From NCBI GenBank assembly GCA_977862235.1, contig OZ374557.1, forward strand, positions 3,782,001 to 3,846,000: a DNA stretch of 64,000 bases, read 5' to 3'. The notes beneath the pieces were generated by a model. That model did no database searches. It worked only from the letters and a program-made list of their open reading frames with translations, and was not told the DNA's origin. Numbering within the stretch: the stretch's first letter is position 1; each line of letters opens with the position of its first letter. This DNA comes from Dudresnaya verticillata (lineage: Eukaryota). This document shows, one piece after another, positions 1 through 64,000 of the stretch. Both the position numbers and the translations under genes were made by a program.

Positions 1-951
1 CGGCAGTCAGTCCAATAGGATACTCCTCTGCGGAGTCGAGGATCACGCCCTGGTTCGCATCAACCACGACGCAATGGTCCACGAGATGACCCTTCTCTTG
101 CATCAAACGGACGAGCCAAACACCGCTCGTGAGGTCGGCCAATAGTTGGAAAGCATGAACATCCTTTCCCAGTTGCACTTGCCTTCTGAAAGCTTTAGAA
201 GCCCTCAAGCAGAGCTTCAAGCCCATTTGCAGAAGTACCTGGCCCACTTGACCCAGCTTCTGCATGTGCTTCACTTCTGCTCTCCACACCTCACATGCCC
301 GCTTAGCTCCTGCGTCACGACAAATGATGCTAATGGAATTGATAGTCGCTGCTGGAACGCAGTCGAACTCGGAACTGCACGCCAAGAGACCCTTGCGGGC
401 GTTGAGAAGGTACGGAGCCAGGTCACCGTTGGCTTCTCGAGCACCCGGTCCACCCATCATCATGGCAACCACGGGATGGCGCTTGTAAAACTTGAGTACC
501 GACTCAAGTACTATGTGACCACTCCCTGGAGTACACTGCAGGCGGGTAATAGGAGGAGCGGAAACAACACACGAGCTTGGAATTGGAACTTCTTGTGGCG
601 CCACTTCTTTTGTCAAGTACGAAATGTTTCGGCCGGTACACCACCCAAAGTCGACGGAGAATGGATCCACTTCATGGTATGAGTCTAACCCACCCTTCCG
701 GTTAGCCTACCGTACCACCTCCCGCTCCACAGTGTCTTGCCATCCGCGCTGTACCCGGTACCAAGCAGAAGTGCGTCAATCTGCCAAGGTTCTTCGTCTT
801 TCCCATTTTGGACTTCTTCCCCAGCGCTGGGATCTTCTGACGTCTCCTTGATTTGACTCACTTGATGTTTACACGCCTTGGCCGCCGTCTTGCGCACTCC
901 TGCAATTCTGGGAACCTTCTTCGCACGTCGGCGCCCGCCCTTCGTCTTCAT
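1..951 (-). pseudogene. Chromo-like N-terminus plus papain-fold (C39-like) cysteine peptidase-like ORF, frameshifted near 705, running off the left edge
   Basis: Minus frame open 1-706 (missing from the ORF track because it has no stop): ...EFDCVPAATINSI...LVDHCVVVDANQGVILDSAEEYP, a Cys...His...Asp pattern. The upstream frame starts MKTKGG (ATG 951) and contains EEPWQIDALL...KTLWSGRWYG. TATATAAA lies at 1232-1239 on the minus strand. Confidence 0.5.
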
Positions 952-1761
952 GGTAACTCGGCGTACGCCAAGAGAATTGGTGCTCGGGATAGTGGTTAGT
1001 AGCGCGGGATGGGAGAGACCCCGAGGATAGGAGTGAACAACGTCCCCGGCTAGGCAAGCTGAGCTGCCGCTTGTCACTCGGGACAGAGGAGCACAGGTGG
1101 GCAGCGAAGGAGCGCAGGCGGGCATTGTTGACGACTTGCACAGAGACGGGCCCATCTCTGTGAAGCGTATGGTGGCGGGCAAGTGTGTGCAGGGAAGGGG
1201 TGAGTAGGAGCTGGGAGGGCAGGGGGTCTGGTTTATATAGCCCCGCCGGCCCCGCTCATACTCCGCAATTTGTCCGACCACGCTTCATCACACTGCCCGG
1301 CAAACCACCGACGATTGCATTGCCGCCAAATAAGATTCTGGAGTTTTGCTTACTTTTTCGGCCTTTATAGCGTAACGGAAGGATTTCGGCCACTCTCGCC
1401 GACGCCACAGTTACGACTGGGGGGAGTGTCGCGATAGGCCCGCATGGAGTCGTAACGGTCCACTGTAAGGCATCTTACAGTGCCCCTGGCGCCGTCGACG
1501 GACGGTTGCCGTTCGCGTCGTCCGCGCCGCTCGCAATTCCCGCCGCGGCGCGCGGCTACTTCAAGGCGCCCGACCGAACCGCAGCGGACCGCCCCTCCTC
1601 CAGAACCCAGAACCGAAGAAGAGAAGTATAGTAGCGTTGACATCCAGTCCGCTACTTCCGCCGCGGTGGACTGCTGCGGCCCTTCTCATACCTTCGGTAA
1701 ACCTCCACCCAGCCCTCTACGTGCTCTCGCTTCCGCCCCGCTCGCGCCCGCTACGCCTCCC

Positions 1762-2673
1762 TGTAGTGCCAGGGGGGGTCCCCCATTTTCGCTTTCAAGC
1801 GGGTTGATATGCAGCGTCTACCGACGGACGACCGCCAACGGCGCGCTCAACCCGCCCGCCGCGCAAACACGTCACCGACGCATGCCGCTGGCCACTCGGG
1901 CCAGAACGGCTCGCTTGGCGCGCAGACCGCACGCTTGAACCCGGGGCACTGTACGGCGCCACGCGTACGCGCGTGGCGCAGTGGGAGGAACGGTCGCTGT
2001 AAGCGTGACCCGAATCCGGATCCAATCGGGATCCCACATCGGGATCCGACATCGGGATTAGGTAGTGTAAGGCCCGCGCCTGTAAGCTTGGCGCACCCGC
2101 ATGGCTGGCCCGAATCCGGACTGGATCGGGATTGGCGCGAATCAAGACCGCACGCGCCGTGAGACGCATGCGGCTGTAAGGAAGTAATCCACGTGTAGGT
2201 GTAAGGACTCGAGTAGGGGAGCTACGCGCGATCTATCAGGAGCGCGGCTGCATGACGGACGGATCTGTCAGACGCGCCTTGGGACAACACGTGTCCCGAG
2301 TTCCCGCGCGGCGCCTACGCACGCATCGCCGCGCTAGGTAATTCTATACTTAGTTGATCCGTCTCAGACGTCACAGTAAACCCCGGCAAGCCGGCCTTGG
2401 TCCAGACTTCCCCGTTCAGCACGCGCGCACCCTACCGCTGCCTACGGCTAAGCGTCTACCTCCGTGCTTCCACGTCTCTACCCGTCCTTGACGGGTTCCC
2501 TTTCTGTTCTCTTTTGTTCTTCTTTTCCGCCTCGGGCATTTACAGTCCGCCAAAGGCGAGTCAACCGCTCTACCACCAGTCGCCTACGGCGAGGCTACTC
2601 ATCGCCGCAGGAGTCGCTACACACCGAGCCCCGAACTGCTCGGAGGTGTTCCGTCATCGACGTTTTCACTACA
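1762..2673 (+). repeat. 5' LTR of Gypsy-1 (912 bp)
   Basis: TGTAGTG...CACTACA inverted termini, immediately followed by the PBS; colinear similarity with the TSD-flanked solo LTR at 54574-55474. Confidence 0.85.
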
Positions 2674-2675
2674 AC

Positions 2676-2693
2676 TGGTCTCCCGACCTAGAA
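2676..2693 (+). promoter_or_regulatory. Primer-binding site TGGTCTCCCGACCTAGAA (probably tRNA-Tyr)
   Basis: 2 nt after the LTR end. The complement ends ...GGGAGA-CCA (G72, A73, the eukaryotic tRNA-Tyr signature). The identical motif occurs at 51074-51091 (-) and 56936-56953. Confidence 0.8.
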
Positions 2694-2800
2694 GTGTGCT
2701 ATGTTTCAACGAGTTACTCCGTCGTGCGACGTCCGACCTTCCGTCTCTAGACGTTCGTCGCTAATCGTCCACGACGTTCAAGCAACTCTAGGACTGCATT

Positions 2801-5356
2801 ATGGCCTCACGACCGCCGCCGTCGCGAGGCCCCAGTTCAAGAAGACCGTCATCGACGCCGGGAAGTGTTCCCGCGTCGGAGCGGTCGCTACGGCGGATGA
2901 AAACGAGGTCTGGGCGCCTCGTGAGCCCAGAGATCGCATCGGCCTTCCCGACTGGTCCGGGCCACAACCAATCCCAAATATCGCTCAAGAGGGGAGAAGT
3001 ACCTCCCCCGCCGGTACCCGTCGTCATTCGCACCACCGTTCCCAACGAATCGGCCCTCCGAATTTACCACTCGCACGTGGACTCCGCTGACACGGTACAA
3101 GCCGAACAGCGACCCGTCGAGGACGGAGCCCAAGCCGACATCGTCGAGGAACAACCGGAAGTTCCGGTTCACCAACCAACCTTACCCGTCAACGACGACC
3201 AGGGACGCCCTGCGGGGCGCGACGTCGTAGACGAATCACCAATCCCAAGGGGCTGCTGTCCCTCACCCCACGGCAGTGCTGGATGTTCACCGGCCAGGCC
3301 GTTAGCGCAACCGCGCAGCACGGGAGGTCCGCCGCAGGCGTCGACCCCCGCGCACACACCGCCAATAGCGTCCCCAGCATCCACCCGCGGTGGTAATCTC
3401 ACGATACCTCGCGAGCGGATTCGGGAAGTATGCGTCGCCGAAGACGATAACCTACTCGCTCGATTTGCGGGAATGCTCGACGGCAATGTCGGAGGTATTT
3501 TCAGCCGTCTGCAGACGTTGGAAGAAGATCGGGACGGTGCCCTTCAAGGACTCCGTTCCGACCTCGACCGTCTGATGACGAAACCCAACCACGGGATAGA
3601 TGCACCGCAGCCAGCGGCATTGACGATCCACTCTCAGTCGGAACTGAGTTCACGTGAACGCTTTCAGCGATTAACAACCCGCTTGGAGCGACTGGAAACC
3701 GCCAAATGGCGCCAAGAGCCGCCGTCTGATGACGATAGTTCCGAGGAAGACCGTCGCCGACGCAAAGATCGTAAGAAACGGGGCAAGAATCGTCGCAAGT
3801 CGCGTCATGGACGGAAGAAGAACCGTCACCGACGAGGGGACTCATCCTCATCCTCTTCGGACACGTCTAGTGACGATGGCTCAACCGACTCTTCGTCAGG
3901 CGACGACGCCCACGTGACTCACGGCAGTGCAATACGACCCCGCGGAAAGCGATACAAGGGACTGAAGGAGCTAAGTCCCTCCAACCCTCTCTTCGACCAG
4001 CTGCTATCGTACCGCACATATCGTCTCCAAGACGTAGGACAGAAGCGCTCTGGACGCGAAGCCGGGAAGGTCAAAGATCATATCAAGCGACTCGAGTTAA
4101 CGATGAAGGTCGCCGCCTTCAACGGCAGCGACCCCGTGATGGTTCTCGAATTTTTAACGCGGTTCGCGGATGAAGCGGACACGCTAGAGATGAGCGAAGC
4201 ACAAGCGTTCGTCGCGCTGCCATACTTCTCAGGAGGCACGGCAGCTACGCAATTCCGCTCCGTCAAATCGACGTCCTCTCGCCACCGCGGCGGCGTATCA
4301 TCGTACCCGGAGGCGGTGCACTACCTCCTCCGCACGTACGCCACGCCTTCGGCGATTCGAGACGCCGTCCTCGCCCTGCGGTCGACTAGTCAGAAGCAGG
4401 GCGAAGACGAAACGACCTACGGCATGAGACCCGCCGGCGCATGTATTCGTTGCGGTAACGTTTATCCCGAATGGGAAAAGATGACACTGTACATCGATGG
4501 GTTAGACCCGACGATCAGGTCCTTAGTGGACCGCTTCAGCGGAGAAACGCCGAGGGCGGAATTATCTTTCGAACGTTTAGTCCACTTCGCGCAAGACGAA
4601 GGCGACGTGCAACGCGCAAGACACGGCAGGGCCGGCTCAACGTTATTAAGACGGGATATAATGGCCCCGGCCCAAGCCGCTCGCGCATTGCGCCCCGCCA
4701 TTGGCGACAAACGAACGGTTCTACGTCAACAGACGAGGGGCACGAAGCCTGCCGCACGCGCTATGATAGCGGAGTCTTCCGTTTAGTTCCGTGACGTCAC
4801 CCGTCATGCGGACGATATGGAAACACACGCCGATGGCGATCTCTACTTGGCCGATGAACAAGCGTCAGTGCCGACGTCAGCGTTACCAACGGACAGCTAC
4901 GTCGAAGACGAGGACACAGGAGCAATGGATCCTACACTCGCCTTTGGGCGTTCCGTTGTGCCCACGCCACGCGTTCCGTACTCGGAGTATGCCCCCCACG
5001 TCCATCGGGCGAGGCCAGGTTGGCAAGATAGGGGTCCGTCCCGTCAAGACGCTCGCAGACAGTTGATGTGTCATCAGTGTTATGCCCGCGGCCACATCGC
5101 ACCGGACTGCTTCCTCCGCATGAGCGAGTATATGAAAGCGATCGCCAACTATGAAGGCTTAACAGACGCCGAGAAGGCGGGGGTCCCCGCTGACGCGTAC
5201 ACTCGGTACAAAGAACGCGCCGCGCACGAAGCAGCACGCCGTGCAGCACGACCGCCGTCGCCAAGGGGCGGACCTATGCCACATGCAGCAGAACGTCATC
5301 CGACGGTGATCAATCGCTACACAGCGCCGCTACAACCGCCACAGGCGAAAACCTAA
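2801..5356 (+). pseudogene. gag: Gypsy-1 gag (in-frame stop at 4784-4786)
   Basis: Retrotransposon capsid-like FNGSDPVMVLEFL...LYIDGL and zinc knuckle CHQCYARGHIAPDC. Confidence 0.9.
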
Positions 5357-8300
5357 TGAGGTTACCAACTCCTGACACTGGGGTGTCGCCCCAAGCAGAG
5401 AGGCTTCCGCCTCGGGTGCTGACACGGAAGGAGGACCCGAACTTAGTTAACAAATACGCCGATAGGCGGGTAGACTCGTCACAGACGTCCTTGAAGCGCC
5501 CCTGGCGTAGGTACCAGCCCCCACAAGCCCGGGGACAGTTGTTCGTAATGGCCAAAAGGAACTAAAAAGTATACGCCGATCTAGGCGTAACTGTAGGTAC
5601 CTTGGCACGTAAACGCACTGTCCTCGACACGGTGGCTGGTCCGAATTTCATCCGTATTGACGATATTCCGCTAGAAGCGCGATCACGGATCGTATCCAAG
5701 AGTCTCCCCGTCATATCAGACGCTAACAACAAGGCGATTCAGACCAGGGGCACTATGGACTTAGTCGTACGTCTCGGACGAAGGGTTTTCAAGTTGGAGT
5801 TGATCGTCTGTGAACGGCTCGCTGCGCCGGTTATACTCGGTTGCGACTTTTGCGACCGCTTCGTCGAAGCGATTTATCCGCGGAGTCGCGAGATTGAGTT
5901 GGACGACGGGACCCGTGTCCCTATAACGCGCCGCCAGCTGCGGCGGCCCCCGTCGTACCCCCGTTGCCAACGGAGCAAGAGTACGGCACGGCCGGAGGAC
6001 GAACGTCGCCCAAGATACGCGTTGCGGAACGAACGATCATCCCGCCATAGGCGCAAAAGTGGATCTCGGTAACGACCGAGCGAGCAGGGTTCATTACCAT
6101 CCAACCGTTTGGGACGTTATATGATCGACAAGCTTTGGCCGTTACTAACGGAGTCGCTCAAGTAGAGCCGCTGAGAGTGTTCCGGATTCTCGTCGCAAAC
6201 TTCTCCCCGCGTCTGCAAGCGCTCGTCAAAGGACAAGTCGTCGCTACCGCGTTGCCACATCCCACAGCAGTGTTCCCCAGTCACATAAGTCTGGCCGATG
6301 TCCTAGGTATCACCTAGGAGCAGGCAGTGGAGGAAGAGGCGAATCAAGATTTCCGTTATCAAACGAATGATGGAGTAACGGCACAGCCGGGTGCATTCGC
6401 TAAGTCGATCGAAGCAACTGTAGCGAAACCTCCGTCAGTGGACGAGTTGGACCTGAGTCATCTCTCAGTCGAACATCAAGGACGGCTGAAGGAGATGCTG
6501 CGCAGGTACTCGTCGATGTGGGACGGTTCATTAGGAGAAATCGCAACCACGGAGCACTATATTGACTTGCTCCCCGACTCCAGGCCGATTTCATCCCCGC
6601 CTTACCGCGCTGGCCCAAAGCAAAGGCAACTCGCTCAAGCGGAGGTGGATCGCATGTTGCGTCAGGGGGTTATCGAACCAGCGCAATCGCCATGGGCGTC
6701 GCCGGTCGTCTTTGCTCCCAAGAAGGACGGTACACTCCGCTTCTGCGTTGACTACCGTCGCTTAAACGCAGTAACGGTACGAGATACGTACCCTCTCCCG
6801 CGAATCGACGAATGTATTGACAGTCTAGGGGAATCGAACGTCTTCACCACCCTAGACTGCAATAGTGGTTACTGGCAGGTGCCCATCAACCCGCGAGATC
6901 GCGACAAGACGGCGTTCACGTGTCATGCCGGATTGTTCCGCTACAAGCGTATGCCCTTCGGACTTACGAACGCACCGGCCACGTTTCAACGAACACTCGA
7001 TATCCTGCTTGCTGGTTACAAGTGGCGCTCATGCCTCGTCTACCTTGACGATGTGATCATCTTCTCGAACGATATTAACAGTCACTTCCGTCACGTTGAC
7101 GAGATCCTTTCGACCTTGCATCGGGCCGGGGTGACATTGAAGTTAACCAAGTGCGACTTCTTCACCCCGACCGTCAACTATCTCGGCCATGTAATACGTC
7201 CGGGACGATTGGAAGTAGACCGTACGGTCACAGCCGCGTTACGCGAAGCCAAGCATCCGCGGGACCAGAAGAAATTACGGAGCTTTCTCGGATTATGCAA
7301 CGTCTATAGACGGTTTGTATCTCGATACGCGCATGTCGCCGCTCCCCTCAACAAATTGTTAAGGAAAGAGCAATACTTCCGGTCACAACCGTTCACCGAG
7401 GAGCAAGCTCGCGCATTCAGTACGCTTGTCGAAGCGGTGACTCACCCGCCCATCCTGGCGTTGCCACAACAAGGACTACCGTACTCCGTCGATTGTGACG
7501 CGAGCGAGTACCAAGTTGGCTGCGCACTCTTTCAAGCGCAGCCTGATGGCGAACGGAAGCCGCTTGGCTACTGATCACGCTCATTAACCGCTCCGGAGCG
7601 CAACTACTCGGTATCCGAAAAGGAATGCCTAGCAGTAGTCTGGTCGATCACGACGTTGAGACCGTACCTTCAAATGGAGTCCTTCGTAGTCCATACGGAC
7701 CATTCGTCGTTGAGGTGGCTCATGGAAATCAGCGACCCCTCGGGACGGTTAATGAGATGGCGCCTTCGCCTCTCTGAGTTCGACTTCGTCGTGAAGTATA
7801 AAAAGGGGTACCTGAATACTCAGGCAGATGCCCTCTCACGTCTACAGACGAACGGCGAAACTGTCGAACCAATCGACGATGATATCCCGTGTTACCACGG
7901 AAGTTGCGTCAAAGACGAGGATCACTCGTCAGAGGACAGCTACGCACACGCAGAAAGCGATACGTCAAACGCCAAGAGCGAAGTCGATTTCTCCGAACGA
8001 GACTTCGAGGAGTTTGAACAGATGTTCGCTACCAACGCGCCACCGGCGGATGAAGTGCTCCTCCGTCAATTGACGCATGAAGAGTTGGTGCATGCTCAGG
8101 GCAGTGACCAGTACTGTTCCGAGATCCGGAAACGTCTAGACGACGGAGACAACCTACCGTTTGCAACGGACGAACAGGGACTATTGGTTCGGACCGTCGA
8201 GGCCCGACCCCAAGTCGTTGTACCATCCGCGTTACGCGTTCGATTGCTCCATCTCCGGCATCATGCTAAATTAGCAGGACATCCAGGAGGGCGGAAGCTG

Positions 8301-10093
8301 TACCACACGCTTCAACGCGAGTATTATTGGCCGTCTATGGCGGTGGACTGTTACGCGACCGTCCGCAATTGCGTTACTTGCGCGAAGAACCGGGTACTGA
8401 TGCGAAAGAACGTGAAGGAGATGAAACTGTTCCCAGCAACCGAGCCTCTCGAGTTTGTGTCCATCGATATACTCGGGGAGCTCATACGCACTAAGCGGGG
8501 GAATAAATTCCTACTCGTCATCGTGGACCGCTTCTCAAAGCTGGTCCGGACGGTTCCCCTACGTAAGATTACGGCATTGGAAATCGCTAAGGCGTTTGTT
8601 CGACACTGGGTGTTCGTGTATGGCCCACCCAAGAAGCTGTTGTCCGACAACGGGCCGCAATTTGTAGCCAGATTGTTTCAGGACGTCTGCCGCATCTTAG
8701 GGGTGGAGAAGCTCTTCACCACTACATACCATCCGCAGTGTAACGGCCAAGTGGAACGATTCAATCGAACCATCCTCGCCTCCCTGCGTCACTATGTAGC
8801 AGACCACCCCAGGGACTGGGATCTGTTCACCGATGCCTTGACGTTCGCGTACAATACGCAACTGCACTCGTCTACACACCTCGCTCCATTCGAACTGGTG
8901 TTATCTAAGCCCCCGCGGCCATTGTCGCTGGAAGCGGAGCCGTCGCTTGAAAGCGTGCCCACTGCCGGACAGTACTACACCAAATGGCGAACCTGGCTGT
9001 CCGCATTGATGGGAACCGCTAACGCGTCGCTCGCGAAAACGCAGGCGCGTTACAATCAGAACTTCGATACTCGTCTGAGGAAATCGAAGGAGAACATCGC
9101 CGTGGGCGACTTCGCATTCGTGCGGAAGGAATACTTCGCCCGCGGCGGGAGCACCGATCGCTCAGAGCGCAAGCACAAGCTCGCACCTGTAGCGGATGGA
9201 CCGTATCGAGTAACTCATGTCGACGACGGGACAGTCACCGTTGACAAGGGACGTGGAGAACGCGAAGGTTATCCCGGGACCGCGTGGTATGGGCGCCAAC
9301 CCCACCAGGGCACACAGCCCCCGCAACCGTGCAACCACCGGGACCACCTCACGTACCGGGGCCCACGGCCCCCACGTCAACCGACGAAAGAGCAGGAACC
9401 CCAGGCACGCCACAGGCGGACCCGGCAGGAGGCACAGGGACACCGCGCAGCACGGACGACTCGCAGGAGCGAATGAATGCAACGCCACGAAGTCGAGGGT
9501 TAGCAGAGCTCTCGCCCTTCGCCGCTAACCCCGACGACGGCATATCGCAATCCGTCTCCGAAGAGGCGGAGGGTCCCGGCATCCGTACGCGAATGGGACA
9601 CGCAACCTCGGCTTCGCCGGCTACCAAGGTAGGTCCCGCTTCGAGCGCATCGACTGACGATGAGGAAGACCGCGCTAACGCGAAGGACGCCGCTAGAAGC
9701 GAGGAACCAGTACGCAGAAGCGACGAACCACAAACCGCTACGCAAGTGCTCGGGGCACCGTCCCAGCGCCTCAGGCGATCGACTCGTCGAGTACGATTTG
9801 CTGAACCGGGGCAGACGCCCATCATGCAACGAAGTGAACCGCCCGAGGCGTTAGAACGGCAGGAGCCCACGTCAACCGCTGCAACCGCGAAGGAGTACGT
9901 TATCGAAAGCGTTGAGTCGCACGCACACGCGGAAGACGGTGAGATCCTCTACCGCGTCAAGTGGTTTGGATACCCCGCTTCAGCGAATACCTGGGAACCC
10001 GTGTCCAGTCTACCGCGATCGCACGTCGTGCGGTATCACCGTCAGAAGCACACGCGTCTGCCGCCAAACATCGACGACGCGCAACGCGGATAA
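5356..10093 (+). pseudogene. pol: Gypsy-1 pol: aspartic protease, RT, RNase H, integrase, chromodomain (stops and frameshifts)
   Basis: VLDTVAGPNFI...VILGCDF; RFCVDYRRLN...MPFGL...YLDD; DASEYQVG, TDH, ADALSR; HPG...CVTC, IDI/SDNG/NGQVER; EYVIESVESH...YRVKWFGYPASANTWEP. Confidence 0.97.
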
Positions 10094-11301
10094 CCCTAGT
10101 CAGGGTGGGCGCTGGAAGCGAAACACACTCCACATCCCCATACGGATTGATGCGGGCGTGCACTCGTTACGGACGACTGGGGCTGTAATCAACCGGATGC
10201 AGGACGATTGGGTTGGCGACACGCGAATAGGCAACCCTCTTCGGAGGGGGTCCGTAAGGACAGAACGGCTGACAGTAGTCAGAAGGCGTGGAGGGCGCAC
10301 GCACCACACGAAATCGGGCAACAAACGAAATGGAAAATTTTAATGTGAAAATAATAACGCGGGCAACAGCCAGGCGGCGGCGCCCAACAAACGGGAACCT
10401 GACAAGTGTGTACCCCAGCACTACGAGCGCCCACGAGACAACCAAGCACGGACGCGACAAACCGTCTCCGACGTCCTCGCCCAGGCGCGCCACCCATGGC
10501 CAAGTCCGAAACTCGTCACCCTTACGGTCGGCGCACGCAACCGCCTCGAGGGTGACGCTCGCGAACGTCAACGACGCGTCTCAAGCCGAAAAAGAGCTCT
10601 CGCCCGCAAACACGAGAGAAGAAAAGTCGTCGAAGACGGAGTTGGGCTACGTTTCGTGCACGACGCGCTAATCGCAAAAATGACTCCGCCGCTGGGCGCA
10701 GCAGCCACACCCAGGAGTCGCAAGAAACGCGTCCAACGCGCGGCGCATCGCCAAGCTAGTCGTCCCCGACGCTAACCCAACATGCCCTACGTCAACGACG
10801 AGAATCCAACCGACAAACGGCTCCCCAACTACCTATTTGCTTAACAAGCGGGATCACAATTTGAACAAAACGACTAAGTCGGCATGAGAAAATAGGCCCT
10901 CCCGAAAGGGCTTACGCTACTGTAGCGACATCAAGAAAGGAGAAAAACGCCACCAAGGCGGCACCGCCCCAAGCTTTTACGCAAACGCTACTACAGAGGA
11001 CAGACAACAACAACGTCTATACGAACGGGACCCGTCGGCTACCTACTATTCGCTATCGCAGCGCTATACATCAAGTGGACACACAAGCAACTACGTTCGA
11101 CAACGGTCAAGTTTATTCGGGCTTCATAAGCGAGGGTAACCCCCGTGCCCGTATGACCTTCCACTACAACCTACGTCGCGAGACGCGGCACTAACCGTCT
11201 ATGACGTACCAATCACTCGCTCGCCGCCCCGCCGCGGGACAAGCGGAGCGACACCACACGCACTCTCGCGCCCACAAACCGTTCTTAACGATCCACCAAC
11301 G

Positions 11302-13475
11302 CTACGGCTTTTCCGTCGCAGACGGCCCAGATGGGGCATCATCCCCGACGCCATTGGCGGATTCTCTTAACGCCTCTTCGTAGAGGTCGTCTTCCGTCAC
11401 CGACGGTGCGCTCGCAGCAGGGGCAGGGACGGACCGCAAGGGACCCGCCACAACCACTGCTGTCGAAGTCGCGACATCCGCCGCTGGCGCCACATTTGGC
11501 TCACAATCCGCCTTAGGCGACGACTGTTCGTCAACCGCCATAGGCGCAACGTTGGAATTATTATCCGCCCCAGGCGCTACACCAGGAAGCTCACTCGCCT
11601 TTGACGGCGGAGCATCCTCAGACGCCCTGGGCGAAGTCGACGGCCCCGGCACCTCCGGTGACGGGACCACATTAACCGCCAAAGGCGTTGAACGATCAAC
11701 ATCCGTCACCGACGAAGAGGCCACTGGAGCCTGCGGAGCCGCCGTAGGTGCTACCACCGCACTCGCCTTTGGCGGACTTTTGTCAACAACGTCAGAGGAC
11801 GCAATGGCGGACGAACCCGCACAACCCGCCTTAGGCGACAAAGGCTTTTTCGCCACTCCGTCATTAGACGCCGCACCTTCGTCGTTAGACGGCACAGTCG
11901 CAACGACGCTCGACACCGGAACCACAGCAACACTGGGCTGCAGAGCAGCCAGCAGCGAGTGCCCAAGGGGCGTCGTGGATGACCCACCCGACCCGTCAGT
12001 GACGACACCGGTGGCTCGCAAGAATGCGAGCACCGTGCGGCGCTGCTCCTCAGTCCATTCTGGCACTGCAGGAGCGCGATTCACACCGTCAACGACGTTA
12101 GATAGGTCGCCTTGAGGCGTAACTGCAGACGCAGAACTCGCCACGGGCGCAGCCATAATGGCATCACCATCACCGTCTTCGACGGGCGCTGAGCGTTCCA
12201 ACGGCGCAACCGACGGCAAGCCAACAGGCACCACAGCCGACGGCCCTACCGCCGCTGGTGAAATCGTCGCAGGAGCTGACGCCCCGCAGTAAGCTCATCC
12301 GCCATAGGCGTAACGACGTCCGTCCCAGACGGGTTAACTGGTCCGCTGTTAGCATGGAACGCATCCTCCTACGCCATCAAGGCGCTCAAGTGGGGTGGGA
12401 AATCCCCCGCAAAGTCGCAATTCTTGCGCAACCCACGTGGGTGATTCGCTGGCGTGAAGCGGTCCGTACGACGATGACTCTCAGCGATGTTCTCCGTTGT
12501 AAGACGTTTGGTCCACGGGTTGTACCACACCCAATCGCCACAGGCGGATTGATTTCTACTCATCGCGTAACGCGGACGGTTTGCCTTACGGCGCCTGTTT
12601 CCCGGCGGCACAGCAACCGGGTCGTCCCAGTTGACGATATCCGCCACATGGCGTAGATCCCAGAACTCTTGGCAGTTCCTGGCACCGCCCAGCGCTTCGG
12701 CCAGGTCAAGCCCGCCAAGGAGGCTGACTACGCGTGGCGGCACGTAATAGATTCGGAAGGTGTCATACACCTCCCACATCCATGCGTAAGTTACGTTAAT
12801 GACCCACTCGGTGAAGAATACGATCCAACATCGGGAGTATGGATCCGTCCGCAACTCGGAGCCAATATACGTGACACACGGAGACAATTCAGCCGCAAAG
12901 CCCTCGCAGACCTCAAAGTCCCGCCACATCGGCGGGACGCGAATGAAGCAATGCGGCAACTTTTCCCGCTCAATGCGATCGACTTGCGTATCTTGATACG
13001 GTACAAAAACGCCTTTGCGGCTGCGCGTTTCGCACTCCCAACGGACGCAGCGCTCCCAATAGAAGGTGCCCGTCCTATGCAAGTATCGAAAATCCGCTTT
13101 CAAGCGTACACCAAGGAGGTTAGCCTCCTGAAGCACCCGCGGCTCAGCCGAAACAGCCACATGGTTTAACGACAACGTCCCAAGACGGTCCCCATAACCA
13201 ACCTCGCCATTTGTGCGGTACTGCCCTGCGTCAAATTCAAAGACGGTGGGCGTCAATACCGACCCCGGATAGCGGGTAAACCGTCGATACACGTCAACGA
13301 CGAAACGCACATGCGCATCTGCACGCGTCTGGCCGGCAGCAATACGCAGCCAACCCCTCGGAATGGCGCACCGATGGCGCCACTCTTTCGTCCATACGAC
13401 GGCCAAAGGCAACTCCCCTGGCAAAAATCCGCTCACAGCGTAATGGGTAATGAGGTCCTCGTGTCGTTTGGGCAT
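11302..13475 (-). pseudogene. Antisense accessory ORF in the Gypsy-1 3' region: 368-aa Trp/Tyr/Arg-rich domain plus Ala/Pro/Ser-rich disordered tail
   Basis: ORFs 12369-13475 and 11302-12234 join through one TAG (12369-12371) and one frameshift (~12285); ~720 codons in total. Confidence 0.65.
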
Positions 13476-13600
13476 AATTTAGGGGCTACAGGTAGGGGTG
13501 GGCGGGCACAGTGCGGCGTGGGGGTGGGGTTTTGTGGACTTTTAGCGGCGTGGTAGGAGTGGGTGTCGCGGGCTTGTCTAGGGTGAAGGGGCGCGGTCGC

Positions 13601-13698
13601 TTTAGGGGTTTTGGGGGTTCTAGGGGGATTCGGGGATTAGGGGTTTTAGGGTTTTTGGTTTAGGGTTTTTAGGGGTTTAAACCCCTAAAACCCCTGAA
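13601..13698. repeat. Degenerate telomere-like (TTTAGGG-type) array ending in a head-to-head palindrome
   Basis: tttagggg/ttagggg/ttttaggg units, with the perfect palindrome TTTTAGGGGTTT-AAACCCCTAAAA at 13667-13690. Confidence 0.8.
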
Positions 13699-13699
13699 C

Positions 13700-14010
13700 C
13701 GTACACACAGCACATAATCTTTCACTGTAGCTGCACTGCATTCCACTTCTGTGCCATGTAGCGCTTTTTAGAAGCAATTTCACTTCTGTTTCTCTCCGGA
13801 CGAATGTCGTGAGGGGCCGGTTCGTTTGAACTTTCCTGAGGGATCGAGACACGGGTATCGGATCAAATCTCTCGTACACATTCTTGAGTGAAAACGGCTT
13901 CGACTTCAAGTAGCCAAACTGAATTCCATCAATGCACAGAATGGGAATGTCATCGCTTTCAAATTGGGAGCACGTGAAGAGTTAAGAATAAAAGTCAATG
14001 TTGACGGGGG
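13700..14010 (-). pseudogene. Possible KDZ/CxC-type transposase fragment
   Basis: LFTCSQFESDDIPILCIDGIQFGYLK resembles the F-x-C-xx-C...hhxDGxxhG motif of KDZ-class transposases. Confidence 0.35.
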
Positions 14011-14686
14011 AATTCGCCAAGCTAGTGGCAGTCGCCAACACCAGTTGGGTTAGTGTTGGAGTTGAATGGTGCTTCGTGCACGAGTTAGCCTAGTTGGCTT
14101 ATGCAATAGGCATGGGCCGCAGCCCGGTTCCAGCTTCCTGGTATAGGAGCTGAGGCTCCGCTTCATGGCACCGGAAGCACTCTACAGAAGGAAGAGGACA
14201 ATTACCCTTGAGGGTCAAAACATGGCGACGACCAGGTTAAGGGCGCGCTTCCCTACATAGGGGTGCGCGCGCGGCGCTCATTTGGATGCTCCATAGCGTC
14301 ATGTCGTGGCGCGCCTCTAGGGCAGGAAGCCAGGTGACTTCTCTCCCAAAGTGGGGGAGATAGCCAGTTGTTTCCCAATCGACTTGGCGCACGTGCGCGT
14401 ACGGCATTCTTGATTATACCGTCGCCAGACAGTGGCCTCTCCCACTTGAGATATATCTCCTCTCGCTGTGCCACCACAGTACGCCCAAAGACACCAGTTG
14501 CCAGCAATGCGCAATTTTGCCTTACACCTCTGCCCGTGGCATCTTACAGGGCCTCCTGGTGGGTCGCGTCTCACTGCATGAGACGATGAAACCATCAGAG
14601 GCGCTCGGGCCAGTTTGGTAAGTCGTCTACCTCCAGGCTCTTGCCAACTCCCATCCCACCAGGGGCAACTGCGTTGTATGTATGAG

Positions 14687-16878
14687 TTAGAGAGGGGTGC
14701 CCCGTTTGCGATGGTACCTGGCCACGAGGTTGTGAGGAAGGTTCTCCCGTGGTTCCCATTTGTCGTCAGCGACCGAGCGCTGGTGCCAGCGAATCTTATA
14801 CCGCGCCGACTCGGGGTCATAGGACACGATCCGATCATAGACGTGCTCCCGCGGGGTAGGGCGCTGATAACGCGAGAAGCGGCGCTCCGCTGGCGAGGTT
14901 TCAGGCTCTTGGCCACGGCCTTCGCCCTTAACGACGGGCAGAGTAGCGTTAGTGGGATTCGCCTGCACCGGCTGCAGCGCGGTTAGGGGCTAGGTTCCCG
15001 AATCGATGGGGCTTGGGCCAGAAGCCGGATTCTCCTCCATGATAGTAAGGGTTTCACCCCGAGCATCCAGTGGCTGGTCAGGTGAAGACGCTAGCGTCAC
15101 TCTGTCTAGGGAGACTGATTCCCGTTCACCCTTGACTTCAAGGATCACAACGTGCGTGCCACGATCCACAAACTTATATGGGCCCAGCGCCTTAGGAAAC
15201 AGTTTGCCTTCGCGATCCACGCCATCCGCGTCTTTCACCCGAGTCTCGCGCGCTAGGAATACCCAGCTGCCAACTCTAATATCCCGGTTCACAGGACGAA
15301 CCCATCGGTTGAAGTCCGCTTGATAGAGCTTCTGCGCGAGCCTCAAACGGGGGAGAGCGGTGTCCATCAACCGCTCCAATCGCTCCGATAAGCGTTTCTT
15401 GACGTTAGTCGCGGGGACATTAGCAACGTCCAACATCTCGGATCGCTCCAGTAGCAGGGCGTTCGGGGGATTTGAGATCACCAGATCGAAAGGGGATAGC
15501 CCCGTGGCTTTGTGCACAGCGGTGTTGTACGCGAACGTGAGTGCGTTAGAAAACTCATCCCAGTCACGCTGATTCTCAGCGATAAAGTTCCTTAGCCCGG
15601 CTAGAATGGTGCGGTTAAAAGTTCGGTCTGGCCGTTACTTTGCGGGTGATATGTACACGTAAATAGATTACGCACTCGCAGAATGCTGCAAATGTTCATG
15701 AAGAACTTTGAGGCAAACTGGGACCCATTGTCCGATAGAACGTATCGCGGCGGTCCATAGACATAAACCCAGTGGTCGCAGAAGGCCTTAGCGACTGTAT
15801 AGGCCGTAATTGTCTTGGGCGGAACAGTCCGGGTTAGCTTTGAGAAGCGATCCATAATCACGAGCAAGTACTCATTTCCCTTGCTTCACTTGGTCAATGG
15901 ACCCAAAATGTCAATCCCGACAAACTCCAATGGAGCAGTGGCTGGGAAGAGCTTGAGAAACAAAGTATGCTTCCTGCGCTTGACTCGTTCTTTCGCGCAC
16001 TGTACGCAATTCCGAACGGTTGAGTAGACGGCTAAGGCCATATCTGGCCAATACACTTGCCGACGCAGGTTGTGGAACATACGGGTTCCCCCAGGGTAGC
16101 CAGCTAGGGCCGGATAATGAGCCAAGTGTAGCAACCTTTCGCGAAGGGTCGCGGGTATGAGAACCTGTATGGCTCCATCCACATAATCCTTGCGGGTGAG
16201 GAACCCTCGTTCGGCTTCCAAGTAGCATCCGGGGTTTCCCATATCAAGGCGCTTCTGCACGTCTTGGCAGAATGAGTCTCGCTTTTGCTCTCGGAGCAGC
16301 TCCTCTACAGTCACTTGTGAGAACCTGCCCTCGTCGGCTCGCTTCTCCGTAGCGGTGGCGATGAGTCTCTCGTCCATGTGACTGTAATCCTTGATGGGTT
16401 CAACTTCCCACGCCTCTAGGGGCTCTCATTTGGTGGGTATATCCGTCGACAGCATTGTCTCCGTTGAAGTCATTCGGTCTAGACCGTCTTCCTCTTCGAG
16501 TATGAAGCAAGGTATCTCAAGATCAGTCTCCTTGTGGGTATGTCCCCACTTCAGGAGGCGAGACACTGCGTCGGCAATCTGGTTCTTACACCCCGTCCGG
16601 TATTGGACCATGAAGTCATATTCTAAAAGGCGGAGCCTCCACCTCGCCAAGCATCCTGAAGCGTCAGACATACCCATGATCCAGCGTAGCGCTTGATGAT
16701 CCGTGAAAAGATCGAAGTGAGACAGTTCCAAATAGGTTTGCAATATTTGTACTGCCCATACGACTGCGAGACACTCTTTCTCTCCTACTGAGTAATTCTT
16801 CTCAGCTTTCGTCAGCGAACGGCTCCAGAAGCCAATAGGGTGTCGGTCACCGTTCTCATCTGTCTGCATCAGGGCACA
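14687..16878 (-). pseudogene. pol: Gypsy-C pol, 3' part (RNase H, integrase, chromodomain)
   Basis: ALMQTDENGDRHPIGFWSR...TDHQAL...ADAVSR; HYPALAGYPG...CVQC...GIDILGP, SDNG; YDRIVSYD...YKIRWHQRSVADDKWEP. No 3' LTR recognised to the left. Confidence 0.95.
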
Positions 16879-17410
16879 AACACAGATTTCCGGGTTTTCA
16901 GAATCCGTGTCGCGAATCAGTCTGAAAAAATGTTCATGGAATGACGATTTATATATCGCGTTGGACTGGGAAGAGAGAGCTGAGAAGAACTGTGGAATCG
17001 GTTTTGGGATAGCATGCACGGTTGCGGAGTTATGGCGTGCTGCATATAGGGGTGAAATGTCCCGAAACTTTCGCGAAAGTTTGGAAAGTTTGGGAATTTC
17101 TGGATTAAATTTTAGCCAGAAATTACATTGCCCCCTGCTGCCCTTCGGGGGCCCCCGCCAGCGCACCGGCGCCCGTGCTCCAGCATGTCTGGCCCCGCTC
17201 GCCTCACCCCCCGGTCTGCCCTGGGCTGGGACCAAGGGCGCAGTGTCGCCCCGCACGACTGGTACTGCTTGGCCCAGATTTACCCTGGCTCACCAGTATC
17301 ACCGCTCCGTCTCGTGGCCATCATTCCACTCCGGGTCCAGTGCGGCGCCTGTGCCGCACCACCTCTACCGCCATCTCGCTTGTCATATCAGACTGCAAGC
17401 TCACCACACC
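16879..17410 (+). repeat. Left TIR of element A (~530 bp, imperfect)
   Basis: Aligns by eye with the reverse complement of 44995-45572. Confidence 0.9.
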
Positions 17411-17591
17411 CCGCTGTCTACACCCGCCCCTGCCGCCCTCCCCATCAAGCCGCGCACCTCGCGCACCAACTCTACCGCACCGCGCAGGGCATTTCAAAGT
17501 GCGCGTGAAGTCGTAGACTTCACTTCTACGACATGCCCCGCCGCGGCGGTAAGTGTTGTGCGACTGGGGGAAAATTGAGCAGGTCCTGCTC

Positions 17592-18097
17592 AAGTGCTGA
17601 AACTGCATCAGGTACTGCAGAGTGACACCAACCGCTCTACCTGCGCATGGCTGCCGGTGCGCCTTGCGTCAATCGCTTTTGCGTCGCTGCGCAAACAGCC
17701 CCCGCTATTGCCATTGCAAGCCAAACAACGCAATCCACTCGCACGAAAACAATTTCGCGTGTTATCATTGCCCTCGTATTGGCATTGCAAGGCAAATAAG
17801 AATCACTCGCACAACAACAAGTTCGCGTGTTATCATTGCTCTCGTATTGCCATTGCAAGGCAAATAACAATCACTTGCACAACAACAATTTCGCGTGTTT
17901 TCATTTCCGACGACGCCAACTGCTGAAGTGCTGAAACTTCATCACGTGCTGGACCACGACATCAACCGCTCTAACTTCAAATGGCTTCCGGTGTGCCTTG
18001 CCTCAAACGCTTTTGCAACGCTGACCAAACAAACCTCGCTATTTACATTGCAAGGCAAGAAACGCACATCACTCGCAAAGTGCCAATTTCGCGTCCT
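17592..18097. repeat. Subterminal tandem repeats (three ~68-71-bp units plus a ~170-bp duplication)
   Basis: attgcaaggcaa...cactcgcac...caatttcgcgtg at ~17713, 17784, 17852 and 18048; the aagtgctgaaact block recurs at 17592 and 17926. Confidence 0.85.
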
Positions 18098-18264
18098 AGC
18101 ACTACTGCTCAAGTATAGAAAGTGGTAGTCCTGGACGAACAGGAAAAGAAATCAGTTTCATAGCAGCTCCCAAACACATTACCCTAATCAACTTCACTCT
18201 ATACTTCCCATTCTGACTCAGTAAACTTACACAACCCCCTTTTCTACTCTGTCTATTCCTTGCT

Positions 18265-21200
18265 CTACAGATGGCTGCGGGCGCTACTGTTTGTAAGGCA
18301 CTCGCGCAACTTCTTCCGCACAGAAACTGGTAGCCTGTCATTCCTGGTGAGCGAGTCGAACTCCACAAGTACGCAATCAACGGTGACGTCTTCTTCCCAT
18401 TCCTTTGCGACCCTGCGCCTGGTTTTGTAGAACGAAGGTTTGTAAGCTGCACTGAAAACATTACCGTTGTGCTTGGCTTCATACCACCGCAACAACAATT
18501 TCGAAACCTTTCATCGTCCCCTTTCACAACTTCCATAACTTTTGCCACGTAAAAAGGACATTGCTCGGTTGCCTGAACATAATTGACGGCCGCCATTCTG
18601 TTGTGGCTGTAGGTTAGGTCCTGTGCGGGTAGTTGCTCCACTTCTGGTATCTTCGGAAGCATTTAGGGGCCTCTATGCTGTCTAATGTCCCTTCGCAGCT
18701 TCCCATTCGTCTCCGGGACGTGATCCAAGTCCCAGTGAAAAGGTTCGTTTCGATCTCTATAGACGTGATCCCTAATATTTTCCAGTTCGGCGATCTGCGA
18801 CGCCTTGAGCGCTCGGACTTCGGTGCAACGTATGCGATCATTGACCTCCTTCATATCAGGTGGGCATCGCGCTATGGTCTCTGGGGTCTTAACGAGGTCA
18901 GGGGTGAATCGTATGAAGCCTTCCTGTTTGAGAGATTTGCCACGTGCTTCTGTTACAAGTGGTTTCCAGTCATCTCCACACTGAATCTTGACGAGGCATC
19001 GCGTGCGGAATCTCGCTTTTCTGCCCATTCCCTTACCACTTTGGCGAGTAATACGAAAGAATCTGTAGTGTGAGAATGCTTCAGTCTTGCCAATACACGA
19101 ATACTTGTCACACAGCCGGAAAAGTTGGCTACCTGAAGCAACCTTGCCACCGATGGACGAGGCGTGTATGAAATGCTTAGTTCGCGAAGAAGGCAAGACA
19201 TGGTCGGCATGTCTTTTGATCGGATCCTCTTGCTTGTGCAACTGAAGGCCTGGTCGATGTCGGAATGGGTGTGGCCGATTGGGAGAAAGGAAACCTGCAC
19301 TTCATGCAGAACACCCCACGCGACTAAGCACTCCAGGTAAGAAAGCATGTACTTATTTTTTCTCCCGGGTGTAGTTTTCTAGCTGCAGTAACAGCGTAGG
19401 CTGCAGAGTGCCATGGTTATGCTTGACTGTGAGAAGGCGATGGACTGTTTCGATCATGTGATTCGCGCCGGTCGCAAACTCTCCTGTCATGACGAACAGG
19501 GATAGTTGCTTCAATGAACCGTGTTCCAATGCGCCCACAACTTTGGTTGCTATGGCATGTCCACGCGTAGCCTTCGTGCTGACCACGAACTTTGGTACTC
19601 CGAACGCTTTCTGGTCCGCGCCATCAATTATCAGTGAGCAATACTCGGAGGGATACAAAGTAGCTTTTTTCGTATTCTCCCTGTAGTAAACCCTCCCCTT
19701 TGTAACCAGCTTGTAGTGTTCCTTTATACGGAGCAGGAACGGCTCCGCAAGTCTGCGGCTTGTACCGGCCCTGGTGAGTCCAGCACGAAATTCTTCACAC
19801 TCCGAACACTTTGTGAAGCGTTGGATTTTGCGGACTTTTATGTCACTGCGGTGCTGCTTCCAGACGTGGTAGAAGTAGTTTAGTCGAGGCGGGTCTTTTC
19901 CAGGATACAGTCTCTCGTGGTCCAGAAGGAAGTTCTCGTAGACCGCAGCCTTATCAAAGTACGGCAGATGCTTCTCATCTGCGTCGGGCATGTAGCTTGC
20001 TGTTACCTCAGCGAGGCGGTTGAGGTAACTTAGTATCTTATCCCTGCCCTCACCCGGAGGCGGATACGGCACGGCATTGTCACCCTCCATAGGCCGGCTT
20101 CCACCAAACTGTTTGACTGAATATTGCAGGTCCCTGGAAAACCCAAACGCCGTCTCCAGGAACGTGTAGCATACTGGCTTACCGTCGAATTAATAAATCC
20201 ATCCGGGTCGCTGCAACAACCCGTGCAAATAGTTTCGTCGATCATGGGCGTCCATACGCAACAGTTTGCGAATCTCGGCTTTCATATACACAATCGATAC
20301 CCTCTTCAAGCATTGCTTCCGCATGCAGCACTCCTTGGAGCCCCAGTCCTCTTCATCAAGCCTTTCCAGAGCAGCATTGCGACGCTTTTGCAATACAGTA
20401 TCACCAACCCTCAACTTCTTTCTTTGTCTTGCGTAGAAGCGGTACCTTCTCTTTCGGGAGCCATTGGTCTCATCCTCAGCAACTCTGGGCGTTTTCGGGA
20501 CCCGTTCAGCCTCATATGCTGCCGTGCGTCTTCGTGAAATTGTCGCACTCGGCACGTAATCCGCGTCCTTTGTCAGGTCCTCAATTTCCTGGTCGCTTCC
20601 AGTATCTTCGTCTTCTAATATTCCATCACTTCCACCTTCCACCTCTGCGTCGCTCACCAGATCCAACGTCGCAGCATCTGATTGCTCCTCACCGTGCTCT
20701 ATTTCCGAGCCATCAGCCCCTGGCGTTCGTTCCACGTCACCCTTTGTGTTAGTACTCGCGGCCAACGCCGGGGTAGCATCAGGGTCGGGTTCTGGTGCGC
20801 CACTACTAAAACCCGAACTGCTTTCAGGCGTACGTCTGACATTGTGTACAGGGCATGGATGGGGCGTGATACAGTTCTCTTCGTCGCTTGATCCTTTTCC
20901 TCGAGAAGGAATAGATCCGACAGCCCTAGCAGAGTTTTGTTTCAGATCTGCATCGCCTGTGTCTGTCACGCCTACACGAGGATCTCTCTCTTCCACGGGT
21001 GTAGTCGTGGGTTCAAGAGACACTGGGGCCGAAGAGACTGGTAAGGCGTCCGGGAAGTTATTCTTGGATGGTTTCTGGGGTCGTTCACGCATAGGTGGCC
21101 GGCGTACAGGTGTGTATTGCAGAAGTTTTGTGACATCTTCCTCTTCATTGACTTTCTCTGGCGGTGGTGTTGAAGGTCTGTTCACCGCTGCCATTTCTTC

Positions 21201-21767
21201 AACACGATGCTGCTGTTTTGGGTGAGGAGCGGATTTGCGAACCCTGAACAGAGGGGGTGTTGGTGGGTTAGCGTCAGCCACCGCACGTTTTTCCACTCCG
21301 GAGACAGTCGGACCTGAGCTTTTTCTGCGCTCTGTATTGTAGATGGTTACGAGATCCTCAATCTGGAATAGGTCCCAGGCGTGTTTTCCAGTCTGCATTC
21401 GACTCAGTGTCTCCGGACCCGGACAAGGCGTACTGCCTGGTTTGTACTGGAACGGGTTTTCGTAGGAATTGCAGTTGTGGGGGCATCGGACGAGGTGAAC
21501 TACAACCCATACTTCTCCATCACGTTGTTGAGGTCCAAGGTTGCGCCCGTGCAGGTATGTGCTGAATCGACCACTGGGATCAACGGCACCCTCCCTAAAA
21601 TCATGAGGTCGTAGCAGGGTTGCTGTAGCAACGTGTTCCCCGTTGAGAGTGAGCATGACTCGTGCGCCGGGCTTTGTTCCAGGAAGCAGCTCATCGCCGA
21701 AGTCGTCGTCGTTCTGAACTGGAACGTTTGCTGCTTTCGAAACCTGCCCAGATGAGGCTTGGGCCAT
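18265..21767 (-). pseudogene. Sola-type DDD transposase (~1150 codons, several frameshifts)
   Basis: CCMRKQC; YFYHVWK...RFTKCSEC...H; SLIIDGADQ; LQLENYTRE(N)K; SFLPIGHTHSDIDQAFS; C-terminal FYVAKVMEV...LLRWYE beta-barrel-like module. Confidence 0.85.
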
Positions 21768-22531
21768 GTCCTACTACCCCTTTCGGCAGGGGAGTCTGAG
21801 CCTTTTGCAATTAACTAGTGCAAGATGCGCCTTGCACTCAGGGCGGGCGAAGTAAAGCAACAAAATCGATGTTCCCACTAGGGCGCGATAGCTGTGCGCT
21901 ACTTGTTCTGAAGAGCTGAAATATTCGGGAGGGCCGAGGGCGCTTCTGAAACGACACCGATGTAATACTGTTCCAGAGGCGGTGGGGCGTTCTGCATGAC
22001 AGGCTTGCGTATGCCCAGAGTTGCTACGGATCCCAGTTAAAACGACTGGTATTGGAAGGGCTTCCCTTTCGCTCTGTATGCACCACTCCATTCCGCCATA
22101 CACTATAGCTCCAGTGCGAACAAAACAGTCTGATTCGAAAGACGAGCGTGCCATATTACCAATCAGAACGGACAAGTTGTGAATCTCGAGTCCCCGTCAA
22201 TCAAGAAGCAGTACTCGGTATTGCAAAGGTACGCCCTGCAGACTGCTCTATTCCGCCATGCGACCAAAAGCGGGTAGTATTGATGGGCGTAAAGGATAGG
22301 AAATAGCATCGAGAGGGACTGAGAAGTACAACCCCGGCTGCCGGCTGCGTTGATGTTTACGTCTCGATACCCCGTAATTTTTCTTGCAGAAGAAGGACAA
22401 GTCAATCCAATGAGCAGCCGTGGGCTACAGCTGGCTTTTCACCAGTTTGCGAACATGCACCAACCCGTGCATCAAGTACCAGTCTGCAAATTTGAAGTTC
22501 GCCGTGAGACAAACGTTCCAGACTCTACCTT

Positions 22532-22804
22532 ATGCACAACATGTATCAAGAGTCAAGAGAAGGGAGGCTGCATTCCGCTCAGGAGAGAATAGCTACACTA
22601 CAGGGGGAAATCAGGACCATTCGGGTGACGGTATCGTACTTGTCGCGTGAGCTTCAACGACTAGGGTGGCCAGTTGTGTGTCAAATCAACCGTCTGCTTG
22701 TCTTCATCCAGGAGAAACTTACAGAAGCAAGGGTACATATTGCGGCTTTGCAGCGCCACCTTGCCCGCAGAAACGAGGAGTCTGAAGTCACGGAACAAGC
22801 CTGA
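22532..22804 (+). CDS. Small coiled-coil/helical-hairpin protein of element A (90 aa)
   Basis: Uninterrupted ORF with heptad pattern, divergent from the transposase. Confidence 0.45.
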   Translation: MHNMYQESREGRLHSAQERIATLQGEIRTIRVTVSYLSRELQRLGWPVVCQINRLLVFIQEKLTEARVHIAALQRHLARRNEESEVTEQA

Positions 22805-23073
22805 TGCAAACGGAAGACATAAGTCTCGAAGATGTCGAAGCGCAACTCGTTGAGCTTGAAGAAGAATTCCAGCAACTTAGGAGCGCTCAGGATGAGCTAC
22901 GTCAGCTGGTTGCCCGTCTGCAGCGAGCGACTCTGCGCATGGTTGGCAGTGTCTTCCATCGGGTCCATCGCAGTATAATAGTGGCCTTATCGCAGGCTAC
23001 GTTTGCCCTACAAGCGGTGATGACATCTTTGGAGGCCCAATCCAGCCCACAATCCTCCCGCTCCGAATCCTAG
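22804..23073 (+). CDS. Small coiled-coil protein of element A (89 aa)
   Basis: LEDVEAQLVELEEEFQQLRSAQDELRQL heptads; its ATG overlaps the previous stop (TGATG). Confidence 0.5.
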   Translation: MQTEDISLEDVEAQLVELEEEFQQLRSAQDELRQLVARLQRATLRMVGSVFHRVHRSIIVALSQATFALQAVMTSLEAQSSPQSSRSES

Positions 23074-23399
23074 AAGATCTGTTCCGGAACCTCCATGCCA
23101 CGGTAGCCGCCATTAGTAAAGATTTCTGAGCGCACATCACGACCCGAGCCGTTTCCCGCCCCATCTAGGTTGCCTTCCGCTGGGTCCCTCTACCACACCG
23201 CGGCGGCGCCTTTCTTTCCTCACCGAAGCCGGCGCCCCGTTCTTCTAATTGCAGATTCCCGTACTCGGAGCTTTCCCGACACGCCACGGGAGTTGCCGGA
23301 GTGCAATGAGGCTGAGAAAATTCTCTCTCCCATTGTGTTGAACGAGCCCAGAGGTGAGTATGCCAGTGGTTGAAAAGTATGATACCTTACGATACTATC

Positions 23400-23553
23400 A
23401 AAAGACGCCATCCTTCCTGCGGATGATGGACTCAACAACTCTGCAACAACTCTGCAGAACCGAAAGTGAGATCCCCAATTCGTTGCTTGCCGCAACGCTA
23501 CAGCATTGACGCCTTTGTAAGTCCCGAGGATTCCTTCCCTTCGCAAGATGTCA
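23400..23553 (-). pseudogene. Captured fragment of a mitochondrial carrier (YHM2-like citrate/oxoglutarate carrier)
   Basis: DILRREGILGTYKGVNAVALRQATNWGSHF matches the YHM2-family KGVNAVAxRQxTNWGSRF segment. Confidence 0.75.
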
Positions 23554-24040
23554 CTAGCCAGGTGGGGGCGTGGCTGGGGTTGGCGTAGTGGGCATTTTGG
23601 GGGGTGGTGGAGGGAGGGTTGGCGGTGGCGGCAGCTCCGTGCACAGCTCATATGCGCCCTCGCCCGGTACTTTGAAGCGCATGCGCACCGGGCGCGGCGG
23701 GGAGAGGAGGGCAGACATGGTGGTTTGGAGCAGAGGAGGTTGGGCACGAAGCAGGACATAGAGCAGGAAGGGATGGTATGCGAAGCACGCGAGTAGGCGT
23801 GCGATGCTGCTCGTGTTTCGTTTCGGTGAATGCTCCGGGCTGCGCGGCGAATAACAACTCGAGATTATTCTGTAAGCCGCGATCCACGTCAGGCACTGTA
23901 ATTCCAAGGCGATCCAGCGCTGCGCGTGGACGCGCTGGAACCTCCGCACCCTCCATCAAATCGCCTGCCCAAAGCCGCCCCGCCGACACCATCAGCGTTC
24001 GAGCCTAGCCACACCCCAATCGCCCCGCTGCACATCCACA

Positions 24041-24805
24041 ACGGAGTCGATCATCGCGCTGCAGGGCGGCGACTTCGTTGTTATCGCCGGAGATGTTGCT
24101 AGTGCCGGGTCCCTCGTCGTCATGAAGGAGGACATGGACAAGATCCATCCACTCGACGAGTGCAAACTCTTCGCCGCCGCTGGTGTCCCCGGAGACGTTG
24201 TAGAGTTCACCCAACACGTGTAGAAGGACGTCAGACTGTACAACCTGCGTTCTGGCATCACCATGTCCACCGCTGCTGTCGCAAACTACACGCGCGGCGA
24301 GCTCGCCAAGTTCCTCAGGTACGAACGGGATACTGCGGATGCACATTCGTTTTGCGTGTCCCATTGCGCGAGAAGGTCACCGCTCTAACCTTGCGTCCTG
24401 CTTATGTTTTCCCGTTTGTTGCGAGCAGAAAAGCGCCGTATCAGTGCAATGTCATGATCGTGGGGTACGACGCACCGCCCAACGGCGACGGCCCGTCGCT
24501 GTACTCGTGCGATTACCTCGGTACGCTACATAAGCTCACTTTCGCCGCGGAAGGGTATGCACAGTACTTTGTGTTATCGACGCTTGATCTCATTTGGAAG
24601 AAGAATATGACTTTGGACGATGAGCTAGTGGTCATTCGTAAGTGCATCGCTGAGGTCCAGAAGCGTCTCGTCATCAACCAGCCCCGCTTTTGTATCAAAG
24701 TTGTCGGCAAGGACGGCGTCAAGTTCATAGACTCTGCAAAGCTTCCGGGCCTGAAGGCGGATGAATCGATGACTGATGCCCCGCAGACCGCAGCCCAGGC
24801 TGCAA
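24041..24805 (+). pseudogene. PSMB2: Captured, near-complete 20S proteasome beta-4 subunit gene with intron (start ATG>ACG, internal TAG)
   Basis: ESIIALQGGDFVVIAGD...MKEDMDKI...ANYTRGELAKFLR | GT-AG intron 24319-24428 with CTAAC branch site | KAPYQCNVMIVGYD...GPSLYSCDYLGT...KCIAEVQKRLVINQPRFCIKVVGKDG. Confidence 0.92.
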
Positions 24806-25149
24806 GAGCAAAACATCCCGCGTTCCCGACAGCGTTGTCCTGTGTCTGGTTTCGTCGATGTACATCAATTCGGAACAGTAAAGCCAGCGCGCCCGCTATG
24901 TCTACACACAATTGATCTTGTTTTATTAACTTTCGTCTTATGGATCTATGTGCACTTTTCTAGATTACATTCACTCGACAAGAAACCCTCCTACGCTCTT
25001 CCGCTCTTCTGTCCTCATTCTAGCCTTTGGTACGTCTGTTTATTTTCTCAGCCAACCGTGTTGCGAAAACGATGGGAGCAATCTGGTTGGGAACCTTATC
25101 CTGCCAAACACACGAGAACACACCCGCCGTGAGAACCTCGAATACTGTA

Positions 25150-25590
25150 CTGCCTCACCGTTGATCCTTGCCGACTTTCGACATCGAGGGGACGTTGAAT
25201 TCGTCAACAGCCACTGCTCCAGGCAAGTCGAGTGATAAGAATGTCCACATGCAAGCCGCCGCAGCATGTCCCCTTCCTCAAAGCTACACAAGCACACCGA
25301 GCAGCACACATCGCCGGTCGCCCCCAACTCGGCCATTTCACCCTTCGTGAAGACAAAGGAGGGAAACATGGCGTTCAAATCCGTTTCTGAAAGCTTGTCC
25401 CGGTAAGCAGAGCCGCTTCCGGCCTCCTCTGGCGGGTGGCCGTGAACAACTTCAAAAGAATTGCCGTCGGAACACGCTTGCCCACACACTGACGAACACG
25501 ACGACGGTGAGCAAGGTCAGCGTGATCAGCAGGAACGGTAGCAATAGAAAAGTAACACCTATCTCCCATTGCTCCTGGTCACTGCGAGGC
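25150..25590 (-). pseudogene. Captured TM + RING-H2 E3 ligase fragment (ATL-like)
   Basis: CSVCLCSFEEGDMLRRLACGHSYHSTCLEQWL...SPRCR, with a hydrophobic segment upstream. Confidence 0.8.
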
Positions 25591-25829
25591 GTACAGTATC
25601 GCAGCTTCTTCTTCGCGAGCAAGCTTTCCGTGGCGCGGTCTTGAAAGCGCTCCATACGGCGATCAACGCATGGGAATACCTCCATTCGAACCCTAACAGA
25701 GAATTGTGGCGACGAAAAGCCGCCCTGACCAAAGTGCGGTCGCTGGCGCATCAACCACAGAGGCGGCAATCGATGAAAGTTGTATACTCCTATGTAGAGC
25801 ACCTCGCCCTCGACCAGACGTGTTCGCAC

Positions 25830-25935
25830 AACTTTCTGCACCAGATCGAAACCAGATCATCTTCACCGCCCGTGGCGATATGATTTCCATCCGGACTGCA
25901 CACAACGCATAAAAAGGCCCCAAAATAGCTTCGGG
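25830..25935 (-). pseudogene. Captured WD40 fragment (WDR20/CreC-like)
   Basis: [30 protein letters not shown] matches the WDR20/CreC [27 protein letters not shown] repeat. Confidence 0.75.
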
Positions 25936-26936
25936 GGCGTGGTGCGGCAGTGCGACAGGAAGCACAGTAGTTGTGCGGGTCGGCGGGGTGCGGTGGGGCG
26001 CGACCTGGCGCCAGTCGCGGGGGGTGGGCGGGAGAGGGTTGTAGCGAAACGCGGCGGTTCGGTTGCGATTGCGTTTGGGAGGGCGCTGGGCAACAACCGG
26101 ACTGGTGGAGGGACCCAGGTGTTCCGAAAGAAAAGTCCGAGAAGGGAATCAGCGATAAATCTCGTGGAAAAAATCCTGGAGAGTTATGCCGCGCGACCTG
26201 AAAAGCTATCTTGCATTCTCCATAATATGGAATAGGTCCTGGGGTCGAGCTAACGTAGTTTCTATCAAAAAGGTGTTGGGCCCGAGGCAATCGCAAAACC
26301 TATAACAGTTTTTCGACCAGTGAGAATCAAAAAGTTATTAAACAGCACACGAGCACTCGCGTTTCGGAAAACCTATCATAGGTTTTCAGATCTCGTACAG
26401 TGTACGTGCTGTTTAATAGAAATTTACGTGCGGCTTTCCGAAATGCTGTTGGTCATTCTCCATAATATTGGATAGGTTTTTACGCGATTGCAGTAATTTC
26501 GGCACTGCGGGCACTCGTCCCGCGATGAGACGCAAGTGTATTGCTCGAGTGCACCTACCTGCAAATCGAAGCTCTCGATATTCTCATAGTACTGTGACCC
26601 GACCCGCCTCGCTACTACTACTCTACCGGGGCCGTGGATGCATCATTCCTGTAGATGCATGTTGGCAGATCTTCCATGCCGCTCGACATTCATCCCATGC
26701 TCTGCAAGAGCTACAATTCGATGGAACTCTGCAGATCCGACATTGTGAAAGAGAAGTTGCTGCGGAAATGGGACCGAGCGATGATGCAAATTTTGCGCTG
26801 TGGACTTCTACCGGGATAGCGCTGTCGGTGGCAGTACATGGTCTCCAAAGAGGAGTAGCATGTGATTATGGCTTACGATGTTGCTCTATGGCGTAGGAAA
26901 CTAGTGAAGCGAACGATTATTATGCTCAACTCTGCT

Positions 26937-29881
26937 TTACCCTCCTTTCTGGTCGCACCGCTCCTGGGCTTTCATCGCATGGATATCCCATGCAAAAAAG
27001 CCGTCTAGCTCACTTAGAATCGTGGAAGGGCGGCCGTTCGGGACATGAAAGTTGTACGTATATGCTGAGGTGGCAAAGGATGAATCAAATTCGAAAGCGT
27101 ACACCGCAATGAGTTCCTGTCCTGGCTTTTCGTATTCTGACAGGGGTTTCAGATGAATCTGCTTGCGAACGTTCTCATCAGAACTTGCCCTGAATTGGAC
27201 TTTTGCCTTCCCAACAGCTTTCTTCCCAACGTACAGAACAACTGCATCTCCACCTGTAATACAATCCGAATTTTTCTTCGCCTCATTCCTGAGCAGTTTC
27301 TGTTGCGGGGTTTCCACATCCGCTCCCTGGTCTTCTCCCAGGGCCTCTTCCGCTGTACCATGGCACAGTGGTGTTCCTTCCATTCCTTCCGACAACTTGC
27401 GATGATCACTTGCTATCCTTTTCAGGGGTGCAACTGCAAGCTTGTATGTCTGTAGGCTCTGCTCTATACAGGTGCATTTCCTACCAGTCTGCACGGCTGC
27501 AATTGCAGCTGTCATCGTTCCAGCATACATGTCCAAAATGGCCCCCTCAGGGCAGAAGGTCGTCAACAATTCTACCAACAGCTGAACATTCCTCTCCTCA
27601 GTAAGCACCGGGGATTTTGTACCCAGTTTAAGGAGCTTCTTCTTAGAAACGTTAATTTGAGACATGCACGCAAACGTTCTCTTTTCCGAAACCTTCACTG
27701 ATTGATATGGGCTTCGAATATCCACTTTAAATCCGTTGGGGTGTTGTCCTGGGGCTCTTCCCATGACGGCAATTTCGTGGCCATTTTGGGGACAGTCATT
27801 TCCTCGCCTCTCCTGCACCGTGTCTGTATCTTTGCAATCGAAAAGGCGTACGTTGGGCAAGTGAATCCGGCCTTCAGAAGAGCCTGCCTTATAGGTTCGA
27901 ATGTCTGGTAGGACACGAACATGAACACCCACCCTCCCGGTACAACGGATTCCCTGCACATTTCTGCAAGCTCGGATATTTCAGAATCACTCATATAGTT
28001 GTCGTACTGTTTCCCTGCACCAGACTGTGATGCAGGCGTTCCATACGGTGTGTCGGTAAGAACTATGTCGTATAGGTCACCAACACCCTCGCGAATATTC
28101 TTATTGTATACCTGCCACCGCATCTGATGGCAGTTTATTCTGTACGACTTCAATATATCAGCTTGCAAATGGTCGTCAGATCCGTTCTTGTCCCCACGTA
28201 CAGCCAGCCTCTCTGATTTTTCCTTGCTCACCGTCACAGCAGATTTTACGGCCGATCCCTGCATATCTTCTGCATCATGATTGTGATGGTCTCCGATAGA
28301 ACCGAGGTCTCGAATGCAAGGTAACGAATCTACGTTCACAGAAGGAGAGGGAACGTCATCGTGTTCGATCTGTCCGTCAGAGGGATGGTCCTTGTTTCCA
28401 GCAGTTGTTACCTGATCGGAATTGACCCCCCCTGAATCTTGCACTCCAGTCGTAATCTCATTCACACACTCCCGGTCTAAATTCTTCTCTTCATCGCACT
28501 CCTTTCTGTTCCTATCTCTAACAGAATGGTACTTGTGAATCTTCAGGGGTGCTTCTTCCGGACAACAGTCCTTGTACATATCCAGAATGCATTGCAAAAT
28601 CAATGTGTCGTTGCCCCTGTTAAGCATGATATCGCCATCAAACTTTTGGGATCGCAGACGATTTGTCCGCATCGTTTCCATGGGACCCGGTCAGTCCTCA
28701 GATTCACGAAGGCCTTCGAATTTGCGAACCTCTGCTAGCGCATCTTTAGCCTTCCCGAACTCTGATTTGGTGACCCCGTAAAGAACGGGCCTGAACCCGT
28801 TCCTCCTGCATACTTCTCGAATGCGGTAGAGTGTCGAGACCTGGACTTCCACACCCTCATCATGTACCACGCCACTCATTTGGCCCGCGCGCATGAACTC
28901 TGTGGCAGCCTTCAGTGAGTTCAGAGTAATAAACGTCCGGAAAACCCGGCAGTCCATCGACGACATCAGGGCATGGTCTGCTACTTATTTAGCAGTTCTT
29001 CCACTTCGTGAAGCCAATGCAAGCTGCGGTATTTCTTCCCCCATTATCTACCCTATCGCATCGATGACACGATGACTTAGTTGGAAAGCTACTTGCGCTG
29101 TCTGCCTCACTGTGTTCTCGTGCATATGAACACCCCCATCGTAAGCTGACGCAACCGCTTTTGCTGTCGGCTTGATACCATTTCCCTCCGCTTGAAGGCG
29201 ATCAGACTCATCTTTCAGACCCTTCAATGTGTTATACAGGGTAGTTTCCGCGAAGCCGTTTGCCTCGTGCGTACGATTCTGATGTCTAGCGAATTGCTTC
29301 AGGACCACCAGGTCGGTCCGCGGGTTCAGATCCAGCTCCAGCACAGGCAAGTCAAAGGTTTTCCACTGGTTGTAGTTTTCTTCAAGCAGTTCACGAATAG
29401 CTGCCAATCTATGCATGCCATCAACTACTCCGTACCATTTCCCCCCCGATTTCACAATGTCCTGAACTTCTTTCTCAGAACGACACGTACAGTCCTTCCT
29501 TGTTTGTGACCTGAAGTAATCGGACACACGGCTTCTCAATGCCCCTGTCAATGGCACAATGACAGGCATATCACTACCAGCCACGTAACCGATAGAGTCC
29601 GGAGCTCCTTCCACGGGAGACTTCAATGTCCCTGAACTGTACCGGTCGGTCCCCCGGAAAATGCGCTTCAATCGCTCGAAGCCCGATCTGCAGATCGGGC
29701 GGACGTAGGTCAACGGGACACATGAACGAGGGTCGACTCGCCTGTGCGTAGCTCCATTAACGACATCTCCGAACAGAACTCTATCATTCCCAGGTGATAC
29801 AGGCGCTCTTACGTCTGATGAGGTCTGGCCTGTGTTAGATACAGACCTCACCGCCACTCCCTTCTTCTTTTTCGGTGGCAT
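26937..29881 (-). pseudogene. ParB/Srx-like domain fused to a beta-class N6-adenine/N4-cytosine DNA methyltransferase plus C-terminal transposase-associated module (~980 codons; 3 nonsense codons, 1 frameshift)
   Basis: WYGVVDGMHRLAAIREL (ParB DGxHR); DIVLTDTPYG (motif IV, DPPY-like) precedes EERNVQLLVELL...ILDMYAGTMTAAIAAVQTGRKCTCIE (motifs X-I-II). ORFs 29048-29881, 28691-28966 and 27695-28681 share one frame. Confidence 0.88.
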
Positions 29882-30079
29882 ATTTCTCAGGCTATCGTGT
29901 ACACTGGTAAGGCGAAGTTCTGGATGGGATTTCTGAATGAATTCTGACTACTGCCTCTGTCGGACACAGCTTTCCGCCCTTGCTCCATATATGCATTTAC
30001 AACGTTTCCCACTGCATGAGAGAAAGAATGTGCATTAAATTAAAACCATGTGACTCAGCCTCTGTCATTGACCTCATCC

Positions 30080-30356
30080 TGTAGAGAGTTGTTAGAAACA
30101 GAACAAGCCGATAGCTTCAATCCGTGAACTTGAAGCAGAACAAGCCGATAGCTTTAAGCCGTGAACAGTAGTGTTTAATTTTGAATGTTGCGTGGTTCAA
30201 GCCAGCCGTTCTGGATTGGCCGTGAACCGCTTTGTGCTCTCGAGATGAGCAGCAATACAGTAGTAGATAAAGGCTCTCTCTCCTCCGAGGGAAAGAGGAG
30301 AGAGGCAAGACTTTTGAACAACAGAGTTGGAGTGCTAGGACGAGCCGGAGTTTACA
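30080..30356 (+). repeat. Gypsy-D 5' LTR (277 bp)
   Basis: Near-identical to 39302-39579 (about six differences by eye). Confidence 0.95.
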
Positions 30357-31786
30357 GAAACCATAGAGCATATTGATGGGGAGCGTAATATCCTTGCAGA
30401 TTTAATGACACGGTGGTACGCAGGTTACCGTGGAAAACATAAGATGGCTCGAAGAGTTACAAGTCTGTTGACTGAGGAGGACCTGGTCAGGTCCCCTTAC
30501 GACAAAGATTTTGTTGGACCTTCTTTAGAAATGGTACGGGAATCTCAAGGCCGTGCAGAGCAGGTCCAGCGTCCTAATGACCTATCGTACAATCAAGATG
30601 ATGAAATGTGGCGAAAAAAGACCGCCTATGGATTCCATCGTCGGATATTGAACTACAGATGAAACTACTAGTCCTTGCACACTGTGGCTCTGCAGGACAT
30701 CGCGGAGTTGATTCAACAGCGAGTATTCTGAAGGAGCAGTATATCTGGGAGTCCATGGATGACGATGTCCATGAGTTCGTTTCTAATTGTTTACATTGTA
30801 TTATTGCGAAGAGTGGTCATCGTATACCGAGACCAATTTCACTTACCCTTCATGCTACTGCTCCAAATGACGTCGTGCACTTCGATTTCCTCTTCATGGG
30901 TATCGGGGCCAATGGGCTTTTCTACGTGCTGCTCACACGAGATGACTTATCGTCGTATCTTTGGCTTTGCCCAAGTACTGCTGCCAACTCGCGTGTTGTA
31001 GCAGAGAACCTGTCCAAGTGGATTCGAGTATTTACAGCTATGGGATATTGGGTGAGCGACCAAGGTTCGCACTTTAAGAATCAAGTAATGGAGGAATTGG
31101 CAAAAACCTACAGGATTAAGCATCAGTTTACTGTAGCATACTCACCGTGGGTGAATGGTACGGTCGAGGTGTGCATGCGGCACGTCCGGGCTGCCTGCAC
31201 TGCACTTTTATCCGAGCTGCAGTTAGGACCTCAAGACTGGCCCCTTGTGATTGACATGGTTATGTCAGCCTTGAATGAGGCGCCGCTAAAAAGGTTGGGG
31301 AAACGTTCCGATGGTACTTACCGTACCCCTCTTGAAGTCATGACGGGAATCAGACCTCGACGGGAAAACTTTATCATGCAGCCTAGTACAGTTCACGAGC
31401 CTGTTGAGATTGATGCAGTACGAGTATGACAACTTATCAAGATTGATCAGTTGCAACAGGCTCTAGAGTTGATGCATAAGGATGTTTCGTCTCGCGTGGA
31501 AGCAAATAGAATGAAGCATGTACAGGATCACAACAAACGCACAAACCTGGTGAGTCCCAACTTCGAAATTGGTGACTTTGTGGTTGTCCGTCGAGCTCAA
31601 GATCGTGGGCATAAGTTAAAGTTCAGATGGATTGGCCCCCGTCGTGTCTCCCGGACTATTGGTGATACTGTTTATGAAGTCTCTGGTCTAGTTGATGGCA
31701 AACTTGAAATCGTCCATGCCTCTAGGATGCAACTTTATCGCGCAAAATTGGACGGTGCTGAGGTTTCTAGGAAACTACTTCGTCAA
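30357..31786 (+). pseudogene. Gypsy-D RNase H end and integrase
   Basis: AHCGSAGHRG...CLHC; HFDF, SDQGSHF, NGTVE; RWIGPRRV (GPY/F-like). Confidence 0.92.
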
Positions 31787-32271
31787 AACACCCATTTAAG
31801 CCATTCCAGAATCTGACTTTGAAAACAGACTGAAGTCAAGTAGCTATTTTCTGATATTGTTGGAGAGGTAAGCGTCCCCTGAGTACGATGGTGAAATCCG
31901 ATTGGCCAACAGACCATTTGTTCCAAAGTTATGGCGGTTTGCGTGAATTTACACAAAATATTTCCAGGTGTTCCGAAATTTAATTTCTTTGCATCGATTT
32001 GGCCCGCCCGGGCCACTCCGTGGTCCGGACTGGGCCAAATTGGTCCGCCCGGTCCCCACCTGCCCCATGCGCTCCCCCCCACTCCCTGATGCCACGGCAC
32101 GCCCCCCCATGGCACACAATGCCCCGATTGTACCGCGCCGCCCCGCGCAAAGCCGCGCAGATGCGTGCGCGAGCCTGTTTCCACAGCCGCTACTCTGCCG
32201 CGCCACGCCTTCTCACCGCACCTACTGTACTGTCCTGTGCGCGTCCGTACGGGAACGCATACATATCGCTG

Positions 32272-33800
32272 TCACCGCGTTCTCAAGCTGCAGCTTTCAT
32301 GTACAGATGTGCGCCTGACCCAACAACCGTCTTTGGCCGCAGCCAAACTCGCCGCCGCTTCGTCTGCAGAAGCACAGTCCACTGCAACGTCGGCGACATC
32401 CGTAGCAGCTGCCACTCCAGCATTAGTTACGATAGTGTCGGTTGTAGTAGTGGTCATAGGTTTACCTGCTGCAGCTTCAAGCACAGCAGCATCGCCCTCT
32501 CCAATGCGCAATTCAGCAACAGTGTGTGCAGTATCGCGTTCAGTTGCCTTATCCACTGCAACTTGAGTTCCAGAATCATTATCCTCAGAACTGGCGGTGT
32601 TCGTCGTATCAGCTACGTTCTGCACAACATCAATAGGAAAAACTTCATCCACAACTGGTTCTTCCGGAGAGGCGTCATCAGCGCTGGACTCCCTCGCAAT
32701 AACTACCTCCGTAGCGCTTTCGTCCTCTGCATATTCACCCACTGCGACTGCATCCTCATCGCCTGTATCAGCAATTACTTCGCCAGCAGAGGCCCCATCT
32801 GCAGTACAGGTATCCACAACAGAAGCACCAACAGAAGCAGTCTCCTCAATATTGTCGATCGACTCGCCTTTGTGAATATTCTCATCGTCCGCAGAAATTG
32901 CTGGCAATGAAACGTCGAGAATAGCACTATCCCTCGCAAAAGAGATTTTCGCAGCAGCTTCAGCACAACTCACCTCCTCATCTAGTGCATCCACAGTATT
33001 ATCTGCTGAAAGAGAAGTAGTATCTCCACCACCAGCAACGACACCTTCAGGAGTTAGTTCTGTACCAGCAGTGTCTGTAGGAACATCTTCTACACGATCT
33101 TCAATTGCTAGAGGGTTATCGTCATCAAATTGACCCGCAAGAGTGCCATCGGCGGTTTCGCCACCGTGAAAACGGTCATTCACTTGAGTATCTTCCAGAG
33201 GAGCGCTTTCAGATAGAGCGCTTTCAGCAGGAAGGACAACCGGGAGAGGCCCCCAACCAGGATCTTCTTCCACAGGAAAAGCGCCGCTCAAAAGACTGCC
33301 ATCCTCAGGAATATCTTCTGCACAATTGTCCTCTCCAAAATAGTGTCTTCTGCAGTGGCTTCATCGAGTATAGGGTCTTCTGTAGTAGCCTCTTCCACAT
33401 AAGCTATTCCTGCAATTACCTATTCTTCAGCAGTCTCATGCATTACGATGTGTTCTGCAGCCGCATCTTCTACAATAGCGATTTCCACGATTGCATCTTC
33501 TACAATACTGATATCCACGATTGCCTCTTCTTCATAAGCATCGCCCACTTTGGCGTGTTCTGCAGCAGCATTGAAAACAATAGCGTCTTCTGGAGCAATA
33601 TTATCAACAATAGGGTCTTCTTCTGCAACGTCATCAAACATAGTTTCCTCTAAAGAAGCGTTCATAACAATAGTGTCTCCTGCAGCAGTATCGCCCACAA
33701 CAGCATTTTCTCTTGTAGTGTCATCAAATGTCGAGTCTTCTATCGAAACATAGAATCGAGCAGCGTCTGCTGCAACAGCAGCGTCGACAATATCGCCTCC
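32272..33800 (-). pseudogene. Acidic Ala/Asp/Glu-rich low-complexity protein fragment
   Basis: Long EDA/AAE-rich frames 33420-33986 and 32272-33291 with internal pseudo-repeats. Confidence 0.5.
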
Positions 33801-34299
33801 TGCGCCAGTGTTAGGCAATACGTTTACAGGGAGGTACAAAAAAGCAAAAGTCACCAAAGGTGTCGACCAAACCATTCCATGGAGAGATAAAGTCCCTGAA
33901 AGCTCCGTACTGGTCGAGTTCGCTCGTTTAACAAATGGTGGGATCCCGGTGATTGTGCAACGGAAAATTAGGGGAGCCCTGGACATGCGATCGGAAAATA
34001 TCGCGTAGGGACCACAAAGCCTTGCGAGGGGCTATCGGTTGCGCGAAATGATGCCATGGGACGATTGATAGTGAATAAATATGTTTAGGAGTTGAGTTTG
34101 AGCCACACGTAGTAGCGCCCAGGAGTCTGAGACCGGTTCGTGCGCTGCTATAGATACGAAGTGAAATGCAAGAACTCGCATCCTGCGCTCACCGTGAGAC
34201 ACCCCATCTTGATGAAAACCTTTACGTCCTGTCCAACATTCGCGACAATTTGGTCATTAGCAGGAATATAACAAACAGCAGTGGTTTGGGCCCTTGCCG

Positions 34300-34790
34300 T
34301 TGAAGTGCAGGTCCAAGCAAACATGAGCCCCGAGTAGTCTGACGAGTAGACCTTATCTGCCACGTTGGCAATGCCGACACTCTGCTTTGCGTGGCCGCGC
34401 ATGACGGTCTTGCGCTCTCCATCGGCTCCAGTGATAAATATTTCAGAATGCAGCGAGGCGAACACTACTTCGCCAGTGTTGCGGGCAATCGTGCAGCCCA
34501 CCTGCATGTTCATGACATTAGAGCCGAAGGTGACAGTGGATACGCACTCGCCGTCTGGCGTGCTCCACATGCGGGTAGTTTTGTCATTCGACGAGTACAG
34601 CAGTTTGGAGCCGTCATCCGCCCAACACAGGCCAGTGACAGATGCAGTGTGCCCCTTGAAAGTGGCGATAACGTCCGCCTTGGCAACGTCGACAATGCTA
34701 ATGGACCTATCCGAGGACGCAATGGCGAGCTTGGAGCTGCCCGGGGAGAAGCAGACATAGTTGGGCAAGGGCTTGGGTGAGTCAATCTCC
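34300..34790 (-). pseudogene. Captured WD40 fragment, AIP1/WDR1-like
   Basis: GHTASVTGLCWADDGSKLLYSSNDKTTRMW...VMNMQVGC...MRGHAKQ...VYSSDYSG; the MQVGC segment is typical of AIP1. Confidence 0.75.
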
Positions 34791-35389
34791 TGAACGGGGG
34801 AACGGGGGGTTGCGGCGGCGGAGAGGGACGTGCAAAGCAGGATATGGTAGTACGAAGAGGTGGGCCAGACCCTGTGCAACACATTGAGATCAGTAGCAAA
34901 CCAGGACGCAGATCTGGAAGAGCTATAAACGAATATAGATATCGGCCAATAGATGTTGAGATGCGCCAAATAAAACATCTATTTTCATAGGTTTTTGATT
35001 TGCGACTCCGCCGGAGCTACATAGCTCCCCATTTAGTCAGAATGAAAAACCTAAAAAAGTAGATATTTGCCTGGAGGTAATCTCGTTAGCTACATAGCTA
35101 TTCAGGAAGCGGAATCGTGAAACCTAAGAAAATAGCTTTTCGATCTGGGCGTCGCCGAGGAGCTATTAGAAATATCCATATTCGTCGATAGCTCCCACGC
35201 ACGAGAAACGAATTAGCTACTGCCTCACACTAGTACTCGAGGTGTCTCTCTGCTCAACAACCGCCTCTGCATGCGGGTTGGACACCCTAATTCCCGTACT
35301 ATTCCTCGCACTATTCCTCGCCTTCATGCTGTTTGGGTCGGTCTACATGCTTCAACACCTTCACCTCGTTCGGCCCGGCCATCGCCGCC

Positions 35390-35730
35390 TCGGAGCCGCT
35401 TGCTGAAGCGGCCGCAGTCCCGCTGGCAGCCCTCCGCCGCGACTTGGTCGCGCTGCTCGGCTTGCTGGATGAGACGATCGGCGACCTTCACATTACCCTC
35501 GTGCAGCGCCGCAAGTCTGCTGCTAGGACGTCTGCGCTGCGCACGTTGCTCGACGCGAATGATCTGCTCCTGAAATGCGAGAGACTGCTCAAGGAGTACT
35601 CCGAGTCCGCTTCCACGCCGTCCGCGGTTGGGCTGATGTTCGTCGAGCGAATTGCTGGTGAAAGTTCCCAACTATCGTTCAGGCTAAGCAAAGCTATCGA
35701 TGGCGCGTTTTTCAAGAATCTCTCGCCGTT
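35390..35730 (+). pseudogene. Captured fragment, COG2-like (conserved oligomeric Golgi subunit 2)
   Basis: VPLAALRRDL...LLKCERLL...FVERIAGESSQLSF resembles the COG2 LERIAxExxxLxF segment. Confidence 0.55.
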
Positions 35731-35959
35731 TACTGATACCAGACTGCGGATGACGCCGATGCTCGCAGTCGCGGGGAGAAGCATTAAGAATGGAAACCTC
35801 AAGGCAAGACGAAAGGCCGCAGCAAGCGACTCTGCCACCGCGGATTCTGCCAAGACTACTGCGAGTATTTCCGCTACTGCTGCTGATGCTCTGCAAGCTG
35901 CAGAGGGTGAGGGGTTGCATCCCACGGGCCCAGTCTCGGCAACGGTCCAAGGTGCAACC

Positions 35960-36870
35960 ATGCCCGGCACAATTGTCCTCGAGTACTTTCGCCAGATAGA
36001 GAGCGAAAACCTAGCGTGGGTGCGCGAGCTATCTCGTCTGCTTCCTGACTTTAAGGTCGGGGAATGGCGCGCTGGCAAGACCGTAATTGATCCAAACGAA
36101 GAGCTGTGGCGCCAAGTCAAGTATCTTGTAATCTGGCACATGCCAGTACCTCAAATGTTGAGCCTACCCAACCAACACGCCATTCACCTTGTAGGAAGCA
36201 GAGCCGCCCACCTTGCTCTGCATCAAATCCCGGAGCACATAACTATTGTTCGCCTGGTAGATCCTGATGTTGCTAGAGACATGGCAGCCTATGTCATGCA
36301 CTGGGTTATTCAACTTCAAATTGGCTTGGGAGAATACCTCACGTTCCAGCAATAAAAGCGATGGCAGAAACTAGCGTTCATCCCTCGGTATAGGCTTGCA
36401 GTTGGCGTCATGGGCTTTGACACCGTCGGCTCTACCGTCGGCAAGGCCGCAGCGGCAATGGAATATCCAGTATCCGCTTGGAGTCGGAACGGCGTCGCAA
36501 CAGAAGTTGTGCAAGCCTTCGCTGAGTAGCAGGCGACTTTCTGAGCTGCGTCAACGCGCTTTTTAACGTGCTCCTGTTGAGGCCAGAGACCGAGAATATG
36601 CTCGATACAAGTTTCTTCGAGAAGCTCCCTCGTGGGGCTGCCGTAATTAGCATTGGGTGCGGTGCCACCATCAATGAAGAAGACTTGCTTCAAGCTCTAG
36701 ATAATGGCCACCATCGTGCGTTTGTGGTGGATACGTTTCGCGAAGAACCTTTGCCCGCTTCATCCCCACTATGGTGTTACGAAAACATCCTCATAACTCC
36801 TCACGTCGCGGGCCGCACGTTCGCAGAGTCATCTGGTAGTGCAAATGCCCCACGTTGCAGATCAAAGTAA
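35960..36870 (+). pseudogene. Captured D-isomer 2-hydroxyacid dehydrogenase (glyoxylate/hydroxypyruvate reductase A-like), with stops
   Basis: IVRLVDPDVARDMAAYVMHWV...VGVMGFDTVG...KLPRGAAVISIGCG...DTFREEPLPASSPLWCYENILITPHVAG. Confidence 0.85.
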
Positions 36871-37088
36871 GATATATCCCCTCATTGGTGTCTATTGAAA
36901 TGCATGCCGTACGAACACAAGTGGACCGTCAAAGAACTCCGCGTCTCGAGCCGAAATTATGAAGAGAGGCTCGTCTATTTTCATTACTGCGTACTTCACC
37001 CCTTAACACCATAGTAGATTCCCTCGCAGCTAACGCAAGCTCGCATCAGTGCAAGCAGAGCTTCCACATCATCGGGTCTATCAAAACA

Positions 37089-37424
37089 ATGTCTTCGGGC
37101 CTTGGTTCAGCTCCCGCGGACATGCAAGCTGCTTTTGGAAAGTTTCACAAGCACGTCAGAGCGCAGCTGAAATTCAGACTAAACGATCGCTCGAGGAGGC
37201 TTCGGAGTGAGTATTTGCAGTTTCCACGGCGGGTAATGGACGCTTTGGGAGTCCGTGAGAGCGAAACACTCATGAATGGAAGTCGAAATAGCGAGTTGAA
37301 CCATGTTCTATCGCAACACGAGCATGACTGCAAGATTCTGGATGCCGTGTACAGGACCGGGATGAGGCAACTAGAACGGCAAGCGCGCCCGTTCGCGACC
37401 TGGAGAGAATGTGCCGTTTATTAG
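37089..37424 (+). CDS. Hypothetical 111-aa protein in element B
   Basis: Uninterrupted ATG ORF with helical, protein-like composition; no family recognised. Confidence 0.35.
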   Translation: MSSGLGSAPADMQAAFGKFHKHVRAQLKFRLNDRSRRLRSEYLQFPRRVMDALGVRESETLMNGSRNSELNHVLSQHEHDCKILDAVYRTGMRQLERQARPFATWRECAVY

Positions 37425-37451
37425 TCACATGGCATTATGCCAAGGAAAATA

Positions 37452-37918
37452 TGGAAGGTTCGGAGGAGGTCAGGAGGGCGAGGGCCGAGCAAGCTAAACA
37501 TAGCATCAGCGTCTTGTATGCCACGGCGTTCTTTGATGAGTCAGGATAAATCATGCTGGTATTTTCTATACTCAGTGCAGACAATGTATCGGTGTCGAGG
37601 TCTATATGAAGGACACCGCGGACCCCAACGGTGATGCACGGTGACAAAATGCTACCTTCCGACACAGCTCCCAAAAGGCTTGTAGAAGAACTCAGGGAGC
37701 TCCGCGCTGAAATCATCGAGGCGCGTGGAGTTGCCCTGGCTGAGCTGGATACCACTTTTTGGCTCCGGGTCCCGCTCATGGGATGGGCACGTGAAATGAT
37801 GGCGAGGGCTGGCCAGATTGGAGAAGGGGTGATGAGGGGAGCTCGGGGTGTGTTAGGGTTGCTGGGCTGGGAGGTCCCGTTGGAGTGGACGCTGGAAGAT
37901 CCTGAATCAGAGGCATGA
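37452..37918 (+). pseudogene. Hypothetical helical protein with two in-frame stops
   Basis: MEGSEEVRRARAEQ... continues in one frame into RLVEELRELRAEIIEARG... Confidence 0.35.
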
Positions 37919-39016
37919 GTGGGTTTGGATGTAAAGGGTAATTAACGAAACCTTCCTTGTGGTGTTCAACGCGTGCATACACTGGTCGCATATAGTGGTA
38001 TCATGAATCATTTTAGCAGTAGAGTACAGTCGTGCCCACAAGCCCTTCACCGCCTTTCCCTGCCGTGAGCTTACCGAGTTAACAACATTTCGCACTGCCG
38101 TCTTGTCTGACGCCGACTGCTAGGCCCTACAACCCGCCTTCGCTCACGGTACCACACGTGGCTTGTCACGCGTTCCGCCCCCTGTCGCATCTTTGGGAAG
38201 CCCCTGGAAATCACTAAGGCCGCAGGAGTAGTTGCGCAGGTACTGAGCTAGATGTGGAGGCGGTTGTTGGTTCAGGCGCGCATCTGTACAGCTTGAGAAC
38301 GAGAAAACGGTGAAGATTGGCGATGCTGGGATAACCGCAGTGGGATAAGAGCGCGGTACAGATTCGGGGGTGCCAATCGAGCTGTGCACCACTGCGAAGT
38401 CAAAATTCAGCAGTGGCATGGGAAGTGGGGTCGGTAGCGGGGATCAGGGTGTGCGCGCTGGTGGGCATCCGCGGTAGTAGGGCTGTCCCTGGTCATAAAT
38501 CTCGCGGGGCAGGTGCGGGAAACGGGCGACGAGGCAGTCTGTATGCGTTCCCGTACAGACGCGCACAGAACAGTACAGCAGGTGCGCTGGGAAGGCGTGG
38601 CGCGGCAGAGTAGGGGCTGTGGAAACAGGCTCGCGCACGCCTCTGCGAGGCTTTGCGCGGGGCGGCACGGTACAATCGGGGCATTGTGTGCCATGGGGGG
38701 GCGTGCCGTGGCATCAGGGAGTGGGGGGCGAGCGCATGGGGCAGGTGGGGACCGGGTGGACCAATTTGGCCCAGACCGGACCACACAGTGGTCCGGGCGG
38801 GCCAAATCGATGCAAAAAATTAAATTTCGGAAAACCTGGAAATATTTTGTGGAAATTCACGCAAACCGCTATAACTTTGGAACAAATGGTCTGTTGACCA
38901 ATCGGATTTCACCATCGTACTCAGGGCACGCTCCCCTTTCCAACGATACCATAAAATAGCTACTTGACTCCAGTCTGTTTTCAAAGTCAGATTCTGGAAT
39001 GGCTTAAATGGGTGTT

Positions 39017-39260
39017 TCAAGCAGAACACATCGAGTCTAAATTTGAGATGGTTGAGAAACTACTGGACATCGGAGAGGCGGATGATGGTCTGTTTGTGCA
39101 GGTACAATGGCTTGGTCAGCCAGATAAGGTTGACTGGACATGGCAGTCGATTGCACAGCTGTATGAAGACGTCCCTGAAAAATTATAGGCATTTTTGCGC
39201 AAGACGCGAAAAGGAAAGCTCGCCAAGAAAGCACGAGCTGCACTACATCTCTCTGAAGAG
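39017..39260 (+). pseudogene. Gypsy-D chromodomain-like C-terminus
   Basis: FEMVEKLLDI...LFVQVQWLGQPDKVDWTWQSIAQLYEDVP. Confidence 0.85.
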
Positions 39261-39301
39261 TAATGCACACGCCGAAATACTCCAGCGTATGCATGGGGCC
39301 G

Positions 39302-39579
39302 TGTAGAGAGTTGTTAGAAACAGAACAAGCCGATAGATTCAAGCCGTGAACTTGAAGCAGAACAAGCCGATAGCTTTAAGCCGTGAACAGTAGTGTTTAA
39401 TTTTGAATGTTGCGTGGTTCAAGCCAGACGTTCTGGATTGGCCGTGAACCGCTTTGTGCTCTCGAGATGAGCAGCAATACAGTAGTAGATAAAAACTCTC
39501 TCTCCTCCGAGGGAAAGAGGAGAGAGGCAAGACTTTGTGAACAACAGAGTTGGAGTGCTAGGACGAGCCGGAGTTTACA
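39302..39579 (+). repeat. Gypsy-D 3' LTR
   Basis: Direct repeat of 30080-30356, preceded by ATGGGGCCG and followed by TSD ATCC. Confidence 0.95.
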
Positions 39580-40132
39580 ATCCGCTTGTGCATGGATTCC
39601 GCTCATACCAATCGTGGACAGATACATGCTACAGTCTCGGTACTAAACTCTTCAGTCTCAGGACTGCAAAACCCGACCAGGATGTGACTACTATGAGAGG
39701 GTCTGCAGCACAAGAGAGATCCGGGCTGCAGTCCGTACAGTAGTCCTATGCTACCCGAAAAACAGGCTGCGAGATATTCACGACCAAATCATGCGCATGG
39801 TTGCGAGTCGCAGGTCATACGATTGTACAGGTATAGTATAGTAATTTGGATTGAGCTCCTATCCACACTCAAGGTTAGACCACGCGTTGGCGCCAACTCG
39901 GCACCAACCGAAACTGTCTTGGGTGACTATAGTGAAACTGTGTATCTTGATACCTCTCTGTACATTTGTGCAGAAATGCCTGCACCCTTAAAGTCGGACT
40001 CTCCACCCTTTTGTGCACAACTCATGAGCGCTGGAATCTGGAATCTCGAAACTAGGCGCTTCACAGCCACCCGTACTCATTCTAGCGAATTCCCAGAGGT
40101 TGCACCTATTCCGTAGAGTACTACTGTTAAAA

Positions 40133-40675
40133 ATGTCGTCGCACAACGCTTCTGGAGGGAGAGAAGAAGTCGAAAACTTACAAGGCGAGACCCTGAACCT
40201 ACACGATTTTAATAACTCGGGAGAAGAGAGCTTAAAGGAGGCAGTCGAGCGCATGGGAGAGGAGAGGTTTGTGGGCATAGTCAGTCGGGCAAGGCAGCGT
40301 CAGATGCGTATCGTCGGGTTGGAAGAGCTAGGAATACGTCTCTATGCCACGTCTATTTTCAAAGCGTTTCATGAAAGGGTGTGCGGCGTCAGCGGAATTG
40401 AAAGTGCAGACTTCTCCGTCTCTCAACAGTACTTCGATGGAAACTATAAGTTCAATTACAGAGGAAAGAAATTTTATGAGCGGCGGAGGATAGAAAGGCT
40501 GACTCTTCTGGACCTATGGAAGGGCCCTCACTGCGGATGTATGGATGGTGAGGGAGATAAGTCCGAGGAAAATCCGCGGCGCCTAGCGAACCTGATTATA
40601 CGTAGCACCGGGTGCTGCGTTCACGTGCCATTCTTGAAGAAAAGGCTACAAGACCTGAAAGAAGCATTGGAGTGA
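40133..40675 (+). CDS. Hypothetical 180-aa protein of element A (Cys/His-containing C-terminus)
   Basis: Intact ORF with HCGC...CCVH; divergent from the ParB-MTase once Gypsy-D is removed. Confidence 0.5.
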   Translation: MSSHNASGGREEVENLQGETLNLHDFNNSGEESLKEAVERMGEERFVGIVSRARQRQMRIVGLEELGIRLYATSIFKAFHERVCGVSGIESADFSVSQQYFDGNYKFNYRGKKFYERRRIERLTLLDLWKGPHCGCMDGEGDKSEENPRRLANLIIRSTGCCVHVPFLKKRLQDLKEALE

Positions 40676-41478
40676 TGGCGTTAGCCAACAGTTTGATAAA
40701 TTTCTATTTCCTGTGTCCTAATAGTGGGAGTGTACAACCTAACCATTTCTGACTACTATCACATTCAATATTTCACTGCTACTGTAATAGAACGACTGCG
40801 TTCATCCTACGGAACAGTATAGGACAATTTTGTTTCATGGGGACGAGTACGTCTACTACTCGGACGACAGTCTCTGGATCCTCTGACGGATTACAGCAGG
40901 GTGACGGGATCAGTTTCTGTACTAGCATCGTCGTATTGTGGATCAATTTCCGTTGTCTTCGTAACAGTTTGATTGGTATATTACGTCATTAGTCAGGTGA
41001 CATCATAATTTACGCGTGGTATTGAGCTGTGCACATAAACCTGGAACGACCCCTGATGATTCAGCAGACACTCCCTGCTATAACAATAATTCGCGAGGGC
41101 CTCAGTGCCATCCATGGCCATGGTGTTCGATAGGAACCGTAGAGGCATAAAGTTAATACGGTCAAGCGTTTCGACCCCTATTTGTCCCTAAGAGACCCTG
41201 CTCCGTTAAAACCGTACAGTGGCGTAACTGCGCATAGTATTCCATGTTCTAACCCGTGTTCGTCATCCAACAACATCCGTAATACTATAATAACGTGTGC
41301 GTGAGACACAGAGCACTTCCCGCCAATACAAAATCGCAACTGTTGCGGTCATTTTGCTCTTCCTTCTAACTGTAACATTCTTGTGCGGAAAAATCGTGGA
41401 CATTGGTTTACGGGTCATACAAAACATAGTTGCTGCAGCAAGGATACTGTCGCATGTTGCACAAAGCGCTCCTCGTCT

Positions 41479-42055
41479 ATGCAACCAAAACTTTCACCAA
41501 CCATGTGTATTGTTAGCGTGGATCGCAACGGGGCACCATTCGATGGAAAATGCCAGGACGAGTCAATTGAGGATCGCCTTGATGCCATGTTCAAAACACT
41601 TGACGGGAGTTTGTCCATGAAGATGGCCAGAAAGTCGAGGCAGTGGGCTCACGAAGTGTGCACACGAAGCTTTGAGTGAATCAGGCATCGAACTGGTCGA
41701 GGGCAGGGACAGTGAAGCTTTTCAACGTTTCTGCCAGAATCTGTCGCACGCTGAAGCGCGAAACCACAGGCACGAGACAAGGAGTCTTAGCGAATTGTAT
41801 CCCCTACTACGCCGAAAAGTCCGAGTGGTGAAGGAGGGAAGCTATGCAGGGGAAAATGCTCTGTTACTGGAATATTATATATCTGAGACAGTCCACGGGG
41901 CTGGAGAAGAGGGTTTTCATTTGGACCGGTTCTGCCGTCTATTACTCAAGACGAGATATGTAGAGATGAATGAAAACACCGCAAGGGAGATGCGGTTGCT
42001 GCAAGTCAGGCATCTCACAGTTCAGGTCAACAATTTGACTCGAATGTACGAATGA
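41479..42055 (+). pseudogene. Hypothetical protein with KOW-like motif, frameshifted near 41675
   Basis: RKVRVVKEGSYAGENALL; two overlapping frames. Confidence 0.35.
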
Positions 42056-42561
42056 GGCGCTCCGTGAAGGTGTTAGCAGCAGTAGTACTACTACCACCAT
42101 GAAAAAGGTAGTAACGATTGGATAGTCTGTCGTTTCCTTGCTTTGAGAGCTCAGGGGTTCTTTTCCTCTTCCCATACATTAAAGGCTGCAAGAAAACCGC
42201 TGGCACTGCATTGTCCAACTTTTACCCAGCAACAGGTATCTTCATCCCCAGAAGTAAACTGTGACGACATCCGCGTGACATACGAGCATTCCAAAATACT
42301 TCGAGACGAGGTCCAACAAATGCAACGTATGGTGCCAGGTGCAAAGATCGAGGAATTGGTGCCATGACACATTGCCTTTTGCGAACGTCACAGCGAATAA
42401 CAGGACTTGGACGTTTCCATGTAGATGAGCAGTAAAGGATTTCCATTACTGTCGACATTTATCTCTTGACTTGACGCTCCCAACCTCTGCTGAGATACTT
42501 GTTCCAACTCCACCAGGTGACCGGCTTTGTCTGCGACAGTCCACATTCCACAGAATTAAAG

Positions 42562-42876
42562 ATGGAAGTCGACCTGCATCCCCCTGCACAGCCAACACCT
42601 ACCATGACCCGCAACGCAATCCGACAAGCATACGAACAAGTGGTACTACTTCGCATCGATGTGCGCGCCCAGCGCGACATCGTGAAGGACTGTTTAAGGG
42701 AGGCTCGCGAGTGCATGGAGGAATTCGAATTCCTCATGCACTGCTACCGCCACTTGAGGCGGGAAGCTACGGCGGTCAGGACGGCTGTCGCCAGAGCTGT
42801 GCGCTCGGTATGCGCGGAGCTGTGGAGCTGCACGAACCCCTTAAGCAGCGAAGATGAAGAGGAGTTAATAGTGTAG
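42562..42876 (+). CDS. Small helical protein of element A (104 aa)
   Basis: Intact ORF with amphipathic helices and acidic tail. Confidence 0.4.
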   Translation: MEVDLHPPAQPTPTMTRNAIRQAYEQVVLLRIDVRAQRDIVKDCLREARECMEEFEFLMHCYRHLRREATAVRTAVARAVRSVCAELWSCTNPLSSEDEEELIV

Positions 42877-43069
42877 TGAGAATGTCAAGGGATAGCAGTG
42901 AATAGATAGAGTAGAAAACGGGGTTGAGTAAATTTACTGAGGCTGATGAACTCTTTTTTGAACGCACTTCCCGCTTGGCAAGCGGGAGGGTGGAAAATGG
43001 CTATGTTACAGCAATACGGAACCGCGAGGAAGACGGACGTAGATGGTGTCGTGTTGGGAGGAGGAGGTG

Positions 43070-44995
43070 ATATTAAACTTTATAGGACGGTTTTGAGTGC
43101 ACCGACATCGGCAACAAAAGGCCTATGAGACAGCACACTATCGCATGGGAAGGAGGAAAAACGACTGTGTATCTTCAATGCGTGCTATTGAGTTGAAGGG
43201 GCGGAGTCGGGAGGCTGACTGCGTTGAAACGAACGGCGGCGAATGTCTTGAATGCTCTGGGAGACGTCACGTCGTGTGGCCGAGGTGGGGGCAGGCTGGC
43301 CCAGCAGTGCCAGTGTTGTGGAAGCGATTCGGACGCGTGCGGCGAGAGCGGGATCGGAGGGTGGGATCGGGAATGTACCCAGATGCCAGCGGACTGCGAG
43401 ATGGCGGTGAGCGGACACAGGTAGTTCCAGAGCGGGAGCAAGGCGGCCAGACGTATAAACAGGAGCAGGCCGTCGCCCTTGGAGGTCAAGGCGCCAGCGT
43501 AGCAGGTGCAGGGCGTGCCGCGCAGCTGCGGACTTGGGGCAGGCAACGCCGCTACGAAGCGAGTGGTCAGGTGAGCGCCAGAGGGCATCTAGGGTCGTGC
43601 GGGCAGCCCAGGAGAGCTTAGGGGAGCGGGAAGATGAGAGCCGGCGTAGGCGCAGTACCAACATTCTCTGTAGGTTGGACCGTCTGTCGGCGGGGTGGAC
43701 GATACTGAACAGGGCACGCAGCTTCGATAAACGACGCCGCGGCATGGACTCGGAACGTTGCCATATGGAAGTGCGGAGTTAGCAAGATTCAGCGTCCCCG
43801 ATGTGTTGTTGGGCGAGGGCGTCGAGTGGAGAGAAGGCGAGGGCATACTCGTAGACGGGTTGCAAGAACATGCGAAACATCGACCTGGAGGCGGCTACTG
43901 GCATCGAAGAGGATACGTGGCGGAGACGCTTGAGGTTGCCCAGAAGCCTCTTCGCCTTCCGGGTACGAGCGACAGTCGAGGCAGAGCCAATTCCTGTGGT
44001 CGTGAGTTCAGCTCCAAGGTAGGTCGCGGAATCTGTTACAATTGAGTCCTCTCCATTACACTTCAGCCTTACAGACGTAGGACGGCGGCCATGGCGAGTC
44101 GGTAGAAGAATGAAGCACTTCGTGGAGTACCAGACCATGTTGTTATCGCTGGCCCAATTATCGCAGACGCGTAGCGCGGCGCGAAGGGAGGCGACTGAGT
44201 CCACATGGAGGAGGCAATCGTCGGCCAGAAGCCTTCCCGGTAGCTTCTGCGGGCCGCGTCGGAGTTCATGACAAATTACCACTGCGAGTGGATCGATATA
44301 CAAGTTGAACAGCTCGCAACTGAGCGCGGAGCCTTGTGTGGCGCCATTGAGGACCATAGCGGTATGTCTTGTCGCGTCGCTGGCCTTAGAAACTTGCAAT
44401 GGACCCAGTGTACAGCTAATCATCGCAGAGATGGCTGTTGGTAGCAGTGCATGGCAGAGGGTTAACGGCTTATTACGATCCACTCGGCCCTACGCGCTTT
44501 TAAGGTCAAGAACAGCGATGTAGTCGTCGTTTTTCTGTATAGAATCTTGCGCAAGTACCAAAGCCATATTGGTACCGAGCCCAGCTTGGAAGCCAAGCTG
44601 CATGGGATGAGACGTGAAGTGCTTCCCTACCTCAATGGCAATTGCACGCTCAATGAGCTTCCGCAAATGCGATAAAGGGCAGATAGGGCGGTAGCTTGCG
44701 GGCTCATTTCGGGGGCCGTGCTTGTAAACGGGAATGAGCAATCCATTTCGCAATTCGGCAGGAAGGATACTGTACATGCCGCAAAGTCGCCAAACTTCCG
44801 TGAGGAGCGCGGCCGCCAGCTTGGGTGTGAGCTTCAGCGTTTCCACGTGTACGTTGTCCACGCCAACAGCTTTTCCAGGTTTTGCGTCGTCAATAGCCTT
44901 CAAAAGGCTGTGCTTGAAAGTGAATGGCACAGCGAACGGCTGTGGGGAGGGGGTGCTAGGTGCTGCAGTGGTATTACGGATGTGATCCGTGAACG
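43070..44995 (-). mobile_element. 5'-truncated non-LTR (LINE) retrotransposon RT fragment
   Basis: KAVGVDNV...IPVYKHG...SYRPICPLSHLRKLIE...QLGF...VLDLKSA...GATQGSALSCELFNLYID...LADD. Confidence 0.92.
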
Positions 44996-45572
44996 TGGTG
45001 AGCTTCAGGCGCAGGTGAAATTTGATAGGGCATGCGGGGAGGAGGTGCTGTGCGAGGAGCGCGCTGCAGTGGACCTTGGAGTGGAATGATGGGCATGGGA
45101 AGGGGTGGTACTGGTACCAGCACGTGATTGCGTGAGCGCCGCGCACGACTGGGTTACCCCAGATTTACCCTGGCGGCCAAGCAGTAGCAGTCATGCGGGG
45201 CGACACTTCGCCCTTGAACACAGCTCAGGGTGGGCCGGGGATGCGGCGGGCGGGGCCAAGCGTGCTGAAGCACGAGCGTCGGTGCGCTGCCAGGCGCGCC
45301 CGGGAGGGCAGCAGGCGGCAGTGCAATTTCTGGATAGATTTTAATTCGGAAATTCCGAAAGTTTCGAAACTTTCACGAACGTTTCGGGGACATTTGCCCG
45401 TATATATGCGGCATGCTGTAACTCCGCAACCGTGCATGCTATCCCAAAACGGATTTTACCATTCATCTCAGCTCCCTCTCCCCAGTCTAACGCGATACAG
45501 AAATCTTCATTCCATTAACATGTTTTCAGACTGATTCGGAACACAGATTCTGAAAACCCGGAAATCTGTGTT
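44995..45572 (-). repeat. Right TIR of element A
   Basis: Reverse complement of 16879-17410; ends ...GAAAACCCGGAAATCTGTGTT. Confidence 0.9.
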
Positions 45573-47760
45573 CACAGCCCACTTGATAGTCGCATGCGCC
45601 GGTGTCGACGGATAGTTGGCGTCCCATTTGCGGTAGCTGGAGTATGGGCGGAGCCACGAGTGCTATCTTCAGAAGCGAGAAAGAATCTCTTTGTTCCTCG
45701 TTGAACGTCGGGAGGTTGAAATCCACTGTCTTCTGCAGTAACGCATTAAGCGGCGCCGCGACTCTCGCAAAGTTGGGCACGAACCGTCTATACGCGTTAC
45801 ACAAGCCGAGGAAGGAGCGTAGCTGCGTTTGCGTACTTGGTTCCCTAAACCCGTCGATTGCTTGTGTGTTCTTCGAGGCGATCTCCAGGAGGCCAGGGCG
45901 GACCACGTGTCTCAGATAATCAACGATCTTCGCGAAGAAGTTACATTTCTTCACCTTCAGCGACACTCCTGCGTTCTGGAGTATCTCCAAGATTTCCTTT
46001 ACTTGAGCAAGGTGCTCTTTGACGCTTTTTGAGAAGATGATGATATCATCCAGATATACCAAGCACGACTTCCATCTGAATCCAGACAGGAGAATGTCGA
46101 CCCTTCGCTGGAACGTGGCTGGTGCATTACAGAGCCTAAAGGGCATACGGCAAAACTGGAAGAATCCAGCGTGACAAGTGAACGCCGTCTTCGGCTGGTC
46201 TTCCTTGACGACCAGTATCTGCCAGTAGCCAGAAGTACAATCCAGCTTTGTGAAGAATTGGGCATCTCCCAGAGAGTCCAGACACTCGTCCATACGGAGC
46301 AAGGGATAAGAATCCTTGATCGTTACTGCATTCAGCTTTCAATAGTCGACAAAAAAGCGTAAGGAGCCATCAGGCTTATTGACCAGCACGACTGGGCTCG
46401 AGAATTCTGACCGAGCGGGTTGTATGACCCCTGCTTCCTACATCTTGGTCACTTCCGCTTGTTCAGCCTGTCGAGCTTTGCGACCTGCCCTGTAGAGTTG
46501 TGAAAAGACGGGTTTCGTCCCCGGCTTGAGTTCGATACGGTGCTCCGTGACTTTGATAGTCCCGAGTTTACCACTTCACGTTTCCGAGAATGGCCGGAGC
46601 ATCTTGCGTACTCGACGCTGATCCTTTGGTTCCAGGTGGGAAAGGTTTAGGTCTTCGACCGTCATGTTGGCAACCGAGACCTTAATGCCTGGTTTCGGAT
46701 CCGTATCCGGAGAAAAGGCGGCAGCAAGCCCTGCCCCCCACATAGAGCGACGTCTCGTCGGGTTCGTGAGGAGCGGATGAGGCGTCGTCGAAGGACAGAG
46801 CGTAAAATGGTGTTGTGGACGGAGCCGGAATGGCGTGTCCAATCTTCTGGCGTTTGGCCAGGCGTTGAGGTCCTCGAGAGAAATTTGAGACCTTGACCCG
46901 GAACGGCCGGTTAGGTGGCACGTCGATGATTCCATTAGTGGCGACGAGACCCTGGCGGTCGTAGAGCCACTGGAATGAATCCATGAAGTGTACACCTCGC
47001 GCCGGGCACGTGACCGTGACCCATGCTTCGGACGCCGCGGGTATGACAACCAAATGTGCCACTCGGAGGTGTCGCGGTTCGGGAGGGGCTGTGGGGACAT
47101 CCTGTGGTTCCTCTGGGCGCGAATCGTGTGGAGGTCCGCATCGTCGGCGTAATATCGGGTGTATGGACCCATCACGCAAGACGGCGCGTTAGCGCTAGAT
47201 GCGTAGGTTATCGATATGGTGGTCGATGAAGGTACAACCTAGGATAACATCCACTGCGAGTGCTTGCAAGACGATGAAAGGTTGCCGAACCGTGTAGGTT
47301 CCGATTCGAACATACAGGGAGATAGTCCCTAAGGTAGTTAGTTTGTGCCGTGAAGCGGAAGTTAGATTCACGGTGAACCGGCCAGAAGCGATCTTCTTTT
47401 GGTCCGCTGAGGAAAGAGCACCAGCTCGTATGAGGTTGGGGCCTGCCCCTGTATCCAGGACCGAAAGGACGCGAGAGAGTTCGTCAAGAGAGGTCCCAAT
47501 GGACGCTGCCACTTTATAGTCGTATCGCGATAGCGCGCATATGGGATCCTTACAATATTCATCAAAGGTTCGTCCTCGAGGTAGCCCTAGAGGGCAAGGT
47601 AATATCTTCTTCGGGAGGAGGTGTGCTTCTGCTTCCGATTCCGGCCGATCCGTGAAGAACGGGGACGGGTGGTCGTCCTCGCTTGATCGGTTGGGGGACC
47701 CCGGGTCGTGTAGCAAGAGCTGCGGGTCGACGGGATCCAAGGTCCCCCAGTCTAGTTTTT
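45573..47760 (-). pseudogene. pol: Gypsy-C pol, 5' part (protease, RT, start of RNase H)
   Basis: VLDTGAGPNLI...VILGCTF; MDECLDSLG...MPF...YLDD; VDTGACDYQVGC at the element A junction. Confidence 0.95.
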
Positions 47761-50506
47761 CGGCACACGGCGGTTTCTTGCTGATGGGGATGCCGGTAAT
47801 GGTGGAGCTCGTGGGAACGGTCTGCCACTCAGGCGAGGAGAGCGGGGATTACTCCGCGGCCTATCCACATGATGGTTGAGCGTTTCGGCGAACTGCACCT
47901 GGGGACCTGCCGTTCGAGATGCCCCCTGTTCTCCGGGTGAGGGCTGGCGGTTCCCTCGTTGAAATGCCGAGGTTAATGTTGAGGACCTGAATCCGAGGAA
48001 CGCATCTCATTCGCGAATTAAGGCGAACGGCCCACGATGGCCAGCCATTCCCGTTGCTCCCTGGAGAGTTGTGCGTGGTGGTTACGTAGTATCTGCGAGA
48101 AGCCGTGCTCGTCTGTTCGTGCTAGATATGGGCAATTGGGCTTTTTATGCCCGATACCCAGACAGTCGAAGCAGATGTCATTCGGCCTATCTTCCACCAC
48201 AAGCCAGCCGGGACTGCGTGCGAGATGGTTGGGCCCACGAGGGAAGCCTTGGATTATGGTTGGATAGTACCGCACTGATGGAATCATAATAGCTGTCCGT
48301 AGCGTCGTGGACCAGACGTCCGAAGCTGTTACGGAAGAATCCGGCGCTCGGCTGTCGATGGCCGCCACCACGGCGTCCTCAAAATCTGAACTAGTCCTTG
48401 TAGAGCCAGAACTATCACTTGGCGCGACCTCAGTATTAGGACGTCCCTGCCTGACCAGTAGCGCACGGCCGGCAATCTTGGATTTAATGGAGGACTTTCG
48501 TCGCAACATAGAACTACCAGAGACACGCTCTCGACGACCAGCGCCCATGAGGGCCCGGTGTGAGTCATCTTGGGCAGTAGCCAGTTCCACATAGTCTGGA
48601 AGCCTAGCCGTTCGCGGGTCCAAACCCGAATTGCTCAGTAACGGCTTTGTGGCCGACAAGAGTCCACGGATGAACCTGGTGATCAGGTCCTATTCTGTAT
48701 ACACACCCGTGACCTTTCGAGCCTTATTCTGGAGGCGTCATGAGAAAGTCACTTCGTCCTCGTCCTCGGCTTGTGCCATGCGGTCCATTTACGAGGCTAT
48801 CCTCTCGATGTACACATCCTTCGCATATGTGCGTAGGAGGTAATTGACGGCCTCGGGCCACTCGGAGAATCCTCCATTATCATCTCCGGCCACATCGAAG
48901 TTGGCTTCGAACATGTCACGCGCATCCTTATCTAGGAATTCGGGGAGCACAAGAATTGCCGCCCCTTCGCTTATCCTGTCTTAGTCCAGTTGACGCTTCA
49001 AAGCAGCTAAGAAGCCAATGATCGCAACTGGTTCGCTTCCGTCGAACTTGCGACTCTTCATCATGGACTTGATACTCTTGATCTTCTTCGACGTGTCCTC
49101 AGTGACTTCTGGGCTCCTGTACTGGTTCAGGTTCAACAGACGTTAGTGTCGATAAGAGAGAACCTGAATGAAAGCCGGGTTCTGCGGAGCGAGCTCCTTA
49201 AAGTCCGAGCGTCTAGGTCTTCGCCAAGATGGGAGCGATGAACGCCTTGGTGGGGAACTATCCTTTTAGGAGAACTGCGGCTGACGCCGCTGCGTCGACC
49301 GACGCGGTTCATCCGGTTTCGACGGAATTCAGTCCCTTGGCTAGTACGGCATGTTCTACAACCTGACTGCGCAGCGCGCGGGTTGTCAGCATCCGAATGG
49401 TCATGTACCGATTCCACATCGGAGTCTCGCCTAGGCGAATGACGTCGCCTGTCTCGAGTCCCTTTCGGCACCGGGCTCCGGTGTCGCTCCACTTCAGGAG
49501 TTAAGTCCTTCTCAAGAAGGCATAACTGGAGACGAGTCTCGATTATGTTGATCCGACGCCGTTCGTCGGCTAGCTCCTTCCGTAAGAACGCAATTCCTCG
49601 GTCCTGTTCTACGCACGTGGCGTCATTCTCATCGAGACGAAGGGCCCGAACTGCTTCGGACGCTTCTTCCCGTGAGAGGTCCACTACTCGAGTGAGGGAC
49701 TCAAAATCTCCGTGGATCATTTCCACCCGCTCCACGAGCGATTCTATCCTCGTATCGAGTGATTCCATTTCATCCGCCACTCTCTACCCTGTATCGGAGT
49801 GGCGGATGCGGCCGGTCATTTCCTCTTGACAAAAGGTCAGTATCCGCTCATCTCGGCGACCGGCTGACTCATCAATGTAGCGTTTTACACGCGTGGGCGT
49901 TTCATCAGCCTGTGCTGCGGCAAGCGGCCTGATTTGGGTCGCTACGAGGTGACCAACACCATTAGCGACCATTCGGCGGATCCCCGATTCCGTAAAGCAC
50001 CGGACATCCTCCGAATTGGTATTCGTTCGGGTCGGCTGCCCATACGCAGACGACGAGTCGACTTCTGTCGGAGCCGCGTAATCGGTCGATCGTCCACTGG
50101 GTAGCCGCCCTGATTCTGGCATCACTTCTGGACCCTGGTCCTCATTCGCGTCCACTTGTGTGGATCCTTGCGGTTTTGACCGGGTCATTTTTCCTTCTAA
50201 CGTGGCCGAATCTCTTCCAGGGTTCGGCATCAAACCGGGAGTAGTCCCGAGAACAAGGCCAGGACTAGAACGTCCAACCAGTGGCGGTCGTTCGCGGGTT
50301 AGCCTCGGCTCGGGACCGTCTTCATCGGGGGCGTCGCCGTCGATATGGCGTCGCCCCAATCGCCCGTCCGAAGGGCTGCGCCTTAGTGCGGCAGTCCCAG
50401 AACGGGTAGTAACGCCCGAAATACGGACGGAGGAAAGACTTCCGGCACGACTGTCACCATGGCCGAGAAGGCTCGGCCTGGTTATATCTCCATTCGATTT
50501 CTGCAT
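47752..50506 (-). pseudogene. gag: Gypsy-C gag (fragmented)
   Basis: FDGSEPVAIIGFL capsid-like segment, knuckle CFDCLGIGHKKPNC; homologous to Gypsy-E gag. Confidence 0.88.
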
Positions 50507-51073
50507 CTTTCCGATGGTGTCGGACTAATAAACCGTCCCAAAATAGGTAATAATTCCGGAAGGACCGGTGGGTCGATGAGACTTTCCCGGTACGCCAACC
50601 GGCGTTCCGTAATTGTTTATCGCACGAGACGATGCGTAGAAGGGGAATCCTTTCCAGCTTGAGCACGGTTCTCGTACGTAAGCCTTGGTAGACGTCAGGG
50701 CTACCAGCGATTTCTCCAAGAGGCCTCTCCAACTTGTGCGCTGGCACGGCCTGTACAAAAGAACGATGTTTTACCAGGATGCACCGATAACCTGTCGAAA
50801 CAGTCTTGAGGGGGGCGTCAGTCACGCCCTCAACGGCAATTTCTAAATTACAACTAGGGCCGGTTGTAATTCAAAGAATAAATGTGCTCGCCACTGATTT
50901 GAGGCTGCTCAGCTGCTTGAGATGGAGCGTAGAAACCGTCAACAATCCTGACTAGGGTTTCAACACCGGTTGGCTGGGAAACTCGTCTTTGACATGAAAC
51001 AACGTCTTGAGTCTTGTACTCGTTGAGTTACCCAACCAGAGTTTAGAAAGAGAGGGAAACCAACCCAGAACAC

Positions 51074-51091
51074 TTCTAGGTCGGGAGACCA
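51074..51091 (-). promoter_or_regulatory. PBS of Gypsy-C
   Basis: TGGTCTCCCGACCTAGAA, 1 nt after the LTR end ...GCTACA. Confidence 0.85.
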
Positions 51092-51092
51092 A

Positions 51093-51850
51093 TGTAGCAC
51101 AACGGGTCCAGCCCAGGAAGAGCAAGGAAAACAAAGGACAACTGTCAGGAACCGTCGTGATCAGGGGTAGCTCGGGTGTGGTAGAGGCTTGGTATAATGG
51201 CACTAGGCCAGGAAAGAGGGAAACGGAAAAGGGGGGACGCGATGCGGTATTCCGCAGGAAACCGGCTGTACGGTGACGAGCCTGTAGTTGAAAGAAAGGG
51301 AACGGGAACGGGAAGCGCCCGGAATCTAGAAAATGGTCAAAACCGAGAAGCTTCCCGTAGGGTTCAATTAGGGGTGCCCTACTATTCAGGGGACCAATAA
51401 ATAGGGCTTTTGCCCGTGCTAATACTAGATAACACAGTGTACTGTACACAAGTTACATTGAGCAATCGGAGGCGGATTCACGCCCCTGTGGCGGCCTATA
51501 ATCGGGCAATATCCCAGCGCCTGTGGTATAACGAAGTCCATGGTGACACGGGGAAGTCTCGCACTGTGAAGGAATTGCCTCGGAGCCTAATGAATGGCCT
51601 CGTAGCCTAACGGAGAAATGAAAGGGGTGGTAGCGTGGTAGAGCGGAGCGACCAACACGAAGGGCCACGGTGTCAACGTATTCCTGCGCGGAAGGGAGAA
51701 CTCGAGCGATCGATCACCGGGGATGACTCCAGGTGCGCGGCGCTATCGAAAGCGAGGCTCGACCGTATCCGCGGTCACGAAGACGAAGGCACCGAACTCG
51801 AAGCAACAGGCGTTTAGCGAAGACTCCGAGGTCCGGGCTCTAGTTGCTTA
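51093..51850 (-). repeat. Gypsy-C 5' LTR (outer boundary uncertain)
   Basis: Ends GCTACA next to the PBS; similar to the LTR end of Gypsy-E (56570-56934). Confidence 0.6.
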
Positions 51851-52189
51851 CCGGAACCCCTCGGAGGTTGTGCCAGACGATTGGCTAAGTAATACTACGT
51901 GAGCACGAATACATGTCAATGCGGGAGACGGTTCGTACTCGAATGATTCGTAACGGCCTCGGTGCCAACGAACGGTCGTCTCACGTATGGTGGCGGTTAC
52001 GAAGTGCGCCAGCGATGCATACGGAGGTGCGCGTGTCTCGTGGGCCCCAGTGCCGTTACGCGCGGGAAACAACGGGAAGATCACGAAGGTGTCAGTGATT
52101 TCGTATCGGGTGCGCACTGTAATGCGAATGCCATCGTGGGGCGCGCGATCACGAAGTCAGCTCGGAATTCGTCCGGGGGTGTCAGCGAT

Positions 52190-52962
52190 TGTAGTATAGA
52201 CGTCGGGTCGATCCGACGTCTGATACTTGCTGGTCCGAAGCCGCCACACAGACCCGTCGATGAGTAGCTGTTGGGGTTGGTAGAGCGGTGTCGGCCGCGT
52301 GCGCCCCGCAGGTGCGGATCGACGGCGTCGATGCCGGAGCGCGCACGGGGCTTACCGTACGCGGGTAGGCAGCGGCCGGATCCCAGCGTCCCTGTCGAAG
52401 GGCGGCACGAAGCCGACGGAAAGGAAAAGGAAAGGGGAAAGCCTAGCGAGGCAAGGGGAAAAGGGAAACCGCCCGCTGGCGTAAGGCAAAGGAATCGAAC
52501 CCGAAAAGGCTGGGGGCAAGCTTCAGCGCGAGCTGTTGCTTGCCCGGTTTACTGAGCCGTCGATGGCCGACGGTCTTAAACACCCTACACTATGTGCACT
52601 ACGACTACTTCTACAGTAGGTGCGCCCCACAACACCAACGCGGGAGGTGTGCGAGCGCGCGCCCATACACGTGTCGACAAGTCCGGGTAACGGTTACCCG
52701 TGGGCGCGCGCGGGGCGTAACGGGCAGCGGCCCTCTCAACGGCTCGGTGCCGGAGAGCGTCACAGGGGCGCGCCGTGTGCGGCACGGCGCGCGGCCGCTG
52801 CCGGCAGCAATGCGGTCGACCGCTACTAATTCAACGAAAAAACTAAGGGCACGCTGCCCAACCACGACTCGCCAGCGGGCGTCATCGTGTGCACCATTAC
52901 AGTGCGGCGCTGCCAGCATACCTTACAGCCGCTGCTGATAGTGTGCTGACAGCTATACTACA
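52190..52962 (-). mobile_element. Solo LTR (773 bp)
   Basis: TGTAGTATAG...CTATACTACA termini and 5-bp TSD GCGAT; inserted in a ~90-bp tandem repeat. Confidence 0.92.
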
Positions 52963-53149
52963 GCGATTTCGTATCGTGTGCGGGCTGTAATGCGAACGCC
53001 ATCGTGGCGCGCACAGTATGCGCACTGTAATACGTTTGCCATCGTGGCGTGCGCATTCACAGAGTCAGTTCGAAATTCGTATTTCTCGATTATTTCCACG
53101 TAGACCACGGAGTCGTTTCGCGGATAGCGTCTATACCACAAGTCGTTAT

Positions 53150-53600
53150 CCCCGTTATGTCCTTTCCGGGCGTAACACCTGTCTCGTCGAGGTTGAAAAT
53201 CCGGGACTCATCGAGTCCGTGTTCTTCGATGAGACGTTCCATTGTTGCAAAATGTGTCGTCAGCACTGTACTGTTAACTGCGGCGATTTGTTTCGCCTCT
53301 TGGCGAAGTGGCTTGGAAAAAGGAAAGCTGTTTTGCGTGTCGTCGACGGAAGCTGCGTAGAAAAGCAGGCCCCGGGGAAAATCGAGAGAACGGTAGCATC
53401 GGGGGCCTTACAGGCGACATTCTGCCAACCACGATTTCGATGGCTTCGCGAAGGTGTTGCTGGCTGAGCGGCACGCCGCGTTGGGAGAACTTAACAAGGA
53501 AGTCAACGAGCAGCTGTTCCTCCTGCGGTTTGAGTGCAACGTTTCGCCCTGGTTTGCTTATTTCTTTTTCTGGGTTCGTCACACGAGAATGGAGGGTCCC
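53150..53600 (-). pseudogene. pogo/Tc5-like transposase fragment (CENP-B-type HTH and start of DDE domain)
   Basis: GRNVALKPQEEQLLVDFL...RGVPL...PGPAFLRSFRRRH...RIFNLDETG. Confidence 0.85.
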
Positions 53601-54369
53601 TGTAGTATAGCTGTCAGCACCCTACCAGCAGCGGCTGCAAGGTATGCTGGCAGCCCTGCACTGTAATGGTGCACACGATGACGCCCGCTGGCGAGTCGTG
53701 GTTGGGCAGCGTGCCCTTAGTTTTTTCGTTGAATCAGTAGCGGTCGACCGCATTGCTGCCGGCAGCGGCCGCGCGCCATGCCGCACACGGCGCGCCCCTG
53801 TGACGCTCTCCGGCATCGAGCCGTTGAGAGGGCCGCTGCCCGTTACGCCCCGCGCCCGCCCACGGGTAACCGTTACCCGGACTTGTCGACACGTGTATGG
53901 GCGCGCGCTCGCACACCTCCCGCGTTGGTGTTGTGGGGCGCACCTACTGTAGAAGTAGTCGTAGTGCACATAGTGTAGGGTGTTTAAGACCGTCGGCCAT
54001 CGACGGCTCAGTAAACCGGGCAAGCAACAGCTCGCGCTGAAGCTTGCCCCCAGCCTTTTCGGGTTCGATCCCTTTGCCTTACGCCAGCGGGCGGTTTCCC
54101 TTTTTCCCTTTGCCTCGCTAGGCTTTTCCCCTTTCTTTTTCCTTTCCGTCGGCTTCGTGCCGCCCTTCGACAGGGACGCTGGGATCCGACCGCTGCCTAC
54201 CCGCGTACGGTACGCCCCGTGCGCGCTCCGGCATCGACGCCGTCGATCCGCACCTGCGGAGCGCACGCGGCCGACACCGCTCTACCAACCCCAACAGCTA
54301 CCCATCGACGGGTCTGTGTGGCGGCTTCGGACCAGCAAGTATTAGACGTCGGATCGACCCGACGTCTAT
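53601..54369 (+). repeat. Second copy of the 52190-52962 LTR in opposite orientation, missing the last 6 nt
   Basis: Starts TGTAGTATAGCTGTCAGCAC; near-identical reverse complement of the solo LTR. Confidence 0.88.
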
Positions 54370-54573
54370 TCTCTCCATGCAGAATCGAAATGTTGCTGCT
54401 GATTTCCGGTAGGCCATGCCTGCCTTCACCGCGGCCACGGCAACGGGGAGGTTACCGTGGGCCTCCGGGGAGGGGCGTCGGTTGTTGTGACAGTTAACCA
54501 TGATGGGCCTTAAGGACTGGTCGGTCTGGAGGACGATGGGATGCGACGAGGGGGGGCAAGGGTCCGCGGAAAG

Positions 54574-55474
54574 TGTGGTGCAAGGGGAGGCGAGCCCTTT
54601 TTCGCTGAAAGCGGGCAGACCAAATACGTCGACCGACGGAGAAACCGCCACCGGCGTTCACCACTGCCGTTGGCGCGCGAACACGTCATCGACGGCTCAC
54701 TGGAGCGCGCGCGCACACTGCGCGCCGCACGCCACGCGGGCACTGTACGGTGATGGGCCGACATGGCGCCCCGGGGCACTGTAATACAGATCCAGATGGG
54801 ATCCGGATCTGGTATCCGGATTGGCTATCCGGATCGCCTAAGCTGTAAGATACACGCCTGTAAGGCTGCAGGTGTTCGCATTGCTGGCCCGATCCAGATG
54901 GGATCGGGATCGGACAAGTATCGGATTAGATCCAAGGCGCACGCTCTACAGTACGCGCGCGCGCACGGCTGTAAGGCACACGCGTCCACGTGTGTGTGTA
55001 AGCACCCACACAGGGGTTTGCACGGCAACCTGTCAGGCGCGCGGCTGCATGCAACGGATGATCTGTCAGACGCGCCTCGGGACGACACGTGTCCCGAGTT
55101 CCCGCGCTATGCACACGCACCGCCGCCGCCGCACCGCCGTACTATACTTAGGTAAGCCGTCCCACACGTAACAGTAAACGCCCGGGCAAGCCGGCCTTGG
55201 TCCAGACTTCCCCGTTCCGCACGCGCGTATCCTACCGCTGCCTACGGCTCAAGCGTCTACCTCCCGTGCTTCCACGTCTATCATCGTCCTTGACGTGTTC
55301 CCTTGCTGTTTTCTTTTCCCTTCCCTTCCGCCTTGGGCGTTTACAGTCAGCCCAAGGCGTGTCCTTTGCTCTACCACAAGTCGCCCAAGGCGGGACTACT
55401 CACCGCCAAGGGCGCAGCTACCCACCGAGCCCCGAACTGCTCGGCGGTCTATCGTCGCAGACGATTGCACCACA
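54574..55474 (+). mobile_element. Solo LTR (901 bp) related to the Gypsy-1 LTR
   Basis: TGTGGTGCAA...TTGCACCACA termini, 5-bp TSD GAAAG, colinear with 1762-2673, no PBS downstream. Confidence 0.92.
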
Positions 55475-56220
55475 GAAAGGCTTTGCGAAGCACGTTTTTG
55501 CATTTGTTTGCATGAGGACGCGTGTGGTGAAGCGGCCGTTGTGGAGTGCCGACTACGGTTGAGCCGACTCGCGGCCGGCGCACCGGTGAGCTGGCGCCAA
55601 AAGCCGAAGCGGAGTGCAGTGACACAGTAGCACTGTATGCCCTGCTGGAGTCTGCGCGCACCACCAATAGGAGCCAGGTAGTTGATTTATTTGTAATTAG
55701 GTAATTATAATCATGCTGTACAGTACGTAGTGTCAGCCGGTCAATGAGAATCCCGAGCATGTCCGCAACGGTGACCGGGACCAGTAGGGCCGGACCCACC
55801 TGGTGGACCAGACCCATTGGGGTCCGGCCCACACGGACCGGACCGCGGGGCGTATCTCCCAGTATATTAATGGGTGGCCACCGCGAGTCCTACAGTAAAC
55901 GGGTACGCAACCCTGGGCAAAGTGACTTACCCTAAGCCTTACCCTCATACTCCTTTACGGTTTCCCCTCGCCAGCCCCGTACACGGATTCCTCTTACCCC
56001 CGTCCCGGTGTAGCTGTCCTGGAACTGTACCGTCCCCCTTGTCTGTTGCGTCCCTTTACTCCTTACAGGTGTTGCCGCTCGAGGTACTCCCTTCGGTCTA
56101 CGAACTAAGCTCTACCACCCCGTGTGGCAGTATGGACGCTGTCAGCAGGAGGACTTACAGAAGCGCACTTCTTTTCGCGGGACAGACTGTCTCTTAATCA
56201 GGACAGCTGTCCTTTCATCG

Positions 56221-56306
56221 CTATACACGTGGATGACACGTGGAATACACGTGTATACACGTGTGTACACGTGGACTTACAGCTATACACGTGGCATACA
56301 CGTGGC
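56221..56306. promoter_or_regulatory. Array of seven CACGTG (G-box/E-box) motifs in the presumed Gypsy-E LTR
   Basis: ACACGTG occurs seven times in ~85 bp. Confidence 0.6.
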
Positions 56307-57216
56307 CTTGTAATGACGCCAGTTGGACACCTCGTATTGGCTGATTTATAACGCGCCGCTGCGCTCCTACTCACGGACGAGGAGCACCTCTGCGCTCAGG
56401 GTATCGACAATGCAGCCGGGACCTCGGCTTGCGCCCCGGCGCATCCGCCACCAAGTCCCCTAACTGGAATGCATTCCCACTTTTGACTTGTACTGACTGT
56501 ACTAACCTTTGTTTCTATAATCGTAGACTAACTTAGACCCCCTTTTGGGCTGATAGAGTTTTCGGCTGTCAAGCCCTACTTATGGGCGCCGGAATAGCCG
56601 GCGCCCTCAGAATAAACACTCAGCGGAGTTGTTCGGGAAGTTTCCACCTTTTGGTCGCTCGGACGCTCCGCGCCTGCAGGGGTCGCCCAGTACAGGCCCG
56701 GACATCGTACGACAAGTACTCTACGAAATACCGGGTCGCAACCTCTATACTTTCCTTCAGTCGGTCGCGTCGAGTCTTTACCGTGCTTCCGCACCCCCCC
56801 TTTCGGGTCATCAGGGCCCGCCTTTTCCAAGCCTCTACCAATCCTCCCTCGAGCTACCACACATTAGCGTGTGACATCGGACAGCTGTCTTTTCTTTGTT
56901 CTTTGCTGTTTCTGGCCGGTGCCATACTGCTACAGTGGTCTCCCGACCTAGAAACGTTTTCTAGGTCGGTTCCCTTCCATTGTTGCTACAATCTTTTCGA
57001 ATTTTCTGGTTTCAACCACTTCAACCACGGGACGATTCCCCGAGAAGCGTCAAGTTCAAGACGGAAAAACAAGAGAAGTACGGATTGTCCGGTGAAAGCC
57101 TGGGGAAAACTGTCCCCCGCCCTCATCGGCACTTCCGAAAGCTACGGCTCGTTCAGCTGTCCGTCCGGAACGGTATACTCCCACGGGCAGCTATCAAGCC
57201 GACAACGGGCGAGTAA

Positions 57217-59848
57217 GTGTACTCAGGCGCCATGCCTACATCAAATGGCGAAACCACGCGACCTGGCCTCACCGGCCGTCGCACCAACAGCCGAACGGCG
57301 TGCTTATCTTCCGTCCGGCTGACCGGGGTGACCACCCGTGCAACTACGGCAGCAACCGCTTTAGTTCGCAGCCCCTCAGCGGGTACCCTGGGACGTCCTC
57401 CCCGTGACCAAGCGGGAAGCGTCCCTGAAGAAAAGGAGTTATCGGCTCGGATAGCTCAAGAAGAATTGCCCGGCTCCGGCGGAGACCGGGCCTTGAACGA
57501 AGAAGAACGGGTTGCAACCCTTACACCTCGAGTAGGAGCGAGTACGAAGGTCTCGAGTGAAAGTATGGATCGCAATCCCAGAACGCGTGAGTCTACGGGC
57601 ATGTTGCCACCTTCGGTAAACATCCGTGGGTTCAATCCGACCGAGTCAAGCCTTCCCCCGGACATTGGGATGCCTATCCGGGCGACGGCCAATTCTTCCG
57701 CCGAACGGTGCTCACTGAACGAGAAATCGGAAGGATGATCCAAGATGGAATAGAACGGACAGTCAGTCCCGAGCTGGCAGCAGCTTTAGAAGTCCAGGTG
57801 GACGAGTCCCTCTCGAGAATCAAACGATATATCGATGAGTCGGCCGTTCGCCAGAATGAAGAAGTGCTGACCAGATGTCAAGAGGAGATAACGTCCCGAC
57901 TTCGTCTTGGAAATCCCGGCATCCCACAAGAAGAAGGACTCGCGACGCTTCGCGTTCGAGTTAATTCGCTGGTTGAGCGTGTCGAGGAAGTCCCCGATAC
58001 GGTGGGAACGCTTTCCCGAGAAGTTGACCAGTCGAGGAACGACGCCCTTGGGACAATATCAGGCGTTGATCATAACGCAGACGGCGCGCGGTGCGCCGAA
58101 CAGAATGAAGCCATCGAGCTCCTCCGTAAGGAACTCGATGAAGAAAGGCGAAGAGTCGCGACTTTGGATGCTCGCGTCAGGCGACTGATGCGTGAACGGG
58201 ATGAATCCCCTGAAATGCAGAGACGTCGTTCTCCTGTTCCGCGAGGGACACGCGACCGACGCCGACTTTCGCCACATCGGGATGGAAGAAGGGGTGACGA
58301 CCCGTACCATCGCGAGGAGAGGTATCCTCCTAGACAGCCGGACACGCACAGTCAGTGCCTCTGCAGTGCCATACATGGCGATAACCCATGTATGGGACGA
58401 AGTCGAAGTGGATACCGGGACGGCTCCCCGTCACGAGATTATCGGTCGTGACCCGTAACGCCGCATGGCCGACAAGTGGACAGCCATCAACGGCAGTCCT
58501 CGCATCGTGACGCCGAGCCGGAGGGTGCATACGGAGCGGACTCCCGAAGCCAGCCAAGGTCCTCTTGGATAGGACCACGCCGGTCAGGCCTAAAGGAGTT
58601 AGTACCACGGAACCCAGCGTTCGCTAACGTTCTTTCGTATCGACGATACCGGTTGTTAAACCTTGACCCTTACCGGGGACCCGAGGTAACGGAATCGACG
58701 TCCCGAAAGATTAAGCGGATCAAGTCCGTGATGCGTAGTCGACGCTTCGACGGGAGTGACCCGGTATCGATAATCGGCTTCCTAGCCACGCTGAAGCGTC
58801 AATTAGACCAAGCATATGTCAGCGAGGGAGCCGCGATCCTAGTGATACCGGAGTTTCTCGAGAAGGACGCCAAGGATCTCTTCGAGGCGAACTTCGACGT
58901 TGCGGGCGACGATAATGGGGGATTCGCCGAATGGCCGGAGGCAGTGAACTACTTACTGCGAAGCTTCGCGAAGGACGTGTACATCGAGCGCATAGCTGCC
59001 GAGATGGACCGCATGTCCCAGGAGCCCGACGAGGATGAGGTATCATTCTCAAGGAGGCTCCAGAATAACGCGCGAAGAGTCGCCGGAGTGTACTCGGAGC
59101 AGGACCTCATCACACGGTTCATCCGAGGGTTGCTACCCGCTGTCAATCCATTGCTGAGTACCACCTCACTGGACCCGGCAACGGCCCGACTCGCGGATTA
59201 CGTGGAGCTAGCCACCGCCCAAGGTGATTCCCACCGCGCGCTCGTCGGAGCCAGTCGAAGGAAGGACAAGTCCTCCGGGCTGCTGCCCCGTAAGAAGTTG
59301 ACGACACGCACCGTCCCCGGAAAGTCGAGCAGAACTCTGCTGGTTCGACAAGGTCAGCCGGTCGCTCGGGTAACATCCCACTCCTATTCGGATAATGACT
59401 CTTCGAGTAGTGACTCAGATGCCAACGGGCAACCAGTTGCTGCATTCGAACGCGACGCGGGCCCGTCCTCGGTGTCGCCAACGGATACATGGTCCGGATA
59501 GCCTAGTGAGGGCAGAAGCCGTTATGAAGCAGTTCAAGCGGTTATGTCTAACCAAAATCCAAGGCTCCCCGCATGGGCACAACCATCCAAGGCACAGCGC
59601 CCAGGATGGGTAACAGTCGATGATCTCCCGAAAGATATTTGTTTTGAGTGCTTTGGTGTGGGCCACAAGAAGCCCAACTGCCCTCATCTAGGTCGTACGG
59701 ACGATTTGGAATTTGCCACGCTGATGCGATCGACAGGCCGCGGCCTCACTCTCCCAGATCACCTCGCATGGGCGGACGCCCCTTTCCTCCACCACCCCCT
59801 TTACCACATTCCCCGGCTAGCAAGCCCGGCTCACAGCCGAAAAACTAG
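57217..59848 (+). pseudogene. gag: Gypsy-E gag (frameshifted)
   Basis: FDGSDPVSIIGFL...RFIRGL; CFECFGVGHKKPNC. Confidence 0.88.
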
Positions 59849-60039
59849 CTAGGGGGGACTGGGGTTCCACCCCGGAGCCCCCCGATCATCCGAAAACTGA
59901 GGGTAGCAACCCACTTGGCGCGTTGCCAACTCCCGGTTCATCGGAACGGTCGGATGTCGAGACACCTCTCGTTCTACCCAAGAAGGTATTAGCTCGCCCA
60001 ATGGGCCTCCCTCCAGGGCGTACGTTCGAATAGTATTGT

Positions 60040-63000
60040 AGGAATCCCGTATGCGCGCTGTCACGCTACAATTATAAAGTGGCTGCGGCCGTCGGGACTT
60101 CCACTGAAAAACTCACTCGCGTATTATCCGTACTGGATTCTGGAGCAGGTCCCAACCTCATCAAAGCTGATGTCCTGTCGAAGGCAGAATTGAAGAAGGT
60201 GTCGACTTCACGACCAATCTGTAATTTGGTGTCGGCCAGCCGGCACAAACTAACTACCCTTGGAAGTATCTCTCTCCTGGTACGGATTGGAAATTACACG
60301 GTACGTCAACCATTTGTTGTTGCACACGCGCTAGCGGTCGACATGATTCTCGGATGTACCTTTATCGATAATCACGTCGACACGCTGCGCGTGCGCAACC
60401 AAACGGTGATACTCCATGACGGGTCGGAACACCCCATTCTACGACGCCAATGTGGTCCACTCCGTCCCGACAGACCAACCGAAACTACGGAGATACCTCC
60501 TCGCCCCGTGCAGCGGCATATCCGCGTCGCTCACGCTATGCTACTACCTCCGGAATCGGAAACCTGGGTTGCAGTTACATACCCAACCCAGGGTACACAC
60601 TTCATGGATACATTCCAACCTTTATACAAGACACAAGGAGTCGTCCTGTCCAACGGCATCGCCGAGATCGCACCGAACCGCCTGTTCCATGTCAAGGTAG
60701 CGAATTTTTCGCGGAAGCGCCAACAGCTCACGAAGCGCCAACGCCTTGGCCGCGCGATACCCGCGCCTTCTAGCACGCCAGTGTACGCTTTGTCCTTTGG
60801 GAACGCCCCGTCTCTTGCGCCCGACACGGCCCCGCATTCCGAGTCATTCTCCAATGTGGGGGGCAGGGCTTGCTGCTGCGATACAACAGTCGTCAACGAC
60901 GCCCGGCGTGACGGAAGCTGTGAAAGCGATAACAATCGACGATTTGGACTTAACACACCTACAGGTCGAGGATCAAAAGCGCGTTCGCAAGATGCTTAAG
61001 CCGTTCGCCCCTATGTGGAGTGGTCAACTCGGAACGATTAAGGTAACGGAACACCGTATAGAACTCAAGGAAGGGTCGACACCCGTGTTTACCCAACCGT
61101 ACCGCGCTGGTCCAAAGGCCAGACAGGCAGAACAAGAGGAAGTGGAGAAGATGCTCCATGAAGGCGTTATAGAGCCCGCCCGTTCGGAGTACGCAAGCCC
61201 CGTGGTCTTAGTCAAAAAGCCCGACGGATCGTTACGCTTTTTCGTGGACTACCGCAGGTTGAACGCCATCACCATTAAGGATTCCTATCCACTTCCACGA
61301 ATGGACGAATGTCTCGATTCCTTGGGCGACGCCCAGCTGTTTACGACTCTGGATTGTAATTCAGGATATTGGCAGATCCCAGTATGTCCACAGGACCAAC
61401 ACAAGACTGCGTTCACATGTCATGCGGGATGCTTCCAGTTCAAGCGAATGCCATTCGGGCTGTGTAACGCCCCCGCTACGTTTCAGCATAAGTCGATATC
61501 TTGCTCTCAGGCTTCAGGTGGAAAACCTGTTTGGTCTACCTAGACGATATCATTATCTTCTCGAAGAACGTCGACGAACACCTTACCCACGTAAGGGAGA
61601 TACTCACTATCCTGAAGGATGCTGGCGTCTCGCTGAAACTGCGGAAGTGTAACTTCTTTACTAAGAGTGTCGACTATCTCGGACATGTGATTCGTCCCGG
61701 TCTCTTAGAGGTGGCAACCAAGAATACTCAAGCAATAGAGGGCTTTACAGAGCCGCGAACGCAGACGCAACTGAGATCCTTCCTCGGATTATGTAATGTG
61801 TACCGACGGTTCGTCCCGAATTTCGCGCGATTCGCCGCACCTCTCAATGCCCTTCTACAGAAAGATGTGGAGTTTGATCTACCGACCTTCGGCAAAAAGG
61901 AAATGGGAGCTTTCGAGCTGTTGAAACGCGCGCTGATCGCCCCACCTATCCTACAACTGCCAAAGCTGGGAAGTAATCTCTCGGTCGACACTGCGCTTGT
62001 GAATATCAAGTAGTCTGTGCACTCATGCAGATGAACGATAAGGGGGAAAGACATCCCATTGGTTTCTGGAGTCGACGCCTGACGCCCGCTGAGGAGAACT
62101 ACTCCGTTGGAGAGAAAGAATGCCTCGCCGTCGTATGGGCCGTGCAGATACTACGTCCATACTTGGAGCGAACGCATTTCGATTTGTACACGGATCATCA
62201 AGCACTGAAGTGGATTATGAGTATGAACGACGCATCGGGACGCCTAGCGAGGTGGCGCTTACGCTTACTCAAGTACGACTTTACAGTCCAATACAAGAAG
62301 GGTAAGAAGAAAGAATAGCAGACGCTGTCTCACGCCTTCCTACGTTTGGCTATACGAGCCGTGAACCGGATCTGGACATCCCTTGCTATATCATCGAGGA
62401 TGACACCTCTGCGAATAATACTCCTCCCTCATGGGCCAATAGTCCAATCGAGACGTGGGAGATCGAACCCTTCGACGAGCCTACGTCTGCAGACGGACTC
62501 TTAGTGGCGACCGCCGAGAAGGATGTGGATGAGAAATCGCTGTCACTCTTGACTATTGAGGAGCTCCTCCGAGAACAGAAAACAGATCCCTTCTACCTAC
62601 GGATTAGAGCTGGAATCGAGGGTGGCCGACCCGGTTGTTATCTCGAAGACTAGTTGGGACTGCTTGTCCGAAAAGCACCTATGGATGGCGCACGGCAGGT
62701 GCTCATACCCGAAATGCTACAAGAGCGAGTATTGCACCTCGCTCACTACCCCGTAATGGCCGGACATCCAGGCGGCACGCGCATGTATCAAAATCTGCGA
62801 CGTCAAGTATATTGGCCGGACATGGCATTAGCGGTTTATGCAACTGTACGCAACTGCGTGGCCTGTTACAGGAAGAGGGTACAACTGCGGAAGCACACTT
62901 CGTTTATGAAGTTATTCCCGGCAACCATGCCTCTCGAATTCGTTGGCATCGACATATTGGGCCCGCTTCCCCGTTCAGGCAAAGGTAATGAGTACCTACT

Positions 63001-64000
63001 CGTTATTACGGATCGCTTCTCTAAGCTTACCAGGGCGGTCCCGTTGAAGACCATCACGGCCTATACAGTGGCGAAAGCCTTTTGTGACCATTGGGTCTAC
63101 GTGTATGGACCGCCACGATATCTACTCTCGGACAACGGGTCCCAATTTGCATCGAAGTTCTTTATGGAAGTGTGTAGCATTCTGCGGATTCGCAATCTAT
63201 TTACATCAACTTACCATCCCCAGTCGAACGGGCAAACGGAACGTTTCAACCGCACTCTTCTGGCTGGATTACGTCACTTCATCGCTGAGGATCAGACTGA
63301 TTGGGATGAGTTTACCCCCGCGTTGACATACGCCTATAACACGACTGTCCACAAGACAACTGGGTTCGCCCCTGTAGATCTCGTTCTGTCGAACCCCCTA
63401 CCTCCCTCCTAATGGAGCGCCGAGACGGTCGATGTGGCAAACGTGCCTGCTACCAATGTCAAGAAGCGTCTAACTCGCCGGCTCGAAAAGCTAGTGGAGA
63501 CGGCACTCCCTCGCTTACGCTTGGCGCAGAAGCGCTATGAAGTCAACTTCAATAATAGGATGCGTCCCGCTAATGAGAAGATACGACCCGGACAGTGGGT
63601 GTTTGTCCAGCGAGAGACAAAGCTCAAAGACGCTGACGGCGTGGCACGCGAAGGCAAACTGCTACCAAAGGCATTGGGCCCGTATAAGGTTGTTGAGCGG
63701 AGCACTCATGTGGTCGTGATAGACGTGAAGGGTGAACGCGAGACCATCTCGTTAGATCACGTAACGCTCGCGCCCACGCCGTATGAGTCGTTGGACGCCC
63801 AAGGGGAAACTCCAACAATCGTCGCGCCGCCTGCGCCCGGGTCTACCTTGGCCAGTCGTGGCATCGAGCCTCCTTTTCCCCCAATCGAGCCTCCGCGCTC
63901 TTTCTCTCGCTTACGCAAAACCCCGGCTCGAGAGCATGTATATGATCGCATCGTTGATTATGCCCCGCTGGAACAGCCATATCGGATACGATGGTATCAG
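60040..64000 (+). pseudogene. pol: Gypsy-E pol (PR, RT, RNase H, IN, chromodomain)
   Basis: VLDSGAGPNLI; FFVDYRRLN...MPFGL...YLDD; TDHQAL; GHPG...CVAC, GIDILGP, SDNG, NGQTER. Confidence 0.96.

Follow-up and report, generated by a model that had tools for sequence, protein, structure and literature searches.

A decayed giant Sola-type transposon with a ParB-like methylase gene and pieces of host genes, inserted in a Gypsy element of a probable florideophyte

The window, i.e. the whole stretch of 64,000 nucleotides that was analysed, contains a transposon of 28,694 bp that comes to 19,190 bp when a 9,504-bp LTR insert is subtracted (Table 1). Between its terminal inverted repeats (TIRs) lie: a transposase pseudogene, a block with pieces of host genes, a pseudogene for a ParB-like protein with a methyltransferase domain, the LTR insert with a second and smaller transposon inside it, a right arm with short ORFs, and a LINE fragment.

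Table 1. Features of the giant element and its borders in window coordinates
Feature	Position	Strand	Remarks
Left target-site duplication (TSD), CACA	16875..16878		
Left TIR, AACAC terminus	16879..17450	+	strong until ~17274, homology weaker to ~17450
Subterminal repeats	17586..18106		68-bp unit x3 (17698-17905) inside 182-bp duplication; short inverted motifs in units
~50-bp motif	18217..18264	-	directly beyond transposase 3' end; inverted copy at 42894-42941
Sola-type DDD transposase pseudogene (DUF7869)	18268..21770	-	DUF7869 match; fold taken from relative P0001
Host-gene cargo block	22200..26900		
Prefoldin match	22786-23070	+	weak
Mitochondrial-carrier piece	~23430-23560	-	
Proteasome beta-2 gene	24041-24810	+	near-complete; intron retained, start codon lost, one stop
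RING finger piece	~25170-25300	-	
WD40 piece	~25840-25910	-	
ParB-like + beta-class N4C/N6A methyltransferase pseudogene	26940..29890	-	three stops, one frameshift; motif IV DTPY
Nested Gypsy-type LTR element	30080..39579	+	internally deleted; TSD ATCC, TG..CA ends
Second, non-autonomous Sola-type element (7.2 kb)	31787..39016		inside LTR insert; AACAC..GTGTT termini, TSD TCAA
Short ORFs of the right arm	39580..42900	+	40133-40672, 41621-42052, 42556-42873; candidate decayed accessory gene(s), unsupported
LINE reverse-transcriptase fragment	43100..44960	-	Pfam RVT_1; 5'-truncated, adjoins right TIR; ends approximate
Right TIR, GTGTT terminus	45000..45572	-	
Right TSD, CACA	45573..45576		

The ends of the element could be placed to the nucleotide. 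The left terminus starts at position 16879 with AACACAGATTTCCGGG and the right one closes at 45572 on the reverse complement of AACACAGATTTCCGGG. Over about 396 nt the outer TIRs show 333 matches and 62 mismatches (blastn: 399 nt, 83.5% identity, E 3e-114; ungapped: 170 nt at 88%), which amounts to ~84% identity over about 400 bp, after which the homology fades near 570 bp. The inner segment still aligns with a score of 83, against a maximum of 45 among 500 shuffles, so the TIR length of ~0.5 kb given in an earlier, sequence-only reading is reasonable, the inner edge being ragged. That reading had also claimed exact boundaries and the restoration of a host Gypsy frame upon excision in silico, and both claims were borne out: the insertion interrupts a Gypsy RT-RNase H frame precisely at the CACA duplication, one continuous frame runs across that duplication from the left flank to the right flank, and the homologous site is uninterrupted in two other Gypsy copies within the window (at about 7.5 kb and 62 kb).

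The subterminal repeats, which lie inward of the left TIR, could be binding sites for proteins. The ~50-bp motif is present in inverted orientation on the two arms, each time after the last ORF (87.5% identity, E 2e-9; score 74 versus a maximum of 43 in 200 shuffles). CpG and TpA depletion within the element showed nothing unusual. An origin of the ends from two independent elements, or a chimeric assembly, might be read from TIRs that are only 84% identical and from left and right subterminal regions that differ. We consider this highly improbable, given the identical 4-bp flanks (chance of a random 4-mer match within the window 0.4%), the host frame that continues across 28.7 kb and the common motif inverted on both arms. 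Moreover, the TIRs of the smaller transposon (~480 bp, 94.5% identical) are less alike than the LTRs that enclose it (277 bp, 98.2% identical), so imperfect TIRs appear to be natural here.

The transposase pseudogene specifies, from the N-terminus onwards: a domain of ~95 aa (21665-21351), a low-complexity linker, a Cys-rich region, an RNase H core and a C-terminal BAH-like domain. The three motifs highlighted in the sequence-only reading (IDGADQ, QLEN and GHTHSDIDQ) are all there, and they occur in 86, 105 and 118, respectively, of 121 relatives; 151 relatives were recovered overall. The residues D535, D618 and D658/D660 are kept in at least 95% of the alignment (A1), and the second Asp is Glu in the window copy, which also contains stops at 20190 and 18663 and frameshifts near 19355, 19115 and 18540. 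As read from these lesions, the transposase of this copy is dead. The structure model of a relative (P0001) matched Mos1, retroviral integrases, IstA and TnsB (Z 7-9), and the predicted core, which folds compactly in the DDE manner, comes closest to Mos1 and the integrases; a search of PDB sequences with the transposase profile gave no match at E ≤10. Pattern searches returned 5 matches in viral contigs, with 0 relatives among them, and 33 in prokaryote genome contigs, of which 5, on short MAG contigs and with 24-31% identity, likely represent eukaryotic carry-over. Literature searches on DUF7869 and on a Sola transposase with a BAH domain found no paper.

Members of the Sola superfamily are characterized by a DDD transposase, a 4-bp TSD and TIRs of 11-1124 bp (PMC10741241, consulted in part). 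The window provides a DDD triad in an RNase H-like transposase, long TIRs and two 4-bp TSDs, CACA for the outer and TCAA for the nested AACAC-ended element, and the Sola-type identity put forward from the letters alone was thereby sustained. Within the superfamily the element is likely of the Sola1 type: the motifs from the second Asp to GH and their 35-residue spacing agree with positions 57-124 of the Sola1 HMM in the available part of PMC5751038, an agreement judged by eye and without a score or an aligned Repbase Sola1 sequence. The Sola2 group was rejected on motifs, those of dictyostelid Sola2 differing by eye from the window transposase, and on TIR length (12-26 bp there versus ~400 bp here). 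Sola3 elements have a TTAA target and GAG termini, to which neither CACA/TCAA nor AACAC conforms. The AWWT/AWDT target preference of insect Sola1 does not cover CACA and TCAA; both end in A, like the biased TSDs of a Sola1 element of the brown alga Ectocarpus (PMC12477816, in the portion available). Since that element is filed as Sola1 and shows another bias, the AWWT-like preference is not Sola1-wide.

Could the Sola label be mistaken, and the transposase come instead from EnSpm/Plavaka, Mutator, Zator or a DUF7869 lineage of its own? Giants of red algae whose accessory genes resemble the one found here have been assigned to Plavaka, Mutator or Zisupton (bioRxiv 10.1101/2025.02.11.637652, seen in part), and the terminus here includes CACAG, which is EnSpm-like in Ectocarpus according to the accessible text of PMC12477816. 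When the element is read from CACAG, its flanks become AA/TT without a duplication and the host frame is lost, and an EnSpm/Plavaka CAC terminus, which goes with a TSD of 2-3 bp, was rejected on that ground. The 4-bp TSDs of two elements, the by-eye agreement with the Sola1 profile and the DDE fold nearest to Mos1 and integrases likewise speak for Sola, and we regard another superfamily as quite unlikely. Wider searches for relatives of the ends were negative: a TIR profile built from the four AACAC-type ends of the window found nothing in 85 related loci, and the ends of ten loci (L001-L010) aligned to the window TIRs with only z about 3. The supplement files of Majorek that were searched contained no Sola entries, and a literature search by title and start of abstract, outside Repbase, returned no description of a red-algal Sola.

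The accessory gene lies upstream of the transposase gene on the same strand, and its broken product matches PF01555 weakly (E 0.0015). Its homologues form 202 clusters, and of the 39 long ones 37 match PF01555 and 32 pass the curated cut-off. A profile search of PDB sequences matched beta-class methylases and no ParB chains; the N-terminal region, which we take to be ParB-like from a motif of the ParB type, gave weak DndB matches only (E 0.018 and 5e-4). A PF01555 methylase adjoins the transposase in four of the eight related loci of at least 8 kb (L003, L012, L020 and L021) and was found neither in the other four nor in the 77 shorter loci. Judged by this recurrent linkage, the gene is a true accessory of the transposon family, in line with its role in the sequence-only reading. 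Both main genes are pseudogenes, and the window copy can make neither protein any more. In L003 the two genes lie head-to-head about 2 kb apart, and this locus groups with the window transposase (clade support 100) in a quick, unrooted tree of 120 rows without a named Sola reference; the rows comprised one protein in three from the first 121 together with the loci that had at least 150 core columns, L010 and some short loci being excluded. The distant loci L020 and L021 carry methylase-SET fusions.

The pseudogene ends in a ~95-aa domain (27242-26946) that is common to the N-terminus of the transposase (HHalign 99.9%) and with which many transposases begin. The domain had no fold match above Z 3.7; the weak resemblance that it does show is to SH3-like barrels, the C-terminal domain of KorB among them (Z 3.5). 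Motif IV, by our own pattern, is canonical DPPY in 8 of the 39 long relatives, altered in 11 and without a pattern match in 20, and since the window copy has DTPY and so few relatives are canonical, many members of the family may not methylate. The accessory protein might then be mostly a DNA-binding or bridging factor, which pairs the distant ends or recruits the transposase and keeps the methylase fold for DNA recognition. Such a role would suit the altered motif IV of at least 11 relatives and of L003, the domain with which the protein ends and the SH3-like and KorB resemblances. We find it doubtful as a general account, with DPPY and the SAM-binding motif intact in P0189, P0192 and P0193, the closest relatives of the window methylase, with the large share of long relatives above the PF01555 cut-off, and with fold matches that all stay below Z 4. 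A more elaborate and rather unlikely model is a coupled machine in which methylase and transposase pair through the SH3-like domain, so that element DNA, once bound and marked with 6mA or 4mC, passes to the transposase; the BAH-like tail would read silent chromatin and steer insertion into other transposons, and the same ends would mobilise Pack-type shufflers of host genes.

The host-gene block contains a proteasome gene that is 73-80% identical to P0143 and has its best named matches in Gracilaria and Palmaria; since its intron is kept, the host genes were likely copied at the DNA level. Of the nested LTR element only an integrase-end piece remains, and the 7.2-kb transposon inside it contains a C-terminal transposase fragment (33814-33996, +), a WD40 piece, a 2-hydroxyacid dehydrogenase gene and acidic repeats. 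Pieces of host genes, as in Pack-type elements, thus lie between the TIRs of both the outer and the nested element, and since the relative has them too, capture appears to be a trait of the family. The size of ~19 kb called native in the sequence-only reading is right as the length without the LTR insert, and that length still includes the LINE fragment (~1.9 kb) and the pieces of host genes (~4.7 kb). The 'several accessory ORFs' of that reading (39.6-43 kb) found no credible homologue: one Pfam match at E 0.028, none in related loci, and, for one ORF, Atlas scores below 0.9.

From this one copy, the cargo would have travelled with the element. Alternatively, a smaller two-gene Sola of ~12-13 kb (TIRs, transposase, methylase and right arm) may have jumped, the host-gene block and the LINE having arrived after insertion like the LTR element, and the cargo-carrying giant lineage would then partly be a pile-up. 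The 9.5-kb insert with its own TSD does show that the window copy gathers insertions, and the LINE piece lacks its 5' part, as is usual for inserted LINEs; in L003 the gap between methylase and transposase has no ORF of at least 150 aa identified as cargo. Against this, the block at 22.2-26.9 kb is not bounded by inverted or direct repeats of at least 30 nt, one 38-nt pair aside, and a scan for a LINE TSD gave none that was convincing, the candidates of 10-11 bp being rejected as in conflict with the TIR homology. The nested relative also holds host-gene pieces between its own TIRs, and Ectocarpus giants with fixed nested insertions still transpose (PMC12477816, in part). We regard this later pile-up as less likely than transport as a unit.

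Our preferred reading, with a probability of about 0.8, is that the window holds a single, decayed copy of a giant cut-and-paste transposon of the Sola type, likely Sola1, from a probable florideophyte host. It is inserted in Gypsy pol between a 4-bp duplication and equipped with genes for a DDD transposase and for a ParB-like/N4C-N6A methylase that likely binds and marks the DNA of the element itself. The transposase would bind the long TIRs, excise the unit and insert it with a 4-nt stagger. The ParB-like part of the accessory protein would bind the subterminal repeats, where the methylase would modify A or C, and this methylation would likely serve to preserve the activity of the element or to make it identifiable. 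The host genes were probably copied in at the DNA level in the manner of Pack-MULEs, and deletion derivatives such as the nested element are likely mobilised in trans.

The overall design, a giant Sola with a ParB-methylase, is already in print for Sola1-1_Ec32 of Ectocarpus (PMC12477816, 2025; available portion), and Sola elements, mostly of 2-9 kb, include a minority above 15 kb (PMC10741241, likewise), so that giant size as such is not new. The two elements, compared by description rather than by sequence, are alike in: giant size (21.5 kb versus 19.2 kb here), ends that start with AAC (AACCG versus AACAC), long imperfect TIRs (282 bp versus ~400-570 bp), a 4-bp TSD ending in A, and an accessory gene (~1,000 aa in Ectocarpus) that combines an N4C/N6A methylase with a ParB-like domain, the latter putative here. 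They differ in that methylase and transposase are on opposite strands there, as in L003, and on the same strand here, and in the probable red-algal host and identifiable captured host genes of the present element; neither the domain common to both proteins nor the BAH-like tail is mentioned in the available portion of that source, which does describe, for other Ectocarpus families, nested insertions as well as non-autonomous giants resembling Pack-MULEs. Giant elements of the Plavaka (EnSpm) type, which carry PAG1-3, are described from red algae, Bostrychia among them (bioRxiv 10.1101/2025.02.11.637652; main text). They are likewise giants, 17-19 kb long; PAG2 has a PF01555 methylase and PAG3 a ParB-like domain, their tandem inverted repeats have been suggested to serve as binding sites, and the accessory genes swap between TE families. 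Unlike the window element, they have a transposase of another superfamily, with Sola absent from that main text, and they have fusions of ParB with a 2OG oxygenase and of the methylase with SET, whereas the ParB-like part and the methylase are one protein here. Plant Pack-MULEs carry pieces of host genes (PMC6431247, in part), and they depend on a Mutator transposase with TSDs of 7-12 bp (PMC10741241, in part) instead of a Sola-type enzyme with 4-bp TSDs. The host gene pieces of Pack-MULEs, introns included, sit between long TIRs, as they do here, and are moved in trans.

With the present element, the giant Sola and ParB-methylase design described in brown algae reaches a large and likely red-algal clade, represented by the 151 transposase relatives and the 202 accessory-gene clusters. 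The element adds captured host genes, a nested 7.2-kb relative with AACAC ends, the shared ~95-aa domain and a BAH-like transposase tail, and identical AACAC termini are also found on a non-autonomous element that captures genes. The shared domain and the BAH-like tail offer two handles on how very long elements pair their ends and choose their insertion sites. If the element does methylate itself, this would be an epigenetic mark of bacterial type, carried by a transposon in a eukaryote, which has so far been only a proposal.

The outer element, a Sola-type transposon lying in a Gypsy pol gene, was found to be a real, well-bounded unit that is delimited by terminal inverted repeats (TIRs) and sits at a 4-bp duplication. 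The TIRs matched over 170 nt at 88% without gaps (repeat finder) and over 399 nt at 83.5% (blastn), and the inner segment aligned with a score of 83 against a maximum of 45 in 500 shuffles, so that the repeat is strong over about 400 bp and fades near 570 bp; of the ~0.5-kb TIRs claimed in the sequence-only reading the reach therefore stands, the strong part being shorter. CACA is present at both flanks (a 4-mer matches by chance in 0.4% of cases) and a single Gypsy RT-RNase H frame continues from flank to flank across it, which together with the TIR alignments bears out the exact boundaries, the target site duplication (TSD) and the restored host frame that had been claimed. The homologous site, where empty copies had been proposed to be sought, is uninterrupted in two other Gypsy copies of the window. 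Beyond the last ORF of either arm lies a ~50-bp motif, the two occurrences being inverted relative to each other, and the 68-bp units occur on the left arm only, with the LINE fragment, for which no convincing TSD was found, at the equivalent place of the right arm. The element would have moved by cut-and-paste, mediated by its DDD transposase. The surrounding Gypsy elements, at least three, have diverged (66-80% nucleotide identity in common parts) and some are nested or inverted.

Features of the outer element and its surroundings (window positions)
Feature	Position	Strand	Remarks
Outer element	16879-45572		both termini start AACACAGATTTCCGGG, inverted relative to each other
68-bp tandem units	17586-18106		within left TIR region; internal inverted motifs
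Transposase pseudogene	18268-21770	-	pieces match DUF7869
~95-aa common domain, transposase N-terminal start	21665-21351	-	
Host-gene block	22.2-26.9 kb		mitochondrial-carrier, RING and WD40 pieces, proteasome beta-2 gene
Accessory methylase pseudogene	26940-29890	-	one gene, three stops and one frameshift
~95-aa common domain, methylase C-terminal end	27242-26946	-	
Deleted LTR element	30080-39579		TG..CA ends, LTRs 98% identical, TSD ATCC
Nested TIR element	31787-39016		AACAC..GTGTT termini as in outer element, TSD TCAA
Long repetitive Asp/Glu/Ala-rich ORF of nested element	32275-34031	-	
LINE RT fragment	~43.1-45.0 kb		abuts right TIR
Separate 2.2-kb element	52193-54372		776-bp inverted repeats, 97% identity, ends not AACAC
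Surrounding Gypsy elements	2188-9476, 45577-51100, 54985-63772		

The transposase is dead, as is evident from its stops (20190 and 18663), its frameshifts (near 19355, 19115 and 18540) and the replacement of the second Asp by Glu. With the full-length relative P0001 as query 151 relatives were recovered (120 listed), and among the first 121 stored proteins the first-Asp motif was found in 86, Q.DN..REN.N in 105 and GHTH.D.DQ in 118. AlphaFold modelled P0001 with confidence from residue ~280 onward; Foldseek gave no match for this model at E ≤0.001, and upon re-alignment the highest of the top chains were Mos1 (Z 8.9), retroviral integrase cores (Z 8.0, rmsd 3.0, 131 residues), IstA and TnsB. 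These matches, of middling Z, mark the modelled core as a DDE fold. Residues 866-968 match BAH domains (EBS Z 7.1, SHL 6.8, DNMT1 BAH1 6.5, ORC1b 6.4, AIPP3 6.3), and Y872, F891, W892 and W914 of this tail are kept in 112-120 of 123 rows; that the tail would read histones is our guess, predicted from the fold alone. The 4-bp TSD and the DUF7869/DDE transposase agree with the Sola-like assignment made earlier. The Sola1 profile contains, within positions 57-124, DNC..QNKN and FL.PGH[ST] 35 positions after the Asp (PMC5751038), and our transposase looks alike by eye, with the same spacing of 35 (D618 to G653), whereas the dictyostelid Sola2 sequences displayed in PMC3627910 look unlike it. The AWWT/AWDT target preference given for insect Sola1 (PMC3845634) fits neither CACA nor TCAA.

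That a methylase is aboard was confirmed: among the matches listed, PF01555 was found in 37 of the 39 accessory homologues of at least 800 aa (32 passed the curated cut-off), and intact relatives show that the broken pieces form a single gene. The profile of the long homologues retrieved from the PDB the beta-class methylases DpnA, CcrM, PvuII and RsrI, and no ParB. For the N-terminal part (202 homologue clusters) we use the label ParB-like, on the basis of a ParB-type motif, of weak DndB matches in the gene or its relatives, and of a literature parallel. DPPY was found by pattern in 8 of the 39 long homologues; another 11 showed altered motifs and 20 gave no match. By eye P0192, a relative, carries DPPY, and the window copy has DTPY, so catalysis appears uneven across the relatives. 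A mostly non-catalytic binding or bridging factor is rather unlikely; the accessory protein would bind the element's own DNA and likely methylate it.

Transposase and methylase have a ~95-aa domain in common, present in 13 of the 141 transposase proteins stored, fragments among them, and in 13 of the 39 long methylases. Alignments of the two disjoint sets, both of them selected with the same seed, matched at 99.9% probability (E 4e-31). The model (pLDDT 79) is a small beta structure with weak, SH3/Tudor/chromo-like fold matches (best Z 3.7). The domain ties the two genes historically; a coupled transposase-methylase machine with chromatin-guided insertion is unlikely.

Among 85 related loci (80 metagenome stretches, the best of 524 confirmed, plus 5 MAG contigs) the methylase adjoins the transposase in four of the eight of at least 8 kb (L003, L012, L020 and L021; a raw count) and in none of the 77 shorter ones. 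L003 falls within the clade of the window copy (support 100) and the other three are distant in the tree; in this linkage the window copy is not peculiar. L020 (4516-5970) and L021 (2360-5743) carry methylase-SET fusions beside distant DUF7869 transposases, similar to PAG2, the PF01555 accessory gene of giant red-algal Plavaka elements, which suggests one accessory-gene pool common to several superfamilies. In L079 (1-9819) nearly all of a 9.8-kb DUF7869 element is present: TIRs of 516 bp lie at the two ends of the contig, the transposase is followed by a Tudor-domain ORF, and the opposite strand has two further ORFs. In L030 (9342-10574) an endonuclease-VII-domain ORF adjoins the transposase; it resembles a Polinton-type gene and may be an adjacent gene, not cargo.

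Without the LTR insert the outer element measures 19,190 bp, in line with the ~19 kb native length proposed earlier, LINE fragment and host-gene pieces included. The several accessory ORFs of that proposal gained no support: no credible homologue was found for the right-arm ORFs at 39.6-43 kb. The proteasome beta-2 gene is nearly whole, and its retained intron, the ACG at the start-codon place and one stop point to DNA-level capture followed by decay. It gave 46 matches among 47 candidates (identity up to 80%), the best named ones being from Gracilaria domingensis (66%) and Palmaria palmata (66-67%), against 43-46% for named land-plant and animal proteins; the host of the element is accordingly a probable florideophyte red alga. 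That the cargo piled up after the insertion is somewhat improbable; the host genes would rather have been captured into the element, the derivatives of which would move in trans. The nested element, which lies inside the LTR insert and has TIRs 94.5% identical to each other and weakly similar to the outer ones (scoring 65, where 200 shuffles reached at most 40), is an independent second case with a 4-bp TSD ending in A. It contains a C-terminal fragment of a Sola-type transposase, a WD40 piece and 2-hydroxyacid dehydrogenase pieces, and is therefore a non-autonomous, gene-carrying relative. The window as a whole forms a nest of transposons.

The design of a giant Sola element with a ParB-methylase was already published in 2025: Sola1-1_Ec32 of Ectocarpus (21,549 bp) has AACCG termini, a 282-bp imperfect TIR, a 4-bp TSD that tends to end in A, and a ParB + N4/N6-methylase gene of 1104 aa, and the families described there include nested insertions and Pack-MULE-like giants (PMC12477816). 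Sola elements >15 kb are on record (PMC10741241), and in red algae giant elements of the Plavaka, Mutator and Zisupton types carry accessory domains of a related kind, which pass between TE families (bioRxiv 10.1101/2025.02.11.637652). The type found here is absent from the covered text of PMC4738411, which treats eukaryotic adenine methylases. The literature search returned no paper on DUF7869, none pairing Sola with a BAH domain and, by title or abstract start outside Repbase, no red-algal Sola, some of which Supplemental Table 6 of the Bostrychia preprint may list. The outer element is a dead copy whose two genes, both broken, belong to known biochemical types; what it adds to the published design is the ~95-aa domain common to the two genes, the BAH-like tail of the transposase and the nested Pack-type relative.

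Follow-up and report, generated by a model that had tools for sequence, protein, structure and literature searches.

The window analysed here is a 64,000-nucleotide stretch of Dudresnaya verticillata DNA (contig OZ374557.1), with ~54% GC and intron-poor genes. Self-comparison delimits within it a Sola1-type DNA transposon of 28,694 bp (element A, 16879–45572), which carries nested insertions and itself lies in a Gypsy pol gene. The left terminal inverted repeat (TIR; 16879–17274, plus strand) begins AACACAG, with gapped similarity continuing to ~17410, and the right TIR (45175–45572, minus strand) is 83% identical to it over 399 bp. The target site duplication (TSD) CACA is found at 16875–16878 (plus strand) and again at 45573–45576. 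Positions 1–44 of the RT_RNaseH_2 profile match to the right of element A and positions 44–99 to its left, and the flanks rejoined without the element give an open Gypsy RT/RNaseH frame, which can be aligned over 167 bp to a paralogous copy (71%, one gap). Because the Gypsy frame resumes once the element is excised, the 28.7 kb represent one insertion site, confirming the TSD-bounded element with AACAC TIRs that a sequence-only reading of this DNA had described.

Both AACAC-ended elements of the window have 4-bp TSDs, CACA for element A and TCAA for a second one, element B. The ends of element A (AACAC..GTGTT, ~400 bp, imperfect) are like those of Sola1 in a single comparison, with Sola1-1_Ec32. 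Inward of the left end lie a subterminal tandem array of three 68-bp units (17698–17905) and a Sola-type DDE transposase pseudogene with DUF7869 matches (18663–21770, minus strand), which is broken by a stop at 20190–20192 and by frameshifts near 19358 and 19100. Its skeleton, DGADQ..LDNC..NKN..GHTHEDVD, parallels yet differs from the Sola2 alignment when compared by eye. The presence of this dead DUF7869 transposase within the TIR- and TSD-bounded element bears out the placement of the methylase gene, described below, inside a Sola-type element.

Between the transposase and the methylase gene are captured host-gene fragments (23220–25860), consisting of a mitochondrial carrier (minus strand), a proteasome beta subunit (plus strand) that retains an intron but has lost its ATG and acquired one stop, and a RING finger (minus strand). 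An internally deleted Gypsy LTR element (30080–39579, plus strand; 278-bp LTRs 97.8% identical, TSD ATCC), a later insertion, sits 200 bp upstream of the ATG of the methylase gene. Nested in this Gypsy element is the non-autonomous element B (31786–39017), with 479-bp TIRs at 94% and a cargo of WD40 and 2-hydroxyacid dehydrogenase fragments. Past the nested Gypsy element, element A holds short unassigned frames and then a LINE fragment.

A decayed ParB-like and methyltransferase gene and its family

The methylase gene (26937–29881, minus strand) is a pseudogene of ~980 codons that runs from an ATG at 29881 to a stop codon at 26937–26939, with internal stops at 29048–29050, 28985–28987 and 28691–28693. 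A single frameshift falls near 27833 (27830–27836), where an intact relative is aligned to 27830 in one frame and from 27833 in another. The read-through comprises 981 positions, and its basic N-terminus reads PPKKKKG, which we take to be a likely nuclear signal. Along the gene, the motifs appear in the order GVVDGMHRLAA, TDTPY and LDMYAGT...AA...GR...IE, with DGMHR at 29408–29422, DTPY at 28043–28054 and DMYAGT at 27516–27533 (all minus strand); the three strings quoted in the sequence-only reading, a ParB-like motif followed by motif IV and then motifs X–I, are all present as claimed.

Two word-index searches of window pieces against longer proteins gave no match; a full HMMER scan with the last window piece over 1.84 billion representatives then found the family, with 209 clusters (50% identity) at E ≤ 0.001. 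The relatives examined are the best 150 of these 209 clusters, among which P0052 is a false match. Fifty of the best 150 are at least 700 aa long, and the N-terminal 683 residues of the window gene align to 48 of these 50. One intact relative, P0159 (1003 aa), is collinear over the entire pseudogene (E 1e-134, 1e-41 and 7e-20), intact collinear relatives measure 850–1100 aa, and the read-through shares 37–42% identity with its 14 best relatives. Because P0159 is collinear and the N-terminal 683 residues align to 48 of the 50 long relatives, this is one decayed gene and not a set of chance frames, in agreement with the single dead copy with three stops and one frameshift proposed earlier. The 90% cluster of P0159 has 19 members, intact and variously split, which are 98–100% identical among the 13 compared; such a mix fits a young multi-copy element family, although repeated sampling of a single species or faulty assembly might also account for the split forms. 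Intact DPPY relatives of the window gene are P0159, P0011, P0178, P0181 and P0212.

A structure model was made for P0159 from 47 sequences (mean pLDDT 79.5) and mapped onto the window gene. Residues 7–169 of the model, corresponding to a predicted ParB/sulfiredoxin-fold domain at 29261–29779 (minus strand), match PadC (Z 9.9, rmsd 2.8, 97 aligned), Pnob8 ParB-N (Z 8.5), KorB (Z 8.1) and Srx (Z 8.1 and 6.7). Eight of 50 fold rows begin in model residues 1–14, and all eight are of ParB/Srx type, several with Z <8; the lower ones (Z 7.5, 6.3 and 6.0) are our own assignments to this superfamily. As modelled, the N-terminus of P0159 is a ParB/Srx fold. By profile, PF02195 (ParB) has no Pfam match in the window gene or its long relatives, ParB is absent among the PDB sequence matches of the family N-terminal profile, and weak matches go to DndB (E 0.05 for the window gene, 0.0005 for P0029), DGQHR (E 0.017–0.069) and phage ParB-like profiles (E 0.015–0.029). 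The ParB-like N-terminus of the earlier reading is therefore upheld by structure, through the P0159 model, but not by Pfam.

Conserved N-terminal residues include R30 (46 of 47 full-length members listed), G120 (46/47), N165 (41/47), T177 (45/47) and also D/E180, which we presume to correspond to ParB motifs; their conservation would be compatible with CTP/ATP binding and parS-type recognition. After the ParB domain comes a three-helix block (29033–29188, minus strand, from the P0159 model and alignment; model helices 178–195, 203–211 and 220–230), a putative ParB-type helix-turn-helix, in the position that this motif takes in ParB. In a language-model atlas, the fungal DUF3723 is the nearest named cluster to an intact relative (0.95, 179 of 256 features) and stands at rank 10 for the window piece (0.94), behind nameless clusters. 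Pfam gives no match to PF12520 (DUF3723) here, and kinship of the N-terminus with DUF3723 is a lead drawn from the language model. A keyword search of the literature found no paper linking DUF3723 and ParB.

The C-terminal part contains a beta-class amino-methyltransferase domain with motif IV before motif I (27396–28147, minus strand, from profiles and model), followed by a small beta-rich domain (26973–27284, minus strand) present in 16 of the 47 full-length relatives listed. CcrM is the best fold match of P0159 residues 535–790 (Z 23.4, rmsd 3.1, 228 aligned), with further matches to M1.HpyAVI and M.BceJIV (Z 22.6), N4CMT (19.4) and PvuII (19.2), and the family sequence profile ranks M1.HpyAVI, M.BceJIV and CcrM first, as the fold comparison does. 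This ranking, the motif order and the CcrM match of the P0159 model support the C-terminal part of the window gene as a beta-class amino-methyltransferase of Rossmann-type fold, with motif IV ahead of the SAM motif I, as had been suggested. Hits to methylase and ParB profiles had also been anticipated: PF01555 reaches its gathering score of 26.7 in 37 of 46 long relatives among the matches listed, while the window pieces stay below it, at 19 bits (profile 166–219) and 12 bits (profile 2–70) separately, and PF02195 is unmatched.

Past the methylase domain, no phage, viral or prokaryotic match was found in viral contigs, phage records and part of GTDB. Scans of viral contigs gave three generic methylase loci; two further rounds, with one candidate and 51 candidates, kept none. 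Coverage of the family protein stayed below 80% in all 152 phage records. A first GTDB scan kept 0 of 34 candidates, and a scan of 9 of 64 GTDB parts confirmed 189 loci, of which 79 were kept, matching at 21–28% identity in the methylase part alone. The family ParB profile found nothing better than E 0.014 in non-family loci. Eleven prokaryotic rows form one side of a quick methylase tree (support 88), in which two family rows, truncated by the domain cut and counted as 'other', are misplaced. As the viral, phage and partial GTDB matches are confined to the methylase part, no prokaryotic donor is identified.

Motif IV and the target base

Motif IV of the window gene reads DTPY (Thr codon ACA), which lies outside the pattern [DNS]PP[YFW]. 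The quick methylase tree places the window gene in a nine-row clade, starred, whose other eight rows all carry DPPY, a motif kept in this clade across proteins sharing just 40–50% identity, and a tree from the N-terminal halves alone gives the window gene the same neighbours. Because its nearest relatives carry DPPY, we read DTPY as decayed DPPY, and the sequence-only suggestion to this effect, favouring N6-adenine, gains from both trees. DPPY is typical of bacterial N6A enzymes and SPPY of N4C enzymes in PMC8885841, and none of the 47 full-length members listed has SPPY at motif IV. On these motifs, N6-adenine would be the favoured target base of the window gene's subclade, which is likely to represent an active methylase with a preference for adenine.

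The same design might instead yield N4-methylcytosine, or modify RNA, which we regard as very unlikely. Some DPP[YF] enzymes do make 4mC, for example M.BamHI, and the fold scores of 4mC enzymes (Z 19.4 for N4CMT, 19.2 for PvuII) are too close to those of 6mA enzymes to tell the two apart. Additionally, the top viral fold matches are annotated as cytosine-N4-specific, these names being automatic. The lack of SPPY in the 47 listed members argues against a 4mC product, as do the best sequence and fold matches, which are N6-adenine enzymes.

The family at large presents a different picture from the window gene's clade, with DPP[YF] at motif IV in 14 of the 47 full-length members listed and an eroded motif in 33. 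The SAM-site residues persist across these 47 members (D742 in 46/47, G746 in 42/47). A full DGxHR is found in 10 of the 14 DPP[YF] members and in 7 of the 33 others (listed members, which are not phylogenetically independent), indicating that the ParB and methylase domains tend to erode jointly. On the N-terminal tree, the motif IV label switches eight times, at least five of these switches being forced by starred branches, the decay of the window gene included. The idea that the family writes 6mA or 4mC is weakened for the family at large by the 33 of 47 listed members without DPP[YF], and, given how frequently motif IV is lost, many such transposon genes are probably not enzymes.

Transposase linkage, palindromes and possible roles

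A metagenome scan returned 23 loci, six of them true family members, with an upstream flank of more than 1.7 kb only in L004 and less than 1.7 kb in the other five. In L004, a DUF7869 transposase (E 5e-46) stands head-to-head with the family gene at a distance of ~2 kb, and its core is 42–46% identical to that of the element A transposase. The L004 family gene belongs to a degenerate clade (no DPP[YF]) that is distant from the clade of the window gene, so the pairing of transposase and gene spans the family, on two loci. In the window, the methylase gene and the transposase share a strand and are 5.2 kb apart, with host cargo between them, unlike in L004 and Ectocarpus.

This difference in orientation is one reason to consider the gene a passenger, either captured as the host fragments were or a remnant of another element that fused with element A, and in neither case functionally tied to the transposase family. 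Element A visibly captures host fragments and nested elements, and the sequence left of 26277 resembles a relic AACAC end, with a 15-mer in common with the element B TIR. Accessory genes are also reported to move between transposon families in Bostrychia (bioRxiv 10.1101/2025.02.11.637652). However, the methylase gene is full-length and not a fragment, a separate TIR pair flanking it was sought within the window and not found, and the pairing of transposase and gene recurs in L004 and in the published Ectocarpus element. We consider a passenger origin very unlikely.

At 450–750 bp past the 3' end of the methylase gene, a cluster of AAAASCTAW half-sites (26201–26480) forms a candidate binding site, with a perfect 21-bp palindrome at 26367–26387. 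Five of the nine matches to the half-site motif in the window fall in this cluster and three more in element B; the motif was picked post hoc, and the window has 10 other perfect palindromes of the same class. The motif is missing from the TIRs. In L004, two perfect palindromes lie between the transposase and the family gene, a number reached in 0 of 60 shuffles.

Taken together, the element anatomy, the Sola1-1_Ec32 match, the L004 pairing, the fold, the DPPY clade, the ParB residues and the adjacent palindromes lead us to read the methylase gene as, very probably, accessory to a giant cut-and-paste transposon of Sola1 type. Its intact product would be a DNA adenine methylase that depends on SAM and acts in the nucleus. 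Palindromic sites within the element would be bound by the helix-turn-helix that follows the ParB domain; there the ParB domain would load or spread, perhaps with a nucleotide switch, and the DPPY domain would write 6mA nearby, which might sustain transcription of the element or keep its ends prepared for the transposase. The whole chain, an element-targeted nuclear ParB-guided 6mA writer that aids the element, is plausible and mildly favoured from the sequences. Counted against it are the transposase linkage at two loci (the window and one of the six family loci), the strand and distance of the gene relative to the transposase in the window, the 33 of 47 listed members without DPP[YF], the L004 clade included, a fold that leaves 6mA and 4mC enzymes unseparated, and the post hoc choice of a palindrome motif that the TIRs lack.

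Alternatively, the main role might be non-catalytic, with the ParB–helix-turn-helix half binding, coating or clamping the element, for instance to pair ends 15–30 kb apart or to shield it from silencing, and with the methylase domain dispensable or a SAM/DNA-binding passenger. Motif IV is gone in the 33 long frames while the ParB residues, D742 and G746 stay, its label changes repeatedly on the tree (eight times, at least five forced), and the transposase-linked L004 gene comes from a degenerate clade. Furthermore, PAG3 of Plavaka is ParB-like without a methylase, and the N-terminus of the family resembles DUF3723 of Starships (0.95). Retention of DPPY in the window gene's clade at 40–50% identity speaks against this alternative, as does the commoner DGxHR among DPP[YF] members, a sign of joint erosion of both domains, and we judge it rather unlikely, although it is the main rival to the 6mA reading.

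Comparison with known systems

Among enzymes, the family is closest in design to CcrM, M.BceJIV, M1.HpyAVI and RsrI (PF01555), with fold Z scores of 19.5–23.4, motif IV followed by motif I, and DPPY in the near relatives. It differs from CcrM-type enzymes in sharing just 15–21% identity in fold alignments, in 530 added N-terminal residues, in a motif I of the form DxYxGT and in the loss of motif IV in many relatives. Phage and prophage fusions of ParB and amino-methylase, found at ParB-terminase loci (PMC4738411), combine these two domains in an identical order, and such proteins occur among the viral fold matches. In the family, by contrast, the domains are set apart by a long linker and a helical block of ~250 residues, and the viral, phage and GTDB scans described above gave no match beyond the methylase domain.

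The bdelloid N4CMT is a chromodomain-fused host gene and not a transposon accessory gene. It is likewise a bacterial-type beta-class amino-methylase in a eukaryote, with an SPPY motif and a 4mC product (PMC8885841).

Giant DNA transposons are known from other algae. Giant EnSpm elements with several genes are noted in Chondrus (PMC6431247), and Mariner elements carrying a methylase are described from algal viruses (PMC3627910); the Auxenochlorella preprint does not mention ParB. The sequence-only reading had placed eukaryotic transposon methylases mainly in retroelements; amino-methylases carried by DNA transposons are also published, for Plavaka elements of Bostrychia and other red algae, where PAG2 combines PF01555 with SET and PAG3 combines ParB with a 2OG oxygenase, and where inverted-repeat arrays adjoin the ParB gene (bioRxiv 10.1101/2025.02.11.637652). 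Like Plavaka, element A is a giant algal DNA transposon with a PF01555 methylase, a ParB-like domain and inverted repeats near the gene; Plavaka has two genes and an EnSpm/Plavaka transposase, in contrast to one fused gene and a Sola-type transposase here. The PF01555–SET fusion of PAG2 is missing here: SET or 2OG Pfam matches occur in 0 of the 46 long relatives listed, and SET is also absent from the window pieces. Supplemental Table 6 of this preprint (Petroll et al.) may already contain elements like element A.

DUF3723 is a conserved auxiliary gene of the giant Starship transposons (bioRxiv 10.1101/2021.12.13.472469), which differ in being fungal, tyrosine-recombinase elements; the likeness of DUF3723 to the N-terminus is one of language-model scores. 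Sola, Plavaka and, via DUF3723, Starships might share one bacterial-derived ParB-plus-palindrome self-recognition module, guiding a 6mA writer in the Sola lineage that repeatedly becomes a pseudo-enzyme under selection, a unifying idea that we hold to be doubtful.

The nearest known system is Sola1-1_Ec32 of the brown alga Ectocarpus. The earlier reading took a ParB-methyltransferase to be undescribed for Sola-type transposons, but this combination is published for Sola1-1_Ec32, self-modification idea included (PMC12477816). The ParB plus methyltransferase Sola accessory gene and the self-marking proposal are thus already known. New are the size of the family (209 clusters at 50% identity), its intact DPPY members, the loss of motif IV in 33 of 47 listed members, the N-terminal likeness to DUF3723 and the palindrome cluster beside the gene. 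The window copy, being dead, is no subject for an assay, but the intact DPPY relatives and the candidate palindrome to which it leads make the self-marking idea directly testable. If that idea is true, a transposon would write 6mA in a eukaryotic nucleus, and some algal 6mA would be made by transposons and not by host enzymes.

PMC12477816, which cites Iyer et al. 2011 and Petroll et al., suggests self-binding and chemical self-marking of algal DNA transposons by a class of accessory proteins, each acting on the transposon that carries it, and reports nested insertions and dead transposases as frequent in giant elements. It describes Sola1-1_Ec32 as a 21.5-kb element whose termini read AACCG..CGGTT, with TIRs that are imperfect and 282 bp long, a 4-bp TSD biased toward a final A, and a gene for a 1104-aa protein, ParB-like plus N4/N6 methyltransferase, which runs on the other strand from the transposase; Sola2-1_Ec32 has GGCGG termini and a 26 bp TIR. 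Like Sola1-1_Ec32, element A is a giant Sola with AAC- termini, its TIRs are long and imperfect, and its 4-bp TSD has A as the last base. It likewise joins a ParB-like domain and an N4/N6 methyltransferase in one protein of ~1000–1100 aa, a likeness of described architecture. It differs in its length (28.7 kb with nests versus 21.5 kb), in its AACAC rather than AACCG ends, in its host, and in a methylase gene that is intronless, dead and read in the transposase's direction, where the Ectocarpus gene lies on the opposite strand.

Ends and arms of element A

In element A, the Sola1-type DNA transposon, a 53-bp inverted match joins 18212–18264 to 42894–42946, well inward of the TIRs. This match suggests that the arms were formerly longer, and that the right one was split by a LINE fragment at about 43000–44990. 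A further stretch, at 25930–26277, is first GC-rich and then AT-rich, terminates in GTGTT, as an AACAC terminus would, and has a 15-mer in common with the TIR of element B. It is possibly a relic end, in which case element A would be composite.

Element B and the AAAASCTAW clusters

Element B (31786–39017) is a non-autonomous, Pack-type, AACAC-ended element with 479-bp TIRs and the TSD TCAA, likely mobilised by a Sola transposase acting in trans. It carries WD40 and 2-hydroxyacid dehydrogenase fragments, along with an acidic frame built of 30-bp repeats. Also within it, a 72% inverted repeat holds a second cluster of the palindrome half-site motif AAAASCTAW (34920–35220). Captured host fragments lie just downstream of both this cluster and the first (26201–26480), and because of this placement the clusters may have originated as promoters or MITEs.

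Other repeats in the window

At 13601–13700, telomere-like TTTTAGGG-type repeats are joined head-to-head at a 34-bp near-perfect palindrome, a junction resembling the scar of a telomere fusion inside the chromosome. Another element (51052–56977), whose inverted ends are short, imperfect and near AACACTT, contains an inner inverted repeat (776 bp, 97% identical) at 52193–54372; part of it recurs at 2188–2705.

Possible accessory frames and relatives of the methylase gene

Four frames inside element A (40028–40675, 41621–42055, 42475–42876 and 22508–23070), two of which were also compared with NCBIfam and PHROGs, gave no convincing match in a Pfam search and are possibly remnants of additional accessory genes. 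Among relatives, the metagenome contig L004 contains several palindromes (3501–3676) between its transposase and ParB-methylase-like gene; among them is a 27-bp unit that occurs three times as alternating copies. In P0159, an intact relative of the window's methylase, residues 900–997 (corresponding to window 26973–27284) are well predicted as a small beta-rich C-terminal domain, which is found in 16 of the 47 full-length relatives.
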